A stretch of DNA of 64,000 bases from an uncultured Gammaproteobacteria bacterium (GCA_963769895.1 CAVYNJ010000004.1:5882-69881); one strand, 5' to 3'; counted from the first letter of the stretch, positions 1 through 64,000 are shown. Notes: a model not told the origin generated them from the letters alone. A program made the numbers and translations.

Positions 1-1
1 G

Positions 2-469
2 AAGGCCTTCAATATTCCCGTCGTGCTGAGCTCGGTCGGCGTCGAGATGGGTGTGAACCGCCCGACACGCGCCTCGATCCGGAATGAATTGCCCGAACTT
101 GAGGTGATCGACCGAAGTTCAATGGACGCCTGGGAAGACCGGTCGTTTCGCGCCGCGGTTGAGAAAACCGGCCGGAAAAAACTGATCTTTGCCGCGCTCT
201 ATACCGAGATCTGTCTCGCGTTCCCGGTGGTGGATGCCATTCGCGATGGTTATGAGGCGATGTTCGTCGTCGACGCCGTTGGCGGCATGTCGCAACTCGC
301 GCACCGCACCGCAGTCGAGCGCCTGACCGCCGCCGGGGCGATTCCGAACACTTCCCTCGCACTGATCACCGAACTCTTCCGCGACTGGAAGTCACCGCTT
401 GCCAACAAGGCTCGGGACGTCATCAGGTGGTACCTCCCCGAGGTTCAGAAACTTGCAGCGAGTCGCTGA
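2..469 (+). CDS. isochorismatase-family (cysteine hydrolase) protein, 5' end cut by window edge
   Basis: The frame is open from base 2. 'KKLIFAALYTEICLAFPVVDAIRDGYEAMFVVDAVGG' matches the C-terminal half of isochorismatase/YcaC-like hydrolases. Confidence 0.7.
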   Translation, partial: KAFNIPVVLSSVGVEMGVNRPTRASIRNELPELEVIDRSSMDAWEDRSFRAAVEKTGRKKLIFAALYTEICLAFPVVDAIRDGYEAMFVVDAVGGMSQLAHRTAVERLTAAGAIPNTSLALITELFRDWKSPLANKARDVIRWYLPEVQKLAASR

Positions 470-546
470 GGCGGCCGCATGGGCTTCCTGCGCCGGACAA
501 TGGAGGCGTGACGCTCGTTGTCACATCGATTTGAAAGGGAAACACG

Positions 547-1416
547 ATGTCAAATTCAATTGCAACAATGAACCGATCCGCAGCAATTACCGGCGCAGGC
601 GCCGGTCTGGGCCGAGAGATTGCACTGGGACTCGCGGCCAAAGGCTATGGCGTTTTCGGCACGGCCTTGTCCGACGTGGAGGTACAAGATCTGAAGTCTG
701 CCTCAAACGGCCGCGTGCGCCTGGCAATTTGCGACCTGACCAAGGAAGTGGCGGTGCAGGCCTGGGCGGATAGTGTCTCCGATGCGCTCGGGGATGCCGG
801 GCTCGATTTGCTAATCAACAACGCCGGCATCCTGACGCCAGGACCGGTCGAGGTTCTGTCGCTCAATGCCATCCGGCGCGAGTTTGATGTCAATGTTTTC
901 GGCGCCCTGTCGGTCATCAACGCCTTTCTGCCGGCGCTTCGCAAGGCACGTGGACGCATCGTTCAGGTCAGCACCTGGACGGCCAGCGTGCCGCTACCCT
1001 TCAACGGACCATCCGGCGCATCGAAGGCGGCCATGGAAGTGTTTTCGGCGGTTTATCGCGCAGAGTTGAAGTCCTTCGGCATCGATGTTGTCGTGGCTGC
1101 CGCCGGCAACATGAAAACCGGTGGCCCTGCAAAGACGGCATCCGCCCTAGAGCGTGTCGCCCACGACATGACGCCGGCGCAACGCGCCTTATATGGACCT
1201 GCGTTCGAAACATTCACTGCCAAGCTCAATGACATGCAAGGTAGTGGGCTCGACGCCGTGTCGGCTGCCTTGCGCGTGATCAAACTGGCTGAGCAGATAC
1301 CCGCGCCAAGCCGCGCCGCCGTTGGCGTCGACGCCGAGCTCATGCTCAAGGCCGCTCGGGAAAAAACAGATGCCGAACTGGATGCACTTCGCCTCCAGAT
1401 TGTCGGTCTCGGCTGA
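547..1416 (+). CDS. short-chain dehydrogenase/reductase (SDR)
   Basis: N-terminal Rossmann motif 'ITGAGAGLGREIAL', 'NNAGI', and an active-site region 'SGASKAAMEV'. Length is 289 aa. Confidence 0.85.
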   Translation: MSNSIATMNRSAAITGAGAGLGREIALGLAAKGYGVFGTALSDVEVQDLKSASNGRVRLAICDLTKEVAVQAWADSVSDALGDAGLDLLINNAGILTPGPVEVLSLNAIRREFDVNVFGALSVINAFLPALRKARGRIVQVSTWTASVPLPFNGPSGASKAAMEVFSAVYRAELKSFGIDVVVAAAGNMKTGGPAKTASALERVAHDMTPAQRALYGPAFETFTAKLNDMQGSGLDAVSAALRVIKLAEQIPAPSRAAVGVDAELMLKAAREKTDAELDALRLQIVGLG

Positions 1417-1459
1417 TACCACCACTTACCTCGTATTTTTCTCAAAGAAGGAGACTTCG

Positions 1460-1918
1460 ATGCTGGTGCTCATAAATCCAAACGATAGCCACGCCGTGCG
1501 CAACAAGGACAACGTGCTCGCTCTTTATGATCTAATGATCAACAAGAAAAAGTCGGAAGAAGCGACGGCAAAGTTCCTTCGTCCCGACTACGTCCAGCAC
1601 AACCCCCTGATCGCAGACGGATCGGTGGCCTTGGGGCAGTACTTTGGTCAGGTCACTCGCGCGCATCAGCGCGCGCGGGTGGTGGTCCACAGGATCGTCG
1701 CCGTCGGCGACTACGTATTCGCACATGTGAATTTTTTGAATCTTCTGACCGACGACCCGGCGGACACGGGTATCGCCGGTGTCGATATCTACCGGTTCGA
1801 CAACGATGGAAAAGCGGTTGAGCATTGGGACACTCTGCAACTCGTGGGTGACCCGGCTAACTCGGCCCCGTGGGTCGCCTCGAATATCCCTCGCGCCAAT
1901 CCCCACGGGATGTTCTGA
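1460..1918 (+). CDS. SnoaL-like / NTF2-fold protein
   Basis: The ATG at 1460 is preceded by AAGGAG. The product is about 150 aa, with 'YVQHNPLIADG...' and 'VEHWD' typical of SnoaL-like polyketide-cyclase-fold proteins. The longer ORF-track start at 1322 overlaps the SDR gene. Confidence 0.7.
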   Translation: MLVLINPNDSHAVRNKDNVLALYDLMINKKKSEEATAKFLRPDYVQHNPLIADGSVALGQYFGQVTRAHQRARVVVHRIVAVGDYVFAHVNFLNLLTDDPADTGIAGVDIYRFDNDGKAVEHWDTLQLVGDPANSAPWVASNIPRANPHGMF

Positions 1919-2095
1919 CGGAAGGATCCGGTCGCGAGTCAATGCATACGAATTCCATACCAAGCCGCAGTCCTTTGTTTGGTGAGGCGCGCCAACGTGG
2001 TGCTCAAATATTCCTCATTCGGTAATCAACGCACGCCCAGGCCTCATCAGTTCGGCGGCACACAAGACCTTGCAATCACCGATCAACAGCGCCCG

Positions 2096-3691
2096 TTAAT
2101 CTTCTCGCGCTCGAGCGCGCGCCGGGTCTCCTCCAATCATCAACCAGGCACTGATCGCGCTGGCTAGCGCGAGAGATGCAGCGAGCAACATGACGCGACG
2201 AAATCCTGACACGAAGGCCTCGCCGATCGCGCGGCGTACGGCAAGATGTGTGTCCGTTGGCAAGCTCGCTGGCGGCTCGATCGCCGCGAGCTTAGCCCGC
2301 TGCGCGATGACCGCCTCGGCGGTCATTGGGGCAACATTGGCCGCCGCAAGTTTATGCGGCAGGTCCGCATTGAAGGTACTGAACATCACGATTCCGAAGC
2401 TCGCGATGGCCAGTAATCCAGCGACGCCGGCAACCGCGTTATTAACACCCGACGCAGTACCCACGGCGCTGGGAGGCACCGCCCCCATGACCGTCGTAGT
2501 TAGCGGCGCGACGGTTACCGTCATGCCAAAGCCCAGCACCGCCGCCGCCGGGAAAAACGTGACCCAGTAGCTGCCACCGATGTGGGGAACGGCGAATAAC
2601 GCAAACCCGCATGCGGCGATCGTCGGGCCAATCACCAGGGGAAGCCTTGCGCCATGGCGCTCCGTCAAGCCACCCGCCCAGCGTGACAAGATGAACATGA
2701 GCAACACGAAGGGTAACAACGCCCCGCCCGCTGCGGCCGCGGAATATCCCTGCACCTGGATGAGATTCAGCGGGAGAAAGAACAAACTCCCTCCGAGCGC
2801 TGCATACAGCAACAGCGTCATCAGGTTCGCGCCGGCGAATTCGCGCGAGCGAAACAGATTCAGCGGCAACATAGGTGCCGGATGATGCAATTCGACCCAC
2901 AGGAAACCAGGCAACGTCAAAAGGCCGATCGCCAGTGCACCAAGCACCCATGAATCGGTCCAGCCAAGGGTTTGCGAGCTTATGAGCGCATAGACGATGC
3001 TAGCCAGAGATAGTGCAGCCAGTACTGAGCCCCACCAGTCAATAGTCCTGGCCGCAGACTCGTCCCGACCGTCAGGGATGAAGCGGAAGGTCAATACCAC
3101 TACAACCAAGGCACTGGGGACGTTAAGGAAGAACGCGTAGCGCCAGCCGGCGTGGTCAATGAGAAAACCACCCAACACCGGCCCGAACGCGCTGGTAATG
3201 GCAGTGAATCCTGACCAAGTTCCAATAGCTCGGCCTCGTTGGTCCTTATCGAACGAGGCGCTCAAAACGGCCAAGCTGCCTGGTATCAACAGGGCGCCAC
3301 CGACTCCCTGAAGTCCTCGAGCTAAGATGAGCATCTCGACGCCGCTAGACAGGCCGCATATGGCCGATGAAGCCGTGAATATGACCACGCCGATTACGAA
3401 CACTTGTCGCCGACCGAAGAGATCTCCCGCCGACCCGCCGACGAGCATTAACGCCGCGAGCGTCAACTCATAGGCCTCGATAACCCACTGGCTCTTGGCG
3501 AGCGTTGCTCCCAGTGATCGCTGAAGCGCTGGCAGCATCACATTGACCACGGTCCCGTCGATGAACGCCATGCTTGAGGCAAGAATCGTCGTCGCAAGAA
3601 TCCAGCGCGCCGCGCTCTTTGTACGCGCCGGCGGAGTCCGCACCGCTGAGTCCATCACTCGGGTGCACGGGAGTGCGGGTACGGTGGTCAT
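2096..3691 (-). CDS. MFS transporter, DHA2 (EmrB/QacA, 14-TMS) family
   Basis: 531 aa and highly hydrophobic. Contains 'LASSMAFIDGTVVNVMLPALQ' and 'GGSAGDLFGRRQVF', which are MFS motif A-like sequences. Confidence 0.85.
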   Translation of the reverse strand: MTTVPALPCTRVMDSAVRTPPARTKSAARWILATTILASSMAFIDGTVVNVMLPALQRSLGATLAKSQWVIEAYELTLAALMLVGGSAGDLFGRRQVFVIGVVIFTASSAICGLSSGVEMLILARGLQGVGGALLIPGSLAVLSASFDKDQRGRAIGTWSGFTAITSAFGPVLGGFLIDHAGWRYAFFLNVPSALVVVVLTFRFIPDGRDESAARTIDWWGSVLAALSLASIVYALISSQTLGWTDSWVLGALAIGLLTLPGFLWVELHHPAPMLPLNLFRSREFAGANLMTLLLYAALGGSLFFLPLNLIQVQGYSAAAAGGALLPFVLLMFILSRWAGGLTERHGARLPLVIGPTIAACGFALFAVPHIGGSYWVTFFPAAAVLGFGMTVTVAPLTTTVMGAVPPSAVGTASGVNNAVAGVAGLLAIASFGIVMFSTFNADLPHKLAAANVAPMTAEAVIAQRAKLAAIEPPASLPTDTHLAVRRAIGEAFVSGFRRVMLLAASLALASAISAWLMIGGDPARARARED

Positions 3692-3741
3692 CTACACAGT
3701 GTCATCGTTTAGTAGCACCTCGCAGCAGCTATCTGCCAGAC

Positions 3742-3810
3742 GGTCCATTGCCATTTCCGTCGGGTCCAATACTCGAACTAAATATGCTTCATTAGCAATT
3801 CGCACCCCAC
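3742..3810 (+). repeat. junction repeat family, copy A
   Basis: Aligns by eye with 8001-8060, 31795-31860 and 37112-37180. Shared core: GTCGATTGCC...TCGAACTAAA(A/T)ATGC.TCAT..G..AATTCGCAC.CCA. Confidence 0.6.
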
Positions 3811-3828
3811 ACCCAATATCCCGCTGTG

Positions 3829-4239
3829 TCAGGTCAAGATCGATTCGGCAAGCGACCGCGGTGAATGAATAACTACGCCGCCGAATACCTTGCCATAGCC
3901 GGTGCCGAAGTGGGTGCGGTCACCGGTCACAAGAGCGTCGCATCGCAGTTGGATGGCCGCGGACAGCACGGGACGGTCCGTCGGCGAAAGCCAATCAAGG
4001 GACTCATGGGATGTTTCCGCGCCTCGCCGATGCGCGATTTGAACCGATCGCGGTAACACGTCAAGTGTCTGCACCGAAGTCGGAGATTTCGTGCTTAGGT
4101 TTCGACGAGCCTCGGTGATGACGTAGTCGTCGACCCAACATTCATGACCTCTTTCCAGTAGAAGTTTAATCAGCCGCGCTACCGCGCCCTCTGATTTGCT
4201 AGCTGAGAAGAGAATATTGGCATCCAGAAAGATGCGCAT
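3829..4239 (-). CDS. vapC: PIN-domain toxin (VapC-like)
   Basis: 'MRIFLDANILFSA...' start and 'VTGDRTHF' near the C-terminus. It lies immediately downstream of an AbrB-type antitoxin gene. Confidence 0.8.
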   Translation of the reverse strand: MRIFLDANILFSASKSEGAVARLIKLLLERGHECWVDDYVITEARRNLSTKSPTSVQTLDVLPRSVQIAHRRGAETSHESLDWLSPTDRPVLSAAIQLRCDALVTGDRTHFGTGYGKVFGGVVIHSPRSLAESILT

Positions 4240-4259
4240 ACGATGGACGTCGGCGGTGT

Positions 4260-4544
4260 CTAGCGGGTCGCCGCGCGCGGCCTTCGTTTTGCGCGTTTCC
4301 CACCGGTGGATTTTCGCGTCAACAGGTCCGCGAGCTCCGCCTCGGAATCGTCGAATTCACGAATTCGCGCACTCGTATACATTTCGATCGGCAAGGTTAC
4401 GGCAGGTCGAAGCAACAAGCCTTCCGGTGTGATCTCGGCGATCAATTGGTCGTCTGCCTTCAATTGCAAGGCGGAGCGCAATTTTGACGGTAACGTGATG
4501 ATGCCGCGACTGGACATGGTAACGGTAGTTTTCATGATTCGCAC
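4260..4544 (-). CDS. vapB: AbrB/MazE/SpoVT-type antitoxin (VapB-like)
   Basis: 'MKTTVTMSSRGIITLPSKLRSALQLKADDQL' is the swapped-hairpin AbrB motif. It sits 20 nt upstream of the PIN gene. Confidence 0.8.
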   Translation of the reverse strand: MRIMKTTVTMSSRGIITLPSKLRSALQLKADDQLIAEITPEGLLLRPAVTLPIEMYTSARIREFDDSEAELADLLTRKSTGGKRAKRRPRAATR

Positions 4545-4876
4545 AATATCAGTAATGCTGTAATACGGTCAATTTCCCATGAGCTTGCTCGCAGCTCGCG
4601 ATGTGCCGATGGTCTGATGCAGGCACTCGACTGTTAAGGGATCGACTCGCGGTTTTCGCAAAGTAGTGCACTTCATCCGTGATACGAATTGCGGTGATTG
4701 TCGATGGGATCGATCCGGAGTAATCGCTGCCCTGGCCCCCCGAATTGCGTCCAATATTACAAGGCGGTTTCTAGGGAATACAGACGCCTATCTAGCCGTA
4801 TCTGGCAAATATATTGGACAACATGGTCCTCTATTATCGTGAGGAAACAATATGTTACGATTGATCGAGTTCCAGC

Positions 4877-4921
4877 CTTCGAACCAGGGGGCCGGGGGTT
4901 CGAGTCCCTCCGGGCGCGCCA
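4877..4921 (+). repeat. tRNA-Arg(UCG)-like 3' half (anticodon loop to CCA), att-like fragment, copy 1
   Basis: Sequence is CTTCGAA CCAGG GGGCC GGGGG TTCGAGT CCCTC CGGGCGC G CCA. It reads as anticodon loop (UCG), T-arm, acceptor 3' strand and CCA. The upstream sequence cannot form the 5' half (no GCGCCCG acceptor strand). Confidence 0.75.
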
Positions 4922-4931
4922 ACAACAGGTA

Positions 4932-5465
4932 GTGTCAGTGGCAGCAGCCTCCCGCCTCGGCAGACAGCTCGAAGAAGTCATCGCCAGCTTGAGCAAGGCG
5001 GATGCGCGGTTTGCGTTGATTGGCGGGCTCGCCTTGGCGTCTCACAAAGTGATTCGCGCCACGCAGGACATCGACCTGCTCACCGATTCTGAAAAAGCCG
5101 AGGACATCGACCGCGAGTTAGTTGCGATCGGCTATCGGTGTCTTCATCGCAGCCCCGATGCTGGCAACTACCTGCGCGGTGACGAGCGCGTGGACTTCAT
5201 CTACGCCAGCCGCCCCGCGGCGCGCGGTTTGCTCAGTAACGCCACATCGATCCAAACGGCTTTCGGCGAACTGCGCGTCGTCAGCGCCGAGGGATTGATT
5301 GGGTTGAAGATCCAGGCCTTCGTCAACAATCCGCGCCGCACGCAGGACCTGGAGGATATCAAGGCCCTGGTCGCTGCGAATCGGCAAGCGCTGAAGATGG
5401 ACGAGGTACGCGAGTACTTCCAGCTTTTCAATCGTGAAGCGTTGCTCGAGGAAATTCTAAAGTGA
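4932..5465 (+). CDS. nucleotidyltransferase-fold protein (AbiEii/DUF1814-like)
   Basis: 'FALIGGLALASHKVIRATQDIDLL' has the GG.A...H...R.T.DIDL signature of AbiEii-type NTases. I place a GTG start just after the tRNA fragment. The upstream part of the ORF-track frame crosses the tRNA fragment and is not credible. Confidence 0.6.
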   Translation: MSVAAASRLGRQLEEVIASLSKADARFALIGGLALASHKVIRATQDIDLLTDSEKAEDIDRELVAIGYRCLHRSPDAGNYLRGDERVDFIYASRPAARGLLSNATSIQTAFGELRVVSAEGLIGLKIQAFVNNPRRTQDLEDIKALVAANRQALKMDEVREYFQLFNREALLEEILK

Positions 5466-5644
5466 GTGTACCTACCGATAACGGCCAACCGTTTGCCGCC
5501 GATGGCGGCGTCACTCACGTGCCGGCGGTGACAAGCCGTGATCCATTTGAAGCCTTGGATGACTTGATGACGGTCATCGAGGCGTTGTGTCCTGTTTGGC
5601 CGGACCGCGAGCTATTCTCGGCTACGGACCGATTCTTGATCTAG
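5462..5644 (+). CDS. hypothetical small protein, coupled to the NTase gene
   Basis: Its GTG start overlaps the NTase stop (GTGA). 60 aa, no recognisable motif. Confidence 0.35.
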   Translation: MSVPTDNGQPFAADGGVTHVPAVTSRDPFEALDDLMTVIEALCPVWPDRELFSATDRFLI

Positions 5645-5730
5645 TGCTCTCACCAAGACCCAATCTGCCCTGGCTGAAAAGCGGGTGCGGCGCGCGGTCG
5701 CAGCATGAGGTGGCCGCCGGGGGGGGAATT

Positions 5731-5970
5731 GTGAGCAACGACAATAACATTGGAGGCGCAAATCCCTCGTACCGCGGCTATGACTATCAAAAGTTGGTAA
5801 CCGTTTGGGTGGCGCTCGATCTCATGTTCGATTCCAAGCCTTCGGCGCACGAAATCATCGTCGAACCAGCGTCACACGATGACGTTAAGGCCAAGCTAGA
5901 GGTTTCGCGTTCTGTCCAAAAGCTAAAACGACATCCTTTCGGGCCTCAGGCGGCGGCTGCGAGGTGCTAG
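5731..5970 (+). pseudogene. N-terminal fragment of a Cap4/DUF4297-like defence nuclease
   Basis: A GTG preceded by GGGGGG, then 'GGANPSYRGYDYQKLVTVWVALDLM'. This resembles the G..(G)(F/Y).YQ N-terminal signature of DUF4297-type nuclease domains. The frame degenerates after about 60 aa and runs into the mazF 3' end. Confidence 0.4.
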
Positions 5971-6020
5971 TCGTCGAGCATGGCACCAGGCGGTGGCGAG
6001 TTCGCCAGTGCGCGGGCGCG

Positions 6021-6368
6021 TTAATGGCCTGCGAGGCCAAGCTCGTGACTGATCTGGCCCAACGCCTGCCTAAGCAGCGTAGACGATATTTTCCCAAGTC
6101 TCCTCGCGTCGGACGCCTCGATGGTGGCGATCTTCGCGCAGCGAATCACTGAAGGCACGGGCAGCCCGGCCGCGGCGATATCCTTCACGGCCACATCGGT
6201 CGGCCAGCCGCGGTTATCCGCGCTGGTAATCATGACCACCCAAATCAGATGATGGGCTTCTTCCAGGGTTCCCGCGGAAACCACCAATGCAGGCCGCGAT
6301 TGCCGGGTCGCTCGGTCCGTGTACGGGAAGGGGATCTTGATGACGTCGCCTTGCTTAAAGTTTGCCAT
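6021..6368 (-). CDS. mazF: MazF/PemK-family endoribonuclease toxin
   Basis: 'MANFKQGDVIKIPFPYTD...RPALVVS' is the canonical PemK/MazF N-terminus. Its start overlaps the antitoxin stop by 14 nt. Confidence 0.85.
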   Translation of the reverse strand: MANFKQGDVIKIPFPYTDRATRQSRPALVVSAGTLEEAHHLIWVVMITSADNRGWPTDVAVKDIAAAGLPVPSVIRCAKIATIEASDARRLGKISSTLLRQALGQISHELGLAGH

Positions 6369-6573
6369 AGGCTTTCCGGTCGGCTGGCGAGTCCCACTCG
6401 CCAAAAGTGCGAAATGGATCGTCCCCTTCCCGCACTTGCCTGGCCTTGGTGAGAATGACCCGCTGTCCCTCAATTTCGTAGACCAGCTCGTCGCCTTCTT
6501 GCAGATGCAGTGCCGCCCTGATGGGCTGTGGAATTGTCGTTTGCGCTTTGGTCGTCAGCTTGCTCGTGATCAT
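6355..6573 (-). CDS. mazE: AbrB/MazE-type antitoxin
   Basis: 'MITSKLTTKAQTTIPQPIRAALHLQEGDELVYEI' is a SpoVT/AbrB fold motif. Confidence 0.8.
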   Translation of the reverse strand: MITSKLTTKAQTTIPQPIRAALHLQEGDELVYEIEGQRVILTKARQVREGDDPFRTFGEWDSPADRKAYGKL

Positions 6574-6586
6574 CGGCCGCCTCTTG

Positions 6587-6623
6587 CTGTAAGGATGTTC
6601 CTTACTGTAAGGAAATTCCTTGC
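6587..6623 (-). promoter_or_regulatory. putative mazEF operator (two adjacent palindromes)
   Basis: GTAAGGAtgtTCCTTAC is followed by tGTAAGGAAATTCCTTgc. The site begins 14 nt upstream of the mazE start codon. Confidence 0.5.
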
Positions 6624-6671
6624 CGCTGTCAATTGCGGTTGTCCAAGCGAAACGACGCTGTAGGAGGCGAA

Positions 6672-7665
6672 TTACCAATCAGGCGGCGACGGGAGTTTCG
6701 AAAAGCCGTTGCAATGGCGTTCCCAGACATAGTGAGCCAGGCTTGCCTTCGGTGATGAAGAACTCCCGGCACGATTCGTTGGCGTGTGACCGTCGAGGGA
6801 GCGGTGCACGCGAACTCTGTTGTAATAGGTTCGGAATTTGTCGAGCTTTCGGTGTAGATCGATCGAATTCCAGAAGAACGTGTGGTCCAGATAGGGGCAC
6901 CGACTTGATCTCCTCGACCTCGAGGATCCGTGGATTGGCGAGCCGCCGCTGAAAGCGGAACACTGGGTCGTGATCCGTACTGACCCGAACGGGTGGTGCA
7001 TGGCCGACAATAGCGTGATTGAGCATGCGGCACACCGCCGGGCCGTCAATGTACTCGCCTCCGATGCCAAAGCCGATGATGCGGCGGGTGAACACATCCA
7101 TGACCATAAGGACCCATTGGCCACGCAGCAGGATCGACTCGCAACGAAACAGGTCGACGTTCCAGAGGCTGTCCTTGGCTTGCGCGAAGAAGGTGAGCCA
7201 GGAGGGATCCGAGCCGTTCGGATGATCTGGGCCGTAATGCGTCGCGAAGACCCTAGGGACGACATCCTTATCAATCTGAACGGCGAATGCATGGGAGTTC
7301 TGTTCGGCAACGCGCTGATGGCCGAATCTCGGGTTACGGACCTTCATCTCGAGGATGGCTGCCATGATTTCCGCCGCCTGCCCCGTCGGTCGGGACTTGC
7401 GCTGGGCTCCCGCGGACGAGAACAGGCGGCGATATTTCCGATCGACCAGCGCCTTGTGGAATCGCAACAGCGTCTCCGGCTTGAGAATCGCGGCGAGCTT
7501 CGCGACGCGTCGGGGACGCACGAACAGCGTCGTCAATCCGAGCACGAATCGATCGACTGTGGTCAGGGACGGGGCGCGTCGACGGCAGCGGTGGCTGATG
7601 ATGCGTGGCACGCCTCGCGCAAGGTCGACGTCAGCAAAGTTCCTCGCCTCGCAGTATAACGACAT
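6672..7665 (-). mobile_element. DDE (rve-type) transposase gene, inactivated by internal deletion/frameshift
   Basis: The N-terminal HTH region ('PETLLRFHKALVDRKYRRLF') and the catalytic core up to 'STDHDPVFRFQRRLANPRILEVEEIKSVP' are in one frame. The C-terminus 'YLDHTFFWNSIDLHRKLDKFRTYYNRVRVHRSLDGHTP' is in another. The roughly 20-aa segment that normally carries the catalytic Glu is missing. Confidence 0.75.
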
Positions 7666-7864
7666 CGAAATCCGTGCCTGTGCCGGACTTGGGTGTTTGT
7701 GCTTGGGATAAGGCCGATGCTTGCGGGACTTTTGCGTGACTCAGTGCTGCTTCGTTATGCGCCGTCGTGACAAATGCAACGGTATCCGTGCGGCGATGGC
7801 TGCATAACTCTCTGATGCTCAATCAATAATAAATTGTCGAAAAATATGCATCGAGCTTCCAGCC

Positions 7865-7898
7865 GAGGGGCCGGCGCTTCGAGTCCCTCCGGGCGCGC
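7865..7898 (+). repeat. degenerate tRNA-Arg-like 3' fragment, copy 2
   Basis: GAGGGGCCGGCGCTTCGAGTCCCTCCGGGCGCGC. The T-arm and acceptor strand match copies 1 and 3, with a few changes and a deletion in the anticodon-arm part. Confidence 0.55.
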
Positions 7899-8000
7899 TT
7901 TGGAATCAAGGCCAGCCACGCTTCGCGGCTCCGACGTGTCCAATATCTAGTACGTTCATCCAATATCGGCCGTGCCAACATCAAACATCTTCTGCCCGCC

Positions 8001-8060
8001 GGTCGATTGTCACTTCAATGAGGCTCGAACTAATTTTGCCTAATTGGTAATTCGCGCCAC
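8001..8060 (+). repeat. junction repeat family, copy B (most diverged)
   Basis: GGTCGATTGTC...CTCGAACTAATTTTGCC.AATTGGTAATTCGCGCCAC aligns with copies A, C and D. Confidence 0.5.
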
Positions 8061-8259
8061 ACATCCGCGTTGCCGGATCGATTCGCCGCGGCTTCACGCC
8101 GCGTTCGAAGTATAAGGCGAACTGCCGACGCGGCATCAGGATCTCCGCGGTCAGGGCGCCTTACCGCCGGACGGCGAGCGGTACAGCCCCTGCTGGATCG
8201 GTCAGCACCAGCAGCACAATATAAAGCAGCGCGATCACGCGACAATAATGTCACATTGG

Positions 8260-11170
8260 CTATGCGTCGCCGTCAACGGTGACTGTTGAATTATTGCGCA
8301 CCACAAGCGCCGTCATCAACACCGGGCGCAATCGCACAAAGCCGGCCGCGAGCGCCGCTTGCTCCGCATCGCCGATCTCGCCGAGTTTCTCGCGGGCGAA
8401 GCTGATCACCAGCACGCTGTTGGCGGTTGCAACGCCCATGCACATGATCGCGCCCGTGAGCGCGGGAACCGACAGTGTGGTATGCGTCGCAAACAACATC
8501 CAGATAATCCCGGCGAGCGCCGCCGGCAACGCGGTAATAATGACGAAAGGATCACTCCACGACTGGAAATTGATGACGATCAGCAAATAGATCAGCACGA
8601 TCGCGCCGAGCAGGCCAAATAGCAATCCGGAGTAGGCGCTGTTCATGGTCGCCGTTTGGCCGACCAGCGCGACGATCGATCCCTTCGGCTTGTGTTTGTC
8701 ATTCTGAGCGATGATCCTTTGGATATCCGCCGAGACCGCACCGAGATCGCGCCCTTGGGTGCTTGCATAGATGTCGACCATCGGCGAGATGTCATATTGC
8801 GAAACCACCGCGTCGCTGCGCGTGCGCTGTATGTCAGCGATGCCGCCAAGCACCGCGGTCGGCAAGCCGCTCGCATTCACCGGCAGATTCTGCAGGGCGG
8901 CCAGACTGTCGATTTGGTATTGCGGCGTCTGCAGCACAATCGGATAGGTGACACCGTTTTTTTCATTGAGCCAATAGGTGGGCGCGACTTGGCCTGAACC
9001 TGCGAGGTTGACCACCATGCTGTCGGTCACGTTGGCGGCGGTCACGCCGGCAAATCGAGCGCGCGTGCGGTCGAGGTTTACATCGAGCGTTGGCTGACGA
9101 GCCGATTGTTGAATTCGCGGATCCGCGACGCCCGAGACATTGCGGATCTGCGCCAGCAGCCGATTGGCGTAGGCATAATCGGCGGCGAGGTTGCTGCCGC
9201 GGATTTGCAAATCGATCGGCGCGGGGGCACCAAAATTGAGGATCTGGCTGACGATATCGGCCGGCAGAAACGAAAAGGTCATGCCAGGGAAGAGGCGCGG
9301 CAACTGTTGACGCAGGCGATCGACATATCCGGCGGTCGGTGCGTGCCCCTGGGTGAGTGAGATCTGTATGTCTCCGTCCGATTCGCCTATCGAGCCGGTG
9401 TTGTTGTAGATCGTGTTGATCGCCGAGACGTACGTGCCGATATTGTCGACCACCGTCGCCACTTCGGTCGGCGGAATCACCTCTCGGATCACCTGTTCAA
9501 TTTTAGCGAAGTGTGCGGCCGTCTCCTCGATACGCATCCCAACCGGTGCTCTGACGTGTAGCAGTATCTGACCGCCGTCGACCTGAGGAAAGAAATTGCG
9601 ACCCAGAAACGGCACGAGCAGGAACGATGCGGCGATGAAGACGAGAAAGCCGGCGACAAATCGCCGCCGATGCTCGATGGCGAGCGCCAGCAGTTCGCGA
9701 TAACCGGTGCGCAACCGTGCGAAGTGCGCCTCGAACCCCCGTTGAAAGCGCACCAACGGGTTTCTCGACGGCGGTGGCGCGTTGCCGCCGGTCTCGCTGG
9801 GGTTCGCGGGTTGCCTGCGCAGCAAATACTTCGCCAGCGTCGGCACCAGCGTGCGCGAAAGCAGGAACGAGAATACCATCGCGAACATTACGCTTTCCGC
9901 CATCGGCACGAACAGATAGCGCGCCACGCCAGTAAGGAAAAACATTGGAACGAACACGATACATATGCAAAGCAATGATACGAAAGCCGGAACGACGATT
10001 TGCGAGGCACCGTCGATGATGGCGGTCTCGACATCCTTGGCCTGTTCAAGGTGATAGTTGATGCTCTCGATCGTCACCGTCGCCTCATCGACGAGTATGC
10101 CGACGGCGAGTGCCAAACCGCCGAGGGTCATGATATTCAGTGTTTCGCCGATCGCCGCGAGCGCGCCGATCGCCCCGAGGATCGACAGAGGAATCGAGGT
10201 TGCGACGATAATGGTCGAACGTGCGCTGCCCAGGAAGAGCAGAATCATCAACCCGGTCAACACCGCCGCGATCACACCCTCGCGGATCACGCCCGCGATC
10301 GACGCGCGCACGAAGATCGATTGGTCGCCGATCGCTCTGATTGTGAGCGCATCAGGCAGAGATGGCTTGATGACTTGCAGCATCTTCTTGATGCCGCTGA
10401 CGATATCGAGTGTCGAGGTCGTACCGTTCTTGAACACGCTGAGCAGCACCGAGCGGTTACCGTCCACGTGGACGATATTGGTCTGCACTGCATTGCCATT
10501 GTGCACGTTGGCGACGTCGTGCATATAGACCATTGCGCCGCCCACGCTTTTGATCGGTAGATCACCGAGGTCTGAAATTCGCGAGGGCGCACAGTTGAGA
10601 TTGACGGTGTATTCGTAGTCGCCGATCTTCTCCGACCCCACGGGCGTCAGCAGGTTCTGCGCGGCGAGCGCCTGCGCGACGTCGAGGCCGGTCAGACCAC
10701 GTGATTGCAGGGCGGCCGTGTCGAGATCGAACATGACCTGCGGCGTCTTGCCGCCGAAAGGCCATGGAATGCCAGCTCCTTGCACCGTGACCAGTCGCGG
10801 ACGTACGAAGTTAAAGCCAAGGTCCGCGAGACTGCGTTCGGTGAGGCCGTCGCCCGAGAGGATGTTGGCCGTACGGGTGAAAGAAGATCTTGACGATGCC
10901 AAAGGTCGTGTAGGAGTTGGCCTCGATGTGTTCGATATCGTTGACGGTCGTCGTCAATGCCCGTTGATAGGGAGTGATGATCCGTCCAACCATCTGATCG
11001 GATGGCAGACCCTGGTATTGCCAGGCGACACCAATAATTGGGATGTTGATGCTCGGGAAAATATCGACCGACATGCGCAGCGCGGCAAGCCCGCCGCTGA
11101 GGAAAATGAGGAGCGCCATGACGATGAACGTGTAGGGTCGTCTCAACGCGATGCGGACAATGGCGAGCAT
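8260..11170 (-). pseudogene. RND (AcrB/HAE1-type) efflux permease, frameshifted near the N-terminus and 3'-truncated
   Basis: The N-terminus 'MLAIVRIALRRPYTFIVMALLIF...' (10811-11170) is in a different frame from the 880-aa body. Homology ends at '...RLRPVLMTAL', and is followed by unrelated 'VVRNNSTVTVDGDA*'. No membrane-fusion-protein gene lies upstream. Confidence 0.8.
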
Positions 11171-11497
11171 GGGGTGCCGATAAAGCGAGAGTGGGTGCTG
11201 ACCCGCGGACGATTATGGCGCGGTCGGCGCCGGCTTGTTCAAAAGCGACTACGCCCGAAGCTGCGGGAGTGTCCTAAATCGGCCGGGGAGGCGGACGTAA
11301 ACGCAGACATCGCGGCACGTTCCAACATGGTGGGCCACGGTGCCGGCACGTCCGCGAGCGAGCTCGATGAATCCCTGGTTCATAAGATCATCCCCTTGCT
11401 TGGTCGGCACTGCCAATTGCAGGACACTGCGTTGGAGTTACAGGTGAAATGCGCGGCGATCATCGCGAACGCTCGCCGTAGGCCACGGCCACGGCGG

Positions 11498-14032
11498 CTA
11501 CATTCGGTTCCGGGATTCCAAGGTCCGCGCGAGCGATTCCGCGAGGTCGCGACGATGCAGTGGTTTGCGCAGCACCTCATTCACGCCAACGTCGGCGGCT
11601 CGGCTGGTGAGCCCGGTGCCGCCGTAGCCGCTCATCAAGATGACCGGAATGTCTGGCCGCAGCTTCCGGACCGCTTGCGCTAACTCGGTCCCCACCAGCT
11701 CCGGCATTACCTCGTCGGTGACTATCGCATCGAAGCGCTCGGGACTGTCGCCAAAGGCCTTTAATGCTGCGAGACTTGAATCGAATCCGACCGGCTCGTA
11801 GCCGAGCTCGGCGGTGATCTCCTCTGCGAGCGCGACCAGCGCGCGCTCATCATCGACGATCATCACGGTCTCGCCGTTTCCGCGAGGCAACGCTTGAACC
11901 GACTCGACAACCGGCATCGCGGTCTCCCCCGTGACAGGCAGCCAAATCTCAAATCTCGTACCTTCGCCGATCTTGCTGTCGACGTCGATGGCGCCACCCA
12001 GATCGCTGACGATGCCGTGAACCAAAGATAAACCGAGACCCGTTCCCTGGCCGACGCCTTTGGTCGTGAAGAAGGGGTCGAAAATGCGCTCAAGCACATT
12101 CTTTGGAATGCCGACGCCGGTGTCGCTGACGGCGAGCCTGACGTAGTGCCCCGGCGTCAGCGAACCTCGCGACAGCGTTCGTCGGTCATCGACTTCGACA
12201 CGGTCCAAGTTCACATCGAGTACGCCACCGCGCTCCATCGCTTGAATGGCATTGGTGCAGAGGTTCATTGCAACCTGGTGCAGGTAGGTGGCATCTCCGA
12301 TCACCGCTGCGCTGCCAGCCTCTAAGTGACTCTCCAAGCGTATGCCGGCAGGCAGAGACGCGTTGAGCAGCTCGAGCGTCTCCTCGACTACGAATTGCAC
12401 GTTCACCAAGGTTCGATCGCCGAGGCCGCTGCGGCTGAAACCGAGAATGCGCTCGACCAATAATCGCGCACGCTCGGCCGCATGCATGACGCAGTCGAGA
12501 TAGCGGCGCAAAGCGCTACCTTCAGCGGACTGCTGTTGCGCCAGTTCACCGTATCCCAATATCGCACCGAGGATGTTATTGAAATCGTGCGCGATTCCGC
12601 CCGCCAGCGTGCCGATCGCCTCCATTTTCTGAGATTGCCGCAGCTGCGCTTCAAGCTGCTCCTTGTCTAACTGGCCCAGCTTCTGCGCAGTAATGTCACT
12701 CGATGAGCCGACGAACCTCACTGCTGTTCCGGCGGAATCACGCAAACATCGGCCGCGCGCCAGCATCCAACGCCAGTCGCCGTTTGGTTGACGCACGCGG
12801 TATTCGCACTCATAGCGGGTAGTCACGCCTTCGAAGTGGTCTCTGAGCGCGGCTTCGAAGCGCGGCTGGTCATCGGGATGCACGACGATATGTGATAGCC
12901 AATCGTCCCGCGAACTGATCGCCGCATCGGCGCTTAACCCGTAGAGGATCTTCATTTTCGGCGACAGGAACAACCGCTGCGTTGCGATATCCCAATCCCA
13001 ATGCCCGTCATTGGCGCCTTCCATGGCGAGTGCGTAGCGCTCCTCGCTAGCGCGTAGAGCCCGCTCGCTGGCGGCGACTCGGCGAATCTGGCGCAACAGT
13101 GCGGCTAGCGTTACCGACGCGAGCAACGTGAGCAGCAGCGTGCGTACCCCCACGGCGAGCGTCTCCTTGCGCCACGACCGCAACGCCTGCGCTTGGGAAC
13201 GAGTAACCGCAATGGTCAGCGGGGCATTCCGCACGCGCGCGGCCGCGATTAGGTCCAGTTGTCCGTCGATCGGGCTGACGAATCGCGCTTCGGGCGTCAT
13301 TGAGGCGCTCACGAGGGCGGGGAACTTCCTCCCGGCCGCGCCCGGCACGGGCGGATTGCGTGCTAACAATGTACCGTCGTCTCGTAGCAGTTGAGTCGAG
13401 CTGCTGGTGCCGAGGTCGACGGCGCCGGAGAATCGCTGGAGCTCGGCCAGATCCACAGTCGCGGTGACCACGCCGGCAAATCTTCCGTCTTCGTCGTGAA
13501 GCCGACGTGAGAGCTCCACGGAGGCACGGCCCTCTGAACGGGTGACAATCGGCTCGCTGATGAATAGACCCGCGGCGGCGTTGTCGCGCTGGGCGATGAA
13601 ATACGAACGATCGGAAACGTTGTGTCCCACACTGACCGGCCCGCGCGAGGCAAAACGTTGGTTGCCCAGTGCGTCGACAATCAAGACTTGTCGCACCTGT
13701 TGCACGCCGGCGGCGCGATTCTTGAGGACTGCATCGATACGATCTGGCGGCAAGGCACGGCCGTTGGTGTGGTACCAAAGCGCAGTGTCGATCAGCAGCA
13801 AATCAACGGCCTGCAATGTCCACGCGGTCTGCTCGGCCAAGGAGTTCGCCGTGTTAGCGAGCTCGCGCTGGTTTACCGCCAGTTCATGCCGATAGGAGCG
13901 CCATGCGTCATAGGCCGAGGAGCAGCCGATGGTCAGGATCACTAGGATACCGACTGATATGGCTGCGAGCCGTAAACGTCCGAATCGGATCGAGTCGGCG
14001 TTGGGGTGGACGTGGCCGGTGGATGAGGGCAT
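11498..14032 (-). CDS. hybrid sensor histidine kinase (Cache-like periplasmic domain, PAS, HisKA, HATPase, REC)
   Basis: Two TM segments flank a ~270-aa sensor domain. PAS region 'ERYALAMEGANDGHWDWD', H-box 'GGIAHDFNNIL', G-boxes 'DTGVGIP...GTGLGLS', and a C-terminal receiver 'VMIVDDE...IVTDEVMP...KPL'. Confidence 0.85.
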   Translation of the reverse strand: MPSSTGHVHPNADSIRFGRLRLAAISVGILVILTIGCSSAYDAWRSYRHELAVNQRELANTANSLAEQTAWTLQAVDLLLIDTALWYHTNGRALPPDRIDAVLKNRAAGVQQVRQVLIVDALGNQRFASRGPVSVGHNVSDRSYFIAQRDNAAAGLFISEPIVTRSEGRASVELSRRLHDEDGRFAGVVTATVDLAELQRFSGAVDLGTSSSTQLLRDDGTLLARNPPVPGAAGRKFPALVSASMTPEARFVSPIDGQLDLIAAARVRNAPLTIAVTRSQAQALRSWRKETLAVGVRTLLLTLLASVTLAALLRQIRRVAASERALRASEERYALAMEGANDGHWDWDIATQRLFLSPKMKILYGLSADAAISSRDDWLSHIVVHPDDQPRFEAALRDHFEGVTTRYECEYRVRQPNGDWRWMLARGRCLRDSAGTAVRFVGSSSDITAQKLGQLDKEQLEAQLRQSQKMEAIGTLAGGIAHDFNNILGAILGYGELAQQQSAEGSALRRYLDCVMHAAERARLLVERILGFSRSGLGDRTLVNVQFVVEETLELLNASLPAGIRLESHLEAGSAAVIGDATYLHQVAMNLCTNAIQAMERGGVLDVNLDRVEVDDRRTLSRGSLTPGHYVRLAVSDTGVGIPKNVLERIFDPFFTTKGVGQGTGLGLSLVHGIVSDLGGAIDVDSKIGEGTRFEIWLPVTGETAMPVVESVQALPRGNGETVMIVDDERALVALAEEITAELGYEPVGFDSSLAALKAFGDSPERFDAIVTDEVMPELVGTELAQAVRKLRPDIPVILMSGYGGTGLTSRAADVGVNEVLRKPLHRRDLAESLARTLESRNRM

Positions 14033-14050
14033 GGGGCGGAATCGAGCGTA

Positions 14051-14446
14051 CTACTGGGTCGCGCCTATATTACCCCGCACGGCGTCCAGAAGATTGGCTC
14101 GGTGCAACGGTTTCGCGATGACCTGCTGCACCCCGAGCGCTTGCGCGGTAGCGCCGGCGGCACACAGACCGCCGCGAAACTGCCCAGAGATGGCGATGAT
14201 GGGAGTACGCGGATGGGATGCTCGAATGTCCCGTAACCACCGCACACCCGCATCTTTGGGCATAGAGACGCTTACGATCACCAGGTTCGCCGGGCGATCC
14301 TGGTCCGTGTCGTGCGGATTGCCGAAGCGCACCCGATAGCCTGCTTGGCTCAACCATTCCCGCAACAATGTGCGAATGAGGAAGTCCTCCTCGTATATCA
14401 CAATGTCCACTAAGGTTGATCCTACAATTGCCGACCCAATGAGCAC
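14051..14446 (-). CDS. single-domain receiver protein with non-canonical (Asp-less) phosphorylation site
   Basis: REC-like layout: 'IVIYEEDFLIRTLL', 'LVIVSVSMP', 'IIAISG', 'VIAKPL'. The position normally holding the phospho-accepting Asp (three residues before MP) is Ser. It lies 19 nt upstream of the kinase gene. Confidence 0.7.
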   Translation of the reverse strand: MLIGSAIVGSTLVDIVIYEEDFLIRTLLREWLSQAGYRVRFGNPHDTDQDRPANLVIVSVSMPKDAGVRWLRDIRASHPRTPIIAISGQFRGGLCAAGATAQALGVQQVIAKPLHRANLLDAVRGNIGATQ

Positions 14447-14530
14447 CGGTCACAGCGATAGGCGCTAGCCTGGCCTACCGTATCTACAAGAACCGTCACG
14501 CCAGCATGCTCGTGGGCCGGCGCTGCTCGT

Positions 14531-14614
14531 TCAGGCGGGCACCGCGAAAATTAGCATTACAAACGCGGTCATCATCACCGCTGCCATGAAGCCGAACCAT
14601 CGAACCGTTCTCAT
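14531..14614 (-). CDS. possible 27-aa hydrophobic peptide
   Basis: An ATG preceded by GGAGAG. 'MRTVRWFGFMAAVMMTAFVMLIFAVPA' forms one TM helix. It is upstream of, and co-directional with, the receiver/kinase pair. Too short for compositional support. Confidence 0.25.
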   Translation of the reverse strand: MRTVRWFGFMAAVMMTAFVMLIFAVPA

Positions 14615-15084
14615 GAGACTCTCCAAATTGATCGTAGGAAACGAGGACGGCGGTAGTATGCTTGGCCTCGGTTGGGCACGTGTTTCTCGCCATCTGCGCG
14701 GCGTTTCAGCTGAAACATACACGGCCAAGAGACGATATTCGTCGAGCGCGGTCCGGCACCCACAAATCCTCATTACAGTCGTAATCGACGGATCGTCGCG
14801 TGAAATGAGACCGTAACGAGAACGCATTGAAATCGCGCCATGGTCACCAGGCAACTTCATTGGGGTGGCGCGATACCGGCGCCGACCGCAGGAGAAACAA
14901 ATTGGCGCATCCACGAGTCTTGGTGTCGGCACGCCCGCCCAAAGGGTCCGCCCGGAAGAATTCGCGTGGAGGAGTTCGGGTCGGGGGGTTGCCGTATCGC
15001 CGGCCGTGAAGTGAATTGGCGGACCGCACCCAGCGAGGCGACAATATGCTAAATTGGCAAGGCGCGACCACGAGGCTGGCACTC

Positions 15085-15816
15085 ATGCCGGAGTCGATTC
15101 AACCGCACATTCTCGTCGTCGACGACGATGCCGCGATTCGCGATCTGCTCGCGGAGTACTTCGCGGAGAACGGCCTGCGCGTCAGTACAGCGGCGGACGG
15201 TGCTGCAATGTCGTCGACACTGGTCAACTCGGCGATCGATCTGGTGGTTCTGGACCTGCGTTTAGCGGGCGAGGATGGCATGGCTATTGTGCGCACATTG
15301 CGCGGCCAATCCTCAATCCCCGTCATCATGCTCACTGGTGTCCGAGACGAGGCCGACCGCGTGATGGGCCTCGAACTAGGCGCCGACGACTATCTCACGA
15401 AGCCATTCAGTCCACGCGAGCTACTCGCACGAATTCGTACCGTTCTACGTCGGGCAAACGCAGCCACGCCGGCACAGGCGCGCAGCGCCGAAATTCGCGC
15501 ATTTCGTTTCGCAGGATTCGAGCTCAATTTGCGGACGCGTCGCTTGGCGCGACAAGATGGCGGTCGAATTGAACTCACCAATGGCGAATTCAATCTGCTC
15601 GCAGCCCTGCTTGCGGCGCCGCAGCTCGTCATGACCAGAGATCAGCTGATCGAGGCGAGCCGCGTGTTCGATAACGAAGTCTACGATCGCGCCATCGACG
15701 TGCAAATTCTCCGGCTGCGCCGCAAAATCGAACCGGACCCCGCCCAACCTACGTATATCGTTACGGAACGCGGAGTCGGATATTCGTTTAACTCGCCGGT
15801 CGAAAAGGTTTACTGA
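15085..15816 (+). CDS. OmpR/PhoB-family response regulator
   Basis: 'HILVVDDDAAIRDLL', 'DLVVLDLRLAGEDG', 'KPF', and a C-terminal winged helix 'LTNGEFNLLAAL...ERGVGY'. Confidence 0.85.
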   Translation: MPESIQPHILVVDDDAAIRDLLAEYFAENGLRVSTAADGAAMSSTLVNSAIDLVVLDLRLAGEDGMAIVRTLRGQSSIPVIMLTGVRDEADRVMGLELGADDYLTKPFSPRELLARIRTVLRRANAATPAQARSAEIRAFRFAGFELNLRTRRLARQDGGRIELTNGEFNLLAALLAAPQLVMTRDQLIEASRVFDNEVYDRAIDVQILRLRRKIEPDPAQPTYIVTERGVGYSFNSPVEKVY

Positions 15817-16015
15817 AGGGTTGGGCTGCCTCAAATCGCGAGCGATGCGGGGCAATCGCCGGTTCGATTAAATTGCGGGCGCCGTATGGCGCGCCGACGA
15901 TGGGCGACGCGCCTCTATCTTGCACGACTGTGCATGCGCTTGCATACGTGCGTATTGGCCGAATCCGCATTGACTTAGAACCACGCAAGCCATAGCTAAG
16001 GACGCGCGCCGCGCG

Positions 16016-16405
16016 TCATGGGCAAGCGAGTCCCCCAGGCAACGTCGCCGCGACAATTTCGCACCTCACCCTGATGTCGGCGGCGGCCGCGGATTGGCCG
16101 CGCACATTGAGCGGGGTTAATATTTGCCACGCCTGCGCCGGATTGCGCGCGGCCCAGTATAGCGAGCCGATTCCGACGCTCGACATGCGTACTTCGGGCA
16201 TCCCTTCGGTGGTCAAGCGCGCACCAACGACGGCAATCGTTTCCATCTCCCGGGCACTATCGGGTGGCGCGAGTCGCGGTCCTGGCTTGTAAGAATCGCG
16301 CCCCTTGGGCGTTCGTGGCGAGTGCGCCGCGTGAACCTTTGTCTCGCCTGCGGCGTGCACCACGGCGACGGGCAGTAAACAGAGGATCATGATGAAGACT
16401 CGCAT
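16016..16405 (-). CDS. hypothetical secreted protein
   Basis: The internal start 'MRVFIMILCLLPVAVVHAAG' looks like a signal peptide. No recognisable domain. Confidence 0.35.
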   Translation of the reverse strand: MRVFIMILCLLPVAVVHAAGETKVHAAHSPRTPKGRDSYKPGPRLAPPDSAREMETIAVVGARLTTEGMPEVRMSSVGIGSLYWAARNPAQAWQILTPLNVRGQSAAAADIRVRCEIVAATLPGGLACP

Positions 16406-16666
16406 CAGACGGAGAAGGACCCCAACGGGGTGCGGCGCGCTCGCACGGGCAGCACGGCGCCACCTATGAAAGGGCAATCGGGAACAGGCGAGGTCGACTG
16501 GCGGCATTGCGTTCGGTTTCATCGGTCGCTCCTGGAATCAGAGCCGGCATCGCACCGGCACAGGAAGCCTACGGCGTGCTAGTCGACGGACGATTTCATC
16601 GAGGGTGATCCGCATTTCACCCGAAATCGCCGTTCAGATCGGCGGTTTCGATTACGAGTAGGCGAG

Positions 16667-17185
16667 CTACCGACCGAACCAGCGGCGCGCCGAGATTGGG
16701 CCGGCAAGCCGCGCCGAGCAGGATCTGTCACGAGGGGGAAGATAATTCCGCACCGTCCGCGGCGAGAATTGAATTGCGAGCTTCAGAAGGAGCTCGTTGG
16801 CACTGCGTTCTTCGCCCCATGTGGGATTCTCGCTGCCCATGCGGCGGATCAGAGCCTGTAATTGCTGCCGGATCGGCGGTCGGCCGGGGCGAGACTTCAG
16901 ACGCCAGAACAATTACCAGCCCGCCCGGTGCCAGCGGATCATCGTTTCCGGGTGCTCAACAACCAAGGCGTCTCGCCAATTTCAGAACGGCGACAGGAAC
17001 GCCAACTGTATACGCATGACAGGATTGCTGCGTCGCGGTTCGATTCCGCGGTCGACATACGTGGCGAGCTGGCGACGTAGGAACAGATTTTGCGCCTCGA
17101 TCGACTTCGTTGAGCGAAACGCCAATCGTAGGCAACGAAGCAGGTCGCCGATCACCGATATCAGAACCCGGAACGCCGTCCCCAA
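16667..17185 (-). mobile_element. N-terminal remnant of a DDE transposase gene (frameshifted, catalytic domain missing)
   Basis: 'SIEAQNLFLRRQLATYVDRGIEPRR' (16982-17185) and 'FWRLKSRPGRPPIRQQLQALIRRMGSENPTWGEERSANELLKL' (16667-16912) are consecutive N-terminal motifs of this transposase type but lie in different frames. No rve core follows. Confidence 0.65.
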
Positions 17186-17422
17186 TGATCAGTCATGCCA
17201 CAATGGTCACCGACGAGATCCGGATGACCGATCGATTAATTGCGGATGACGGGGGAAGTGTGCTTTGCCGTCCGACACCCAAGGTGGAAGCCCGGTGCGT
17301 GAATCGCGCCCGCTGGGATCTGTGCGGGGAGCCGCCGCTGCCCGCACAGTAATAGTGTGGACCCACCAGAATATGGTATTAATTACCGACGCCGTATCGT
17401 ACAAATTAGTTTGAGGTGAATC

Positions 17423-17884
17423 GTGTCGACGACATTCTTGCTCAACGGCAGCGCGACCACTCTGGATGCAGACCCGGCCATGCCGCTGCTCTGGGCAATC
17501 CGGGAGCTTGCCGGATTACATGGAACCAAGTTCGGCTGCGGCATGGCGCTGTGCGGGGCCTGCACCGTGCATGTCGACGGTGAGGCGGTCAGGTCCTGCA
17601 TCACGCCTCTGTCGATGGTCGCCGGCAAACGGGTGACGACGATCGAAGGCCTGCAGAGCAGGTCCGCCAAGGCCGTTCAGGCCGCCTGGATCGAGCTTCA
17701 AGTACCTCAATGCGGCTATTGCCAAAGCGGGCAAATCATGTCGGCGACCGCGCTGCTCGAGCAGAACGCGGCTCCGACCGATGCCGACATCGATGCCGCA
17801 ATGGGTGGCAATATCTGTCGCTGCGCGACCTATTCCCGCATCCGTGCCGCGATTCACGCGGCAGCGCAATCCATCAAGGCCTAG
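17423..17884 (+). CDS. (2Fe-2S)-binding small subunit of a molybdopterin aldehyde/isoquinoline oxidoreductase (IorA-like)
   Basis: '[22 protein letters not shown]' and '[10 protein letters not shown]...CRCATY' are two [2Fe-2S] cluster motifs. Confidence 0.9.
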
Positions 17885-17887
17885 ACC

Positions 17888-20071
17888 ATGACACCACGAT
17901 CACTCGCCGCGATGCGCCCCACCCGGCGTGAGTTTCTGAAAACCGCTGGTTCCGTAACCACGATGGCGTTGACCATCGGGTTCGAATGGATGGGGCCGGC
18001 CCGCCGCGCGGTGGCCGCGGGCGCCGGTCCCGCGGTGTTCGCCCCCAATGCGTTTTTGCGCATTGGCGCGGACGGCAGCGTGACGGTGATCTCCAAGCAT
18101 CTCGAAATGGGGCAAGGCTCCTATACGGGCATCGCGACCGTGCTTGCCGAAGAGCTCGATGCCGACTGGACCCACGTACGCGTCGAAAGCGCACCGGCGA
18201 ACGTGAAACTCTATGCCAATTTGGCGTTCGGCATGCAAGGCACCGGGGGCAGCTCCGCGATGGCCAATTCTTGGTCGCAGCTGCGCGAAGCCGGCGCCAA
18301 GGGGCGCGCGATGTTGCTTGCGGCGGCTGCCAAGGAATGGAAGGTGCCCGAGGCGGAGCTGACCACCGACAAATGCGTCGTCTACCATGCCGCGAGCAAA
18401 CGCGAAGCGAGCTATGGTTCGCTCGCGGCCAAAGCTGCGGCGCTGCCGGTCCCCGACAAGGTGGCGCTCAAGGATCCCAAGGATTTCAAGCTGATCGGGC
18501 GGCACCGGCGCCGCGTCGACGTGCCTGCAAAGGTCGACGGCACCGCTCAATTCACGTTGGATGTGGCTTTGCCCGGGATGCTCATCGCCTTGCTCAAACG
18601 GCCGCCGCTCTTTGGTGCGACGGTCAAATCCTTCGATCCGGCGGCAGCGATCGCCGTGCCGGGCGTCGTCAAGGTCGTCCAGGTGCCGCACGGCGTTGCC
18701 GTGGTCGCCAAGGGTTTTTGGGCGGCCAAGAAGGGCCGCGACGCGCTGGTCGTGGAGTGGGACGACACTCAGGCGGAAATACGCAGCTCCTCGGAAATTA
18801 TGAGTGAATACCGGCATCTCGCTGAGCAACCCGCGGCCTCTGCTCGCAAGGTAGGCGATGCGCTCCCCGCGATCCGACAGGCGGCCGAGAAGCTATCCGC
18901 GACCTACGAGTTTCCTTATCTCGCGCATGCGCCGATGGAGCCGCTCGATGCCGTCGTCAAGCTCACCCCAACCAGTTGCGAAATTTGGGCGGGCGATCAA
19001 TTTCAAACGTTCGATCAAGCGAATGCCGCCAAGACGGCCGGACTGGAGCCGCAGCAAGTCAGCATTCATACGCTCTACGCGGGCGGCAGTTTCGGCCGGC
19101 GCGCCAATGTCTGGTCCGACTACATCGTCGAGGCGGTATCGATCGCGAAGGCCTACGGCGCCGAAGGCACGCCGATCAAGCTGCAGTGGACGCGTGAGGA
19201 CGATTTGCACGGAGGCCTGTTTCGACCGATGTACTATCACAAGCTCGAGGCCGGCTTAAATGAAAAGAAGGAACTGGTCGGTTGGCGGCACGTGATTGTT
19301 GGCCAATCGATCATGAGCGGCGGACCGCTCGAGGTCATGGTCAAGAACGGCATCGACCCGACATCGGTCGAGGGTGCCGCGACGATTGCCTATGACATCC
19401 CCAATATCGACGTTGAGCTGGCAACTACCAAGACCGGCGTCCCGGTGCTGTGGTGGCGCGTGGTCGGCAGCTCGCACACGACGTTCGCGGTCGAGGCGTT
19501 CATTGATGAGGTCGCGCACGCCGCCGGCAAGGATCCGTTCACGTTCCGCCGCGATCTGCTTGCGCACGAGCCGCGCATGAAGGCTGTCTTGGAGGTCGCG
19601 GCCGAGAAAGCGGGATGGAGCAATGCCCCACTACCTGCGGGCAAGGGCCGCGGCATTGCGGTCGGCGAAGCCTTCAAGACCTTCGTAGCGCAGGTCGCCG
19701 AAGTCACTGTCGATGCCGCGGGGCAGGTGAGCGTGGATCGCGTCGTCTGCGCGGTCGATTGCGGAATCGCGATCAATCCCGATGTGATCGTGGCGCAGAT
19801 GGAAGGCGGCATCGGCTTCGGCTTGAGCGCGGTCCTATACGGGGCAATCACCCTGAAGAACGGCCGCGTTGAACAGGATAACTTTAATAATTATCGCGTT
19901 CTGCGTATCAACGAAATGCCGAAGATCGAGGTGCACATCGTGCCCTCGGGCGAAGCACCCACGGGCGTCGGCGAACCGGGCGTGGCGCCGATCGGACCGG
20001 CCGTGGCCAATGCGATTTTCGCCGCGACCGGCAAGCGTGTTCACGTGCTGCCATTCGCGAAGTCCGTCTAG
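17888..20071 (+). CDS. molybdopterin-binding large subunit (IorB / xanthine-dehydrogenase family), Tat-exported
   Basis: Tat motif '[11 protein letters not shown]'. 727 aa, with an aldehyde-oxidase/xanthine-dehydrogenase-type body. The start is 4 nt after the small-subunit stop. Confidence 0.9.
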
Positions 20072-20092
20072 AACTGCCCCGAGGTCTTTGCC

Positions 20093-21448
20093 ATGACGAG
20101 AGCCAAGAACAGCGGTCGAGTGGACCATCCGATACTTTGGACGCTGTGCGTGTTGGTATTGGCTGCGGTAGCTTTCGCGGGCTATTTGGCGCTCGGACCG
20201 GGTCCGACCGCGTTTGCGAAAGGGACCCGCGTCGCGCTCGCGAACTATCGCGATGCCGATCCGACCGGCGTCCCCGACGAACTTAAGTCGGCAAGTCTCG
20301 TCGAGCGCGGCGAATATTTGACGCGTGCGGCGGATTGCATGGCCTGCCACACGGCCAGCGGCGGGGTCCCGTTCGCCGGTGGCCGCGCGTTCGTCTTGCC
20401 GTTCGGGACGCTCTACTCGACCAATATCACGCCCGATATCGAGACGGGGATCGGCAGCGATTCTGACACGGATTTCCTCAGTGCACTGCACGAGGGCATA
20501 GGCCGCGGCAACAGGAGACTCTATCCGGCGATGCCGTACGCCAGCTACACCTACATGTCAGATGCCGACGCGCTCGCGATCAAGGCGTATCTGTTCACGC
20601 TCAAGCCGGTGAAGGCGCGGGCACCTCAGAACACGCTGGTATTTCCGTTCAACCAGCGAAGTCTCATGAAGGTCTGGTCGGCACTATTTAATCCGGACGA
20701 GCGCTATGAACCCAATGTCGAGCGCAACGCCGCCTGGAACCGGGGCGCCTACCTCGCCGAGGCCATGGGTCACTGCGGCGAATGCCATACACCACGCAAC
20801 TTCGCCTTTGCCTTGAACAATCGGCAGAAATTCGCCGGGTCGGTCCAAGCTGGCTGGCGTGCCTACAACATCACACCCGATCGCAGCAGCGGTGTCGGAG
20901 CCTGGAGCGATGAGGATCTATTGCACTATCTATCGAGCGGACATGCGGCAGGCAGGGGTACGGCCTCAGGTCCCATGGGCGAGGCTGTCGATGACAGCCT
21001 CAAGCATCTCAAGGCAAGCGATCTCGCGGCTGTCGTGAGCTATCTGCGCACGGTGCCGGGCGTTGCCGCCGGGGATCTGCCGGAGCCTCGAACTACTCCG
21101 GCGGCCGCTACGTTTGCGAGGGTCGCCATAGAGCCGCGCGGCAGGGCGGTCTACGAAGGTGCTTGTGTCGGTTGCCACGGCTGGTCGGGTATCAGTCCCG
21201 CAATCGCCGTGGCCAATCTTACGGGCACGCGTTCCGTCAACGACGCGACCGCGATCAATGTCGCTGAGGTCGTCATCCGCGGCGGGGAACGGCAGGCGGA
21301 TGCAGGGCCGTCGAATATGCCGGCCTTCGGTAGCACGTACTCGGACGCCGAGATAGCAAGCGTTGCGAATTACGTGACCGCGCGGTTCGGGGCCACGAAA
21401 TCAAATCTGACGGCGGCCCAGGTCGCCAGATTGCGAACGCAGGAATAG
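20093..21448 (+). CDS. tri-haem cytochrome c subunit
   Basis: An N-terminal TM anchor plus three CxxCH motifs (CMACH, CGECH, CVGCH). This matches the cytochrome subunit of membrane-bound aldehyde/alcohol dehydrogenases. Confidence 0.85.
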   Translation: MTRAKNSGRVDHPILWTLCVLVLAAVAFAGYLALGPGPTAFAKGTRVALANYRDADPTGVPDELKSASLVERGEYLTRAADCMACHTASGGVPFAGGRAFVLPFGTLYSTNITPDIETGIGSDSDTDFLSALHEGIGRGNRRLYPAMPYASYTYMSDADALAIKAYLFTLKPVKARAPQNTLVFPFNQRSLMKVWSALFNPDERYEPNVERNAAWNRGAYLAEAMGHCGECHTPRNFAFALNNRQKFAGSVQAGWRAYNITPDRSSGVGAWSDEDLLHYLSSGHAAGRGTASGPMGEAVDDSLKHLKASDLAAVVSYLRTVPGVAAGDLPEPRTTPAAATFARVAIEPRGRAVYEGACVGCHGWSGISPAIAVANLTGTRSVNDATAINVAEVVIRGGERQADAGPSNMPAFGSTYSDAEIASVANYVTARFGATKSNLTAAQVARLRTQE

Positions 21449-21582
21449 ACGAATATCTATGGCACCCCCAGTAACTCACTTTGACGCATGAATTGTCTGA
21501 GGATGCCTCGGCGCGGATGTCACCCGGCGAGTCGATTCGCCGACGCACCTTGATCTTTGCGAGCTCACGGACGGCAGCGCAA

Positions 21583-22089
21583 TCACAGGGCATGCACCGA
21601 GGTCGTATCAATGCCTGTGAAGGCATTGAGCGTGTTGCGAAATCTGTTGCGCGCAATGAGGCGGCGGCTGCCGATATCGATCGTCATTCGCCCGGCGGTA
21701 AGGTCCAGGTGGTCGCCGGTCGAAGGCGCGTCGCTGAAGCGTGCACCCAGATAGGTCTGCAAGGGCTCGAAGGTATTGACGGAGTCGGCACTGAGCGGCG
21801 TTCCCGAATCGGCGAGCTGTTGACGGGAGTCCTCCAACTCGACATCCGCATAAAATCGATCGACATTGGCGCGCACGTTCAGCAGCAAACGCTCGACCAG
21901 AATCTGATCGGAGCCCGTCGCTTTTGCACGGAATGGGCCGTCGAGCGACTCATAGCGTGCGCGGTAACTCCCGTCGACGCTGAACCAGTTGGGAGAATTT
22001 AGCGCTGTCCCGAGAAGCCATGGACTAAGCGCGTCAGCGGCATCGGCAGTGCGCGGTACAAGCGCGAAGGCTAGGATTGCCGCGACCAT
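21583..22089 (-). pseudogene. alginate-export (AlgE-like) porin, N-terminal ~170 aa only
   Basis: A signal peptide plus 'WFSVDGSYRARYESLDG...RLLLNVRANVDRFYADVELEDSR...RNRFRNTLNAFTGID' fits the start of alginate_exp family barrels. Those are about 450 aa, and this frame stops after 168 aa. Confidence 0.55.
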
Positions 22090-22779
22090 GCAATATTGAA
22101 GGATGTCTTCCTAGAACACGCCATCATCTCGTTATATTCAATGGTATATGGCGGCTTATGCCATACCTAGCCGGCACCGCAAGTGCGGAGCTCGAAGACT
22201 CGATTTGGTAATTGACCGTGGCATCTCGTAGGAACAACGCATGCCGTGGAAGCCGCAAACCCTTCTATCACCGGTTGTCGCGAGCATGGGTTGCTGGCTC
22301 GAGAAACATGCAGACGCGTTGATCGAATTTCTGGAAGCCGAGAATCACTGCTTCGCGCGAGGCTTAGCCGAAGACGATTCGCGTTTATTGACCCGGATCG
22401 TTGGATTCTCGAGGTGCTAACCAAGGAAATCGGATCAAAGGCGCCTGGAGAACTCGACCCGCTCGTCTCCCATGTCACGTTTAAATGCGTTGGCATCGGG
22501 ATTTGGTCGCGCGGAAATGGGCGCTTGTCTAACGTCGCAGCGCTGGAGGGCATCGCACAAGGATCGTCATCGTACAACTCATCGTACGAGTGGCTCATGA
22601 GAATCCCGACTGCGGCCACACTCGCATAAATGCGGAGCACATCTGCAACGACTCGGCCTTGAGGTCGATTTGCGCTAACCGGACGGTTTCGAAGTCGCCA
22701 GAATGAATTAACAGCCAAGCGCAAGCCCAACACGAGCTAGAATGCCTGCGTTCCTTCTCACCGCCGTCGGCGACTGACA

Positions 22780-23226
22780 ATGACAAAACCCATGACACAT
22801 CGACGAGCGGCTGGAACCGAAGCACAATTTCTAGGGCACCTGGGGTTGGGCCCGCTCGAGACTAAGGTACTCGAATTGCTTTGGGCGCGAGACGGCGCTG
22901 CGACTGTACATGACGCCCATCTCGCGTTCCCCGAGCTTGCGTATACGACGTTGATGACCACGCTGGATCGCCTCTATCGCAAAGGAGTGCTGCTGCGGCG
23001 CCGACGCGGACGGGCGTTCGTTTACGAGCCGCGGTGCTCGCAGGTGGATTTGCTTGGCGAAAAGGTGACGACTCAGGTCGCGGATTTTCTGGCCGCATCG
23101 GGCGCCGATAACGTCCTGCTGTCGACGTTGGTCCGCATCGTGGGGCGCCAAGATGCCGCACTGCTCGATGAGCTGGAAACGCTCGTTCAAGCCGAGCGCA
23201 AGCGGCTCAAAATGGAGGACACGTGA
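22780..23226 (+). CDS. BlaI/MecI/CopY-family transcriptional repressor
   Basis: 'LGPLETKVLELLWARDGAATVHDAHL...AYTTLMTTLDRLYRKGVLLRRRRGRAFVYEP'. Confidence 0.85.
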   Translation: MTKPMTHRRAAGTEAQFLGHLGLGPLETKVLELLWARDGAATVHDAHLAFPELAYTTLMTTLDRLYRKGVLLRRRRGRAFVYEPRCSQVDLLGEKVTTQVADFLAASGADNVLLSTLVRIVGRQDAALLDELETLVQAERKRLKMEDT

Positions 23227-24161
23227 GTTTCGCCGGGATGCTCTGTCTCGTATTGGCTGCCGCTTACGGGCTTAACTGCCTCGTGCTATCGATCCTGATT
23301 GCCGTCGCCTGGCGAGCGTGCGGCAGACGCATAGGCTCGAGCGCGGACGGTCTTCTTGCGGCGCGATTGCTGCCTCCCGCAGGCGCTGCGCTGCTGACGC
23401 TGTCCCTCGTGTTGCCTGCTTTCTTGATCTACGAGCCAACCCGCGAGTTCGAACGGCCCGGACCGGTCATCCTGGCGCTGGTGCTGCTGGCCGTCGTCGC
23501 CATCGGCGCCGGTGTCGCACGCGGGTGGCGGGCGTGCGCGGTGGCTCGAGAGCTGCTTCGCCAATTTGAGGGCGTCAATCGCCGGCTGCGATCGGCCGGC
23601 AGCCAATTCGACATTGTCGACCTCCCGGAACCGATCGTTGCGGTCATCGGCGGGTGGCGGCCGCGCATCGTGGCGGCCCGCAGCGTACTCACGGTCTGCA
23701 GCGGCAAGGAGTTTCGCCAGGTCATCGCACACGAAGCCGCGCATGTTTCGACGCGAGACAATTTGAAGCTTCTTCTAATGATCATCAGTCCCGATGTTCT
23801 GGCGTGGCTGCCGAGCGGCGCCGCGTTGACGGCTCGCTGGCGGGCCGCCGCCGAGTGCGAGGCGGATGAGCGCGCCTCCGGTTCGGATCCACGCAAGCGC
23901 GTTGCGCTTGCATCGGCGCTAATCAAAATCGCGCGGCTGGCGGGCGATGCCGGCCGGCCGCCGGCCGCCCTCAGCATGCCCGTCGCGGCCGATGATGTGG
24001 AATCCCGAGTGCGACGATTGCTGTTGCCGCCAGCGGACGCACCCCGAAGATCCTTGATTCGAGGTTTGATGATAGTCGCGTTGCTGATGCCCATTGCCGC
24101 TTTGCCATTCTACGCGCTCGTGCATCGAATCATCGAAGCGTTCGTCGCATTCGGTCTCTGA
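23223..24161 (+). CDS. M56-family (BlaR1-like) membrane metalloprotease / signal transducer without a penicillin-binding domain
   Basis: The GTG start overlaps the blaI-like stop. Several TM helices and the zinc motif 'VIAHEAAHVSTRDNLK'. Confidence 0.8.
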   Translation: MSFAGMLCLVLAAAYGLNCLVLSILIAVAWRACGRRIGSSADGLLAARLLPPAGAALLTLSLVLPAFLIYEPTREFERPGPVILALVLLAVVAIGAGVARGWRACAVARELLRQFEGVNRRLRSAGSQFDIVDLPEPIVAVIGGWRPRIVAARSVLTVCSGKEFRQVIAHEAAHVSTRDNLKLLLMIISPDVLAWLPSGAALTARWRAAAECEADERASGSDPRKRVALASALIKIARLAGDAGRPPAALSMPVAADDVESRVRRLLLPPADAPRRSLIRGLMIVALLMPIAALPFYALVHRIIEAFVAFGL

Positions 24162-24176
24162 TCCGCCGGGCCGACC

Positions 24177-26291
24177 TCAGCGCCACGCATAGCCGATGCG
24201 CAGCCACAACATTCTCGCGGGAAGTAGATAGAATGACTCGCTGCCGAACTCGCTCGAAGTCACGGGCGGTCTCTGGTTCGTTAAGTTGGTTCCCTCGAGC
24301 CATGCGCGCGTGCGGCCCCAGCCGTAGCCGACTGTGGCGTCGATCGTCGTATAGCCGCCAACCGGTGCGGTGTTTTCTTCATCAAGATAGCGCCGGCCGA
24401 CATACCTTGCGACCACTGTCGAATTCAAGCCGTTTTTTGGCGTGTAGAGGATTCCGGCCGATGCGAGGACGTGTGGGGACAGCGTCAGCTGATTGCCGCC
24501 GACGTTGACGCTCGTGAGGCCATCGAAGAACAAATATTGAGTGAAGCGGGCATCGTGATACGAGGCGCTCGCGGCGAGCGCGAGATCGTCTGCGAGCTGA
24601 TAACGGCTCTCCACTTCGATGCCCTTGAGCCGTTCTCCGGCGGCATTCGCGAGCGCCCCGGAACTGGTTGCGACCACAAGGTTGTTGAAGTTCAGCCAGA
24701 AAAGCTCGGCCTGGTAGCTCAGGCGGCCATTCGCGGCCGCGCCCTTGATGCCCGCTTCAGTGCTTTGCGCGGTTTCCGGGCTCAACAGATCCGGCGTGTA
24801 GTCGGGACCGAAGTCGATCGCGGACGGTTTGAAGGCATTCCTGAAGTCGATGTAAACGACGAACTCGTCCTTGCCGTCGATCCACGGCCGATAGCTCACG
24901 CCGAGGGTCTCGGTGGGCCGGATCATGGTCTTGCTGACGCTTGCTGATGAAAGCTGCGGCGGCGGCAGTACCAGGTCGCTCGAATCCTTATGTTCGTAGG
25001 CATCGTTGAGCCGTAAGCCACCGTTCACGTCCCAACGACTGTTCGGCTTCCAGTCGAACTGCATGTACATTCCTGAAAACCAGCGCCGGTCGTTTACGGT
25101 TCCGATTTCATTGACCGGTATTACCGATGTCGCCGGCGGCAAGACCGATCCGTCGAGCGGCACGGTATAGGCGTCATTGCCGTTCAACGTGGTCTGCCGC
25201 CCGTGGCCGTAGAGGAGGTCTGCGCCGACGATAACGGTCGTGTCAGTGGCGAGAGCGTGCGTCAGATGGCTGTCGAAATAGCCGTCGTCGATATAGCGTC
25301 GCTGGTTTTGCGTATCCGCCGTGCCAGTCAGATCCGGATGCAGAAAGGCGCGAATGTCCGTGATGTCGGAGTAAGCAAATGACGCTATCGAGTCCCACGC
25401 ACCCCAGGCCGTGGGCAATGAATAGCCGAGCGCCAAGTGAATTTTGTCTTCATCGATCCGCGCATCCGCTGGATTGAAGTTGGCGTTGATGGGTGTCGCG
25501 GCCGTCAGCCCGGAGCCGAAGCGAGCGACCGGACTGGGCGGCAGGTCCCGTACCGACGTGAATTCCGCATCGATCCGTAAGGTGCCGGCGCCAAGGTCGG
25601 CTGCGCCCCGATAGAGAACGTGTTTGTTGGAAACGACCTCCCGCGCATCTGCAAAACCCAGATTCTGTCCGTCAACGGCGAGCGATTGGCGATACGCGGC
25701 GGTACGCGGCAGCACCACAGAGGCAGACCCAGTGATCGAGCCATAGCTCCCGAATGCGAGGTCGGCTTCGTCCGCGGCTTGCCCTGCCGGATAATGAAGC
25801 GCCTGGACGACGCCGACGAACGAAGTGGCTCCGTAAAGCACCGGGGCCGCGCCCTTCAGGATTTCGACGCGCTGTACATCATTGAAATCTAGTGTGGTGA
25901 TCCCGGGGTTGAAGGCGCCGCCCCAGGGAACACCGTCCACGACCAGTAGGAATGCATCGAATTCGTGCAGTCCCCAGAATGAGGGCACGGCACTCGATGG
26001 TCCGGCGTCACCCCCCGCAGGCGCCTCGACGCCCGGCACGAGACTCAGCGCAGAGGCCATGTCTCGTGCATCACGTGCGGCCAACTCCTTACCCGAGACA
26101 ACGTCAATGGACGCAGGTATTTGGTCGACCGTCTCGGGAATACGCGTCGCGGTGACTACGATCTGGTCGAGGCCTTCGGATTGGGCTCGCGGGGCAATAG
26201 ACATGATGCCAGCAATGGCGCACGCGGCCGCCCGGGCGAACCCGCGGCGCTTTAATTTCACGAATTCGTGTTTGGCGTTGAGCATGAGCAA
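24177..26291 (-). CDS. TonB-dependent receptor
   Basis: Signal peptide, plug region 'DQIVVTATRIPE...ASIDVVSG', and a long beta-barrel with the alternating pattern. Confidence 0.85.
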   Translation of the reverse strand: MLMLNAKHEFVKLKRRGFARAAACAIAGIMSIAPRAQSEGLDQIVVTATRIPETVDQIPASIDVVSGKELAARDARDMASALSLVPGVEAPAGGDAGPSSAVPSFWGLHEFDAFLLVVDGVPWGGAFNPGITTLDFNDVQRVEILKGAAPVLYGATSFVGVVQALHYPAGQAADEADLAFGSYGSITGSASVVLPRTAAYRQSLAVDGQNLGFADAREVVSNKHVLYRGAADLGAGTLRIDAEFTSVRDLPPSPVARFGSGLTAATPINANFNPADARIDEDKIHLALGYSLPTAWGAWDSIASFAYSDITDIRAFLHPDLTGTADTQNQRRYIDDGYFDSHLTHALATDTTVIVGADLLYGHGRQTTLNGNDAYTVPLDGSVLPPATSVIPVNEIGTVNDRRWFSGMYMQFDWKPNSRWDVNGGLRLNDAYEHKDSSDLVLPPPQLSSASVSKTMIRPTETLGVSYRPWIDGKDEFVVYIDFRNAFKPSAIDFGPDYTPDLLSPETAQSTEAGIKGAAANGRLSYQAELFWLNFNNLVVATSSGALANAAGERLKGIEVESRYQLADDLALAASASYHDARFTQYLFFDGLTSVNVGGNQLTLSPHVLASAGILYTPKNGLNSTVVARYVGRRYLDEENTAPVGGYTTIDATVGYGWGRTRAWLEGTNLTNQRPPVTSSEFGSESFYLLPARMLWLRIGYAWR

Positions 26292-26519
26292 TGTCGTCTC
26301 TACGGTATCGTGCTACGGCGCGCTGCGGAAAACGCGGCCACTGACAACGAGAGCCGAGCCAGCGGTCATTCGGCACCCAGGGTCGCGCGATGCTCGGCGC
26401 AAAGCCCGTTCCTCGCTGCGAGCGCTAACGGACAGTCTAGGCAGTCTCATCGTATTACTACCAGCGATCGTAACTATGGTGAGATCGGACAGCACCGTTA
26501 CTTGTGAGGTCGGTGGGCG

Positions 26520-26920
26520 ATGGTCGCCGATTTGAGGCCGATGCGCGCGTTGCTCGCGATTCTCAGTTGCGCTGCCTGCCATCGCCCGCGTCATCCCGCG
26601 AATAACCACGATGCGGCCGGATACGTACGATCCGGTATTATCGAACCCCATACCGATTTGCGCCTCCATGATCTCGGCCCCGGCTTGGCAGATCGAACGA
26701 TCGCAGGCGCAATCATGCCGCGGCGCGGGCGCGCGGTGCCCCATTGGGACCTCGACTTTCGCCTCGGCACCACGTGTGCGCCCTCTGTTCTGCGCGGTGA
26801 CCGTCCGGGTCGATCGAGGACGCGATCTTGTGGCATGATGAAGAGGATCGATCGGCGCGCGTGGAATTTGAGCGCTTGCCGGGCTCGCAGAGACTGAAAT
26901 TGTTGCTTTGGATAGGGCCC
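26520..26920 (+). pseudogene. C-terminal remnant of a DUF1111-type di-haem (thiol oxidoreductase-like) protein, multiple frameshifts
   Basis: A 'SCAACH' haem motif, then 'IEPHTDLRLHDLGPGLADR' in one frame. '...ILWHDEE...ARVEFERLPGSQRLKLLLWI' follows in another frame. The order of these pieces matches the C-terminal third of DUF1111 proteins. Confidence 0.5.
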
Positions 26921-26987
26921 ATTGAGCGACGCACTGCGGCGGGACGCTCATGGGCCGATCAGATGAATTTGATGGAGCACTATCGGT

Positions 26988-27473
26988 ATGCGAAAGACCC
27001 CATCGGTGCGGTTTCGCGTGGATCTTAGCGGGAATTGCGCCGTTGGTGTTGGGAAGGTCGAATTGCTGGAGGCAATCGCTTGCACCGGCTCGCTGTCTCA
27101 AGCCGCACGCGGGATCGGCATGAGCTATCGACGAGCATGGCTCCTGTTGGCGGATATGAACGTCAACTTCGGTCAGCCCATCGCCCGCACCAGCACCGGC
27201 GGGCGTGGCGGCGGCGGCGCGGAGCTGACGGGACTCGGTGCGAGCATTGTTAGCGGATACCGAAATCTGGAGTCGGAAATGCGGCCGCTCGCGCTGTCCT
27301 ATTTGAGGAAATTGAACAGGCATCTCACGGCCTCTCGCGCCAAGCCCATCGTCAACGCGTCCTCCATCGCGCGAAAGTCTGCGCTGAGACCACGACGGCG
27401 AACGAAATCGGCCAAGCTTCGCTGTCAGCGGTTACTTCTTAGCCTGTCGACGAATAGCGTTGAAATTGGCTAA
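26988..27473 (+). CDS. ModE-N-terminal-like winged-helix regulator
   Basis: 'GVGKVELLEAIACTGSLSQAARGIGMSYRRAWLLLADMN...TSTGGRGGGGAELTGLG' matches the ModE/LysR-type HTH of molybdate-regulator-like proteins. Confidence 0.65.
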   Translation: MRKTPSVRFRVDLSGNCAVGVGKVELLEAIACTGSLSQAARGIGMSYRRAWLLLADMNVNFGQPIARTSTGGRGGGGAELTGLGASIVSGYRNLESEMRPLALSYLRKLNRHLTASRAKPIVNASSIARKSALRPRRRTKSAKLRCQRLLLSLSTNSVEIG

Positions 27474-27710
27474 ATTCCCGCGGGCGCTCAGTGCGCGTGT
27501 GAACCGGCGCCGACTGTTTACCGGCGTCCAAATTGGAGGCCCGTTCACGGATAGGGAGATCGCGTAGAGGTTTTACCAACTCGGGAGTGAACGAAGGGCA
27601 TCAATCGCGCGCCGCTTGGAAGCCCTCACCCGCGGGCCGAGACGAATGATCAAGTTGGACAGCGAATGATTCGGGAGTCATGGGAATCTACCAGCAAAGG
27701 AGCAATCTCT

Positions 27711-28148
27711 ATGGATAGCATCAAGCCATTATTCACGGCGGTCGGTTCAGTGACCGGCGGGCGCAATGGTCACGGCGAAGCCGAGGACCATTCCGTTTCG
27801 GTGGATCTATCGGTGCCCAAGGCCATGGGCGGTCCCGGTCGACCAAATACGACCACGCCGGAACATCTGTTCGCGGTCGGGTACGCCGCCTGCTTCGGTG
27901 GCGCACTCGATTTTGTCGCAGTGCAGAGGAAGAGGAACGCCAAAGGAGCAACCGTCACCTGCAACGTGTCGATCGGTCCGCGCGATCTGGGCGGATTCGG
28001 CATCGCGGTGAAGCTGCACGTCAAAGACGCGACGCTACCGCAGGCAGAACTCGAGGCTCTCGTCCGCGAGGCGCACGACAAGATCTGTCCGTACTCGCAC
28101 GCTACGCGGAACAATGTTCCGGTCGAGCTTTCGGTCGAGGGCGGATAG
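27711..28148 (+). CDS. ohr: organic hydroperoxide resistance protein (Ohr/OsmC family)
   Basis: The ATG is preceded by AAAGGAG. 'PEHLFAVGYAACFGGAL' and 'ICPYSHATRNN' carry the two conserved Ohr cysteines. Confidence 0.85.
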   Translation: MDSIKPLFTAVGSVTGGRNGHGEAEDHSVSVDLSVPKAMGGPGRPNTTTPEHLFAVGYAACFGGALDFVAVQRKRNAKGATVTCNVSIGPRDLGGFGIAVKLHVKDATLPQAELEALVREAHDKICPYSHATRNNVPVELSVEGG

Positions 28149-28365
28149 TCGGTACTCGCTGTGGTCAAGTACGGCGATAGGGCTTTCGTGCGCAGATCAT
28201 CGAAGCCTGCGTCGCGCTCGCGACCGGCAGGCCCGAGTTAACGAACGACGCGCTACGTGCGTACTCGCCTTGCGGTTCTGCATCGGCGCAGCGCTGTGGC
28301 GATTTGAACGCCTGCAGAAGCCTCGTCTTGATCCGATCGAGTTCACGCGATGCCGATCCACAGAG

Positions 28366-28824
28366 TTAGCGACCTGCGACTTCATCAAGGAGCCGGCGCA
28401 GAGTGATTATTCGGATCTCGGCGAATCGCTTTAGATTGAGCATCGCCTTATCGCCGGTGACCATGATGTCGGCGTCTCGCGAAAACTTCTCGGCCAAAAC
28501 GCCTAGAACCTCGTGGATAATGGGCTTGGATATGAATAACTCCACCCGGCCATCGATTACCATGTCGATTGCCCGCTCCGCCTGGCCGCCCTGAATCGCG
28601 AGGGCGGAGATGAAGATGTTGGTATCGAAGACCGCTTTCAACGGCGAAGGAGGCGCTCGAGTTCCCGCTCGGACAGAAAGCCGGCCGCGCGGGCGCGATC
28701 GGCGCAAAGCCCGCAGCGCGTCCTGCACCACGGCGCTAAGTGACTTATTTTCTTCGCGCGCGATGGCCTCCGCCTCGGCGGCCAGGTCTGCGGGCAGTGA
28801 AATTGCTTTTTTTTGCGGCTTTGG
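28366..28824 (-). pseudogene. decayed RHH-antitoxin / PIN-toxin module
   Basis: The RHH-like 'KKAISLPADLAAEAEAIAREENKSLSAVVQDALRAL' has no start codon and runs in-frame into a PIN_3-like toxin ('KAVFDTNIFISAL...ADIMVTGDKAML'). The toxin appears to lack its central part. The expected antitoxin C-terminus ('FLSERELERLLRR*') is in another frame. A T8/A8 tract lies at 28807-28814. Confidence 0.55.
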
Positions 28825-28963
28825 TTACGTCGAAATCCTCGGGTAATGTCCAATATCTTCTGCTGGCCGGGCGATTGCAAAATCAAATGAGCTCAATTCT
28901 CGCACTGAACATGCTTAATTATGAATTCGTACCCCACAGGAGGCAGCTCTGCTTGTAAGGCTC

Positions 28964-28981
28964 ACTAGACTGGACTAGACT
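28964..28981 (+). promoter_or_regulatory. possible operator of the Phd/VapC module (direct repeat)
   Basis: ACTAGACT gg ACTAGACT, about 25-40 nt upstream of the antitoxin start. Confidence 0.3.
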
Positions 28982-29004
28982 TAGTTCATAGATGCAGCAG
29001 TTCA

Positions 29005-29256
29005 ATGGAGGAGGGCGTGTCAAAGCCCATCAATATTCATGAAGCCAAGACCCACCTCTCGCGCTTGGTGGAACAGGCGGCTGCTGGCCAGGAAATCGTC
29101 ATTGCCAAAGCCGGCAAGCCCCTCGCTCGGCTTGTGCCGCTAGCCCTTCCCGTACGAGTCAAGAAGCTGGGCCAGCTTAAAGGGAAGATCAAGGTCCCGG
29201 ACGATTTCAACGCGCCGCTAGATGCGGCCACGTTGGCGCTGTTCGAAGGCAAGTAG
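29005..29256 (+). CDS. Phd/YefM-family antitoxin
   Basis: 'INIHEAKTHLSRLVEQAAAGQEIVIAKAGKPLARLVPL'. Confidence 0.8.
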   Translation: MEEGVSKPINIHEAKTHLSRLVEQAAAGQEIVIAKAGKPLARLVPLALPVRVKKLGQLKGKIKVPDDFNAPLDAATLALFEGK

Positions 29257-29258
29257 CG

Positions 29259-29633
29259 ATGCGCCTGCTGTTGGATACGCACGTGCTGCTCTGGGCGTTG
29301 AGCGAACCGAAGCGCATCGGGAAAGAGGGGCTGGTCCTGATTGACAGGGCAGAGGTCTATGTCAGCGCCGCATCCCTGTGGGAGATCAGCATCAAGTCTG
29401 CCCAGGGCAAATTAAAGATCAGGCCCGACGCGGTGTTGATGGCGATAGAGCCCGCGGGCTTCTCGATGTTGCCCATCACGGGCGGACACGCCGTGCGCGT
29501 ACTCGAACTAGGCATGCATCACAACGATCCTTTTGATCGAATGCTGGTGGCCCAGGCGCAGATGGAATTGATGAGTTTGCTCACCAACGACGAGACGCTG
29601 GCCGCGTACGGCAGTAGTGTGCAGGTTCTGTAA
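29259..29633 (+). CDS. vapC: PIN-domain toxin (VapC)
   Basis: 'MRLLLDTHVLLWAL...ASLWEISIK' and 'HNDPFDRMLVAQA'. The start is 3 nt after the antitoxin stop. Confidence 0.85.
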   Translation: MRLLLDTHVLLWALSEPKRIGKEGLVLIDRAEVYVSAASLWEISIKSAQGKLKIRPDAVLMAIEPAGFSMLPITGGHAVRVLELGMHHNDPFDRMLVAQAQMELMSLLTNDETLAAYGSSVQVL

Positions 29634-29784
29634 TACGGCATGATGTTATCTACGTTGGTATCGCCCACGCCCGTGGCCCGCAAAAAATTCGCGAGCTCAC
29701 CGGTGGATACGCGCCTCGATTTTTTGCAGATCCGTCCGTGGTCATTTCCAAATCGGTGCAACCGCCAATTTCGGACTTAGTGAG

Positions 29785-31428
29785 TTACAATTGATCGAGG
29801 CGCCGCGGCCGTGCACCGACCAAATGAGTGGTCTTTGGTCCATCGCCAAGTTGAAAGCGCCGAACGACCTGTTCGATGAGGTGATCGGCCTTCGTCACGC
29901 GCTGGTGCTGCCGGAGGTGATCCAGCCATGAGTCCATCAAAAAGGTCTCGATGAAACGGCCTTCCTTCGCAGGATCCTCGAATACACCCCAATCATAAGC
30001 GCCGTCTCGACGACGCACGCGCGCGCTGCGCCCGAGCGCCTGAAGAAACGGCTCGCGTTCTTTCGGATCGATGTGGTATTCGACTGTCACGAGCACGGGT
30101 CCAAGGTCAGGCTCGATCGCACGGGTTGTGATTGGGGCCGGCCAGTGCATCGAGGGCGACAGATCCTCCACCGCGCCAGTCTGAACCTTCCACGTCCGCG
30201 TGAGCGGAATCGCGATGATCGCACCCGCCGCTGCGATGAGAAGCGCTGTGGTTAACCCGACCATGGCCGCAAGCTCGCCCCAGATCGCGCTGCCAATCGT
30301 CAGTGCACCGAACATGACCGTCACGTATACCGCGAGGCCTCGGCCACGGACCCATTCCGGCAACGCAAGCTGTGCGGACACATTGAGGCTTGCCACGGCA
30401 CAGATCCACGATGCACCCGCGATGAGACTGGCCGCAATAGCAGTTGTGGCATCATGGGCAAGGGCAAACAACCCCGTCGCCACCGCGCTTGCCAGCGTAG
30501 CGATCGAGACGAGCCGGTCTGCGCCCAACTTCTCTCTGAGCCATCGCAGCAGAAATGCGCCGCCCACAGCCGAGGCGCCAATGATGCCGAGCAATGACCC
30601 GTACAGCGCAGGGCCTCCGCCAATCTGGCTGCGTGTGACCAGCGGCAATAGCGCCCAGTAAGCGCTGCCGAAGATGAAGAATGCCGTCGCCCGGATCAGG
30701 GTCGCGCTGAGGTTCGGGTTGTATCGCGCGTGCCGAAGACCCGCGCGCATGGCATTACCGAAACGCTCGGGTGGCAGGGGCGTGCCGCTTTTGTTTTTCG
30801 GCAAGCGCCACCGCACGAGGGCCACGATGACGCCTAAGTTACTGAATCCATTGACCCAGAACGGCGCCGCAATTCCCATCGCCCCGACAAGGAAACCGCC
30901 GATTGCCGGTCCGACGGCGCGGCTGACATTGATGCCCACGCTGTTTGCCGCTACAGCGGCCGGCAGATCCGGTTTCGGCACAAGTTCCGGCACTACCGCC
31001 TGCCACCCTGGGGCCGTGATGGCTGAGCCCACGGTCACGATGAAGCTGAAGACCAACAGGCTGGCTGGTGTGATGAGGTGAAGCCAAACGAGCGCGGCGA
31101 AGGCGGTCGAAGTAACCATGATCGCCGACTCGCCGAAGATCAAAAGGCGGCGACGGTCCACGATGTCCGCAAGCGCACCCGCCGGAATCGCGAATAGAAA
31201 CATTGGCAGACTGTTGGCTACCTGCACCAAGGAAACGATGAACGGGTCTGGGTCGAGGCTCGTCATGAGCCAACCCGATGCGACGCTGTACATCCAGCCG
31301 CCGATGTTCGAGATCACGGTCGCGACCCAAATCACCGCGAATGTCCGATTGCGAAATGGCGCCCACGCGGTTGCAGCCATGGGCGGCGGGACGCTGGCCG
31401 GAAATCGCTTCGCTGGAGGGGCGTTCAT
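29785..31428 (-). CDS. MFS transporter (EntS/MFS_3-like) with a C-terminal ~110-aa soluble extension
   Basis: About 12 TM helices, then 'VLVTVEYHIDPKEREPFLQAL...GAYDWGVFEDPAKEGRFIETFLMDSWLDHLRQHQRVT', which looks like an ABM/Dabb-fold domain. Confidence 0.8.
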   Translation of the reverse strand: MNAPPAKRFPASVPPPMAATAWAPFRNRTFAVIWVATVISNIGGWMYSVASGWLMTSLDPDPFIVSLVQVANSLPMFLFAIPAGALADIVDRRRLLIFGESAIMVTSTAFAALVWLHLITPASLLVFSFIVTVGSAITAPGWQAVVPELVPKPDLPAAVAANSVGINVSRAVGPAIGGFLVGAMGIAAPFWVNGFSNLGVIVALVRWRLPKNKSGTPLPPERFGNAMRAGLRHARYNPNLSATLIRATAFFIFGSAYWALLPLVTRSQIGGGPALYGSLLGIIGASAVGGAFLLRWLREKLGADRLVSIATLASAVATGLFALAHDATTAIAASLIAGASWICAVASLNVSAQLALPEWVRGRGLAVYVTVMFGALTIGSAIWGELAAMVGLTTALLIAAAGAIIAIPLTRTWKVQTGAVEDLSPSMHWPAPITTRAIEPDLGPVLVTVEYHIDPKEREPFLQALGRSARVRRRDGAYDWGVFEDPAKEGRFIETFLMDSWLDHLRQHQRVTKADHLIEQVVRRFQLGDGPKTTHLVGARPRRLDQL

Positions 31429-31726
31429 CCATGTTGTCCAAAATCAGTTGGAAAATCATGCTAACTTGAAGCAAGGCTTATTGCGCGCCGTTTCCGGGGA
31501 TGAAGTCCGCTGTCGCCTCTCTCTCAATGAAGGCAGTCTTGCGGCGGAAGAAGATAGCTTTGGGGTCGCCCGTCTGAGGCTTGCGAGACTTTAGCAGCCG
31601 TCAGTCCTGCTCCGTAATGCTCAGTCGTGACAAATGAAACGATTTCCCGGCGGCGGTTGTTTTCTAAGACACTGAATCTCAAAGAATAAATTCATCTCGA
31701 AATCGAGTATGTCGAATTTCACTTAT

Positions 31727-31769
31727 CTTCGAACCAGGGGGCCGGGGGTTCGAGTCCCTCCGGGCGCGC
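31727..31769 (+). repeat. tRNA-Arg(UCG)-like 3' half, att-like fragment, copy 3
   Basis: 43 nt identical to 4877-4919 (CTTCGAACCAGGGGGCCGGGGGTTCGAGTCCCTCCGGGCGCGC). It lacks CCA, and the upstream sequence cannot supply a 5' half. Confidence 0.75.
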
Positions 31770-31794
31770 GAATGCCGAACATCGGTTGCCTGCC

Positions 31795-31860
31795 AGTCGA
31801 TTGCCATTGCAGCGGGCCGCACCGCTCGAACGAAAGATGCATGATTACCAATTCGCACCC
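31795..31860 (+). repeat. junction repeat family, copy C
   Basis: AGTCGATTGCCATTGCAGCGGGCC...CTCGAACGAAAGATGCATGATTACCAATTCGCACCC. It begins 26 nt after tRNA fragment copy 3. Confidence 0.5.
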
Positions 31861-31951
31861 CGTAGGCATTTACGCGCGCGGGGCCTCTGAGCCCTATATT
31901 TGTCAACGCCAAATATCTATATGGCTGACCGTCTGCGAGGCTGTCAGGGGT

Positions 31952-32443
31952 CTACGTGGCAATCCGCTCGCATTCCTTGGCACAGGCGGCACAGCTATCA
32001 CGACAGGTGCGACAGACTAGGTGCTCCTCATGCTTCTTGCATTCGGCCTCGCAGTCTCGACAGATCCTTCCGCATACCCCTGCCAACTCGCCGACACGCG
32101 GCGCGTTGCGAACGGCGAGTTCACGAAGCGCCGTACACGCTGATATGACATCCTGCGCCGTCAGCGCGCAATTCTTCATCTCGGTATTGCCCATCGTCAG
32201 CTGCCCAATGCAATGGGCGAGACAGGCTTCTGCCGTGTCGACACATCGCGAAGTGTCCGCGACCAACTGACCATAGTGAGTGCCCATCGCGGGTTCACCC
32301 GGTCTCGCCTTCGCCCCGCCCATTCCCGGCATATTCGTCATGTCTTTCGCATCGGCATTCTCGGGTTGCCTCGCGAGAACCTCCGTACCGATGCTCAATA
32401 GGCCCGTAGCCAACACGAGTTCCATCAATTCGCGTCTGTCCAT
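31952..32443 (-). CDS. Cys-rich four-helix-bundle copper-binding protein (DUF326-type), Tat signal
   Basis: 'MDRRELMELVLATGLL' is Tat-like. Repeated Cys motifs: 'CLAHCIGQL', 'CALTAQDVISACTAL', 'GVCGRICRDCEAECKKH', 'CRTCRDSCAACAKEC'. Confidence 0.8.
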   Translation of the reverse strand: MDRRELMELVLATGLLSIGTEVLARQPENADAKDMTNMPGMGGAKARPGEPAMGTHYGQLVADTSRCVDTAEACLAHCIGQLTMGNTEMKNCALTAQDVISACTALRELAVRNAPRVGELAGVCGRICRDCEAECKKHEEHLVCRTCRDSCAACAKECERIAT

Positions 32444-32751
32444 GTCCGCGCCCTCCCGGTGAGTCCGCGCGCATTATGACATAAGGGCGATTCGTGCTGT
32501 AATCACGGCTCTTTAGGCGGGCGCGAACAAGCAGCGTCGGGCGCAAGAGGTCGGCTGCGCCACGATCGCTTTAAATCCGTTCGTGGTTCAAATCCGAATC
32601 AATTCCGTCGCCGCGCTGGGACTCCTTACTGCATCCGAACCTAGTGAGCTGTCGCGATCGAATGATTGCCGGAAACACCCGCCAATTTACATGGCGAACG
32701 GAGTTCTGATAAGGTCCGCGTGCCAGCTCCGGGGCGAAATCGATCGGTCGA

Positions 32752-33066
32752 ATGAAACGAGCGTATAAAGCACTAGGCCTCCTGTTGCTGCTGATCATGA
32801 CGCAGCAGGGCGCGGTCTTGCACGAACTCGGGCATCTGTTTGGCGCGATTCGTTCCGAGGTCCGGGTCGATGTGCCCGCCAGCGTCGAAACGGCTTGTCC
32901 GCTCTGTGCGGAATTCGCGCAAGCCATCACGCCGGCATTCAGCCACACGTTCGAAATTCCGACCATCGATCTTGCCGAACCGGAACTGGGCGCTGACCGC
33001 GGTCATTCGGCGATCACCGCGGCCGTTCCGACTCCCCGCAGCCGCGGACCTCCTTCCTTCAGCTGA
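32752..33066 (+). CDS. small exported His/Cys protein (DUF2946-like context)
   Basis: An N-terminal hydrophobic segment, 'LHELGHL', 'CPLCAEF', and a C-terminal '...PRSRGPP' like the downstream paralogue. Confidence 0.5.
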   Translation: MKRAYKALGLLLLLIMTQQGAVLHELGHLFGAIRSEVRVDVPASVETACPLCAEFAQAITPAFSHTFEIPTIDLAEPELGADRGHSAITAAVPTPRSRGPPSFS

Positions 33067-33141
33067 ATCGAGTAATCGAACGTTAAGTCGACCGCGCTAT
33101 GCGCGGCGGTTCAATTCATTCAGCTTTTAGGAGATAACTTG

Positions 33142-35316
33142 ATGTCCAGAATTTCCATTCTGGCCGTGGTGAGCAGCATCGCTACGACCAGCCTTTCGAT
33201 ATTGATCGGTTCAACCGCCTCTGCGCAAGCGGCGGACCCTCCGACCCTCGCTCCGATCGTCGTCACGGCGCAGCACTTGGATGAGGGGCGTGCGCGCATC
33301 CAGACCCAGACCGGCGCCTCGACCTACACGATCAACGCCGCCGCGATCGCGGCGACGCCGGGAGGGGACAATACGCTCCTCAATCAGGTGGTCATGCAGG
33401 CACCCGACGTTGCGCAGGATTCGTTCGGGCAGTTTCATGTGCGCGGCGAACACAACGGTCTGCAATATCGCCTGAATGGCATCATCTTGCCCGAAGGCAT
33501 CAGCGTTTTTGGGCAGTCGCTCGATCCGCGGCTGATCTCCTCGATGAGCCTGATTACCGGTGCGCTGCCGGCTGAGTACGGACTGCGCACGGCGGGCATC
33601 ATCGATCTGACCACCAAGAGCGGCATACAGCACCCGGGCGGGGCGCTCGCCATCTACGGCGGCAGTCACGGCGATATCGAACCGAGCTTCAATTACGGCG
33701 GCGGCTCCGGCGGATTCAGCTATTTCGTCTCGGGAGATTTCTTGCGCAACGATCTCGGCGTCGAATCCCCCGACGGCAGCTCGAACCCGATTCACGATCA
33801 CACGACGCAGTATCACGGCTTCGGCTATTTCGAAGACATCTTGAACGACCAGAACCGTGTGGCGCTGATGCTCGGCAGTTCCGTCGGCAAGTTCCAGATT
33901 CCGAACCTGTACGGGGTGGAACCGTCGCTCGGGCTCACGGTCAACGGCCAGACGAGCTATCCAAGCCAGGCGCTCGACGAGAACCAGCGCGAGGTAACCC
34001 AGTTCGGCGCGCTGAGCTGGCAACATTCCGCCGGCGCCTTGGATTTGCAGAGCTCGGTCATCGCCCGTTACTCGAGCTTGAGGTTCGTGCCCGATCCGCT
34101 CGGCGATCTGCTGTTCACCGGGATCGCGCAGGACGCCTACAAGCAAAATGTCGCCTACGCCGCGCAGAGCGATGCTGCCTACCGTCTCAACGACTTACAT
34201 ACTTTGCGGGCCGGGATCTTCCTGCAGAGCGACCATTCGATCAGCCAGACGAGCTCCGAGGTCCTCGCGACCGACAGCCTCGGCAATCCGCTGACCGATA
34301 TACCGACGACGATCGTCGACGACGGCTCGAAGACCGAGCAGATCGAAAGTGCCTACTTGCAGGATGAGTGGAAGATGACGCCCGCGTTCACGCTCAACTA
34401 CGGCTTGCGGTTCGATCACTTCACGGCCTACACCAGCGCGAGTCAGGCGAGTCCGCGCTTGAACGCCGTGTGGCAAATCGCACCGCAGACGACGCTGCAC
34501 GCGGGTTATTCGCGGTATCTGTCGCCGCCGCCGTTCGAGCTCGTCGGTGCGAAGGACATCGCGCTGTTCCAGAACACGACGTCGGCGCCGGCCGTCTCCC
34601 TCGCGGACGCCCCGTTGCCGGAGAAGGCCAACTACTACGACCTCGGCGTCGAGCAGAAGGTCAACCAAGAATTCACGGTGGGTCTCGATACCTATTACAA
34701 GCAATCGGTGAACCTGATCGATGAGGGCCAGTTCGGCGCGCCGATCATCCTGACGCCATTCAATTATCGATACGGCAAACAGTACGGCGCCGAGTTCACC
34801 GCTAACTTCACGGCGAACGGTTTCACGGCCTACCTCAATCTCGCGGCGCAAAGCGCCAAGGGCAAACAAATCACGTCGGCGCAGTTCAACTTCGCGCCGG
34901 AAGATCTCGCCTATATCGCCAGCAACTATATTCACCTCGATCACGAACAGCAGAAAACCGCCTCCGGTGGTGTTTCCTACCTATGGCACGACACCCGCTT
35001 CAGCGCGGATTTCCTCTGGGGCTCGGGGCTGCGCGCGAGTCTGGATTTGCCGCCCGGCGTCACGACCGCCTATGGCGGCACGAGCATTCCGAACGGTGAG
35101 CACCTGCCGTATTACGCGCAGGTCAACACCGGTCTCACCCACGTGTTCAGAATCCCGGGGGAGGGGACTCTGACCGCGCGCTTCGACGTGATCAACCTCT
35201 TCGACAAGGAATATCAGATTCGAAACGGCACAGGAATCGGCGTCGGCGCGCCTCAGTATGGGCCGCGACGCGGCTTTTTCGTCGGCTTGTCGAAATCCAT
35301 TGGACCGGCCATGTGA
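33142..35316 (+). CDS. TonB-dependent receptor (context suggests metal/copper uptake)
   Basis: AGGAGA lies 7 nt before the ATG. Signal peptide, plug 'LAPIVVTAQH...', and a barrel ending in an aromatic-rich C-terminus. Confidence 0.85.
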   Translation: MSRISILAVVSSIATTSLSILIGSTASAQAADPPTLAPIVVTAQHLDEGRARIQTQTGASTYTINAAAIAATPGGDNTLLNQVVMQAPDVAQDSFGQFHVRGEHNGLQYRLNGIILPEGISVFGQSLDPRLISSMSLITGALPAEYGLRTAGIIDLTTKSGIQHPGGALAIYGGSHGDIEPSFNYGGGSGGFSYFVSGDFLRNDLGVESPDGSSNPIHDHTTQYHGFGYFEDILNDQNRVALMLGSSVGKFQIPNLYGVEPSLGLTVNGQTSYPSQALDENQREVTQFGALSWQHSAGALDLQSSVIARYSSLRFVPDPLGDLLFTGIAQDAYKQNVAYAAQSDAAYRLNDLHTLRAGIFLQSDHSISQTSSEVLATDSLGNPLTDIPTTIVDDGSKTEQIESAYLQDEWKMTPAFTLNYGLRFDHFTAYTSASQASPRLNAVWQIAPQTTLHAGYSRYLSPPPFELVGAKDIALFQNTTSAPAVSLADAPLPEKANYYDLGVEQKVNQEFTVGLDTYYKQSVNLIDEGQFGAPIILTPFNYRYGKQYGAEFTANFTANGFTAYLNLAAQSAKGKQITSAQFNFAPEDLAYIASNYIHLDHEQQKTASGGVSYLWHDTRFSADFLWGSGLRASLDLPPGVTTAYGGTSIPNGEHLPYYAQVNTGLTHVFRIPGEGTLTARFDVINLFDKEYQIRNGTGIGVGAPQYGPRRGFFVGLSKSIGPAM

Positions 35317-35532
35317 CCTCGTACTATTTGGACCGGTGGCTTGGGAGGCGGCGGAGATCAGACACCGCCGTCTCCGCCGATCCGTCGTTGCTTCCTTGTG
35401 TTATGTCAGTCGCGAGCCGGGCGGCGGGGACCGCTACGGTGTTTACCCCACGCCAGCTACGGTGTTTTTAATGCGTGTGTGCACCCGGACCGATTGTCAA
35501 AGTACGCCTTGATAGGGCAAAGTGCTGCTTGT

Positions 35533-35913
35533 ATGGACCGAAATGGGCCAAATTTTCTCAAGCGGTCGGTGCGCGGACGGCTAGTCGTTCTCGCGCTGGT
35601 CGGCGTAATCGCGCGCGGCTTGATACCAGTGGGATTCATGCCGGGCTCGGTCGATGGCCACCCGCAGCTCGTGATTTGCAATGGCCACATGGCCGGAATG
35701 GTCCATCTCGGCCATCATGATCATTCCGGCACGAATGCGGACCTCCTGTGTCCGTATGCACATAGCGGGGGCGCCGCACCCCTGCACTCGGTTCCGGCGC
35801 TAGCCTCGGCCTACGCAACGGTTATCATCGTGGTGCCGCTCATCGAGCGCACCATCCCTGTAGAAGCTCCGCCTCGCTATACCGCTCCTCGCGGTCCCCC
35901 GTCCGTCGCCTAA
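35533..35913 (+). CDS. DUF2946-like small membrane/periplasmic protein
   Basis: 'GFMPGSVDGHPQLVICNGHMAGMVHLGHHDH...LLCPYAHSGG' and a C-terminal 'APRGPP'. His/Cys-rich. The internal ATG is chosen because the upstream part of the ORF has no coding character. Confidence 0.6.
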   Translation: MDRNGPNFLKRSVRGRLVVLALVGVIARGLIPVGFMPGSVDGHPQLVICNGHMAGMVHLGHHDHSGTNADLLCPYAHSGGAAPLHSVPALASAYATVIIVVPLIERTIPVEAPPRYTAPRGPPSVA

Positions 35914-36003
35914 GCTTTGTAGAGCACGCGTCTTACGACCCCGCTTCGGCTACGGCTGACGGGGCGCGCGAGTCGTCCGTCGGCAATTTATTCGGGGATC
36001 ATC

Positions 36004-36987
36004 ATGAACGTATCAAGCTTGCAAGCGCGGCACGCCGCGCGTGAATTTGGATCTAGGGATTTTAATTGGCGCTCGCTGCTGCCGAGCGTCGCCGTGGTCG
36101 CTCTGCTCGGACTCGCCCCGACCGCGAGCCACGCGTGTGCGTGCGGTTGCGGGGTGTTCGATGTCGGCACGGCGTCCATGTTCCCGCACGATGCGGGCGG
36201 CATGGCCTTCATCGAATACGACTACATGGATCAGAACAAGAACTGGAGCGGTACTTCGCAGGCGTCGGCGGACAACAATTCCGACAAGCGCATTCGCACG
36301 AGCTTCATGAACGTCGGCGCGCAGTACGAATTCAATCGTTCCTGGGGCGTGTCGGTGGAGGTGCCGTATTGGCAGCGCTATTTTCAGACGACGGATGACA
36401 GCGGCAACATCGTCGACTTCACGCACGGTGCGCTCGGGGATATCCGCATCAAGGGAATCTATACGGGATTTTCCGACGACATGTCGACCGGGTTGACGTT
36501 TGGACTCAAGCTGCCGACCGGGGATTCGACCTACGCCAATTTCGACCCCGACACCGAGATCGGGACCGGCAGCACCGATCTTCTGCTCGGCGCCTATCAT
36601 CTCGGGAATCTGAGCGCGGACGGTCAGTTTCGCTACTTCACGCAGGCGCAGTGGGACAAGCCGGTCGAGCACAAGGCGGTCTACCGCCCCGGCGCCGAGG
36701 TGGATGCCGCGGCCGGCGCGTACTACGAGGGCTGGAATTTATCGCCGTCGGTCCAGATCGCCCCCGTGTTGCAGCTGAACGCTAGCTACCGTGGGCATGA
36801 CGGCGGCGCGCTCGGTCACCCCGGGGATAGTGGCTATGAACGCTTGCTCGTCACGCCGGGCATTCAGGTGAACGCCAATCAATTATCCGTTTACATCGAC
36901 GTGGGTTTTCCGGTTTATGTGAATTCAAGCGGCAATCAGATTGTGGCCTCCCAGTTCTATCGCATGAACCTGAGCTATCGATTCTGA
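36004..36987 (+). CDS. outer-membrane beta-barrel protein (MetA/phenol-pathway-like transporter family)
   Basis: A signal peptide, then 'ACACGCGVFDVGT'. Alternating beta-strand pattern and a terminal '...MNLSYRF'. Confidence 0.65.
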   Translation: MNVSSLQARHAAREFGSRDFNWRSLLPSVAVVALLGLAPTASHACACGCGVFDVGTASMFPHDAGGMAFIEYDYMDQNKNWSGTSQASADNNSDKRIRTSFMNVGAQYEFNRSWGVSVEVPYWQRYFQTTDDSGNIVDFTHGALGDIRIKGIYTGFSDDMSTGLTFGLKLPTGDSTYANFDPDTEIGTGSTDLLLGAYHLGNLSADGQFRYFTQAQWDKPVEHKAVYRPGAEVDAAAGAYYEGWNLSPSVQIAPVLQLNASYRGHDGGALGHPGDSGYERLLVTPGIQVNANQLSVYIDVGFPVYVNSSGNQIVASQFYRMNLSYRF

Positions 36988-37111
36988 GCGGGTCCTGTGG
37001 ATGGTTCGCAAGAATCAGCGGGTACACGGATGACTGCGCGCTTCGATTTACACGAATTCACATGGCAAGCAGGAGTATCGGCCGCACCAATGTCGAACAT
37101 CTAAGGCCGCC

Positions 37112-37180
37112 GGTCGATTGCCGCCATGCCGATTGGGCCCAATATTCGAACTAAAATGCTTCATCGCTAATTCGCACGCC
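37112..37180 (+). repeat. junction repeat family, copy D
   Basis: GGTCGATTGCCGCCATGCCGATTGGGCCCAATATTCGAACTAAAATGCTTCATCGCTAATTCGCACGCC. This is the closest match to copy A. Confidence 0.6.
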
Positions 37181-37212
37181 ACAGGAGCCGCTCTCGCCCC
37201 GGGGCACGCCGC

Positions 37213-37920
37213 TCAGTCGCGTGCGAAGCGAACGACACCCGCGTAGAGGACGGCCAGAAGCCCGGTGAGGAAGATACCGTCGAACGTACCCGCCCCTCCG
37301 ATCGATGCGATCGGTGCTCCGAGCCCCTGGAGCTTGCCCAGATTCCAGATATCCGCGCCGATCAGGGTGCCCAAACTACCGCTGATGTAGGCGAGGGGCG
37401 CGGCTTGGCGCCGCGCGAGGGCCATCGCGACGATGCCGGTGATCACGACCGGTGCGACGACCGGTATCGCGATTCCCAGACCCGGCACGGGCCGCGCCAG
37501 CCAGTGGCAGGCGACCGCCACGATGGCGACTCCAACCACGCTCAGCGCGAGCATGCGCTGTTTGACGATCAAATAAAGCGACAGCGCGACCGGAACCAGA
37601 GCTCCGCCGACGTTGACCGCGATCACGGTAGCGTTCCATTCCCTTACGACCGGCACGACATACGTGATCCCGAAAAAGTCGATTTCGGCTGCCTTTATCA
37701 CGCTTTTCGCCGGCAGATAGGCGATGGGAATATTGATGTAGCTGCCTAGCAGCGACAGACCGAGAATGCCGATGAGGGTCCGCAGCCCGATGCCCATGCT
37801 TTCGGAGGCGTGCCGAAGCAGCCGGACAGCCGCCATGCCGACCAGCAGTGCGAGCAATCCGCTCAGCACGAGCAGGAACGGCAGGCTGACGGGAAAGTAG
37901 TGCAATCCGCTATGCAGCAT
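37213..37920 (-). CDS. DUF1614-like integral membrane protein
   Basis: About 235 aa from the internal start 'MLHSGLHYFPVSLPFLLVLSG', with multiple TM helices. The family assignment is from memory of the overall pattern. Confidence 0.6.
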   Translation of the reverse strand: MLHSGLHYFPVSLPFLLVLSGLLALLVGMAAVRLLRHASESMGIGLRTLIGILGLSLLGSYINIPIAYLPAKSVIKAAEIDFFGITYVVPVVREWNATVIAVNVGGALVPVALSLYLIVKQRMLALSVVGVAIVAVACHWLARPVPGLGIAIPVVAPVVITGIVAMALARRQAAPLAYISGSLGTLIGADIWNLGKLQGLGAPIASIGGAGTFDGIFLTGLLAVLYAGVVRFARD

Positions 37921-38095
37921 CGTTGCTCGGCATTCTACCGCCGCTCCGTCGCGAGGAGGATGCGAATCGCCAGGGTGCGTGAATAACCGGGCGCCCGCAG
38001 CGAAGGAGCCGAAGGTCCTGGAGTAATCCGTCAGGACGACCCACTGCCACATGACTAGCGATGATTGCCGCTGTTGTCTTTTTTTTTACAAGACT

Positions 38096-39163
38096 ATGAC
38101 GCAGTCGATGACGGCGGCAGAATTGCAGTCCGCCCGGTATCGGAGTTCAGCCATCGTGAGAGCTATTCAGATAGACCACTACGGGGGTCCGGAGGTCATC
38201 GTCCGCCGAGAGCTGCCGGTACCTACCCCTGGAACCGGCGAGGTGCTCGTTCGGCTCGCCTATTCCGGCATCAACTTCATGGATATTCATACGCGGCAGG
38301 GCAAATACGCCGGCTCGCGTACCTATCCCCAGACAATGCCGACAACACTCGGCATTGAGGGCGCGGGGACGATCGAGGCGATCGGAAGCGGCGTTGAGGA
38401 TTTCCGGCCGGGTGACAGGGTCGCCTATTGCCTGTCTTGGGGTAGCTATGCCGACTACGCGGTCGTTCCCGCATGGCGTGTCGTACCTGTACCCGAGGGC
38501 TTGCCGCTCGAGCTTGCCGCAGCCTCGATGTTCCATGGCCTGACGGCGCACTATCTGGCCTACGACCTCGGTAAGTTCGGCCCCGGCGTCACCTGTCTCG
38601 TGCATTCGGCCTCGGGTGGTATCGGTCAATTGCTCGTGCAACTCGGCGCTCGTCTGAGGGCAACCGTTTACGCGGCAACGAGCACCGAAGCCAAAGCGCA
38701 GGTGGCCCGAAGTCGCGGTGCAACCGCCGCCTTCCTCTACGACGACGGCCGGTTCGCGGACACCGTGCGGAATCTTACCGGGGGCCGCGGGGTGGATGTC
38801 GTCTTCGATGCGATCGGCAAGCCCACATTGCGCGACAGCCTGCGCGCGACGAGAACCCAGGGTCTCGTCGTTAGTTTCGGCAGCGTCGGTGGCAGCGTCA
38901 AAGATCTCGACCCGATCGAGCTCGGGGAGGCCGGTTCGCTCTTTTTGACGCGGCCACGCCTCGCCGATTATCTCTCCGACGCCAAGACGATCCGCCGCCG
39001 GGCAACCGATATCTTCGCGGCCTTGATTGACGGGTCGCTGTCGATCGAGATCGCGGGCCTATACACGCTCGATGACTTGGAGCGGGCGCACGATGATCTC
39101 GAGAACAGACGAACCGTGGGAAAGCCGCTCATCAAGATCGCGCAAAATGGTCCGCGTGAATAG
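38096..39163 (+). CDS. qor: NADPH:quinone oxidoreductase (zinc-type alcohol dehydrogenase superfamily)
   Basis: 'GGPEVIVRRELPVPTPGTGEVLVRLAYSGINFMDIHTRQGKY' and 'HSASGGIGQLLVQL'. The start codon is uncertain (38051, 38096 or 38108). Confidence 0.8.
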   Translation: MTQSMTAAELQSARYRSSAIVRAIQIDHYGGPEVIVRRELPVPTPGTGEVLVRLAYSGINFMDIHTRQGKYAGSRTYPQTMPTTLGIEGAGTIEAIGSGVEDFRPGDRVAYCLSWGSYADYAVVPAWRVVPVPEGLPLELAAASMFHGLTAHYLAYDLGKFGPGVTCLVHSASGGIGQLLVQLGARLRATVYAATSTEAKAQVARSRGATAAFLYDDGRFADTVRNLTGGRGVDVVFDAIGKPTLRDSLRATRTQGLVVSFGSVGGSVKDLDPIELGEAGSLFLTRPRLADYLSDAKTIRRRATDIFAALIDGSLSIEIAGLYTLDDLERAHDDLENRRTVGKPLIKIAQNGPRE

Positions 39164-39310
39164 GCCGTCGGACTCCGCGATCGAGTCACGATCAACGCAA
39201 ATGCTGCGCCGGACACCTTAAGTGATGCGTCCAATAATACGAGGCGGTTCGTAATGAATTCGGGTCGCCATCAACCCGGTATCTACTAGGCGACGACCCG
39301 ATCGTCGATT

Positions 39311-40885
39311 TCAGTGCGCGGCGCCGGCGGTGACTTCTCCCTCGACGTGTCCTGCAGGGCGCGCGAGCCATACGATCAAGATCAGGGCCAGGAACAGAAA
39401 GGCGGAGACGTAGAATATATCGTCGGCGGACATCATGTACGCCTGGATTTCGACGAGCCGGTCGAGCAGCCCAACGCTCTGCGGCGAGGTCAGGCCGCCG
39501 GCGTGCATCTGGAGGAGTGCATGCGCGGTGACGGGATTCGAGTTCGTCAGCTGCTCGACGAGCCGCTCGTGGTGGAGCCGCGCCCTGTCGGCCCAGATCG
39601 TGGTCGTGATCGACGTGGCGAAGGAGCCCGCCGCGATGCGTGCGAAATTCAAGAGTCCCGAGGCTGACGGGATGCGCTCGGGAGCGAGGCCCGAGAACGC
39701 GAGCTGCAGCAGCGGGATGAAGAAGAACGCCATCGCGACCCCTTGAATGAACGTGGGCAGCAGCAGTGTCTGCATGTCCGCGTCGGTGTTGAACTTGGAG
39801 CGCATGTACATCACCAGCGCGAACACAAGGAAGGAGACGGTAACGAACCAGCGGGGATCGACGCGGTCGATCCGGCGTCCGACGATCGGCGTGAGCGCGA
39901 TCGCGAGTACCCCGACCGGCGCGAGCACGAATCCTGCAAGCGTTGCCGTGTATCCCATGTACTGCTGCAGCCACAGCGGCAGCAGCACCACGTTGCCGAA
40001 GAAGAGCCCATAGCCGGTCAGCATTGCGATCGTTGCCACCCAGAAATTGCGCTTGCCGAATAGGCTCAGATCCACGACCGGGTGGTCGTCGGTGAGCTCC
40101 CAGACGATGAACGCGATGAAGCCGAAGATCGTGATGACGGCGAGCGTGACGATGAACGACGAATTGAACCAGTCGAGGTTCTTGCCCTTGTCGAGCATGA
40201 TCTGCAACGCCCCCACCCAGATCACTAGCAGCGCCAGTCCGACTTTGTCGATGGGCGCCCGGGCGGTGGGGCTCTCGCGATGGCGATAGATCGACCAGGT
40301 CGCGAGTGCCGCGCCGATGCCGATGGGCACGTTGATGTAAAAAATCCACGGCCAGGAAATGTTGTCGGTGATCCACCCGCCGAGCACCGGCCCGACCACC
40401 GGCGCGACCAGAGTCGTCATCGACCAGACACCGAGCGCGGCACCGGCCTTGGACTTCGGATAGCTCGACAGGAGCAGCGCCTGCGACAGCGGGATCATTG
40501 GACCCGCAACCAAGCCTTGGATCGCGCGGAAGACCACGAGCAGCGACAGCGATGGAGCCAAGCCGCACAGGAATGAGGCGACGACGAAGAGCAGAGTCGA
40601 AGCGGTAAACAATCGCACCTGTCCGAGCCGGCGCGTGAGCCACCCGGTTAGCGGCATCGAGATGGCGTTGGCGACGGCGAACGACGTGATCACCCAAGTA
40701 CCCTGATCGGGCGAGACCCCGAGGTCGCCCGCAATGGCCGGGATCGACACGTTCGCAATCGACGTATCGAGCACGTTCATGAAGGTCGCAAGCGAAAGCG
40801 CGATGGTACCGGCGATGACCGCGGCGCCCTGAAGCGGCGGCAATGCCGGGGTGCTCGAAGTTGCGCGACTCTGTTCGGCGCTCAT
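39311..40885 (-). CDS. emrB: DHA2-family MFS multidrug efflux permease (EmrB-like)
   Basis: 'LATFMNVLDTSIANVSIPAIAGDLG' and 14 predicted TMS. It lies downstream of a HlyD-type adaptor gene. Confidence 0.9.
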   Translation of the reverse strand: MSAEQSRATSSTPALPPLQGAAVIAGTIALSLATFMNVLDTSIANVSIPAIAGDLGVSPDQGTWVITSFAVANAISMPLTGWLTRRLGQVRLFTASTLLFVVASFLCGLAPSLSLLVVFRAIQGLVAGPMIPLSQALLLSSYPKSKAGAALGVWSMTTLVAPVVGPVLGGWITDNISWPWIFYINVPIGIGAALATWSIYRHRESPTARAPIDKVGLALLVIWVGALQIMLDKGKNLDWFNSSFIVTLAVITIFGFIAFIVWELTDDHPVVDLSLFGKRNFWVATIAMLTGYGLFFGNVVLLPLWLQQYMGYTATLAGFVLAPVGVLAIALTPIVGRRIDRVDPRWFVTVSFLVFALVMYMRSKFNTDADMQTLLLPTFIQGVAMAFFFIPLLQLAFSGLAPERIPSASGLLNFARIAAGSFATSITTTIWADRARLHHERLVEQLTNSNPVTAHALLQMHAGGLTSPQSVGLLDRLVEIQAYMMSADDIFYVSAFLFLALILIVWLARPAGHVEGEVTAGAAH

Positions 40886-40899
40886 GGTGGCGTTCTCGC

Positions 40900-42228
40900 T
40901 CAGGGTAGGCGCCGAGCGATCCCGAGTTGGCCGGACCGGCGCAAGAGGCCGAGCGCTTCCGGTACCTGCCCTGCGGCGAGGAGCCGATCAGCCTGCGGGG
41001 CGGTGGCCGCGCCGGCCTTGGGTTCATCGTATGCGCGGCCTCGCGCGAGCGCAGGATCTCCCGCGGCAGGGTCGTTTGCAACGATGATCCGCCGCACCTC
41101 GTCGGTCGCTTCGCGATCGGCGGAACTGAATACGCCGGTCGACGCGTCCGCCGATCGGCCCGCCACCTCGGGCAGCCGTGGACCGCCATCGTTGCGCACG
41201 TCGATGCTCGCTTTTATCGACAGCCCGATTTGCAATGGATGCGCGGCGAGGTCTCGCGGATCGAGCGCGATCCGCACCGGCACGCGCTGCACGATCTTGA
41301 TCCAGTTGCCGGTTGCATTCTGCGCTGGTAGGAGCGCAAAGGCCGAGCCGGTTCCCGCGCCGAACCCCACCACCCGTCCATGAAACTCGACTGCGCGCCC
41401 GTAGATGTCCGAGGTCAGCTCAACAGGCTGCCCCGCTCGCACTCGGGCTAGCTGGGACTCCTTGAAGTTGGCATCCACCCAGACCTCGCCGAGCGGCACT
41501 ACGGACATCAGCGGCATGCCCGGGCTCACGCGCTCTCCGAGCTGTACGTCGCGCTTGGCGACGAAGCCCGACACCGGTGCCGGCAGCACCGTGCGCTCGT
41601 AGTTGAGATAGGCGGCATGAACCGTCGCTGCCGACACCGTCACATCCGGGTTGGTCTCGATCGTCGTACCGTCGACCCAAACGCGATTCGCGGCCAGCTG
41701 CTGCACGGCGGCGGCAAGAGCCGCTCGCGCGGCATTCAGCGCATCGCTCGCGTGCTGAAGGTTCTCCTGCGAGATGGCGCCCGAGCGGCCGAGGCTTGCC
41801 CGCCGATCGTAGTCGTTCTTCGCCCTGGCGAGTTCGGCGCGGCGCAGCTCGACATTCGCCTCTAGCTCCGCGGAAGTTGCGACGATATTGCGTACACGAC
41901 GCACCGTTTCCGCGAGCTCCGCTTCGGAGTGCTGCAGGGCAACCGCCGCATCGGCCGGATCGAGCCGCACGAGCGGTTCGCCGACCTTGACGTACTGGGT
42001 GTTGTCGGCATCGATTGCCACGACGGTTCCGGGGATCTGAGGCGTAATCTCGACCACGTGGCCGTCCACGTAAGCATCATCCGTGGATTCCGAATAGCGC
42101 AGATCGTGTTGCCAGTACGCGCCGAATCCAGTGGCGCACGCGCCGCACGCCACCGCGACGATCGCGAGCCAGCGCCTACGGGGATTTTTCCACCTCGAGA
42201 CCCGATGATCATTGCTCTCAGCGTTCAT
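40900..42228 (-). CDS. emrA: HlyD/EmrA-family periplasmic adaptor, with a low-complexity C-terminal extension
   Basis: An N-terminal TM, 'TDDAYVDGHVVEITPQIPGTVVAI', a coiled-coil region and a beta-barrel domain. The last ~90 aa are Ala/Arg/Gly-rich. Confidence 0.85.
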   Translation of the reverse strand: MNAESNDHRVSRWKNPRRRWLAIVAVACGACATGFGAYWQHDLRYSESTDDAYVDGHVVEITPQIPGTVVAIDADNTQYVKVGEPLVRLDPADAAVALQHSEAELAETVRRVRNIVATSAELEANVELRRAELARAKNDYDRRASLGRSGAISQENLQHASDALNAARAALAAAVQQLAANRVWVDGTTIETNPDVTVSAATVHAAYLNYERTVLPAPVSGFVAKRDVQLGERVSPGMPLMSVVPLGEVWVDANFKESQLARVRAGQPVELTSDIYGRAVEFHGRVVGFGAGTGSAFALLPAQNATGNWIKIVQRVPVRIALDPRDLAAHPLQIGLSIKASIDVRNDGGPRLPEVAGRSADASTGVFSSADREATDEVRRIIVANDPAAGDPALARGRAYDEPKAGAATAPQADRLLAAGQVPEALGLLRRSGQLGIARRLP

Positions 42229-42267
42229 GTTTCAGTTCTCCTCGAACGCGGCCGTTGTCGCAGCCGT

Positions 42268-43764
42268 TTATTTGTCCAAACTCGCCGTTTCGGTCGCCTT
42301 CTCGGCGGCAGATGGGGCGTAGCCGCCACCGAGTGCGCGCACGAGATCGATCGAGACGCTCCAGCTGCGAGCGCGCAGAGCGACTTCGAGCTTTCGCTGT
42401 GCTAGCAGCTCGCCGTGCGTCGTCAGCACCTCCAGGTAGTCGCCGATGCCGGCGCGGTAGCGCTGCAGAGCGAGATCGTAGGCAGCCTGTGCCGTCGCCA
42501 GGCCGTCCCGCAGCTCTGTGCGCTGCTCAGCGATGCTGCGCAGCGAGACGAGTTGGTCGACCACCTGCCGCACGACGTTGGCGATCGCTTGATTGTATTG
42601 TTCGACCGCGATGTCGTATTGCGCGTCGCGCCCCGCAAGGTTCGCCCGCAAGCGGCCGCCGTCGAAGATCGGCAGCGAGACCGCAGGTCCGACCTGATAG
42701 GTGCTGCTTGCGGCCGTAAGGAACGAGCCGGAGCCGAGAGCCTCGAAGCCCGCGAGCGCGGCGAGATTCACGTCGGGGAAGAAAGCCGCTCTCGCGCTCG
42801 CGATCCCAAACTTTGCCGATTCGATGCGCCACCGTAGCGCCAGAATGTCGGGTCGGTAGCCGATGAGATCGGCGGGCAGTCGGCTCGGCAGCGCGGGCGG
42901 AGCCAGCGACGCGAGGCGCGGTCGTTGCAGGGCGCGACCACGATCGGGACCCCGCCCGATGAGCGCCGCGAGCGCATTGCGGGACAGTTCGATCGTCTCG
43001 TCGAGTTGCGTGATGCGCTCTTTCGCCGCCGGCAGCGCCGCCTGCGCCTGTTTCACGTCGAGCTGCGAACTCAGGCCGGCCCTGTTGCGATCGAGCGTCA
43101 ACGCATAGATCTGCTCGCGCTCGGCAAGCAGCGTTCGTTCCACGTCGCGATCGAGGTAGGCGCGTTCCATTGCGACGTACGTGTCAGCGATGGCGGTGGA
43201 TAGCGTCACGCGGGCGGCATCGGCATCGAGCGCAGCCGCGCGCGAGGCGTCTATCGCCTGTTGTTCCGCGGAGCGGTACTTGCCCCAGAGGTCGAGGTCG
43301 TATTGGAGGCTCAACGCGAGAGTGTTCTGGGTACTCCACGTGCCGCCGATCGGCGGTGGAACGATCCAGTGATCGGGAAAGCGCTCGCGAACGCTCGAGG
43401 CGGACGCGTTCGCCCCTGGCAGGCGCAAAGCGCCGGCGCCCTGCGCAGCAGCGAGGGCGAGCCGAGTGCGGGCCTCGGCCACTTTGAGAGTCGGGGCGTC
43501 GGCAAGACCCTCTTCGATCAGCGCATCGAGTTGTGGATCGCCAAGGGACTTCCACCACCTCTGCGCCGGCCACCTCCCGCCGATCTCGGCTGTGCCGAGC
43601 GATTTCGCAGCGGCAAGGCTCTGCGCCGCGCGCATTTGGGACCGAGGCGTGAGACCCGCCGTCGTGGCGCAACCCGCGAGCACAGCGAGGCCGACGGAGA
43701 GCCCGACAGAGATCGCGCGCCGCGCAAGCAAGCGTGCAACGGACATCGACGGCGCAGCACTCAT
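42268..43764 (-). CDS. NodT-family outer-membrane efflux lipoprotein
   Basis: Lipobox 'LAVLAGC' after the internal start 'MSAAPSMSVARLL...', then OMF repeats. Confidence 0.85.
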   Translation of the reverse strand: MSAAPSMSVARLLARRAISVGLSVGLAVLAGCATTAGLTPRSQMRAAQSLAAAKSLGTAEIGGRWPAQRWWKSLGDPQLDALIEEGLADAPTLKVAEARTRLALAAAQGAGALRLPGANASASSVRERFPDHWIVPPPIGGTWSTQNTLALSLQYDLDLWGKYRSAEQQAIDASRAAALDADAARVTLSTAIADTYVAMERAYLDRDVERTLLAEREQIYALTLDRNRAGLSSQLDVKQAQAALPAAKERITQLDETIELSRNALAALIGRGPDRGRALQRPRLASLAPPALPSRLPADLIGYRPDILALRWRIESAKFGIASARAAFFPDVNLAALAGFEALGSGSFLTAASSTYQVGPAVSLPIFDGGRLRANLAGRDAQYDIAVEQYNQAIANVVRQVVDQLVSLRSIAEQRTELRDGLATAQAAYDLALQRYRAGIGDYLEVLTTHGELLAQRKLEVALRARSWSVSIDLVRALGGGYAPSAAEKATETASLDK

Positions 43765-43922
43765 GACGGCATCCGCGTTCGGTGGCGTTGTAGAAACCAA
43801 GAGACCGCGATCGTGAGGGATCCGACCGCGCCGCCGGTCACGTAAGCCGCGGTCGCGAGCGAGCCGACCACGCGCAGCTCGTCGCGGCCTTGCGCCATCC
43901 AATATCTGACTAAGCTCTTCAT
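43761..43922 (-). CDS. 53-aa membrane protein (not in the ORF track), translationally coupled to the OMF gene
   Basis: Found by reading the sequence. The ATG at 43922 is preceded by GGAGGA (5-nt spacer). Product: 'MKSLVRYWMAQGRDELRVVGSLATAAYVTGGAVGSLTIAVSWFLQRHRTRMPS'. Its TGA overlaps the OMF ATG (ATGA). Confidence 0.45.
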   Translation of the reverse strand: MKSLVRYWMAQGRDELRVVGSLATAAYVTGGAVGSLTIAVSWFLQRHRTRMPS

Positions 43923-44028
43923 GATCTTCCTCCGAACGCGCGCCGCATTTACCTGCTTGGGCAGACAATGCCAGCACGACTAATGTCTAGGCTGCGGCTG
44001 TCTAGGCAAGTATAATTCCAAAAAAAAG

Positions 44029-44544
44029 CTAGGCGTTCTCCAGCATGCGGCGCAGAAAGCCCTCGAGCTGCCGCGCCTCCACCTGCGTAAAGCCGCGCAG
44101 CAGCGAATTGAGGCACTTGCGCGCGACCTCCTTCATCTTCGGCCATATATCTCGTCCGGCATCCGTCAACTTGAGGTAGACGAGACGCCGGTCGTTCGTG
44201 CAACGCTGGCGTCGAACGAGGCCCTTGCTTTCGAGCCGATCGATCATGCGGGTCATAGCACCGGCGTCATATGACATGCTCTTGCAAAGATCGGAGGCCG
44301 ACCTTACTTCCTCGCCATACACGAGCATTGCGATGATCTTCAGCTGTGGCCAGCTGAGCTCCCACGGCGCGAGCTCGGGGTCCGCCGCAAAACCCTTGTC
44401 GAGAGCGTTCGTCAACGCGTCACGAACAAGTCCGAGGAGATTCCCCACGCTCTTCCGGGGCTCGTAGGTCAGAGCTTCGTATACCTCCGGAGCGATACTC
44501 GTTGCCGACCTGGTTTTGTCCGCTCTTGCTGCCATGGACGCCAT
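44029..44544 (-). CDS. MarR-family transcriptional regulator
   Basis: '...SYDAGAMTRMIDRLESKGLVRRQRCTNDRRLVYLKLTDAG' is the winged-helix MarR signature. It heads the efflux operon. Confidence 0.85.
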   Translation of the reverse strand: MASMAARADKTRSATSIAPEVYEALTYEPRKSVGNLLGLVRDALTNALDKGFAADPELAPWELSWPQLKIIAMLVYGEEVRSASDLCKSMSYDAGAMTRMIDRLESKGLVRRQRCTNDRRLVYLKLTDAGRDIWPKMKEVARKCLNSLLRGFTQVEARQLEGFLRRMLENA

Positions 44545-44667
44545 ACTAGTTGCCTAGGCTGTCATTGTCAAGGCCTTTAATACCGGGTGAAAAACCTACG
44601 CCGCGTTGTGCGCGACATCCGGCCGTTTGCGGTGCATTCAAGGGCCTACCGGTACGCGTCGGCCGGC

Positions 44668-45231
44668 TCAGAATTCCTCGCCGAGCAGCCGCGTCTTCGC
44701 GATCGCCGCGGCGGCTTGCTCCGGGCTCTCGATCGCCCCGAAGAGCAGTTCGACGCGCGATTCCGATACGCCGCAATACTCGAGAAGGCCCGCCCCGAGT
44801 TGGGTTCTGATCGCAACGTCGAATGCGCCCGTCTCGTAGTTGGCGCGACCAACACCCGCGACGCCGATCAGCCAAACGCGCCGGTGCGGGTAGGAGCACG
44901 GGCCGTAGGCGAAGCCGAAGTTCCAAACTCGGTCGATCCAGCCCTTTAAAATCGCCGGCATCGACCACCACCAAACCGGAAATACGATGACCGTGGCCGC
45001 GTTGCGCTCGATCCGCCCGATCTCGCGGCGCACGGTCTCCGAATAGATCTTCTTGGAATTCGCCCAATCCGGCTCGTCGGCGGACTGCAGCACGGGATCG
45101 AATCTTTCGGCGACGAGATCCGCCCATTCGATGCGATGTCCGCGCCGCTCAATCGCTGCCGCAAACGCGGCGGCGACCGCCTGCGTCAGGGACTCGCGGC
45201 GCGGATGCGCGACGACCAGCAAAGTATCCAT
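44668..45231 (-). CDS. NAD(P)H-dependent oxidoreductase (flavodoxin-like fold, quinone reductase type)
   Basis: 'MDTLLVVAHPRRESLT' and 'VFPVWWWSMPAILKGWIDRVW'. Confidence 0.8.
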   Translation of the reverse strand: MDTLLVVAHPRRESLTQAVAAAFAAAIERRGHRIEWADLVAERFDPVLQSADEPDWANSKKIYSETVRREIGRIERNAATVIVFPVWWWSMPAILKGWIDRVWNFGFAYGPCSYPHRRVWLIGVAGVGRANYETGAFDVAIRTQLGAGLLEYCGVSESRVELLFGAIESPEQAAAAIAKTRLLGEEF

Positions 45232-45256
45232 CCGCCTCTCTCCCGGAGCCCGCCAG

Positions 45257-47593
45257 CTACATCCGGATCGTCAACTCAAGACCGTAGGTGCGCGGCTCCC
45301 CAACCAATACGTAATCGAAGCCGAGGCCGCCATCGGACGGATTGCGCTGCGCGAGACCGTACGTCAGGTAGTGCCTGTTCGCAAGATTCTTCGCCCAGAG
45401 CGCGACGCTCATTTGCGGGTTCGATCGTCCGACGAACGTGATCCTGCCGTTGAAGATCCCGTACGACGGCTGCGCAATTCGTTCGGTGTTGAGCGCATCG
45501 TAGTACTGCTTCGTGTAGAAATTGCCGTCGAGCTCGAGGTGCAGGTCACCGGAGCTCATCTGGTACGCGCGCCAATCCATTAGCGCCCCGGCGCTCAGCT
45601 TCGGCGCCATGATCAGTTGATTGCCGGATCGGTCGGCGCCGTGAAGGAACAGCTCCTGATACTTCGTGTTCAGTACCCCGAGATTCGCCTGCAGAGACAA
45701 CGCCGCGGTCGGCCGAGCGCGCACGTCGAGCTCGGCTCCGGCGATCCGCGAGCGCGGCGCATTGACCGTATGGAAGCCGGTGCCGAGATTGTTCGGTAGC
45801 GCGAACGTGTCGAGGAACTGCTGGTCGCGATACTGGTAATAGAAGATTGCCCCGTTGATTTCCAGCCGGCGATTGAGCAACTCACTCTTCTCACCAATCT
45901 CGTAAGCATTCAGTTTTTCGGGGTTTGCGAATGTGAGTTCGACCGGGTTGTTGAACGCTTGGCCGTTGAACGCGGCGCCGCGGTAGCCCTGACTGAAGCT
46001 GGCATAGGTCAGTACGTTGTCGGTGACTTTCCAGTCGACGCCGACCTTCGAACTGACGTTGCTGTTACCCTGGCCGATCGGCGGGTTCGTCGCGCCCTGC
46101 GGGGCGACATAGGATTGGAACAACGTGTACGTAGTTGGCAGCGTCGGGATCGTCTGGGTCCACATCGTCGGCACGGTGTCGGGACCCAAGCCGAGCGGCT
46201 GCGACGTAAGACCGCCTTCCAATGCGTAGAAGTTATCGATCGTGATCGAATCCTTCGTGTAGCGGACGCCGGCGCGCAGATTGACCGCAGGCGTCAGCGC
46301 GTAGGTCAGGTTCAGGAACCCTGCCTTGCTGACACGAATCTGATCGAAACTATTGAACTGGTCGAATCCGTACAGCGTCTGGCCGCTCGGCAGTACGAAG
46401 GTGCCCGGGTAGGAGTCGAAGAAATGAAACTGCTCCGAGCCGTGCGTGTCGTCGCGGCCGTAGTAGACTCCGAGCAGCCCGGCGAGCTTGCCGAGATCGC
46501 GCGATTCGATCCGCACTTCCTGCGAGAACGCGTTGATGCTGGAGGAATACAAATTCGGATCGTCGATATGGATCGCGACGCCTGAGTCGGTCGTTGCGAG
46601 CGCGCCGTCGTCGCTGCGCTCGTACCACAGGCCATAGTCGAATCCGGTGACCGTGGTCAAGGCATAATGATCGGCGAATCGCCAATCGACCTTCAAAGAC
46701 CCGCCGTCGTCGCGGATTTGTTTGTGTATCGCATACTTGGCGCCGCTGTTGAACCAGCCGTAGTCGCCGCTGAAGCCGGTGACCGTCGGATCGTTGTTCA
46801 GCGCTTTAGCGCCGTATGGCGTGCCGCCGGACTTGCTGACCGCGACCTTTAGCAATACCGAAAGGTCATCGTTCGGCCTGAACAGCAGGGTGAAGCGCCC
46901 GGCGGCCGCGTCGATTCCATTCAGCGGTTCGACGCCCGGCACGACACTGCGGACCCAGCCGTCCCGCTTGTCGTAGTACACGGCAGCGCGCCAGCCGAGG
47001 ACGCCGTCGACGATCGGTCCGCCTACCGCGGCGTCCGCGTAGTAGTTCGAGTAATTGCCGACGCCGGCGGTGAGGTAGCCGTCGTAGCCGGTCAAGCTCG
47101 GGTTTTTGGAATAGAAGTTGATGGCGCCACCCGTCGCGTTCTTGCCGTACAGCGTGCCCTGTGGGCCCCGCAGTACCTCGACGCGATCGAGGTCGTAAGT
47201 CTGTAGCGCTTGGATCGCACCGACGCTCTTGTACACGTCGTCGACGTACATTGCGATCGGGCTGCTCTGATTTTGGCTCCAGTCGTTCGTGGTGACGCCG
47301 CGCAATGCGAAGGTCGGCTGCGCTTCCTCGCCGTATGGCAGGCTGAGCTGCAGGTTCGGCACCGCCGCGGCGATATCGGCGGCCTGGCGAATGCCGCGAC
47401 CCTGTAGGTCGGCGCTGGAGAGCGCGGTGACCGCGATCGGCACGTCCTGCACGTTCTCCTTGCGGCGCTGCGCCGTGACGAGGATTTCCTGGAGCGCCTC
47501 TTGCGCGAACACCGGTTCCGGCAAGCACAGCATTGCGCCGAGCGCGAGCGCGAGGGCCGAGGATAGGGCGGGGGCGAGGTGTTGCTTGTTCAT
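45257..47593 (-). CDS. TonB-dependent receptor
   Basis: Signal peptide 'MNKQHLAPALSSALALALGAMLC...AQEA', plug 'EILVTAQRRKENVQDVPIAVTAL', and barrel. An alternative ATG at 47617 overlaps the upstream stop (ATGA). Confidence 0.85.
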   Translation of the reverse strand: MNKQHLAPALSSALALALGAMLCLPEPVFAQEALQEILVTAQRRKENVQDVPIAVTALSSADLQGRGIRQAADIAAAVPNLQLSLPYGEEAQPTFALRGVTTNDWSQNQSSPIAMYVDDVYKSVGAIQALQTYDLDRVEVLRGPQGTLYGKNATGGAINFYSKNPSLTGYDGYLTAGVGNYSNYYADAAVGGPIVDGVLGWRAAVYYDKRDGWVRSVVPGVEPLNGIDAAAGRFTLLFRPNDDLSVLLKVAVSKSGGTPYGAKALNNDPTVTGFSGDYGWFNSGAKYAIHKQIRDDGGSLKVDWRFADHYALTTVTGFDYGLWYERSDDGALATTDSGVAIHIDDPNLYSSSINAFSQEVRIESRDLGKLAGLLGVYYGRDDTHGSEQFHFFDSYPGTFVLPSGQTLYGFDQFNSFDQIRVSKAGFLNLTYALTPAVNLRAGVRYTKDSITIDNFYALEGGLTSQPLGLGPDTVPTMWTQTIPTLPTTYTLFQSYVAPQGATNPPIGQGNSNVSSKVGVDWKVTDNVLTYASFSQGYRGAAFNGQAFNNPVELTFANPEKLNAYEIGEKSELLNRRLEINGAIFYYQYRDQQFLDTFALPNNLGTGFHTVNAPRSRIAGAELDVRARPTAALSLQANLGVLNTKYQELFLHGADRSGNQLIMAPKLSAGALMDWRAYQMSSGDLHLELDGNFYTKQYYDALNTERIAQPSYGIFNGRITFVGRSNPQMSVALWAKNLANRHYLTYGLAQRNPSDGGLGFDYVLVGEPRTYGLELTIRM

Positions 47594-47613
47594 GTGGAGT
47601 TTCCAGTCGTGGA

Positions 47614-50097
47614 TCATGATCGAGGACGGGTGTTCTTCGGATCGTACAGGGGCGTCAGCGAGGCCTTTGCGGCGACGCGCACATTCGCTAGTTGGATTTC
47701 GAAGCGGGCGCCGGCAACGAACTGCGGCGTGACGCCCTCGGCTGCGTGCACATAACCCATCGCAACCGCGGCGCCAAGAGTGTGTCCGTACATTCCGGAG
47801 GTTACGAATCCGATACGGCGCGAATCGGCATAGATCGGCTCATTGTGATAGATCATCGGCGCGGGGTCCTCGAGCAGGAATTGCAACAGGCGGCGCTTCG
47901 GCACGCCGGCCTCGCGCTCGGCGAGAACCGCGTCGCGGCCGATGAATCCACCGGGCTTCGCGAAGTCGCACGTAAAGGCGAGCCCTGCGGCGACCGGCGT
48001 GTCGTCCGGACCGATGTCATGGGACCATTCGCGGTACGCCTTTTCGATCCGCAGCGAATTCAACGTGTGGTAACCGCAGTGCTGCAGCCCGAAAGCCTTG
48101 CCGGCCTCGATCAGCCGGTCGTAGACCGGCAGCGCGAAAGCGGTCGGCACATACAGCTCCCAGCCGAGCTCCCCGACGTAAGTGAGCCGGATCGCCAGCA
48201 CGGTCTGGTAGCCGATCCGGATTTCGCGGGCGGTGCCGAACGGGAAACCTTGCGGCGAAAAATCGTCCGTGGATAATGTCTGCAGCAGGCGCCGCGATTC
48301 CGGGCCCTGCAGGTTCAGCATGGCATACGCACCCGAGACATCGGTGATCACGACGAACGCACCCTCCGGCGCGTGATTGCGAATCCACGATTCGACGTGC
48401 GTGTGCGTGAATGCCGCAGTCAGTACGAGAAAACGGTCGTCGGCAAGGCGCGTGACCGTGAGGTCGGCCTCGATGCCGCCGCGTTCATTCAAGAATTGGG
48501 TGTAGACGCAGCGTCCGACCGCGACGTCGACATTCGCGGTGCAGATGCGATTGAGGATTGAGGGAGCATCCCGGCCCTGGACGAGCAGCTTGCTGAAAGA
48601 GGTTTGCTCGAACACGCCGACCCGCTCGCGCACAGCCACGTGTTCGGCCGCATTATTCTCGAACCAGTTCTGCCGTCCCCAGGCATATCGGTACTCGGGC
48701 GTCTGCCCGGGACGCGCATACCAGTTCGGCCGCTCCCAGCCCGCCGACTCGCCGAAGCAGGCCCCGGCCGCTGCGAGCCGGTCGTGCAGGATGCTTTTCT
48801 TGATGCCGCGCGTGGTTTCCCATTGCCGGAACGGCCAATGATCCTGATAGCCGATTCCGAGCGCCTCGACGGTGCGATCGCGCAGATACAGATCATTGTC
48901 TTGCCACGGATGCATGCGCCGCACGTTCACGGACCAGACATCCATCGGCGCACGGCCGTCGACGATCCATTGGGCCATCACGTATCCGACGCCCCCGCCC
49001 GAGAGGATCCCAAGCGAATTGAAGCCGGCGGCGACGAAGAAATTCCTCAGGTTCGGCGCCTCGCCCATCAGGTAGTTGTGATCCGGCGTGAACGATTCGG
49101 GCCCGCAGAAGAGCAGCTTGATGCCGGTGTCCAGCAACTGCGGTACCCGTTGCATCGCCTTCTCGATGTGCGGGTACATCCGCTCCCAGTTCGGCGGTAT
49201 GTCGCCGAATGAGAACTCCTCCGGGATCCCATGTTCGCCCCACGGGACCGCCCGGGTCTCGAACAGGCCCACCATGATCTTGCCGGCTTCCTCGCGGATG
49301 TAGGCCGAGTTGCCGGGATCGCGCAGGATCGGCAATTTCGGGTGCACGCCGGCGACCGGTTCGGAGACCAGGTAGTAGTGCTCGGCGGCGTGCAGTGGAA
49401 CATTGACGCCGGCCATCCGGCCGATCGTTCGCGCCCACATGCCGGCGCAATTGACGACGTATTCGGCCTCGATCTCGCCCGACTCGGTGCGCACGCCGGT
49501 GACCCGGCCGTCGCGCTGCAGGATCGCCGTGACCTTCGTATGCTCGAAGATGTTGACGCCGTTCTGACGGGCGCCGCGCGCGAGCGCCTGGGTGACGTCC
49601 GTCGGATTGACCCGAGCGTCGTTCGGAAAGTAGAACGCGGCGACCAGGTCGTCGACGTAAGCGAGCGGCCACAGCTTCTTGACCTCGGACGGACCGATTT
49701 CGTGCGCCTCGACACCGAAGCTCGCGGCCATGTGACAGCCGCGGCGCATTTCCTCCGCCTTGTCTGAAGTCATCGCGAGCTGGATCGATCCCGTGTCGAT
49801 CAGACCGGTCGCCTGCCCCGTCTCTGCCTCGAGCCGGCGATACAGATCCTGGGAATACTTCGCGAGCTTTGTTTGGGTTTCGGTGTCGCGCAGCGTCGTC
49901 AGCAGTCCCGCGGCGTGCCACGTCGTGCCCGAGGTCAATTGCTTGCGCTCCAGCAGCACGACGTCCCGCCAGCCGAGCTTCGCGAGATGGTAGGCGACCG
50001 AGCAGCCGCTGACGCCGCCACCGACGATGACGACCCGGGCGCGCGGCGGCAGCGCCCGGACACGGGCGCCGGAGTCGCCGCTCTCGAGATTCCCCAT
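47614..50097 (-). CDS. FAD-dependent oxidoreductase fused to a GcvT-like folate-binding domain (dimethylglycine/sarcosine dehydrogenase family)
   Basis: 'VVIVGGGVSGCSVAYHLAK' is a dinucleotide fold with DAO-like N-terminal half. The C-terminal half is aminomethyltransferase-like ('FSKLLVQGRDA...'). Confidence 0.85.
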   Translation of the reverse strand: MGNLESGDSGARVRALPPRARVVIVGGGVSGCSVAYHLAKLGWRDVVLLERKQLTSGTTWHAAGLLTTLRDTETQTKLAKYSQDLYRRLEAETGQATGLIDTGSIQLAMTSDKAEEMRRGCHMAASFGVEAHEIGPSEVKKLWPLAYVDDLVAAFYFPNDARVNPTDVTQALARGARQNGVNIFEHTKVTAILQRDGRVTGVRTESGEIEAEYVVNCAGMWARTIGRMAGVNVPLHAAEHYYLVSEPVAGVHPKLPILRDPGNSAYIREEAGKIMVGLFETRAVPWGEHGIPEEFSFGDIPPNWERMYPHIEKAMQRVPQLLDTGIKLLFCGPESFTPDHNYLMGEAPNLRNFFVAAGFNSLGILSGGGVGYVMAQWIVDGRAPMDVWSVNVRRMHPWQDNDLYLRDRTVEALGIGYQDHWPFRQWETTRGIKKSILHDRLAAAGACFGESAGWERPNWYARPGQTPEYRYAWGRQNWFENNAAEHVAVRERVGVFEQTSFSKLLVQGRDAPSILNRICTANVDVAVGRCVYTQFLNERGGIEADLTVTRLADDRFLVLTAAFTHTHVESWIRNHAPEGAFVVITDVSGAYAMLNLQGPESRRLLQTLSTDDFSPQGFPFGTAREIRIGYQTVLAIRLTYVGELGWELYVPTAFALPVYDRLIEAGKAFGLQHCGYHTLNSLRIEKAYREWSHDIGPDDTPVAAGLAFTCDFAKPGGFIGRDAVLAEREAGVPKRRLLQFLLEDPAPMIYHNEPIYADSRRIGFVTSGMYGHTLGAAVAMGYVHAAEGVTPQFVAGARFEIQLANVRVAAKASLTPLYDPKNTRPRS

Positions 50098-50204
50098 GGG
50101 AAAAGTATGCTCCGCGAACCGCCGCCGGATCTTTCGTGTTCGTGCCGCGCCTGTCGAAAGCTTGCTGTTTTCACGCGCCGGCGGCGACCGCCGCCGATTG
50201 CGCA

Positions 50205-51164
50205 TCAGGAGCGGCAGATCTCTCGATAGCGCCGAGGCGTCGTGCCGCAGCGGCGGCCGAAAATCGTCGTGAAATGACTCTGTGTCGCGAAGCCGACCCT
50301 ATTTGCGATGTCGACGATCTCGAGGTTCGTCGACCGCAAGAGTTCCTTCGCCCGCTCGATGCGCCGTGCAATCACATATTGGCGCGGAGAATGTCCGGTC
50401 GCCTTGCGAAACGCGCGGGCGAAGCGGAAGGGGCTCATGTCAGGCGCCGCCGAGAGGCTCTCGAGGGTGAGATCCTCGCCGAGGTGCGCTTCGATGAAAT
50501 CGGTGACCAGGCGGAGTTGGCGCGTGGTCATCTCGATCCGCGCAGTCGCCGCTCCGGTCGCGGTCGAATGCCGCCGAACCAGGATCAGCGCAAGGGAACG
50601 GGCAATCGTGTCGGCGAACAAGCGGGTCCCGAGACCCGGGTTCTCGAGCTCGCCGAGCACCTGCCGGGCGATGTCGCTTATCGCGAGATCCACGATCCCG
50701 ACACCCTCGATCAGCCCGACCGGATGCACGCCGATCTCGCGGGCGACCTCGTCGACGATAGCGGGATCGAGGAACATGTGCAGTTCGTCGATCGCGGTCG
50801 GGCACGCCCAGACGCTGTCCTGCCCGGCAGCCATCAGCATCACGTTGCCCGGGGACGAATGCCCGAGATGAGTCCGGCCGCCCCACTGCGTGCGGATCTC
50901 ACATGGCCGAAGCAGGTGCGCCGCGATGAAATGCCGGTTGACCGGCGGCAGAGACATTTCCCAACATCGCAAGCCGTCGAACCTATAGGCATCCAGATGG
51001 CGCCAGCCGAGCGCGGCGCTGCTTTGTGTCGGCTCGAGCGGCAGCACGGCCTGCCAGCGGCGCACTCCCGTGGGGGTCGGCGGGCTCGTCTCCAGCATGT
51101 CATTCCCTTCTTGAGGCACCATGGCCGCGATTCGCACGGTGGCTACTTCCGCCGCAGGGAGCAT
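50205..51164 (-). CDS. AraC-family transcriptional regulator
   Basis: C-terminal double HTH: 'LTLESLSAAPDMSPFRFARAFRKATGHSPRQYVIARRIERAKELL...IANRVGFATQSHFTTIF'. The start is uncertain (51164, 51122 or 51098). Confidence 0.85.
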   Translation of the reverse strand: MLPAAEVATVRIAAMVPQEGNDMLETSPPTPTGVRRWQAVLPLEPTQSSAALGWRHLDAYRFDGLRCWEMSLPPVNRHFIAAHLLRPCEIRTQWGGRTHLGHSSPGNVMLMAAGQDSVWACPTAIDELHMFLDPAIVDEVAREIGVHPVGLIEGVGIVDLAISDIARQVLGELENPGLGTRLFADTIARSLALILVRRHSTATGAATARIEMTTRQLRLVTDFIEAHLGEDLTLESLSAAPDMSPFRFARAFRKATGHSPRQYVIARRIERAKELLRSTNLEIVDIANRVGFATQSHFTTIFGRRCGTTPRRYREICRS

Positions 51165-51188
51165 TATATCGTTGTGCTCGGGGGCTTA

Positions 51189-52589
51189 CTACGGCGCAGC
51201 GTAGCCGCCACGCCCCGAGGCGATCACAAAGCGGCTGGCGACGATGTGGACGATGCCGGCGACGAGCATCGACGGTAACGAGGCGGTCAAGTATCGGTAG
51301 GGCCCAAATGAGGCATAGGTCAGCGGATTCAGGAGACCGACGTAGGCTGTACAGCCCGCGGCCAGCGCGAACAGCGCGGCCGGATTGATCCCACCCCAGA
51401 AGAAATACGGGCTCCTTGGGCCATCGCGGTAGATTGCTCGAATGTCGATGCGCCGGCGACGCAAAATGAAGTAATCGGCGATCTGAATCCCGCACAGCGG
51501 CGCGAACGCGACGCCGATCAACGCGAGAAAGCTGCCGAACTTCGCAAAGAATAGCTCCGGTATGAACAGTCCGATCCCCGCGACCGGCGCCAGCGTGATC
51601 AGCAGCAACGCCGTCCACGACCGGTTTTCGAGGACTTTGAAATTGCGCAAGCCGATCGTCGACGCATAGACACCCGCAATCGCCGTGCCGAAGTTCGCGG
51701 CGGTCACGAATCCAAGCGCGATCACCGCGTACAGCGGGCCGCCGACGGTGCGCAGCCACACGGCCGGATCCGAGCTTTTGAGGACCAATATCCCGGCAAG
51801 TCCAATCATACTGAGCAGCGGCACCGGCGCGCCCATGCCGAGCATGACGGGCAACACCACGGCTCGACCGTTCGGCGCCATCCGAATCATCGCGCCGATG
51901 TACGGCCACCAGGACAGCGTCGTCGCGATTCCCAGCTCGATGCCGGTCGTGTAGTTCCAAAGCCGATCCGGATGCGCAGCCGCCGGAACCGCGGCGATCA
52001 GATCCGGCCAGCGCCGCGACACGAGTAGGTAAAGCATCCACAGACCGACAAACACGTGCGCGACGAGGATGTTCGAAACCGTCGCCACGCCTCGCGCGCC
52101 GCGCCTGAGCGCGACAAAGATGACGAGACAGGCAAATAGAGTCAGCCCCGGAACGGCCACAGGCAACACCTTGCCGCTAGGCGATACCCCCAATGCAACG
52201 AAGAGTTGCACCGCAGATTTTGCAAAGAATATGATCAACAAGGAATTCCAACCGATGATCGAGACCGCTTGCAAGGCTGCCGGCACGACCCAGCCGCGGC
52301 TGCCGAACTGCGGTTTGGTCGCGGCGATCGAGTCGATCCCGAAGCGCACTGATAGCGGTCCGCCGGCGAGCAGCACGAGCAGCATGCCGATCATGCATCC
52401 CGCGGTCAGCGTGATCGCGCCCGGAACGAAACCGAGATAGCCGCCGACCGATTCGCCGATCAGATAGCACCAGGTCGCCGCGGCAGCGGTTGCGAGCGTG
52501 ATTCCGAGGCGCAATGGGCCCCAAGTGCGTGCCGCCGGCGGCAGCGGCCAGGCGCTTTCGTCGGCGGGCGCGGCGCCGACATCGGTCAT
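51189..52589 (-). CDS. NCS1-family (purine-cytosine/hydantoin-type) permease
   Basis: 12-TM pattern. I place the start at the ATG that overlaps the upstream small-ORF stop (ATGA). The ORF-track start is 52613. Confidence 0.8.
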   Translation of the reverse strand: MTDVGAAPADESAWPLPPAARTWGPLRLGITLATAAAATWCYLIGESVGGYLGFVPGAITLTAGCMIGMLLVLLAGGPLSVRFGIDSIAATKPQFGSRGWVVPAALQAVSIIGWNSLLIIFFAKSAVQLFVALGVSPSGKVLPVAVPGLTLFACLVIFVALRRGARGVATVSNILVAHVFVGLWMLYLLVSRRWPDLIAAVPAAAHPDRLWNYTTGIELGIATTLSWWPYIGAMIRMAPNGRAVVLPVMLGMGAPVPLLSMIGLAGILVLKSSDPAVWLRTVGGPLYAVIALGFVTAANFGTAIAGVYASTIGLRNFKVLENRSWTALLLITLAPVAGIGLFIPELFFAKFGSFLALIGVAFAPLCGIQIADYFILRRRRIDIRAIYRDGPRSPYFFWGGINPAALFALAAGCTAYVGLLNPLTYASFGPYRYLTASLPSMLVAGIVHIVASRFVIASGRGGYAAP

Positions 52590-52786
52590 CGGGTCGGGCC
52601 GCTGGTCAGCCAACCGTAGGCGATCAATCCGAGCGGCAGCAGCGCGCCGAGCAGGATCATCCAGAACCAGCTCATCGCGTCGAAATCGACCGACGGCGAG
52701 GCGGCCTCGACCTCGCGCAGCCGCGCGTCTAGGGCATCCGGTGCGGTACCGTCGTTCGCGGAAGCGGTTCCGCGGTAGTTAGGCAC
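52586..52786 (-). CDS. small single-TM protein between the ALDH and permease genes
   Basis: '...MSWFWMILLGALLPLGLIAYGWLTSGPTR'. Its stop overlaps the permease ATG (ATGA). A candidate GTG start overlaps the ALDH stop, and an alternative internal ATG lies at 52675. Confidence 0.4.
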   Translation of the reverse strand: MPNYRGTASANDGTAPDALDARLREVEAASPSVDFDAMSWFWMILLGALLPLGLIAYGWLTSGPTR

Positions 52787-54296
52787 GCCCTTCGCCAGCG
52801 AACGCCTCGGCGTCCGAATAGGGGAACCACCAAAAATCATGCGGCTTGGCGGCCGAGTCGATCATCGCAAATTTGGTGTGCCGGAACGTATCCAGTCCCT
52901 CGGCGCCGAGTTGCCGGCCTATGCCGGACTGCTTGCGGCCGCCGAACGGGCCCGCGTCGTTATCCAGCAGCGGTGCATTGACCCAAACCATGCCGGCCTC
53001 GAGCTCGTTAACCGCGCGCATCGACTCGTCCAGGTTACAAGTATAGATCGTCGCGCCAAGCCCGTAACGCGAGCGGTTCGCCAGCCGGATCGCCTCGTCG
53101 AAGTCCCGAACCCGAGTCACTGGCGCGACCGGACCGAAGGATTCTTCGTTCATGATCGCCGCCTCGGCGGGCACGTCGCAAAGCACCGTCGCATCGGCGA
53201 ACCAACCTTTCAGCAGCCCGGCGGGGCGTCCGCCGCCGGCGCGCACGCGGCCGCCGTCGCGCTTGGCGCCCTCGAGCACGCCCGCGTAGCGTTCGTACTC
53301 CCGCCGCGAGGCGAGCGGGCCCATATCGACCCGCCCCAGGCCGTTGCCGATCCTCACGGCCTTCGCGTGGTGAACGAGTCGTTCGACAAACGCATCGTGG
53401 ATCTGTTCGTGTACGTAAAAGCGTTCTGCGGCCGCGCAGACCTGACCGCAATTGAGATAGGCGCCGAATGCGGCTCCTCGAGCCGCGACCTCGAGCGGCG
53501 CCGACGGCATGACAATGAATGGATCGTTGCCGGAGGTCTCGATCAGCGACCGCTTGTAACGCCGAGCGCAGCTCTCGGCCACCGCGCGTCCGGTCTCTAT
53601 GCCGCCGGTGAATGCGACCATGTGCGTATTCGGATCCTCGACGAGCTGCTTGCCGACGGCGCCGCCGCCGGCGAGCACCTGAACGAGCCCTGGCGGCAGG
53701 CCGTCGAACGCGGACACGAACTCGAGGGTCGTCAGCGTCGTCAGATCGGATGGCTTGATGATCACTGCGTTGCCGCAGGCGAGCGCAGCAGCGGCCTGCC
53801 AGCAAAGCAGACACAAGGGATAATTGAACGGAAGGATGATGACGGCGACGCCGAGCGGATCTTTCGTCGAAAAATGAAACTGTCCATCGACGGTAGGACC
53901 CAGCACTCGTCCGTTGTCGTGGCGCGCGACCTCGGCGTAGTAATCAGTCGCCGTACTCGACCAGCCGACCTCGTCTGCGGACTCCTTGTACGGTTTGCCC
54001 ATTTCGCGCGTCAGCATCTCGGCGACGACTGCTCGGTTGTGAATCATGCGCCGCGAAACCTCATGCAACAATTCGGCGCGCCGATGATAGTTGACCTTCG
54101 CCCAGCCGCGTTGCGCGGCATTTGCAGCGGCGATCGCAGTTGTGATCTCCGCCGGCGTCGCCTCGACGATCGCGCCGATGCGCTCCTCGGTTGCCGGATC
54201 GATTACATCAAGCGCGTGTGCGCCGGTTGCACGCCGCAATGTACCCTCGATTCGATGATGGCCGCTCAATTTGGCGAACGCCGTTCTCGCATCCAT
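52779..54296 (-). CDS. NAD(P)-dependent aldehyde dehydrogenase
   Basis: 505 aa. 'FTGGIETGR', the catalytic region 'LNCGQVCAAAERFYV' and 'EESFGPV'. Confidence 0.9.
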   Translation of the reverse strand: MDARTAFAKLSGHHRIEGTLRRATGAHALDVIDPATEERIGAIVEATPAEITTAIAAANAAQRGWAKVNYHRRAELLHEVSRRMIHNRAVVAEMLTREMGKPYKESADEVGWSSTATDYYAEVARHDNGRVLGPTVDGQFHFSTKDPLGVAVIILPFNYPLCLLCWQAAAALACGNAVIIKPSDLTTLTTLEFVSAFDGLPPGLVQVLAGGGAVGKQLVEDPNTHMVAFTGGIETGRAVAESCARRYKRSLIETSGNDPFIVMPSAPLEVAARGAAFGAYLNCGQVCAAAERFYVHEQIHDAFVERLVHHAKAVRIGNGLGRVDMGPLASRREYERYAGVLEGAKRDGGRVRAGGGRPAGLLKGWFADATVLCDVPAEAAIMNEESFGPVAPVTRVRDFDEAIRLANRSRYGLGATIYTCNLDESMRAVNELEAGMVWVNAPLLDNDAGPFGGRKQSGIGRQLGAEGLDTFRHTKFAMIDSAAKPHDFWWFPYSDAEAFAGEGRA

Positions 54297-54515
54297 AAAT
54301 GCCCCCCATCTTCGCGAACGATGACTTGTCGGAAGATCGGCATTCTGCGCGTTGCCGGATGCTAGGGCTTTCCGTTTATCGGGAGGTTTTGCGGGACCTT
54401 GCCGCTTTCTTGCGGTGTCGGGTCAAGCTCTGCGGGACTTTTGCGGTCGCGCCAGGGTAAGCCTGGGAAAGGAGGAAGCTCAATGTAGAGGGCGGAAATT
54501 TTTCGATTGAATCCA

Positions 54516-54538
54516 GAGGGTTCGACTCCCTCCCGGCA
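54516..54538 (+). repeat. tRNA-like 3' end fragment (T-arm plus acceptor strand, Leu-like), copy 4
   Basis: GAGGG TTCGACT CCCTC CCGGCA. No matching 5' half lies within tRNA distance. It is preceded by four TTGCGG-type repeats (54388-54447) like those upstream of copies 1-3. Confidence 0.4.
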
Positions 54539-54624
54539 AAGGCTAGCCACCGGCCGGAAGCCGGCCTTGCATGTGCGTGCGGTGACGCACGACTTGAAGC
54601 GTAGGCAGCGGGTACCGAAGCCGC

Positions 54625-55240
54625 GTGATTGAGTCTCGAGAAGTCCGTAGTGCTGGTGTCTTCACTGTACGCAAGGCGGGGACTGCATCATCGGTGCCGA
54701 TGCGGCGAGGGCCGATGGACTGGCCGGGATCCCAGAGCGGGGTAGAGGTACGGGATGGGTTCCCCATGAACCTGGGAGATCCTGTGTTCGACCAATCGAC
54801 GATAGCCAGCGGTACCGCGCTTGAACGGGACCAGGCCCAAGCGGAGTTCTCCGCCGCTCGGGAGCGAACGAGGAGAGGATCGGTTGGAGCGGAGACTTCT
54901 GTTCAGCGCCAAGGAGAGCTTTTACAAGGCGTGCTTCCAGCTGCGCCCCGATTATGTCGATTTTCTCGACGTCGCAATGGAGATCAACGTTGCTCGGCGC
55001 GAGTTCTTTGTCACGCCGCTAGAGCGCTCGCTGCGCGCCGTGCTCGGCGCGCACTCTGTGTGCGGTCGCTTCGCCCGCGTCTCGGGATTGATCTGCACCG
55101 CAGCCGCTATCGGCGTCCGTGCGGGCGCCGTCGCGCCGGATCGCCTCGAACAATCGCTTCGGCCCGGGCTTGCAGCGGGGTCCCTCGGACGAGAACAGAC
55201 CGTAAATTCGATTGACCTGCATGTCGTGGAATCGAAATAA
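54625..55240 (+). pseudogene. EntD/Sfp-type 4'-phosphopantetheinyl transferase, frameshifted with degenerate active site
   Basis: Frame 1 carries 'SREVRSAGVFTVRKA...GPMDWPGSQSGVEVRDG'. This follows the order of the R.EF.AGR, P.WP and GS.SH/G.D.E motifs, but compressed and lacking the Mg-binding residues. Frame 2 carries 'ERRLLFSAKESFYKACF', the canonical FSAKES.YKA motif. Confidence 0.55.
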
Positions 55241-55724
55241 CGTCGCTGCCGTGAGTATCGCGGCGAGCTTTGCCGCGTCGAGGCAGGCTGCCATGGGCAC
55301 GGTTGAGCACGAGTCCGCACGTGCGCGGCGCCTCGCGCTTAGACTGGCGAAATCGCACCCCACGCGCCAATCGTCGCGCTTATCGCGACAGCACGGCATC
55401 AGTGTTTCACCTGAGCCTGCGCGTCCGGTCGATACCGCATTGACAGTCGCCCCGGTGCCTCCTAGTCTGCGGGGGATTTTCTAACGCTCGGCTTTTTGAT
55501 AATCGCGCGCAACAATGACGGCTTGGGGGAGCATGGCCGCAACGACAACATCGCTGGTACCGCCGTTACGCGCGTCCACCGCATCGCCGCCGAGCGCCGG
55601 CCGGTCGTTCACGCCGGCAGATTGTGCCCACCATACCTCGAGTACAACCAGGAACACTTAAGCGGCTGGACGACATTCATCATTGCAACATGGCCCGGTC
55701 GCACGGACCAGTATGGGGTAGCAC

Positions 55725-58706
55725 ATGAAGAAGCGTTATCGCAACAAGAAGAAATCCTATGCGCAGCTCGTCGGAGCGGCGCTCGTATCTGCGGTCAGTC
55801 TTCCGCAAGTGAGCTGGGCGCAGACGGCGTACGCAAACCTCCGAGGCACTGCCGGCGCTGACGCCGAAGTGACTGCCGAGAATGTCGCGACCGGCGAGGT
55901 CAGGCGCGCGAAGGCGGGCGCGGACGGCGTCTACACCCTCGTCGGTCTGCCACCCGGCACCTATCGCGTCGATGCGGGCGCCGGCACCGGCCGCGTCGTC
56001 ACGCTGACGGTGGCATCGACCGTGACGCTCGATCTCACGGCGCAAACTGCGCAACCGCCGGCGGGCACGACGCTCGCCGAGATCGTCGTAAACGCCCTGC
56101 GGCCGATCGAGGTCAAGACTTCCGAGGTCGGCATGACGGTGTCGCAGGCGCAGATCGAGAACCTGCCGCAAGTTTCGCGCAATTTCCTCGAGTTTGCCGA
56201 CACGGTCCCGGGCATCCAGTTCACGACCAATCCATCGGGCGACACGTCGATCACCGGCGGTGCGCAGAACGCGAGCTCGGTCAACGTCTACATCGACGGC
56301 GTCGGTCAGAAGAGCTACGTCAAGGAAGGCGGCGTCAGCGGCCAATTCTTCACGCAAGGCAATCCGTTTTCGCAGCTCGCGATCTCGGAGTACAAGGTCA
56401 TCACCTCGAACTACAAGGCCGAGTACGGCCAGATCTCGAGTGCCGCGATCACGGCTGAGACCAAGTCCGGTACGAATCAATTCCACGGCGAAGTTTTCGA
56501 CACCTACACGAATCAGAACATGCGGGCCGAGACTCCGTCCGAGGTCCATTCCGGCCTGAAGACGCCCTCGCACGAGGATGAGTACGGCGCAGCGTTCGGC
56601 GGCCCGATCATCCACGACCGGATGCACTTTTTCGTGACATACGAGGCGAAAAGTTTCAACACGCCGATCACCGTCACGCCGGGGGGGTTGATTGGCACCG
56701 ATACGAATACGATCTCGCTTCTGCCACCAAGCGCGCAGGCCCAGTTCGGGCCGGCGGATCTGCCGTTCACCGAGCATCTCACCTTCGGCAAGGTCGATTG
56801 GGAGCTCTCCGATCGCGACCGCATCGTCGCTGAATCTCAATATCGGCAGGAGGATCAGATCGGCAATATTGGCGTGGGCCAGGCGCCCTCCGCCTCGATC
56901 GATACGAAGAACAACGACCTGCGCATCAACGCGCGCTGGCAGCACAGCGCTGATCGCTGGTACAACGAAGTGCTCGCCAACTACCAGGACGCATCCAATG
57001 CGCCCTCGTCGCGCGGTATCGGCAACGGCGCCCAATATGCGATCGCCGCCAACAACAATCAGGTCATCCTCGATACGGGGCCCGCATCGCCGCTCGCGAC
57101 GCAGAACAAGGGACAGCGGGGTCCGGGCATCAAGGACGATCTCACCTTCAGCAACCTGCGCGGCTGGGGCGATCACACGGTCAAGATGGGTATCCGATTC
57201 AATTATCTGAACCTGAAGGCGCAAGATGCCGAAGACATCAATCCCCAGTTCTACTATGACGTCAATTCGACCGGCACCGACACACAGCCGTACAAGGCGT
57301 TTTTCACGAAGCCCGTCCCGGGCCTCAACCCGACGGCGCAATCCATCGACCGACAGCTTGGGATCTACTTGCAGGATGACTGGGCGATCAACCATCGCTT
57401 GACCATGAACTTCGGCGTGCGCTGGGACTACGAGCAGGTGATGTCGTATCTCGACTACGTGACGCCGGCCAACGTCGTCGCCGCCCTGAACAGCCAGGAT
57501 CCAAATGCCCCGGTCGGACAAACCTATGCGCAGTCGCTCGCCAAGGGCGGCGTGAACGCCAACGATTACATCAGCAACGGCCACAATCGCAAGGCACCAA
57601 CGGACGAGATTCAGCCACGGCTCGGCTTCTCCTACGACCTCAAGGATGACCAGAAGCACGTCGTCTTCGGCGGGTACGGCCGCGCCTACGACCGCGACCT
57701 CTACGATTACCTGCAGCTCGAGCAGACGAAGTCGTCCTTGCCGCAGTTCACTGTCTATTTTCCCTCGCCGCTGGTGCCAGCATGCCAGGGGACGCCCTGC
57801 GTCGCCTGGGATCCCGCCTACCTCAACGGTCTCTCGAATCTTCAGGCGCTGGTCGCCGCGAGCAATCGGGGCGCGGAAGTCGACATGATCAACAATAATC
57901 TGAAAGCACCGTATTCGGATCAGTTCAGTGTCGGAATACGCAACAAGCTCGGCGACTGGAACTCGACCGTGACGTTCGCGCGAATTGTAAGTCACGACGG
58001 CATTGCGTTCACGCTCGGCAACCGCCGCCCGGACGGCTCGTTCTGGCTGAACGGCGGCCAACCCTGGGGTAACGGGGTCCCCGGCTTCGGCTCGCTGATC
58101 ATTGCGAGCAACGGCATCGTGACGCGCACCAACCAAGTGCTGGTGTCGCTCGAGAAGCCTTACACAGAGGAGTCCGGCTGGGGCGCGACCTTCGCGTACA
58201 CCTTCACGGACGCAACCCAAAACCGCAGCATCACTGAGCACTACGCGTTCGACGAAGAGAACATCGCGCAATATCCGTTCATCCGCTCGAATGCGGCGCC
58301 ACGGCATCGCTTCGTGCTCACCGGCACCGCGAAAGTACCCTGGGGATTCGTGGTCGGCGCGAAGCTGACCCTCGCGACGCCGACACCGTACAATGACATC
58401 GCCTTTGGGCTCCCCGCACAGCCGAACGGCGCCGGCGGCTTGCCGGTTTCCGCGACACCCGAACCGACCTTCGGTTACCGGGACCTCGATCTTCAGGTGA
58501 CCAAGAATTTCAAGATGAAGTACGGCTCGACGCTCTATCTGCGGATGAATGTCGTGAACGTCTTCAACAACAGGAATTACTCCGACATCATCACCAACTG
58601 GGTCGTCAACGGCACGCTGAATCCGCATCCGGTGAGCTACAACCCGAACGGCAACATTGACGGCGAGCCGCGCCAGCTCAAGCTGACCGCCGGCGTCAAG
58701 TTCTGA
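55725..58706 (+). CDS. TonB-dependent receptor with N-terminal carboxypeptidase-regulatory-like domain
   Basis: Signal peptide, 'VTAENVATGEVRRAKAGADGVYTLVGLPPGTYRV' (CarbopepD_reg-like), plug, and a large barrel ending '...LKLTAGVKF'. Confidence 0.9.
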   Translation: MKKRYRNKKKSYAQLVGAALVSAVSLPQVSWAQTAYANLRGTAGADAEVTAENVATGEVRRAKAGADGVYTLVGLPPGTYRVDAGAGTGRVVTLTVASTVTLDLTAQTAQPPAGTTLAEIVVNALRPIEVKTSEVGMTVSQAQIENLPQVSRNFLEFADTVPGIQFTTNPSGDTSITGGAQNASSVNVYIDGVGQKSYVKEGGVSGQFFTQGNPFSQLAISEYKVITSNYKAEYGQISSAAITAETKSGTNQFHGEVFDTYTNQNMRAETPSEVHSGLKTPSHEDEYGAAFGGPIIHDRMHFFVTYEAKSFNTPITVTPGGLIGTDTNTISLLPPSAQAQFGPADLPFTEHLTFGKVDWELSDRDRIVAESQYRQEDQIGNIGVGQAPSASIDTKNNDLRINARWQHSADRWYNEVLANYQDASNAPSSRGIGNGAQYAIAANNNQVILDTGPASPLATQNKGQRGPGIKDDLTFSNLRGWGDHTVKMGIRFNYLNLKAQDAEDINPQFYYDVNSTGTDTQPYKAFFTKPVPGLNPTAQSIDRQLGIYLQDDWAINHRLTMNFGVRWDYEQVMSYLDYVTPANVVAALNSQDPNAPVGQTYAQSLAKGGVNANDYISNGHNRKAPTDEIQPRLGFSYDLKDDQKHVVFGGYGRAYDRDLYDYLQLEQTKSSLPQFTVYFPSPLVPACQGTPCVAWDPAYLNGLSNLQALVAASNRGAEVDMINNNLKAPYSDQFSVGIRNKLGDWNSTVTFARIVSHDGIAFTLGNRRPDGSFWLNGGQPWGNGVPGFGSLIIASNGIVTRTNQVLVSLEKPYTEESGWGATFAYTFTDATQNRSITEHYAFDEENIAQYPFIRSNAAPRHRFVLTGTAKVPWGFVVGAKLTLATPTPYNDIAFGLPAQPNGAGGLPVSATPEPTFGYRDLDLQVTKNFKMKYGSTLYLRMNVVNVFNNRNYSDIITNWVVNGTLNPHPVSYNPNGNIDGEPRQLKLTAGVKF

Positions 58707-58755
58707 TGCGCGGACGATCGAAGTTGCGGCCGCCAAACGCGGCCGAACCGGCGCT

Positions 58756-60285
58756 GTGACCGAAGCCTCGATTCGGCAGATCGTCATCGTCGGCGGCGGC
58801 ACCGCGGGCTGGATGGCGGCGGCCGCGTTCGCAAAAGTGCTGGGCGGCGACTGCGCCGTGCGCCTGATCGAATCGGAGGACATCGGCACGGTCGGCGTGG
58901 GTGAGGCGACCGTGCCGCACCTGAAGCTCTTCAACCAGGTGCTGGAAATCGACGAAGTGGAGTTCATCAAGGCCGTACAGGGCACGTTCAAGCTCGGCAT
59001 CCAGTTCGTCGATTGGGCTCGCCCCGGGGACCGGTACATCCACGGCTTCGGCAGCATCGGTCATGACTACGGCATGCTGCCGTTTCATCAGTATTGGTTG
59101 AAGGCTTATCTTGCAGGCCGGGCGGCCGAGATCGGCGAGTATTCGCTTAACACCGCCGCGGCGCCGCTCGGCAAGTTCATGACATCGGCGAGCGACGCGC
59201 CGGCGAACTCGCCGCTCGCCAACGTCGCCTACGCCTACCATTTCGACGCCGGCCTATATGCACGCTACCTGCGCGGCTACGCCGAGGCTCGCGGCGTGCG
59301 CCGCACTGAGGGTCGGGTCGCGGACGTCCGATTGCGCGGCGACGACGGTGGCATCGAGGCCGTCGTTCTTGCCGGGGGCGAGACGATCGGCGGCGAGCTC
59401 TTCGTCGATTGTTCGGGTTTTCGGGGCCTGCTGATCGAGGGGGCGCTGCACACGGGCTATCAGGACTGGACGCACTGGCTGCCCTGTGACCGTGCGCTCG
59501 CCGTGGCGACCGAGAACATGAGTTCGCCGCCGCCCTTCACGCGCTCGACCGCGCGACCGGCCGGCTGGCAATGGCGTATTCCGCTGCAACACCGCTGCGG
59601 CAATGGTTATGTCTATTCCGGCGCGTTCCAGAGCGACGACGACGCGGCCGCGACGCTTCTCGCGAATCTCGAAGGGCGCGCCCTCGGCGAACCGAGGATG
59701 ATCCGGTTCTCGGCCGGAGTCCGCCGGCAATTCTGGAACAAGAACTGCGTCGCGATCGGGCTCGCTGCGGGATTTCTCGAACCGCTCGAATCGACCAGTA
59801 TCTACCTCATCCAGTCCGGGATCGCCCGCTTGATCAATCTGATGCCTGGCCGGCGCTTCAGCCGCACCCTCATCGAACGCTACAATGCCCAAACGTCGTT
59901 CGAGTTTGAGCGCATACGCGACTTTCTGATCCTGCATTATTGCGCAACTGAACGCAGCGACTCGCCGTTCTGGAATTATTGCCGAACCATGGCGGTCCCG
60001 GAGCGCTTGCGCGAGGTCATCGACCTGTTTCGCGACAGCGGACGCTTTTACCGCGATGCCGAGGAGATGTTCGCATTGACAAGCTGGGTGCAGGTGATGA
60101 TCGGTCAGCATGTCTTGCCGCGTGCGTATCATCCGCTGGTCGATCGGATGCCGGATCGGCAGTTGCACGAATTCGTCGCGGGAGTGAGGAGTGTCGTCGC
60201 GAATTGCGTCGAGACAATGCCAATGCACGGCGAATTCATCACACGCCATTGTCTGGCGCCACGGCTGAGCGCGGCAGCCGCCTGA
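58756..60285 (+). CDS. tryptophan-halogenase-family flavin-dependent protein
   Basis: 'IVIVGGGTAGWMAAAAFAK' and 'GWQWRIPL' (WxWxIP motif). Confidence 0.85.
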   Translation: MTEASIRQIVIVGGGTAGWMAAAAFAKVLGGDCAVRLIESEDIGTVGVGEATVPHLKLFNQVLEIDEVEFIKAVQGTFKLGIQFVDWARPGDRYIHGFGSIGHDYGMLPFHQYWLKAYLAGRAAEIGEYSLNTAAAPLGKFMTSASDAPANSPLANVAYAYHFDAGLYARYLRGYAEARGVRRTEGRVADVRLRGDDGGIEAVVLAGGETIGGELFVDCSGFRGLLIEGALHTGYQDWTHWLPCDRALAVATENMSSPPPFTRSTARPAGWQWRIPLQHRCGNGYVYSGAFQSDDDAAATLLANLEGRALGEPRMIRFSAGVRRQFWNKNCVAIGLAAGFLEPLESTSIYLIQSGIARLINLMPGRRFSRTLIERYNAQTSFEFERIRDFLILHYCATERSDSPFWNYCRTMAVPERLREVIDLFRDSGRFYRDAEEMFALTSWVQVMIGQHVLPRAYHPLVDRMPDRQLHEFVAGVRSVVANCVETMPMHGEFITRHCLAPRLSAAAA

Positions 60286-60331
60286 CGCGCTCGCGATGCC
60301 GTTGTGAGCAATCAATCTCGGTAGGTCAACT

Positions 60332-61795
60332 TTGAAGGGAATCGATCGACGCCAGTTTGTGAGCGCCGCAGGCGCCTCCGTATTGCTCGCCTCCTGCCGG
60401 TGGCGCGACCGAGGTGACTCGTTCGCGCCGGTGGACCCGGATCCAATTGCGGCCCCGGGTGCGCCGATGAGTCTCGAGGCGCTGCTGACGACGACGCAGC
60501 GGCTCACATTCGATTTTTTCTGGCAAACAACTGAGGCGGAGCGTGGTCTGGCGCCGGATTACATACCTGAGCGGCAGTCCGCGAGCGTCTCCGCCATGGG
60601 CTTCGCGCTCTCCGCAATTCCGATCGGTATCGAGCGAGGCTGGGTGTCGCGCGAGGCCGGAGCACAGCGCGCGGCAAACACGTTGCAATTTCTGCGCAAC
60701 GCCCCGCAAGGCCCGGGCATCGGCGGTGTGAGCGGCTATCGCGGGTTCTTCTACCATTTTCTCGAATTGACGAGCGGTACGCGGTACCGTCATTCGGAGC
60801 TCTCAAGCGTCGATACGACCTTGCTGTTGATGGGCGTCCGTTGCTGCGGTCAGTACTTCGACCGTGCCAACGGCCTCGAGAGCACGATCCGCTCGCTCTC
60901 GGACGAACTCTGCGAGCGTGTCGATTGGCCGTGGATGCAGGTGCGCCGCCCGAGCATTTGCATGGGTTGGATGCCCGAGACGGGGTTCCTGGAAATGGAT
61001 TGGATCGGCTACAACGAGGGCATGATGGTCTACCTGCTGGCGCTCGGCTCGAGCGAGCATGGAATCGCGCCGGATGCATGGGCAGCATGGACATCCGGCT
61101 ACCCGCGAAGCTGGGGACGATTGGAGGGAATCGAACACTTGACGTTTGGCCCGATGTTCGGCCATCAATACACCCAGGTCTGGTTCGATTTGCGTGGACC
61201 TTCCGACGCCTACATGCGCGCCCGCGGTATCGACTACTTCACCAACAGCCGCCGCGCCGCGCTGTCGCAGCGCGCCTATGCGATCGCCAACCCGCTCGGT
61301 TGGCAGGGGTACGGAGGCAATGTTTGGGGCTTGAGCGCGTCTGACGGCCCGACCGACGCGAAGCTGCGATATCGCGGGGAGTGGCGGCCCTTTCATACCT
61401 ACGCCGGCCGCGGCGTGTGTCTGAATCCCGCGCACGACTTCGACGACGGCACGCTGACGCCGACCGCGCCGCTCGGTTCACTGCCGTTCGCGCCTGACGA
61501 GGTCCTTCCGGCGATCGCCGAGATTCACCAGCGCTACGGTTCGGCCATCTTTCGGGAATACGGATTCGTCGATGCATTCAATCCGAGCTTCGGCTACGAC
61601 GTCCCATTGATGCGAGGCCGACGGGTCGGCAAACTCGGTTGGGCGGACACTCGCTACTACGGCATCAACAAGGGACCCGAGCTTGCGATGATCGAGAACC
61701 ATCGCAGCGGACTGCTCTGGCGGCTCATGCGGAAAGACCCCGTTCTATGCCGAGGAATGCGGCGTGCCGGATTCACGGGAGGATGGCTTGGGTAA
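60332..61795 (+). CDS. 'putative glucoamylase' family protein (PF10091 / GH144 endo-beta-1,2-glucanase-like), Tat/lipoprotein signal
   Basis: 'RRQFVSAAGASVLLASC', then an (alpha/alpha)6-type body ('FFWQTT...GLAPD', 'SSVDTTLLLMG', 'YNEGMMVYLLALGS'). The family call is from memory. Confidence 0.7.
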   Translation: MKGIDRRQFVSAAGASVLLASCRWRDRGDSFAPVDPDPIAAPGAPMSLEALLTTTQRLTFDFFWQTTEAERGLAPDYIPERQSASVSAMGFALSAIPIGIERGWVSREAGAQRAANTLQFLRNAPQGPGIGGVSGYRGFFYHFLELTSGTRYRHSELSSVDTTLLLMGVRCCGQYFDRANGLESTIRSLSDELCERVDWPWMQVRRPSICMGWMPETGFLEMDWIGYNEGMMVYLLALGSSEHGIAPDAWAAWTSGYPRSWGRLEGIEHLTFGPMFGHQYTQVWFDLRGPSDAYMRARGIDYFTNSRRAALSQRAYAIANPLGWQGYGGNVWGLSASDGPTDAKLRYRGEWRPFHTYAGRGVCLNPAHDFDDGTLTPTAPLGSLPFAPDEVLPAIAEIHQRYGSAIFREYGFVDAFNPSFGYDVPLMRGRRVGKLGWADTRYYGINKGPELAMIENHRSGLLWRLMRKDPVLCRGMRRAGFTGGWLG

Positions 61796-62023
61796 CACGA
61801 GCCCGTAAGAGGTCCCAACGCCATATGTGGGCGTGCAACCTTGTGATGGGAGATCGAGCAGTTCCATACACGGTTGGATCGGTCGTTCGACGCCGCCGTG
61901 CAGCGGCGGCGATCTCCTTCGGCGCGACCCTGCGATCTGCGAGTGGCCGTAGGCCCTGGAGTATTCCGTCCGGGACCGGTGCGCCACTCAATTGGAAAAT
62001 AATCAGCTCCAGCAGCCATTCCA

Positions 62024-63076
62024 CTAATCCTCTTGATGACACGCCGCCCGCCGATCAAAGTCGATCGGCGGGCTTTCTTGGCCGTTATCCGAGGACGTGG
62101 CCGTGCTCGCGGGGTGGAGCGACTTTTTCATATCGTCGTCGCTTTCGTTGACCGTGGTGGCTTGGTTCACCGGACAGGGCTCGCGCCGCAGCTCCGCGCC
62201 AAATTCGTCCCGAAACACGAGCTGGTTCTCATCGAAGGAGTACTCCGGATAATGGTGATCGCGCCACTGGTTGAGGAAGTGAGCGTAGAACGTGGAGAAA
62301 AATCCGCGGTTGGGCCTCTCCCGGTGCAGCGCGAACACGTACTCGGGAACTTCGCCCGCAGTGCGGTCCTCGCGACTGCAGCGCACCCAGACGTGCTCGC
62401 CGATGAATACCAATTTCCACAATGGCGGCTCGTCGTAGAACTTCAGTGCTATGTTTTTTCCCGGACCTCGCAGGTTGCGAAGCACCGCGATGCTGGACGC
62501 AATCTCCCGCTGGATCTCGTCCAGAGTTGCGCGGGAATCAGCGTGGGCCGCCGCATAGGCCTTTGCCGCGGCGCCCAAAGGGTGGATCAACATGACACGA
62601 AGCTCGTAACAGTCCGCGATGATTGATCGCAACGCACTGTCGGGCGCGGCAAACGTCTTGTGGCCAGTGACCGCCAGGATGGTCAAATCGCGCTTCCATG
62701 GCAGCTTCTTGACACGTGTATCCTTGACCCGGCGCGACAGCCAATCATCGTTGTTGCGGGCATAGACGAGCGAGGCAATTTCGGACATGCGCGCGCGTTT
62801 GCGGTAATTCCAGGTCAGCTTGATGAAGTTTACGATCAGCACCAGGACTGCCGCCAAGCCGACTTCGACGTAGATCAACTTCCGTGTATCGTCGCGGATC
62901 CGCGGCCACCAATTGAATAGAAAGTAGCCGGCTAGCTTCGGCAGCGAAAACGCGACCGCGATCGCAAGGAACGAAATCGCGACATGTAGTACGACGTGGC
63001 GCAGCCCGTTCCAGAATTTCGACAGCGCGGACTCGGCATTCATGCTTGCACTCCAGGGTGTCGTGGCGACGGTCAT
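62024..63076 (-). CDS. hypothetical two-TM membrane-anchored protein with an uncharacterised cytoplasmic domain
   Basis: Good coding character. TM helices 'HVVLHVAISFLAIAVAFSL' and 'LIYVEVGLAAVLVLIVNFI', then a ~250-aa soluble domain ('ELRVMLIHPLG...ALKFYDEPPLWKLVFIGEHVWV...FYAHFLNQW'). The start may be 63076 or 63043. The ORF-track start at 63340 is not credible. Confidence 0.55.
   Translation of the reverse strand: MTVATTPWSASMNAESALSKFWNGLRHVVLHVAISFLAIAVAFSLPKLAGYFLFNWWPRIRDDTRKLIYVEVGLAAVLVLIVNFIKLTWNYRKRARMSEIASLVYARNNDDWLSRRVKDTRVKKLPWKRDLTILAVTGHKTFAAPDSALRSIIADCYELRVMLIHPLGAAAKAYAAAHADSRATLDEIQREIASSIAVLRNLRGPGKNIALKFYDEPPLWKLVFIGEHVWVRCSREDRTAGEVPEYVFALHRERPNRGFFSTFYAHFLNQWRDHHYPEYSFDENQLVFRDEFGAELRREPCPVNQATTVNESDDDMKKSLHPASTATSSDNGQESPPIDFDRRAACHQED
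62046..62079 (+). terminator. rho-independent terminator-like hairpin
   Basis: GCCCGCCGATC aaagtc GATCGGCGGGC followed by TTTCTT. It lies about 250 nt after the GH144-like stop and inside the last codons of the convergent minus-strand ORF. Confidence 0.5.
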
Positions 63077-63431
63077 GGGATCTACGCGGTTGAATCGTGT
63101 CCCTGGCAAGACGAATTCGCCGTCGCGCGTCGTCCCGAGCTGGTCGGTGTCGATTTCCGCGTTCGCTCGACGCCGTGCCGAGATATCAGGATAGCGGTGC
63201 CGCGAAAGGCGCAACATTGGGCAGCCCCGGAAGTTCGCCGCGGAGAACACCTGAATGCGTCGGGAGGAATCCCCGTTCCGGAAGGAGGATCGCACTGCGG
63301 CTGTCGGCGGCGACCGACACCCGCCTCGAAACACACTCACGCCACGCAGGCCGAAGTACGACTGTCGCGCCGCGCGCCGTCGAACGGATCAGCGCTCGCC
63401 CGAGGCGGGACTTGAGACGCCAGGACGGCGT

Positions 63432-63545
63432 CTACCGTGCCGGGAGCCAACGGATCATCGTCTCAGGTCGCACAACCGCCAAGTCGTCGCGCCAATTGAA
63501 CAATTGCGAGAATGCCGCTAATGCCGAGGGGTACTGCTTCCGATA
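63432..63545 (-). mobile_element. short fragment of a transposase N-terminus
   Basis: The minus strand reads 'ALAAFSQLFNWRDDLAVVRPETMIRW' then stops. The DNA aligns with 16930-16990 inside the other transposase remnant. Confidence 0.5.
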
Positions 63546-63717
63546 GGCGCGTCCATCGGTAAATCCAATAATTACGGCGCACGGCTGCGGCATCAGGAAT
63601 TTCCTATGGCAATTCGCGGCGCTGCGCAGCCCCGGGATCGGGTGTTCACCGCCTAGTCGAATTCCCGCCCATCGCTAAGATCCTTCGCAGTTCATCCGAA
63701 ATCGGGAGATCGTACTC

Positions 63718-64000
63718 ATGGCGGCAATCCTACAATGCGAAGAACAAGGGCTGCGTGAAGCCGCCCGCGCCCGAAACAGAACCTTGGCCATGGAATTGAG
63801 CGCTGCCGCGATGGAAGGCGACGAGCGGCGCGTCAAGCAAATATTGGCCGAGCTGTTGCGCTGTCAGGCGCGGCGCCCAGAAGCGAAGCGCCATGTACAG
63901 CTGCAGGCTTTGGAGGATCTCTTCCATACGATGCGCTCGATGGCGATGACCGACGACTTGACCGGGCTGAACAACCGCCGCGGCTTCTTGCGCCTCGGCA
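63718..64000 (+). CDS. GGDEF-domain (diguanylate cyclase) protein, 3' end beyond window
   Basis: An ATG preceded by GGGAGA. The frame is open to the window end and finishes with 'TDDLTGLNNRRGFLRLG', the start of a GGDEF domain. Confidence 0.7.
   Translation, partial: MAAILQCEEQGLREAARARNRTLAMELSAAAMEGDERRVKQILAELLRCQARRPEAKRHVQLQALEDLFHTMRSMAMTDDLTGLNNRRGFLRLG

Follow-up and report, generated by a model that had tools for sequence, protein, structure and literature searches.

In the Islander collection, 3760 of 3919 islands have a 3′ tDNA fragment and 2083 have an anticodon-centred attP, and crossover in the anticodon loop defines the 'A' class of sites (PMC4383910). Each island in that collection was required to carry its own integrase, and arrays of three or more islands number only 4 among the 3919 (PMC4383910). 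For CIMEs, a three-step scheme of accretion has been described in which elements integrate, decay, and integrate again (PMC5704250). The tycheposon islands of Prochlorococcus contain partial tRNAs that were scattered after serial integration (10.1101/2020.12.28.424599).

Here we analyzed a 64-kb stretch of DNA (the window), the host of which is an uncultured soil gammaproteobacterium, probably of the Steroidobacteraceae. Like the Islander 'A'-type islands, it has gene-oriented 3′ tDNA fragments that start in the anticodon loop and mark an island end, and all three copies in the window are terminal fragments from a known crossover sublocation. The corresponding layout of tRNA, integrase, cargo and fragment is seen in contigs related to the window. 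Unlike Islander islands, the window itself contains neither an intact tDNA nor the tyrosine integrase expected inside an island and would not pass the Islander filters, and unlike most Islander entries it has three fragments at one site. Composites of the CIME and ICESt1/ICESt3 type share with the window the loss of integration and transfer genes, the retention of att-type bounds and the tandem arrangement at one target gene, and the window segments are likewise free of integration and transfer genes. They differ in that no mobilising resident ICE or IME is visible in the window, its left arms are mostly unrecognisable, and its host is a soil gammaproteobacterium whereas ICESt1/ICESt3-type composites occur in a Firmicute. 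Tycheposon islands resemble the window in their tRNA-adjacent serial integrations, the inward displacement of older elements and the presence of degenerate elements, but they involve another host, another tRNA and presumably other integrase and replication modules, and the window keeps no integrase fragments. Phage attP sites in IMG/VR (the L007 group) cover the tRNA-Arg 3′ part from the same boundary, the first anticodon-loop base, and have the same T-arm/acceptor 23-mer. Unlike the window, they lie on viral contigs and have an ACG-type anticodon loop (CTACGAA), and no match was found between them and the window arms. Taken with the data below, the copies in the window are likely to be attR-type relics, left by serial integration into tRNA-Arg(UCG) and subsequent decay to CIME-like segments. 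If so the finding is an ordinary one, since this is a well-known route by which bacterial genomic islands are built up.

Three fragments of a tRNA-Arg(UCG) gene

The features discussed here are collected in Table 1. Copy 1, CTTCGAACCAGGGGGCCGGGGGTTCGAGTCCCTCCGGGCGCGCCA, consists of the anticodon loop CTTCGAA, the 3′ strand of the anticodon stem, the variable loop, the T-arm, the 3′ strand of the acceptor, G73 and CCA. A preliminary description of this DNA had reported 43 nt common to copies 1 and 3, with CCA kept in copy 1, and the sequences themselves bear out both points: copy 3 is identical to copy 1 at 43/43 nt. The shared 43-mer corresponds to positions 32-74 of genuine tRNA-Arg(UCG) genes. 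All three copies lie on the + strand, begin with the first anticodon-loop base, run from position 32 to the acceptor end and lack a 5′ half. For copy 2 the degenerate state described previously stands, but its span of 7865-7898 does not; the repeat-family search (family D3) and blastn place it at 7856-7898, full length and 37/43 identical. Pairing of the T-stem is lost in this copy, and copy 2 is therefore decayed. The fragments thus stem from the 3′ part of tRNA-Arg(UCG).

A profile built from 16 intact tRNA-Arg(TCG) sequences recovers the three copies (E = 4e-14, 1e-11 and 2e-6; 2.4e-6 for copy 2), with no further match below E = 0.3 in the rest of the window. The 23-nt core, allowing up to 3 mismatches, matches the window at the three copies only, all on the + strand, with 0 matches in 100 shuffles. 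The window was said to hold no intact tRNA and no 5′ half, in agreement with ARAGORN, which calls no intact tRNA in the 64 kb, and with a scan for the 5′ half of the tRNA (3 mismatches allowed), which found no match in the window. The anchor of the array is consequently out of view.

Table 1. Positions of the tRNA-Arg(UCG) fragments, arms, repeats and associated genes in the window
Feature	Position	Strand	Description
D1a	3732..3811	+	IS 3′-end-derived repeat, tip ...AATTCGCACCCCACA
PIN_3 toxin and MazE-type antitoxin	3829..4544	-	fills ~1.1 kb between D1a and the copy 1 arm
Copy 1 flank, attP P-arm-like	4748..4876	+	AT-rich; homologous to the L065 upstream flank
Relic copy 1	4877..4921	+	tRNA-Arg(UCG) positions 32-76; 43 nt identical to intact L140 tRNA-Arg(TCG)
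AbiEii-like nucleotidyltransferase gene	4950..5465	+	starts just past copy 1
MazF/PemK toxin and MazE/PrlF antitoxin	6021..6678	-	
IS remnant	6659..7665	-	frameshifted transposase of the HTH_32/rve/rve_3 family; 364 aa when intact
Arm D2 of copy 2	7684..7855	+	conserved blocks TTGCGGGACTTTTGCGTGA, repeated GTGCT-type motifs, ACAAATGCAACG
Relic copy 2	7856..7898	+	37/43 identical, T-stem unpaired; family D3, blastn, profile
Left-arm-like remnant	7899..7950	+	TTTGGAATCAAGGCC...; resembles common element left arm, e.g. TTTTCAATCAAGGTCTTAAC (L129); weak call
D1d	7964..8063	+	IS 3′-end-derived repeat, begins 65 nt past copy 2
AcrB-family RND pump pseudogene	8260..11170	-	frameshifted, ~50 C-terminal residues missing
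PIN_3 fragment and Phd/PIN toxin-antitoxin pair	28366..29633	- (fragment), + (pair)	flank D1b on both sides
D1b	28845..28938	+	IS 3′-end-derived; between PIN_3 fragment and Phd/PIN pair
Arm D2 of copy 3	31542..31726	+	homologues in L002, L045
Relic copy 3	31727..31769	+	43/43 vs copy 1; without CCA
D1c	31770..31864	+	IS 3′-end-derived; abuts last base of copy 3
D1e	37076..37183	+	IS 3′-end-derived; near GC3 boundary of acquired zone; also in relative L161

A slightly degenerate form of the 43-mer occurs 132 times across 124 public loci. As judged by 5′-half identity, 65 of the 132 matches are intact tRNA-Arg(TCG) genes; one of these, in L140, has the 43-mer exactly as in the window. ARAGORN calls an intact tRNA-Arg(tcg) for 66 of the 126 matches in metagenome loci. 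The intact genes consist of the 5′ half GCGCCCGTAGCTCAGCTGGATAGAGCACCTGG followed by the 43-mer pattern, and among the IMG/VR sequences all intact tRNAs overlapping the 23-nt 3′ end are tRNA-Arg. The repeat is tRNA-Arg sequence, as had been proposed. An identical cut point, C32 of the anticodon loop, is found in 55 independent environmental fragments, and the four genome matches to the 43-mer likewise begin at this base. Arrays of two or three fragments are present in L001, in L003, in L113, and in L045 together with L108, which lie on one contig. In a second fragment variant, found in L001 and L003, a T-stem G-C pair is changed to C-G. Because this change is compensatory, the variant derives from another functional allele of the tRNA, which would be expected of attP-borne copies.

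Element arms beside the fragments

Directly upstream of every copy in the window is a conserved, AT-rich, attP-arm-like sequence. Unrelated contigs carry homologous arms before their own fragments, at an unchanged distance; this arrangement has the appearance of a right-end junction. The flank of copy 1 near the core imperfectly mimics the tRNA D-stem and the 5′ strand of the anticodon stem (GATCGAGTTCCAGC). Its core-proximal motif is common to L145, L155 and L061, and the nhmmer match around copy 1 reaches 4859. Farther upstream, 4748-4822 is 83% identical to positions 110-184 of L065, equally far from the L065 fragment. The D2 arm of copy 2 shares 79% identity with L049 across 174 nt and also matches L045, L002, L113, L048, L088, L146 and L121, in each case directly upstream of a fragment. 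Overall, the copy 1 arm and the D2 arms have homologues in at least 10 contigs in the same register, with unrelated downstream flanks. By sequence comparison, then, the copies look like attR-type junctions, with an element-derived upstream side and a differing downstream side.

The D2 arms also bear on whether the fragments record more than one integration. Copies 2 and 3 could instead, together with the D2 arms and D1 repeats next to them, be later internal duplicates of a junction made in a single integration and spread by IS-mediated or homologous rearrangement. The two D2 arms are homologous (70% identity over 197 nt), D1 follows both copies, and IS remnants lie nearby. Yet the D2 arm of copy 3 is closer to L002 (86% over 119 nt) and L045 (78% over 185 nt) than to that of copy 2, itself 79% identical to L049, which argues for independent acquisition and against internal duplication. 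The copy 1 arm belongs to a different family, and there is no other duplication around the copies. A single integration is accordingly very improbable.

Copies 1 and 3 retain intact cores and there are right arms, while left arms are mostly unrecognisable: none was found after copies 1 and 3, and the candidate remnant after copy 2 lacks the integrase that normally comes next.

An IS remnant and the D1 repeat

D1 is a five-copy repeat, and two of its copies sit just after fragments. It is the 3′ end of an IS: its tip matches the right end of the intact L165 IS and that of the window IS (6659-6684), and its last ~75 nt can be aligned to IS right ends. An intact IS of this family (L165) is ~1.2 kb, with ~90 nt from the left end to the transposase start. 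The window IS retains its right-end inverted repeat at 6659-6684 and lacks the 5′ leader and left inverted repeat; homology to L146 begins exactly beside it, at 6658. D1 was also considered as an integron cassette array (attC) and rejected, as it forms no stable hairpin (consensus -1.26 kcal/mol), its spacings are 3-21 kb, the flanking genes are in both orientations and an integrase is absent.

The proximity of D1 raises the question of whether the fragments are themselves copies of a dispersed repeat of tRNA origin, either MITE- or SINE-like or belonging to the IS of D1, that spread by transposition. D1 adjoins two of the fragments and has an IS-type inverted repeat at its end, and copy 2 with its D2 arm lies between inverted 26-nt IS ends (6659-6684 and 8038-8063, the latter being the last 26 nt of D1d). 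The intact IS of L165, however, holds no tRNA-like or D2 sequence, and D1d is a right-end-type terminus and so does not represent the left end that the 6.7-kb IS lacks. In addition, D2 arms in other contigs have no transposase linkage, D1 has no homologue in any fragment-carrying locus, and terminal inverted repeats are absent from the fragments, which are sharply bounded at the anticodon loop. Spread by transposition is thus extremely improbable. We infer that the D1 IS end may have spread as part of an att identity block, which it possibly joined so as to be copied with each insertion.

Extent and gene content of the acquired zone

Mean GC3 is 0.707 for genes left of 37.2 kb and 0.783 for those to the right (p = 2.4e-5), and low GC3 stretches from position 1 to ~37 kb. 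Since low GC3 begins at position 1 and an element arm lies to the left of copy 1, the acquired zone extends from the window start to ~37 kb and is wider than 4.9-31.8 kb. At least two islands had been recognized earlier (4922-7898 and 7899-31769); the 24 kb separating copy 2 from copy 3 are probably a composite and not a single island. Coverage of the window by a close relative, L161, is confined to 35.3-39.1 kb and 55-64 kb. The accessory-type character ascribed to the content between the copies is supported. Weighing against the island reading, this 24-kb interval carries ordinary-looking metabolic and regulatory genes. The PIN_3/MazE-type genes left of copy 1 are also found on a Logan contig (L005). 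The listed ORF 4698-5465 reads through the copy 1 relic and its N-terminal part is spurious.

The array may have become detached from its tRNA, either by import of the junction block in a larger element or plasmid or by deletion of the tRNA 5′ part and upstream sequence. Consistent with detachment are the 64 kb without a tRNA or 5′ half, the four genome loci with the exact 43-mer that show no intact tRNA in the 8 kb of each locus, and the known transfer of composite CIME-ICE tandems as units (PMC5704250). Against this, the fragments are oriented and the arms polarised as in the usual layout, in which the tRNA is at left, and L088, L093, L100 and L136 keep an intact tRNA 2 to 11 kb upstream of a fragment on the same contig. 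The low-GC3 zone reaches the left edge of the window, indicating that the array continues beyond view. Detachment is therefore unlikely, and it is reasonable to place the intact tRNA upstream of the window.

Integrases

The reported lack of an integrase holds by every approach used. Pfam identified no integrase among all sizeable window ORFs, tblastn with 11 integrases found no integrase or remnant in the window, and an integrase profile HMM on six-frame pieces of the window gave only E > 0.8. No event can consequently be assigned to an enzyme in this genome. The only integrase matches below 0.8 (E 0.02-0.07) are trivial ones of a single query ORF, which reads through the tRNA fragment itself. 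Relaxase and conjugation domains are likewise absent from the Pfam scan of window ORFs. Elsewhere, Pfam-confirmed Phage_integrase genes of 356-448 aa occur in L070, L045, L079, L124, L104, L100 and L048, and some tRNAs or fragments have a tyrosine integrase immediately 3′ of them, mostly in convergent orientation.

Probable serial integration and decay

Serial integration, as first proposed in the preliminary description, is backed by the tRNA identity, the common cut point, the arm homology and the tRNA-cargo-fragment contigs with adjacent Phage_integrase genes. The tRNA target is upheld, with the crossover placed in the anticodon loop instead of just the 3′ end. The window would belong to a zone of accretion at tRNA-Arg(UCG), where recombination between the attP of tyrosine-integrase elements and the tRNA gene would take place within the 7-nt anticodon loop. 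Because a copy of tRNA positions 32-74 would come with attP, every insertion would restore the tRNA at the left end and displace the older 3′ part to the right, fused to the right arm of the newcomer. At least three elements, with two arm families, would account for the three co-oriented junctions of arm and tRNA 3′ part at 4.9, 7.9 and 31.7 kb. In later decay the integrases would have been deleted, an IS would have landed and then been truncated, and the RND pump gene would have become a pseudogene. What remains would be integrase-less segments bounded by att relics and carrying toxin-antitoxin pairs, transporters and regulators. We infer this order of insertion and decay events. Copy 2 should by position be younger than copy 3 and yet is more decayed, so position is no simple marker of age.

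A further reading, tentative and more doubtful than decay, is that the integrase-less segments are live cassettes moved in trans by widespread, undescribed soil integrases acting at the tRNA-Arg(UCG) anticodon loop. If true, tRNA-Arg(UCG) would serve Steroidobacteraceae and their relatives as a platform for collecting genes, tycheposon-like and almost integron-like. Several relic-bounded segments contain little beyond ~1 kb toxin-antitoxin pairs. Pointing towards live cassettes are the two cores perfectly kept amid decayed surroundings and the reassortment of arms and core variants between L001 and L003. About half of the environmental occurrences of the tRNA 3′ part are fragments, which points the same way.

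Three tRNA-Arg(UCG) fragments in one orientation

Copy 1 (CTTCGAACCAGGGGGCCGGGGGTTCGAGTCCCTCCGGGCGCGCCA; 45 nt) parses as the 3' part of a tRNA, with a 7-nt anticodon loop (CTTCGAA), a 5-nt anticodon stem strand, a 5-nt variable loop, a T-arm of 5+7+5, and a 3' end composed of a 7-nt acceptor strand, G73 and CCA. Copy 3 is identical to it over 43 nt, as the preliminary description had stated. The remaining fragment, placed there at 7865-7898, is in fact full length (7856-7898) and matches at 37 of 43 positions; because its changes abolish T-stem pairing, it represents a decayed copy and not another tRNA. Searching the window with the 23-nt core and up to three mismatches recovered only these three sites, all on the forward strand, and 100 shuffles gave none. 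The claim that the copies lack both a 5' half and an intact tRNA in the window also held, since ARAGORN detected no intact tRNA and the 5' half was absent from both window strands with up to three mismatches allowed.

Features of the fragment array and its surroundings (window positions)
Feature	Position	Strand	Remark
Copy 1	4877-4921	+	tRNA-Arg(UCG) 3' part
Copy 2	7856-7898	+	tRNA-Arg(UCG) 3' part
Copy 3	31727-31769	+	tRNA-Arg(UCG) 3' part
Copy 1 arm	4748-4876		other family; also in L065, L145, L155, L061
D2 arm of copy 2	7684-7855		conserved upstream of fragments elsewhere
D2 arm of copy 3	31542-31726		conserved upstream of fragments elsewhere
D1a	3732-3811	+	repeat
D1d	7964-8063	+	repeat
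D1b	28845-28938	+	repeat
D1c	31770-31864	+	repeat
D1e	37076-37183	+	repeat
PIN_3/MazE	3829-4544
AbiEii-like gene	starts immediately after copy 1
MazF/MazE	6021-6678
Frameshifted IS	6659-7665
AcrB pseudogene	8260-11170
Hybrid kinase and response regulators	between/around copies
Molybdenum oxidoreductase	between/around copies		three subunits
BlaI/BlaR-like genes	between/around copies
TonB-dependent receptors	between/around copies
OsmC	between/around copies
PIN_3 fragment	between/around copies
Phd/PIN	between/around copies
MFS_3 exporter	between/around copies

Conserved arms mark the copies as probable integration junctions

Every copy has AT-rich sequence directly upstream of it that other organisms share. 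Copies 2 and 3 are preceded by D2, an element-side sequence of 130-190 nt resembling the P arm of an attP site, which lies before fragments in the same register in other public contigs (L002, L045 twice, L049, L113, L048, L088, L146 and L121). D2 contains conserved blocks and repeated GTGCT-type motifs, which would fit integrase arm sites. The downstream flanks of the three copies are unrelated to one another. Judged from sequence, this left-conserved, right-variable polarity around the core is the look of an element right end joined to a displaced target fragment. The window copies thus have the features of attR-type junctions, and the conserved arms together with the variable downstream flanks support the original proposal that they are relics of serial integration. 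Internal duplication of copies 2 and 3 was considered and rejected: the arm of copy 3 shares 86% identity with that of L002 and 78% with that of L045, and the arm of copy 2 shares 79% with that of L049, whereas the two window arms share only 70% with each other. Since each is closer to an outside arm than to the other, junctions 2 and 3 were acquired separately.

The tRNA-Arg(UCG) gene across databases

The exact 43-mer had only four matches when one genome per species was searched, all in soil metagenome-assembled genomes (MAGs) labelled uncultured Gammaproteobacteria; none of the four is an intact tRNA, and all begin at the same CTTCGAA. The last 23 nt matched 35 contigs in IMG/VR, where the intact tRNAs overlapping the match are all tRNA-Arg and many phage contigs carry 5'-truncated copies starting at the anticodon loop; the IMG/VR 'tRNA-Arg(tcg)' calls in L018 and L025, whose 5' halves are implausible, were left out as references. 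A metagenome scan with the 43-mer degenerate at five positions yielded at least 120 loci, which with the four genome loci comprise at least 132 occurrences. Among the matches listed, 65 of 132 are intact tRNA-Arg(TCG) with the 5' half GCGCCCGTAGCTCAGCTGGATAGAGCACCTGG, 55 of 132 are fragments starting exactly at the first anticodon-loop base, 8 of 132 are fragments with longer identity, and 4 of 132 are cut by contig ends. One intact tRNA-Arg(TCG), in L140, carries the exact 43-mer of the window. This breakdown tests the tRNA-Arg(UCG) assignment and indicates that the gene is a frequent integration target in environmental bacteria.

Reference elements and the absence of an integrase in the window

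Related loci show what more complete elements look like. An intact tRNA followed by 2-11 kb of cargo and then a fragment occurs in L093, L088, L100 and L136. Tyrosine recombinases of a ~360-aa group (L070, L045, L079 and relatives) lie directly 3' of the tRNA or fragment in convergent orientation, P4-like integrases with an arm-binding domain are present in L100 and L048, and the Pfam Phage_integrase domain was confirmed in all seven proteins tested. Arrays of several fragments are also found in L001, L003, L113, and L045 plus L108 (one contig). L001 and L003 hold a second variant of the fragment, with a compensatory T-stem change from G-C to C-G. This variant therefore derives from a different functional allele, which is what copies carried on attP should show; these two loci pair arms and core variants differently. 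In L112, an intact tRNA-Arg(UCG) is directly followed by three adjoining tyrosine recombinase genes (9801-12972) that share its orientation and resemble a recombinase-in-trio element on the same tRNA.

The window itself lacks an integrase, in agreement with the preliminary description. Pfam found no integrase, relaxase or conjugation genes among all sizeable window ORFs, and tblastn with 11 integrase queries against the window found no integrase, the only matches at E < 0.1 being trivial and traceable to one query ORF that runs across the tRNA fragment. An integrase profile HMM run on every stop-to-stop piece of at least 25 aa in the window likewise found none (all E > 0.8).

Relation to known tRNA-targeted islands

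The Islander signature consists of a regenerated tDNA and a displaced 3' fragment, and 2083 of the 3919 islands have an attP centred on the anticodon (PMC4383910); the window pattern is this same textbook signature. It also agrees with the accretion/CIME scheme (PMC5704250), and serial integrations with scattered partial tRNAs are known from tycheposon islands as well (10.1101/2020.12.28.424599). With neither an integrase nor a visible tDNA the window does not qualify as an intact island; its sequence has the features of an integrase-less, CIME-like remnant. The array is real and its initial interpretation is supported; it adds a new case of a known process, from a soil lineage that has been little studied, and leaves the understanding of island formation unchanged. 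A tRNA-Arg(UCG) integration hot spot is now documented in uncultured soil Gammaproteobacteria, and the conserved attP-arm sequences and the integrase group could help to map islands in MAGs, where Islander-type tools reject such islands for lack of the integrase or the tRNA.

A repeat derived from an IS end

The window also contains five copies of D1, an 80-110-nt repeat that is always on the forward strand; D1c abuts copy 3, and D1d starts 65 nt after copy 2. An IS family of 1.2 kb, with a 364-aa HTH_32/rve/rve_3 transposase, matches D1 at its right end, where the last codons and the inverted repeat correspond to the tip and approximately the last 75 nt of D1. L165 contains an intact member, and a window remnant of the family ends at 6659-6684. 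The five copies are all truncated at a similar distance from the tip and have indels in common relative to intact IS ends, so they probably descend from one truncated IS end. D1 may have spread within an att identity block comprising the tRNA 3' part plus D1. Readings of D1 as an RNA, an attC site, a MITE, a group II intron end or an integrase C-terminus were discarded, there being no Rfam match (E <= 1), conserved fold, left inverted repeat or integrase similarity. The idea that D2 and copy 2 form the interior of an IS at 6659-8063 was also rejected: intact members measure ~1.2 kb and have a leader of 90 nt, and the terminus formed by D1d is of the right-end type. D1 homologues were absent from the fragment-bearing loci, and a plasmid search with the IS transposase returned nothing useful. 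An extra D1 lies on the reverse strand of a close relative (L161, ~11380-11457), at a strain-specific junction where it diverges from the window.

Acceptor- and T-arm-like strings seen by eye before D1b, D1d and D1e and at ~39.25 kb gave no hit to the tRNA profile and are not counted as further decayed relics. The string at 39243-39272 (GGCGGTTCGTAATGAATTCGGGTCGCCA) looks like the second tRNA-Arg(UCG) variant in the T-arm and acceptor, and may be chance or a very decayed extra relic. A 1.1-kb short-read Logan contig from ERR11594406 (L005), found via the PIN_3 protein, is identical to window 3782-4902; its ends fall inside D1a and copy 1, as they should if each of these repeats is present in multiple copies in the sample.

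Extent of the acquired zone and comparison with relatives

The preliminary description placed the islands at 4.9-31.8 kb; acquired content was borne out, and these boundaries were not. Mean GC3 is 0.707 for genes left of 37.2 kb versus 0.783 to the right (p = 2.4e-5), which makes the acquired zone wider, spanning the first ~37 kb of the window. An ORF at 16736-17249, without a Pfam match, has 73% DNA identity to the stretch of L145 encoding the N-terminal part of an rve transposase, and has a further match in L161; by this similarity it is a second IS remnant, of a different family, within the copy 2 to copy 3 interval.

L161 is collinear with the window only at 35.3-39.1 kb and in parts of 55-64 kb. 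Its DUF1614 protein is 96% identical to that encoded at 37213-38052; in more distant relatives, DUF1614 homologues occupy unrelated core contexts with no tRNA nearby, and no synteny with the window was found. L161 lacks the window blocks at 39.2-55.0 kb and 55.25-61.9 kb, which hold an efflux pump, TonB-dependent receptors, DAO/GCV_T, a Trp halogenase and a glycoamylase, and its copy of the alcohol dehydrogenase (window 38051-39163) is degraded, so the right half of the window is strain-variable too. A group II intron D1-D4 domain (Rfam RF02005, 111 bits) at 54523-54739 (+) has no downstream reverse-transcriptase ORF, and the intron appears truncated; just downstream, at 55159-55362, lies a short remnant belonging to the IS family of 6659-7665.

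At the left edge, an isochorismatase-SDR-SnoaL module (2-1921) has 83% DNA identity to a Steroidobacteraceae MAG contig (L168) that begins at this module and diverges from the window after it. The SDR has 78-83% protein identity to homologues in Paraburkholderia, Bradyrhizobium and Mesorhizobium, which suggests a horizontally moving three-gene module.
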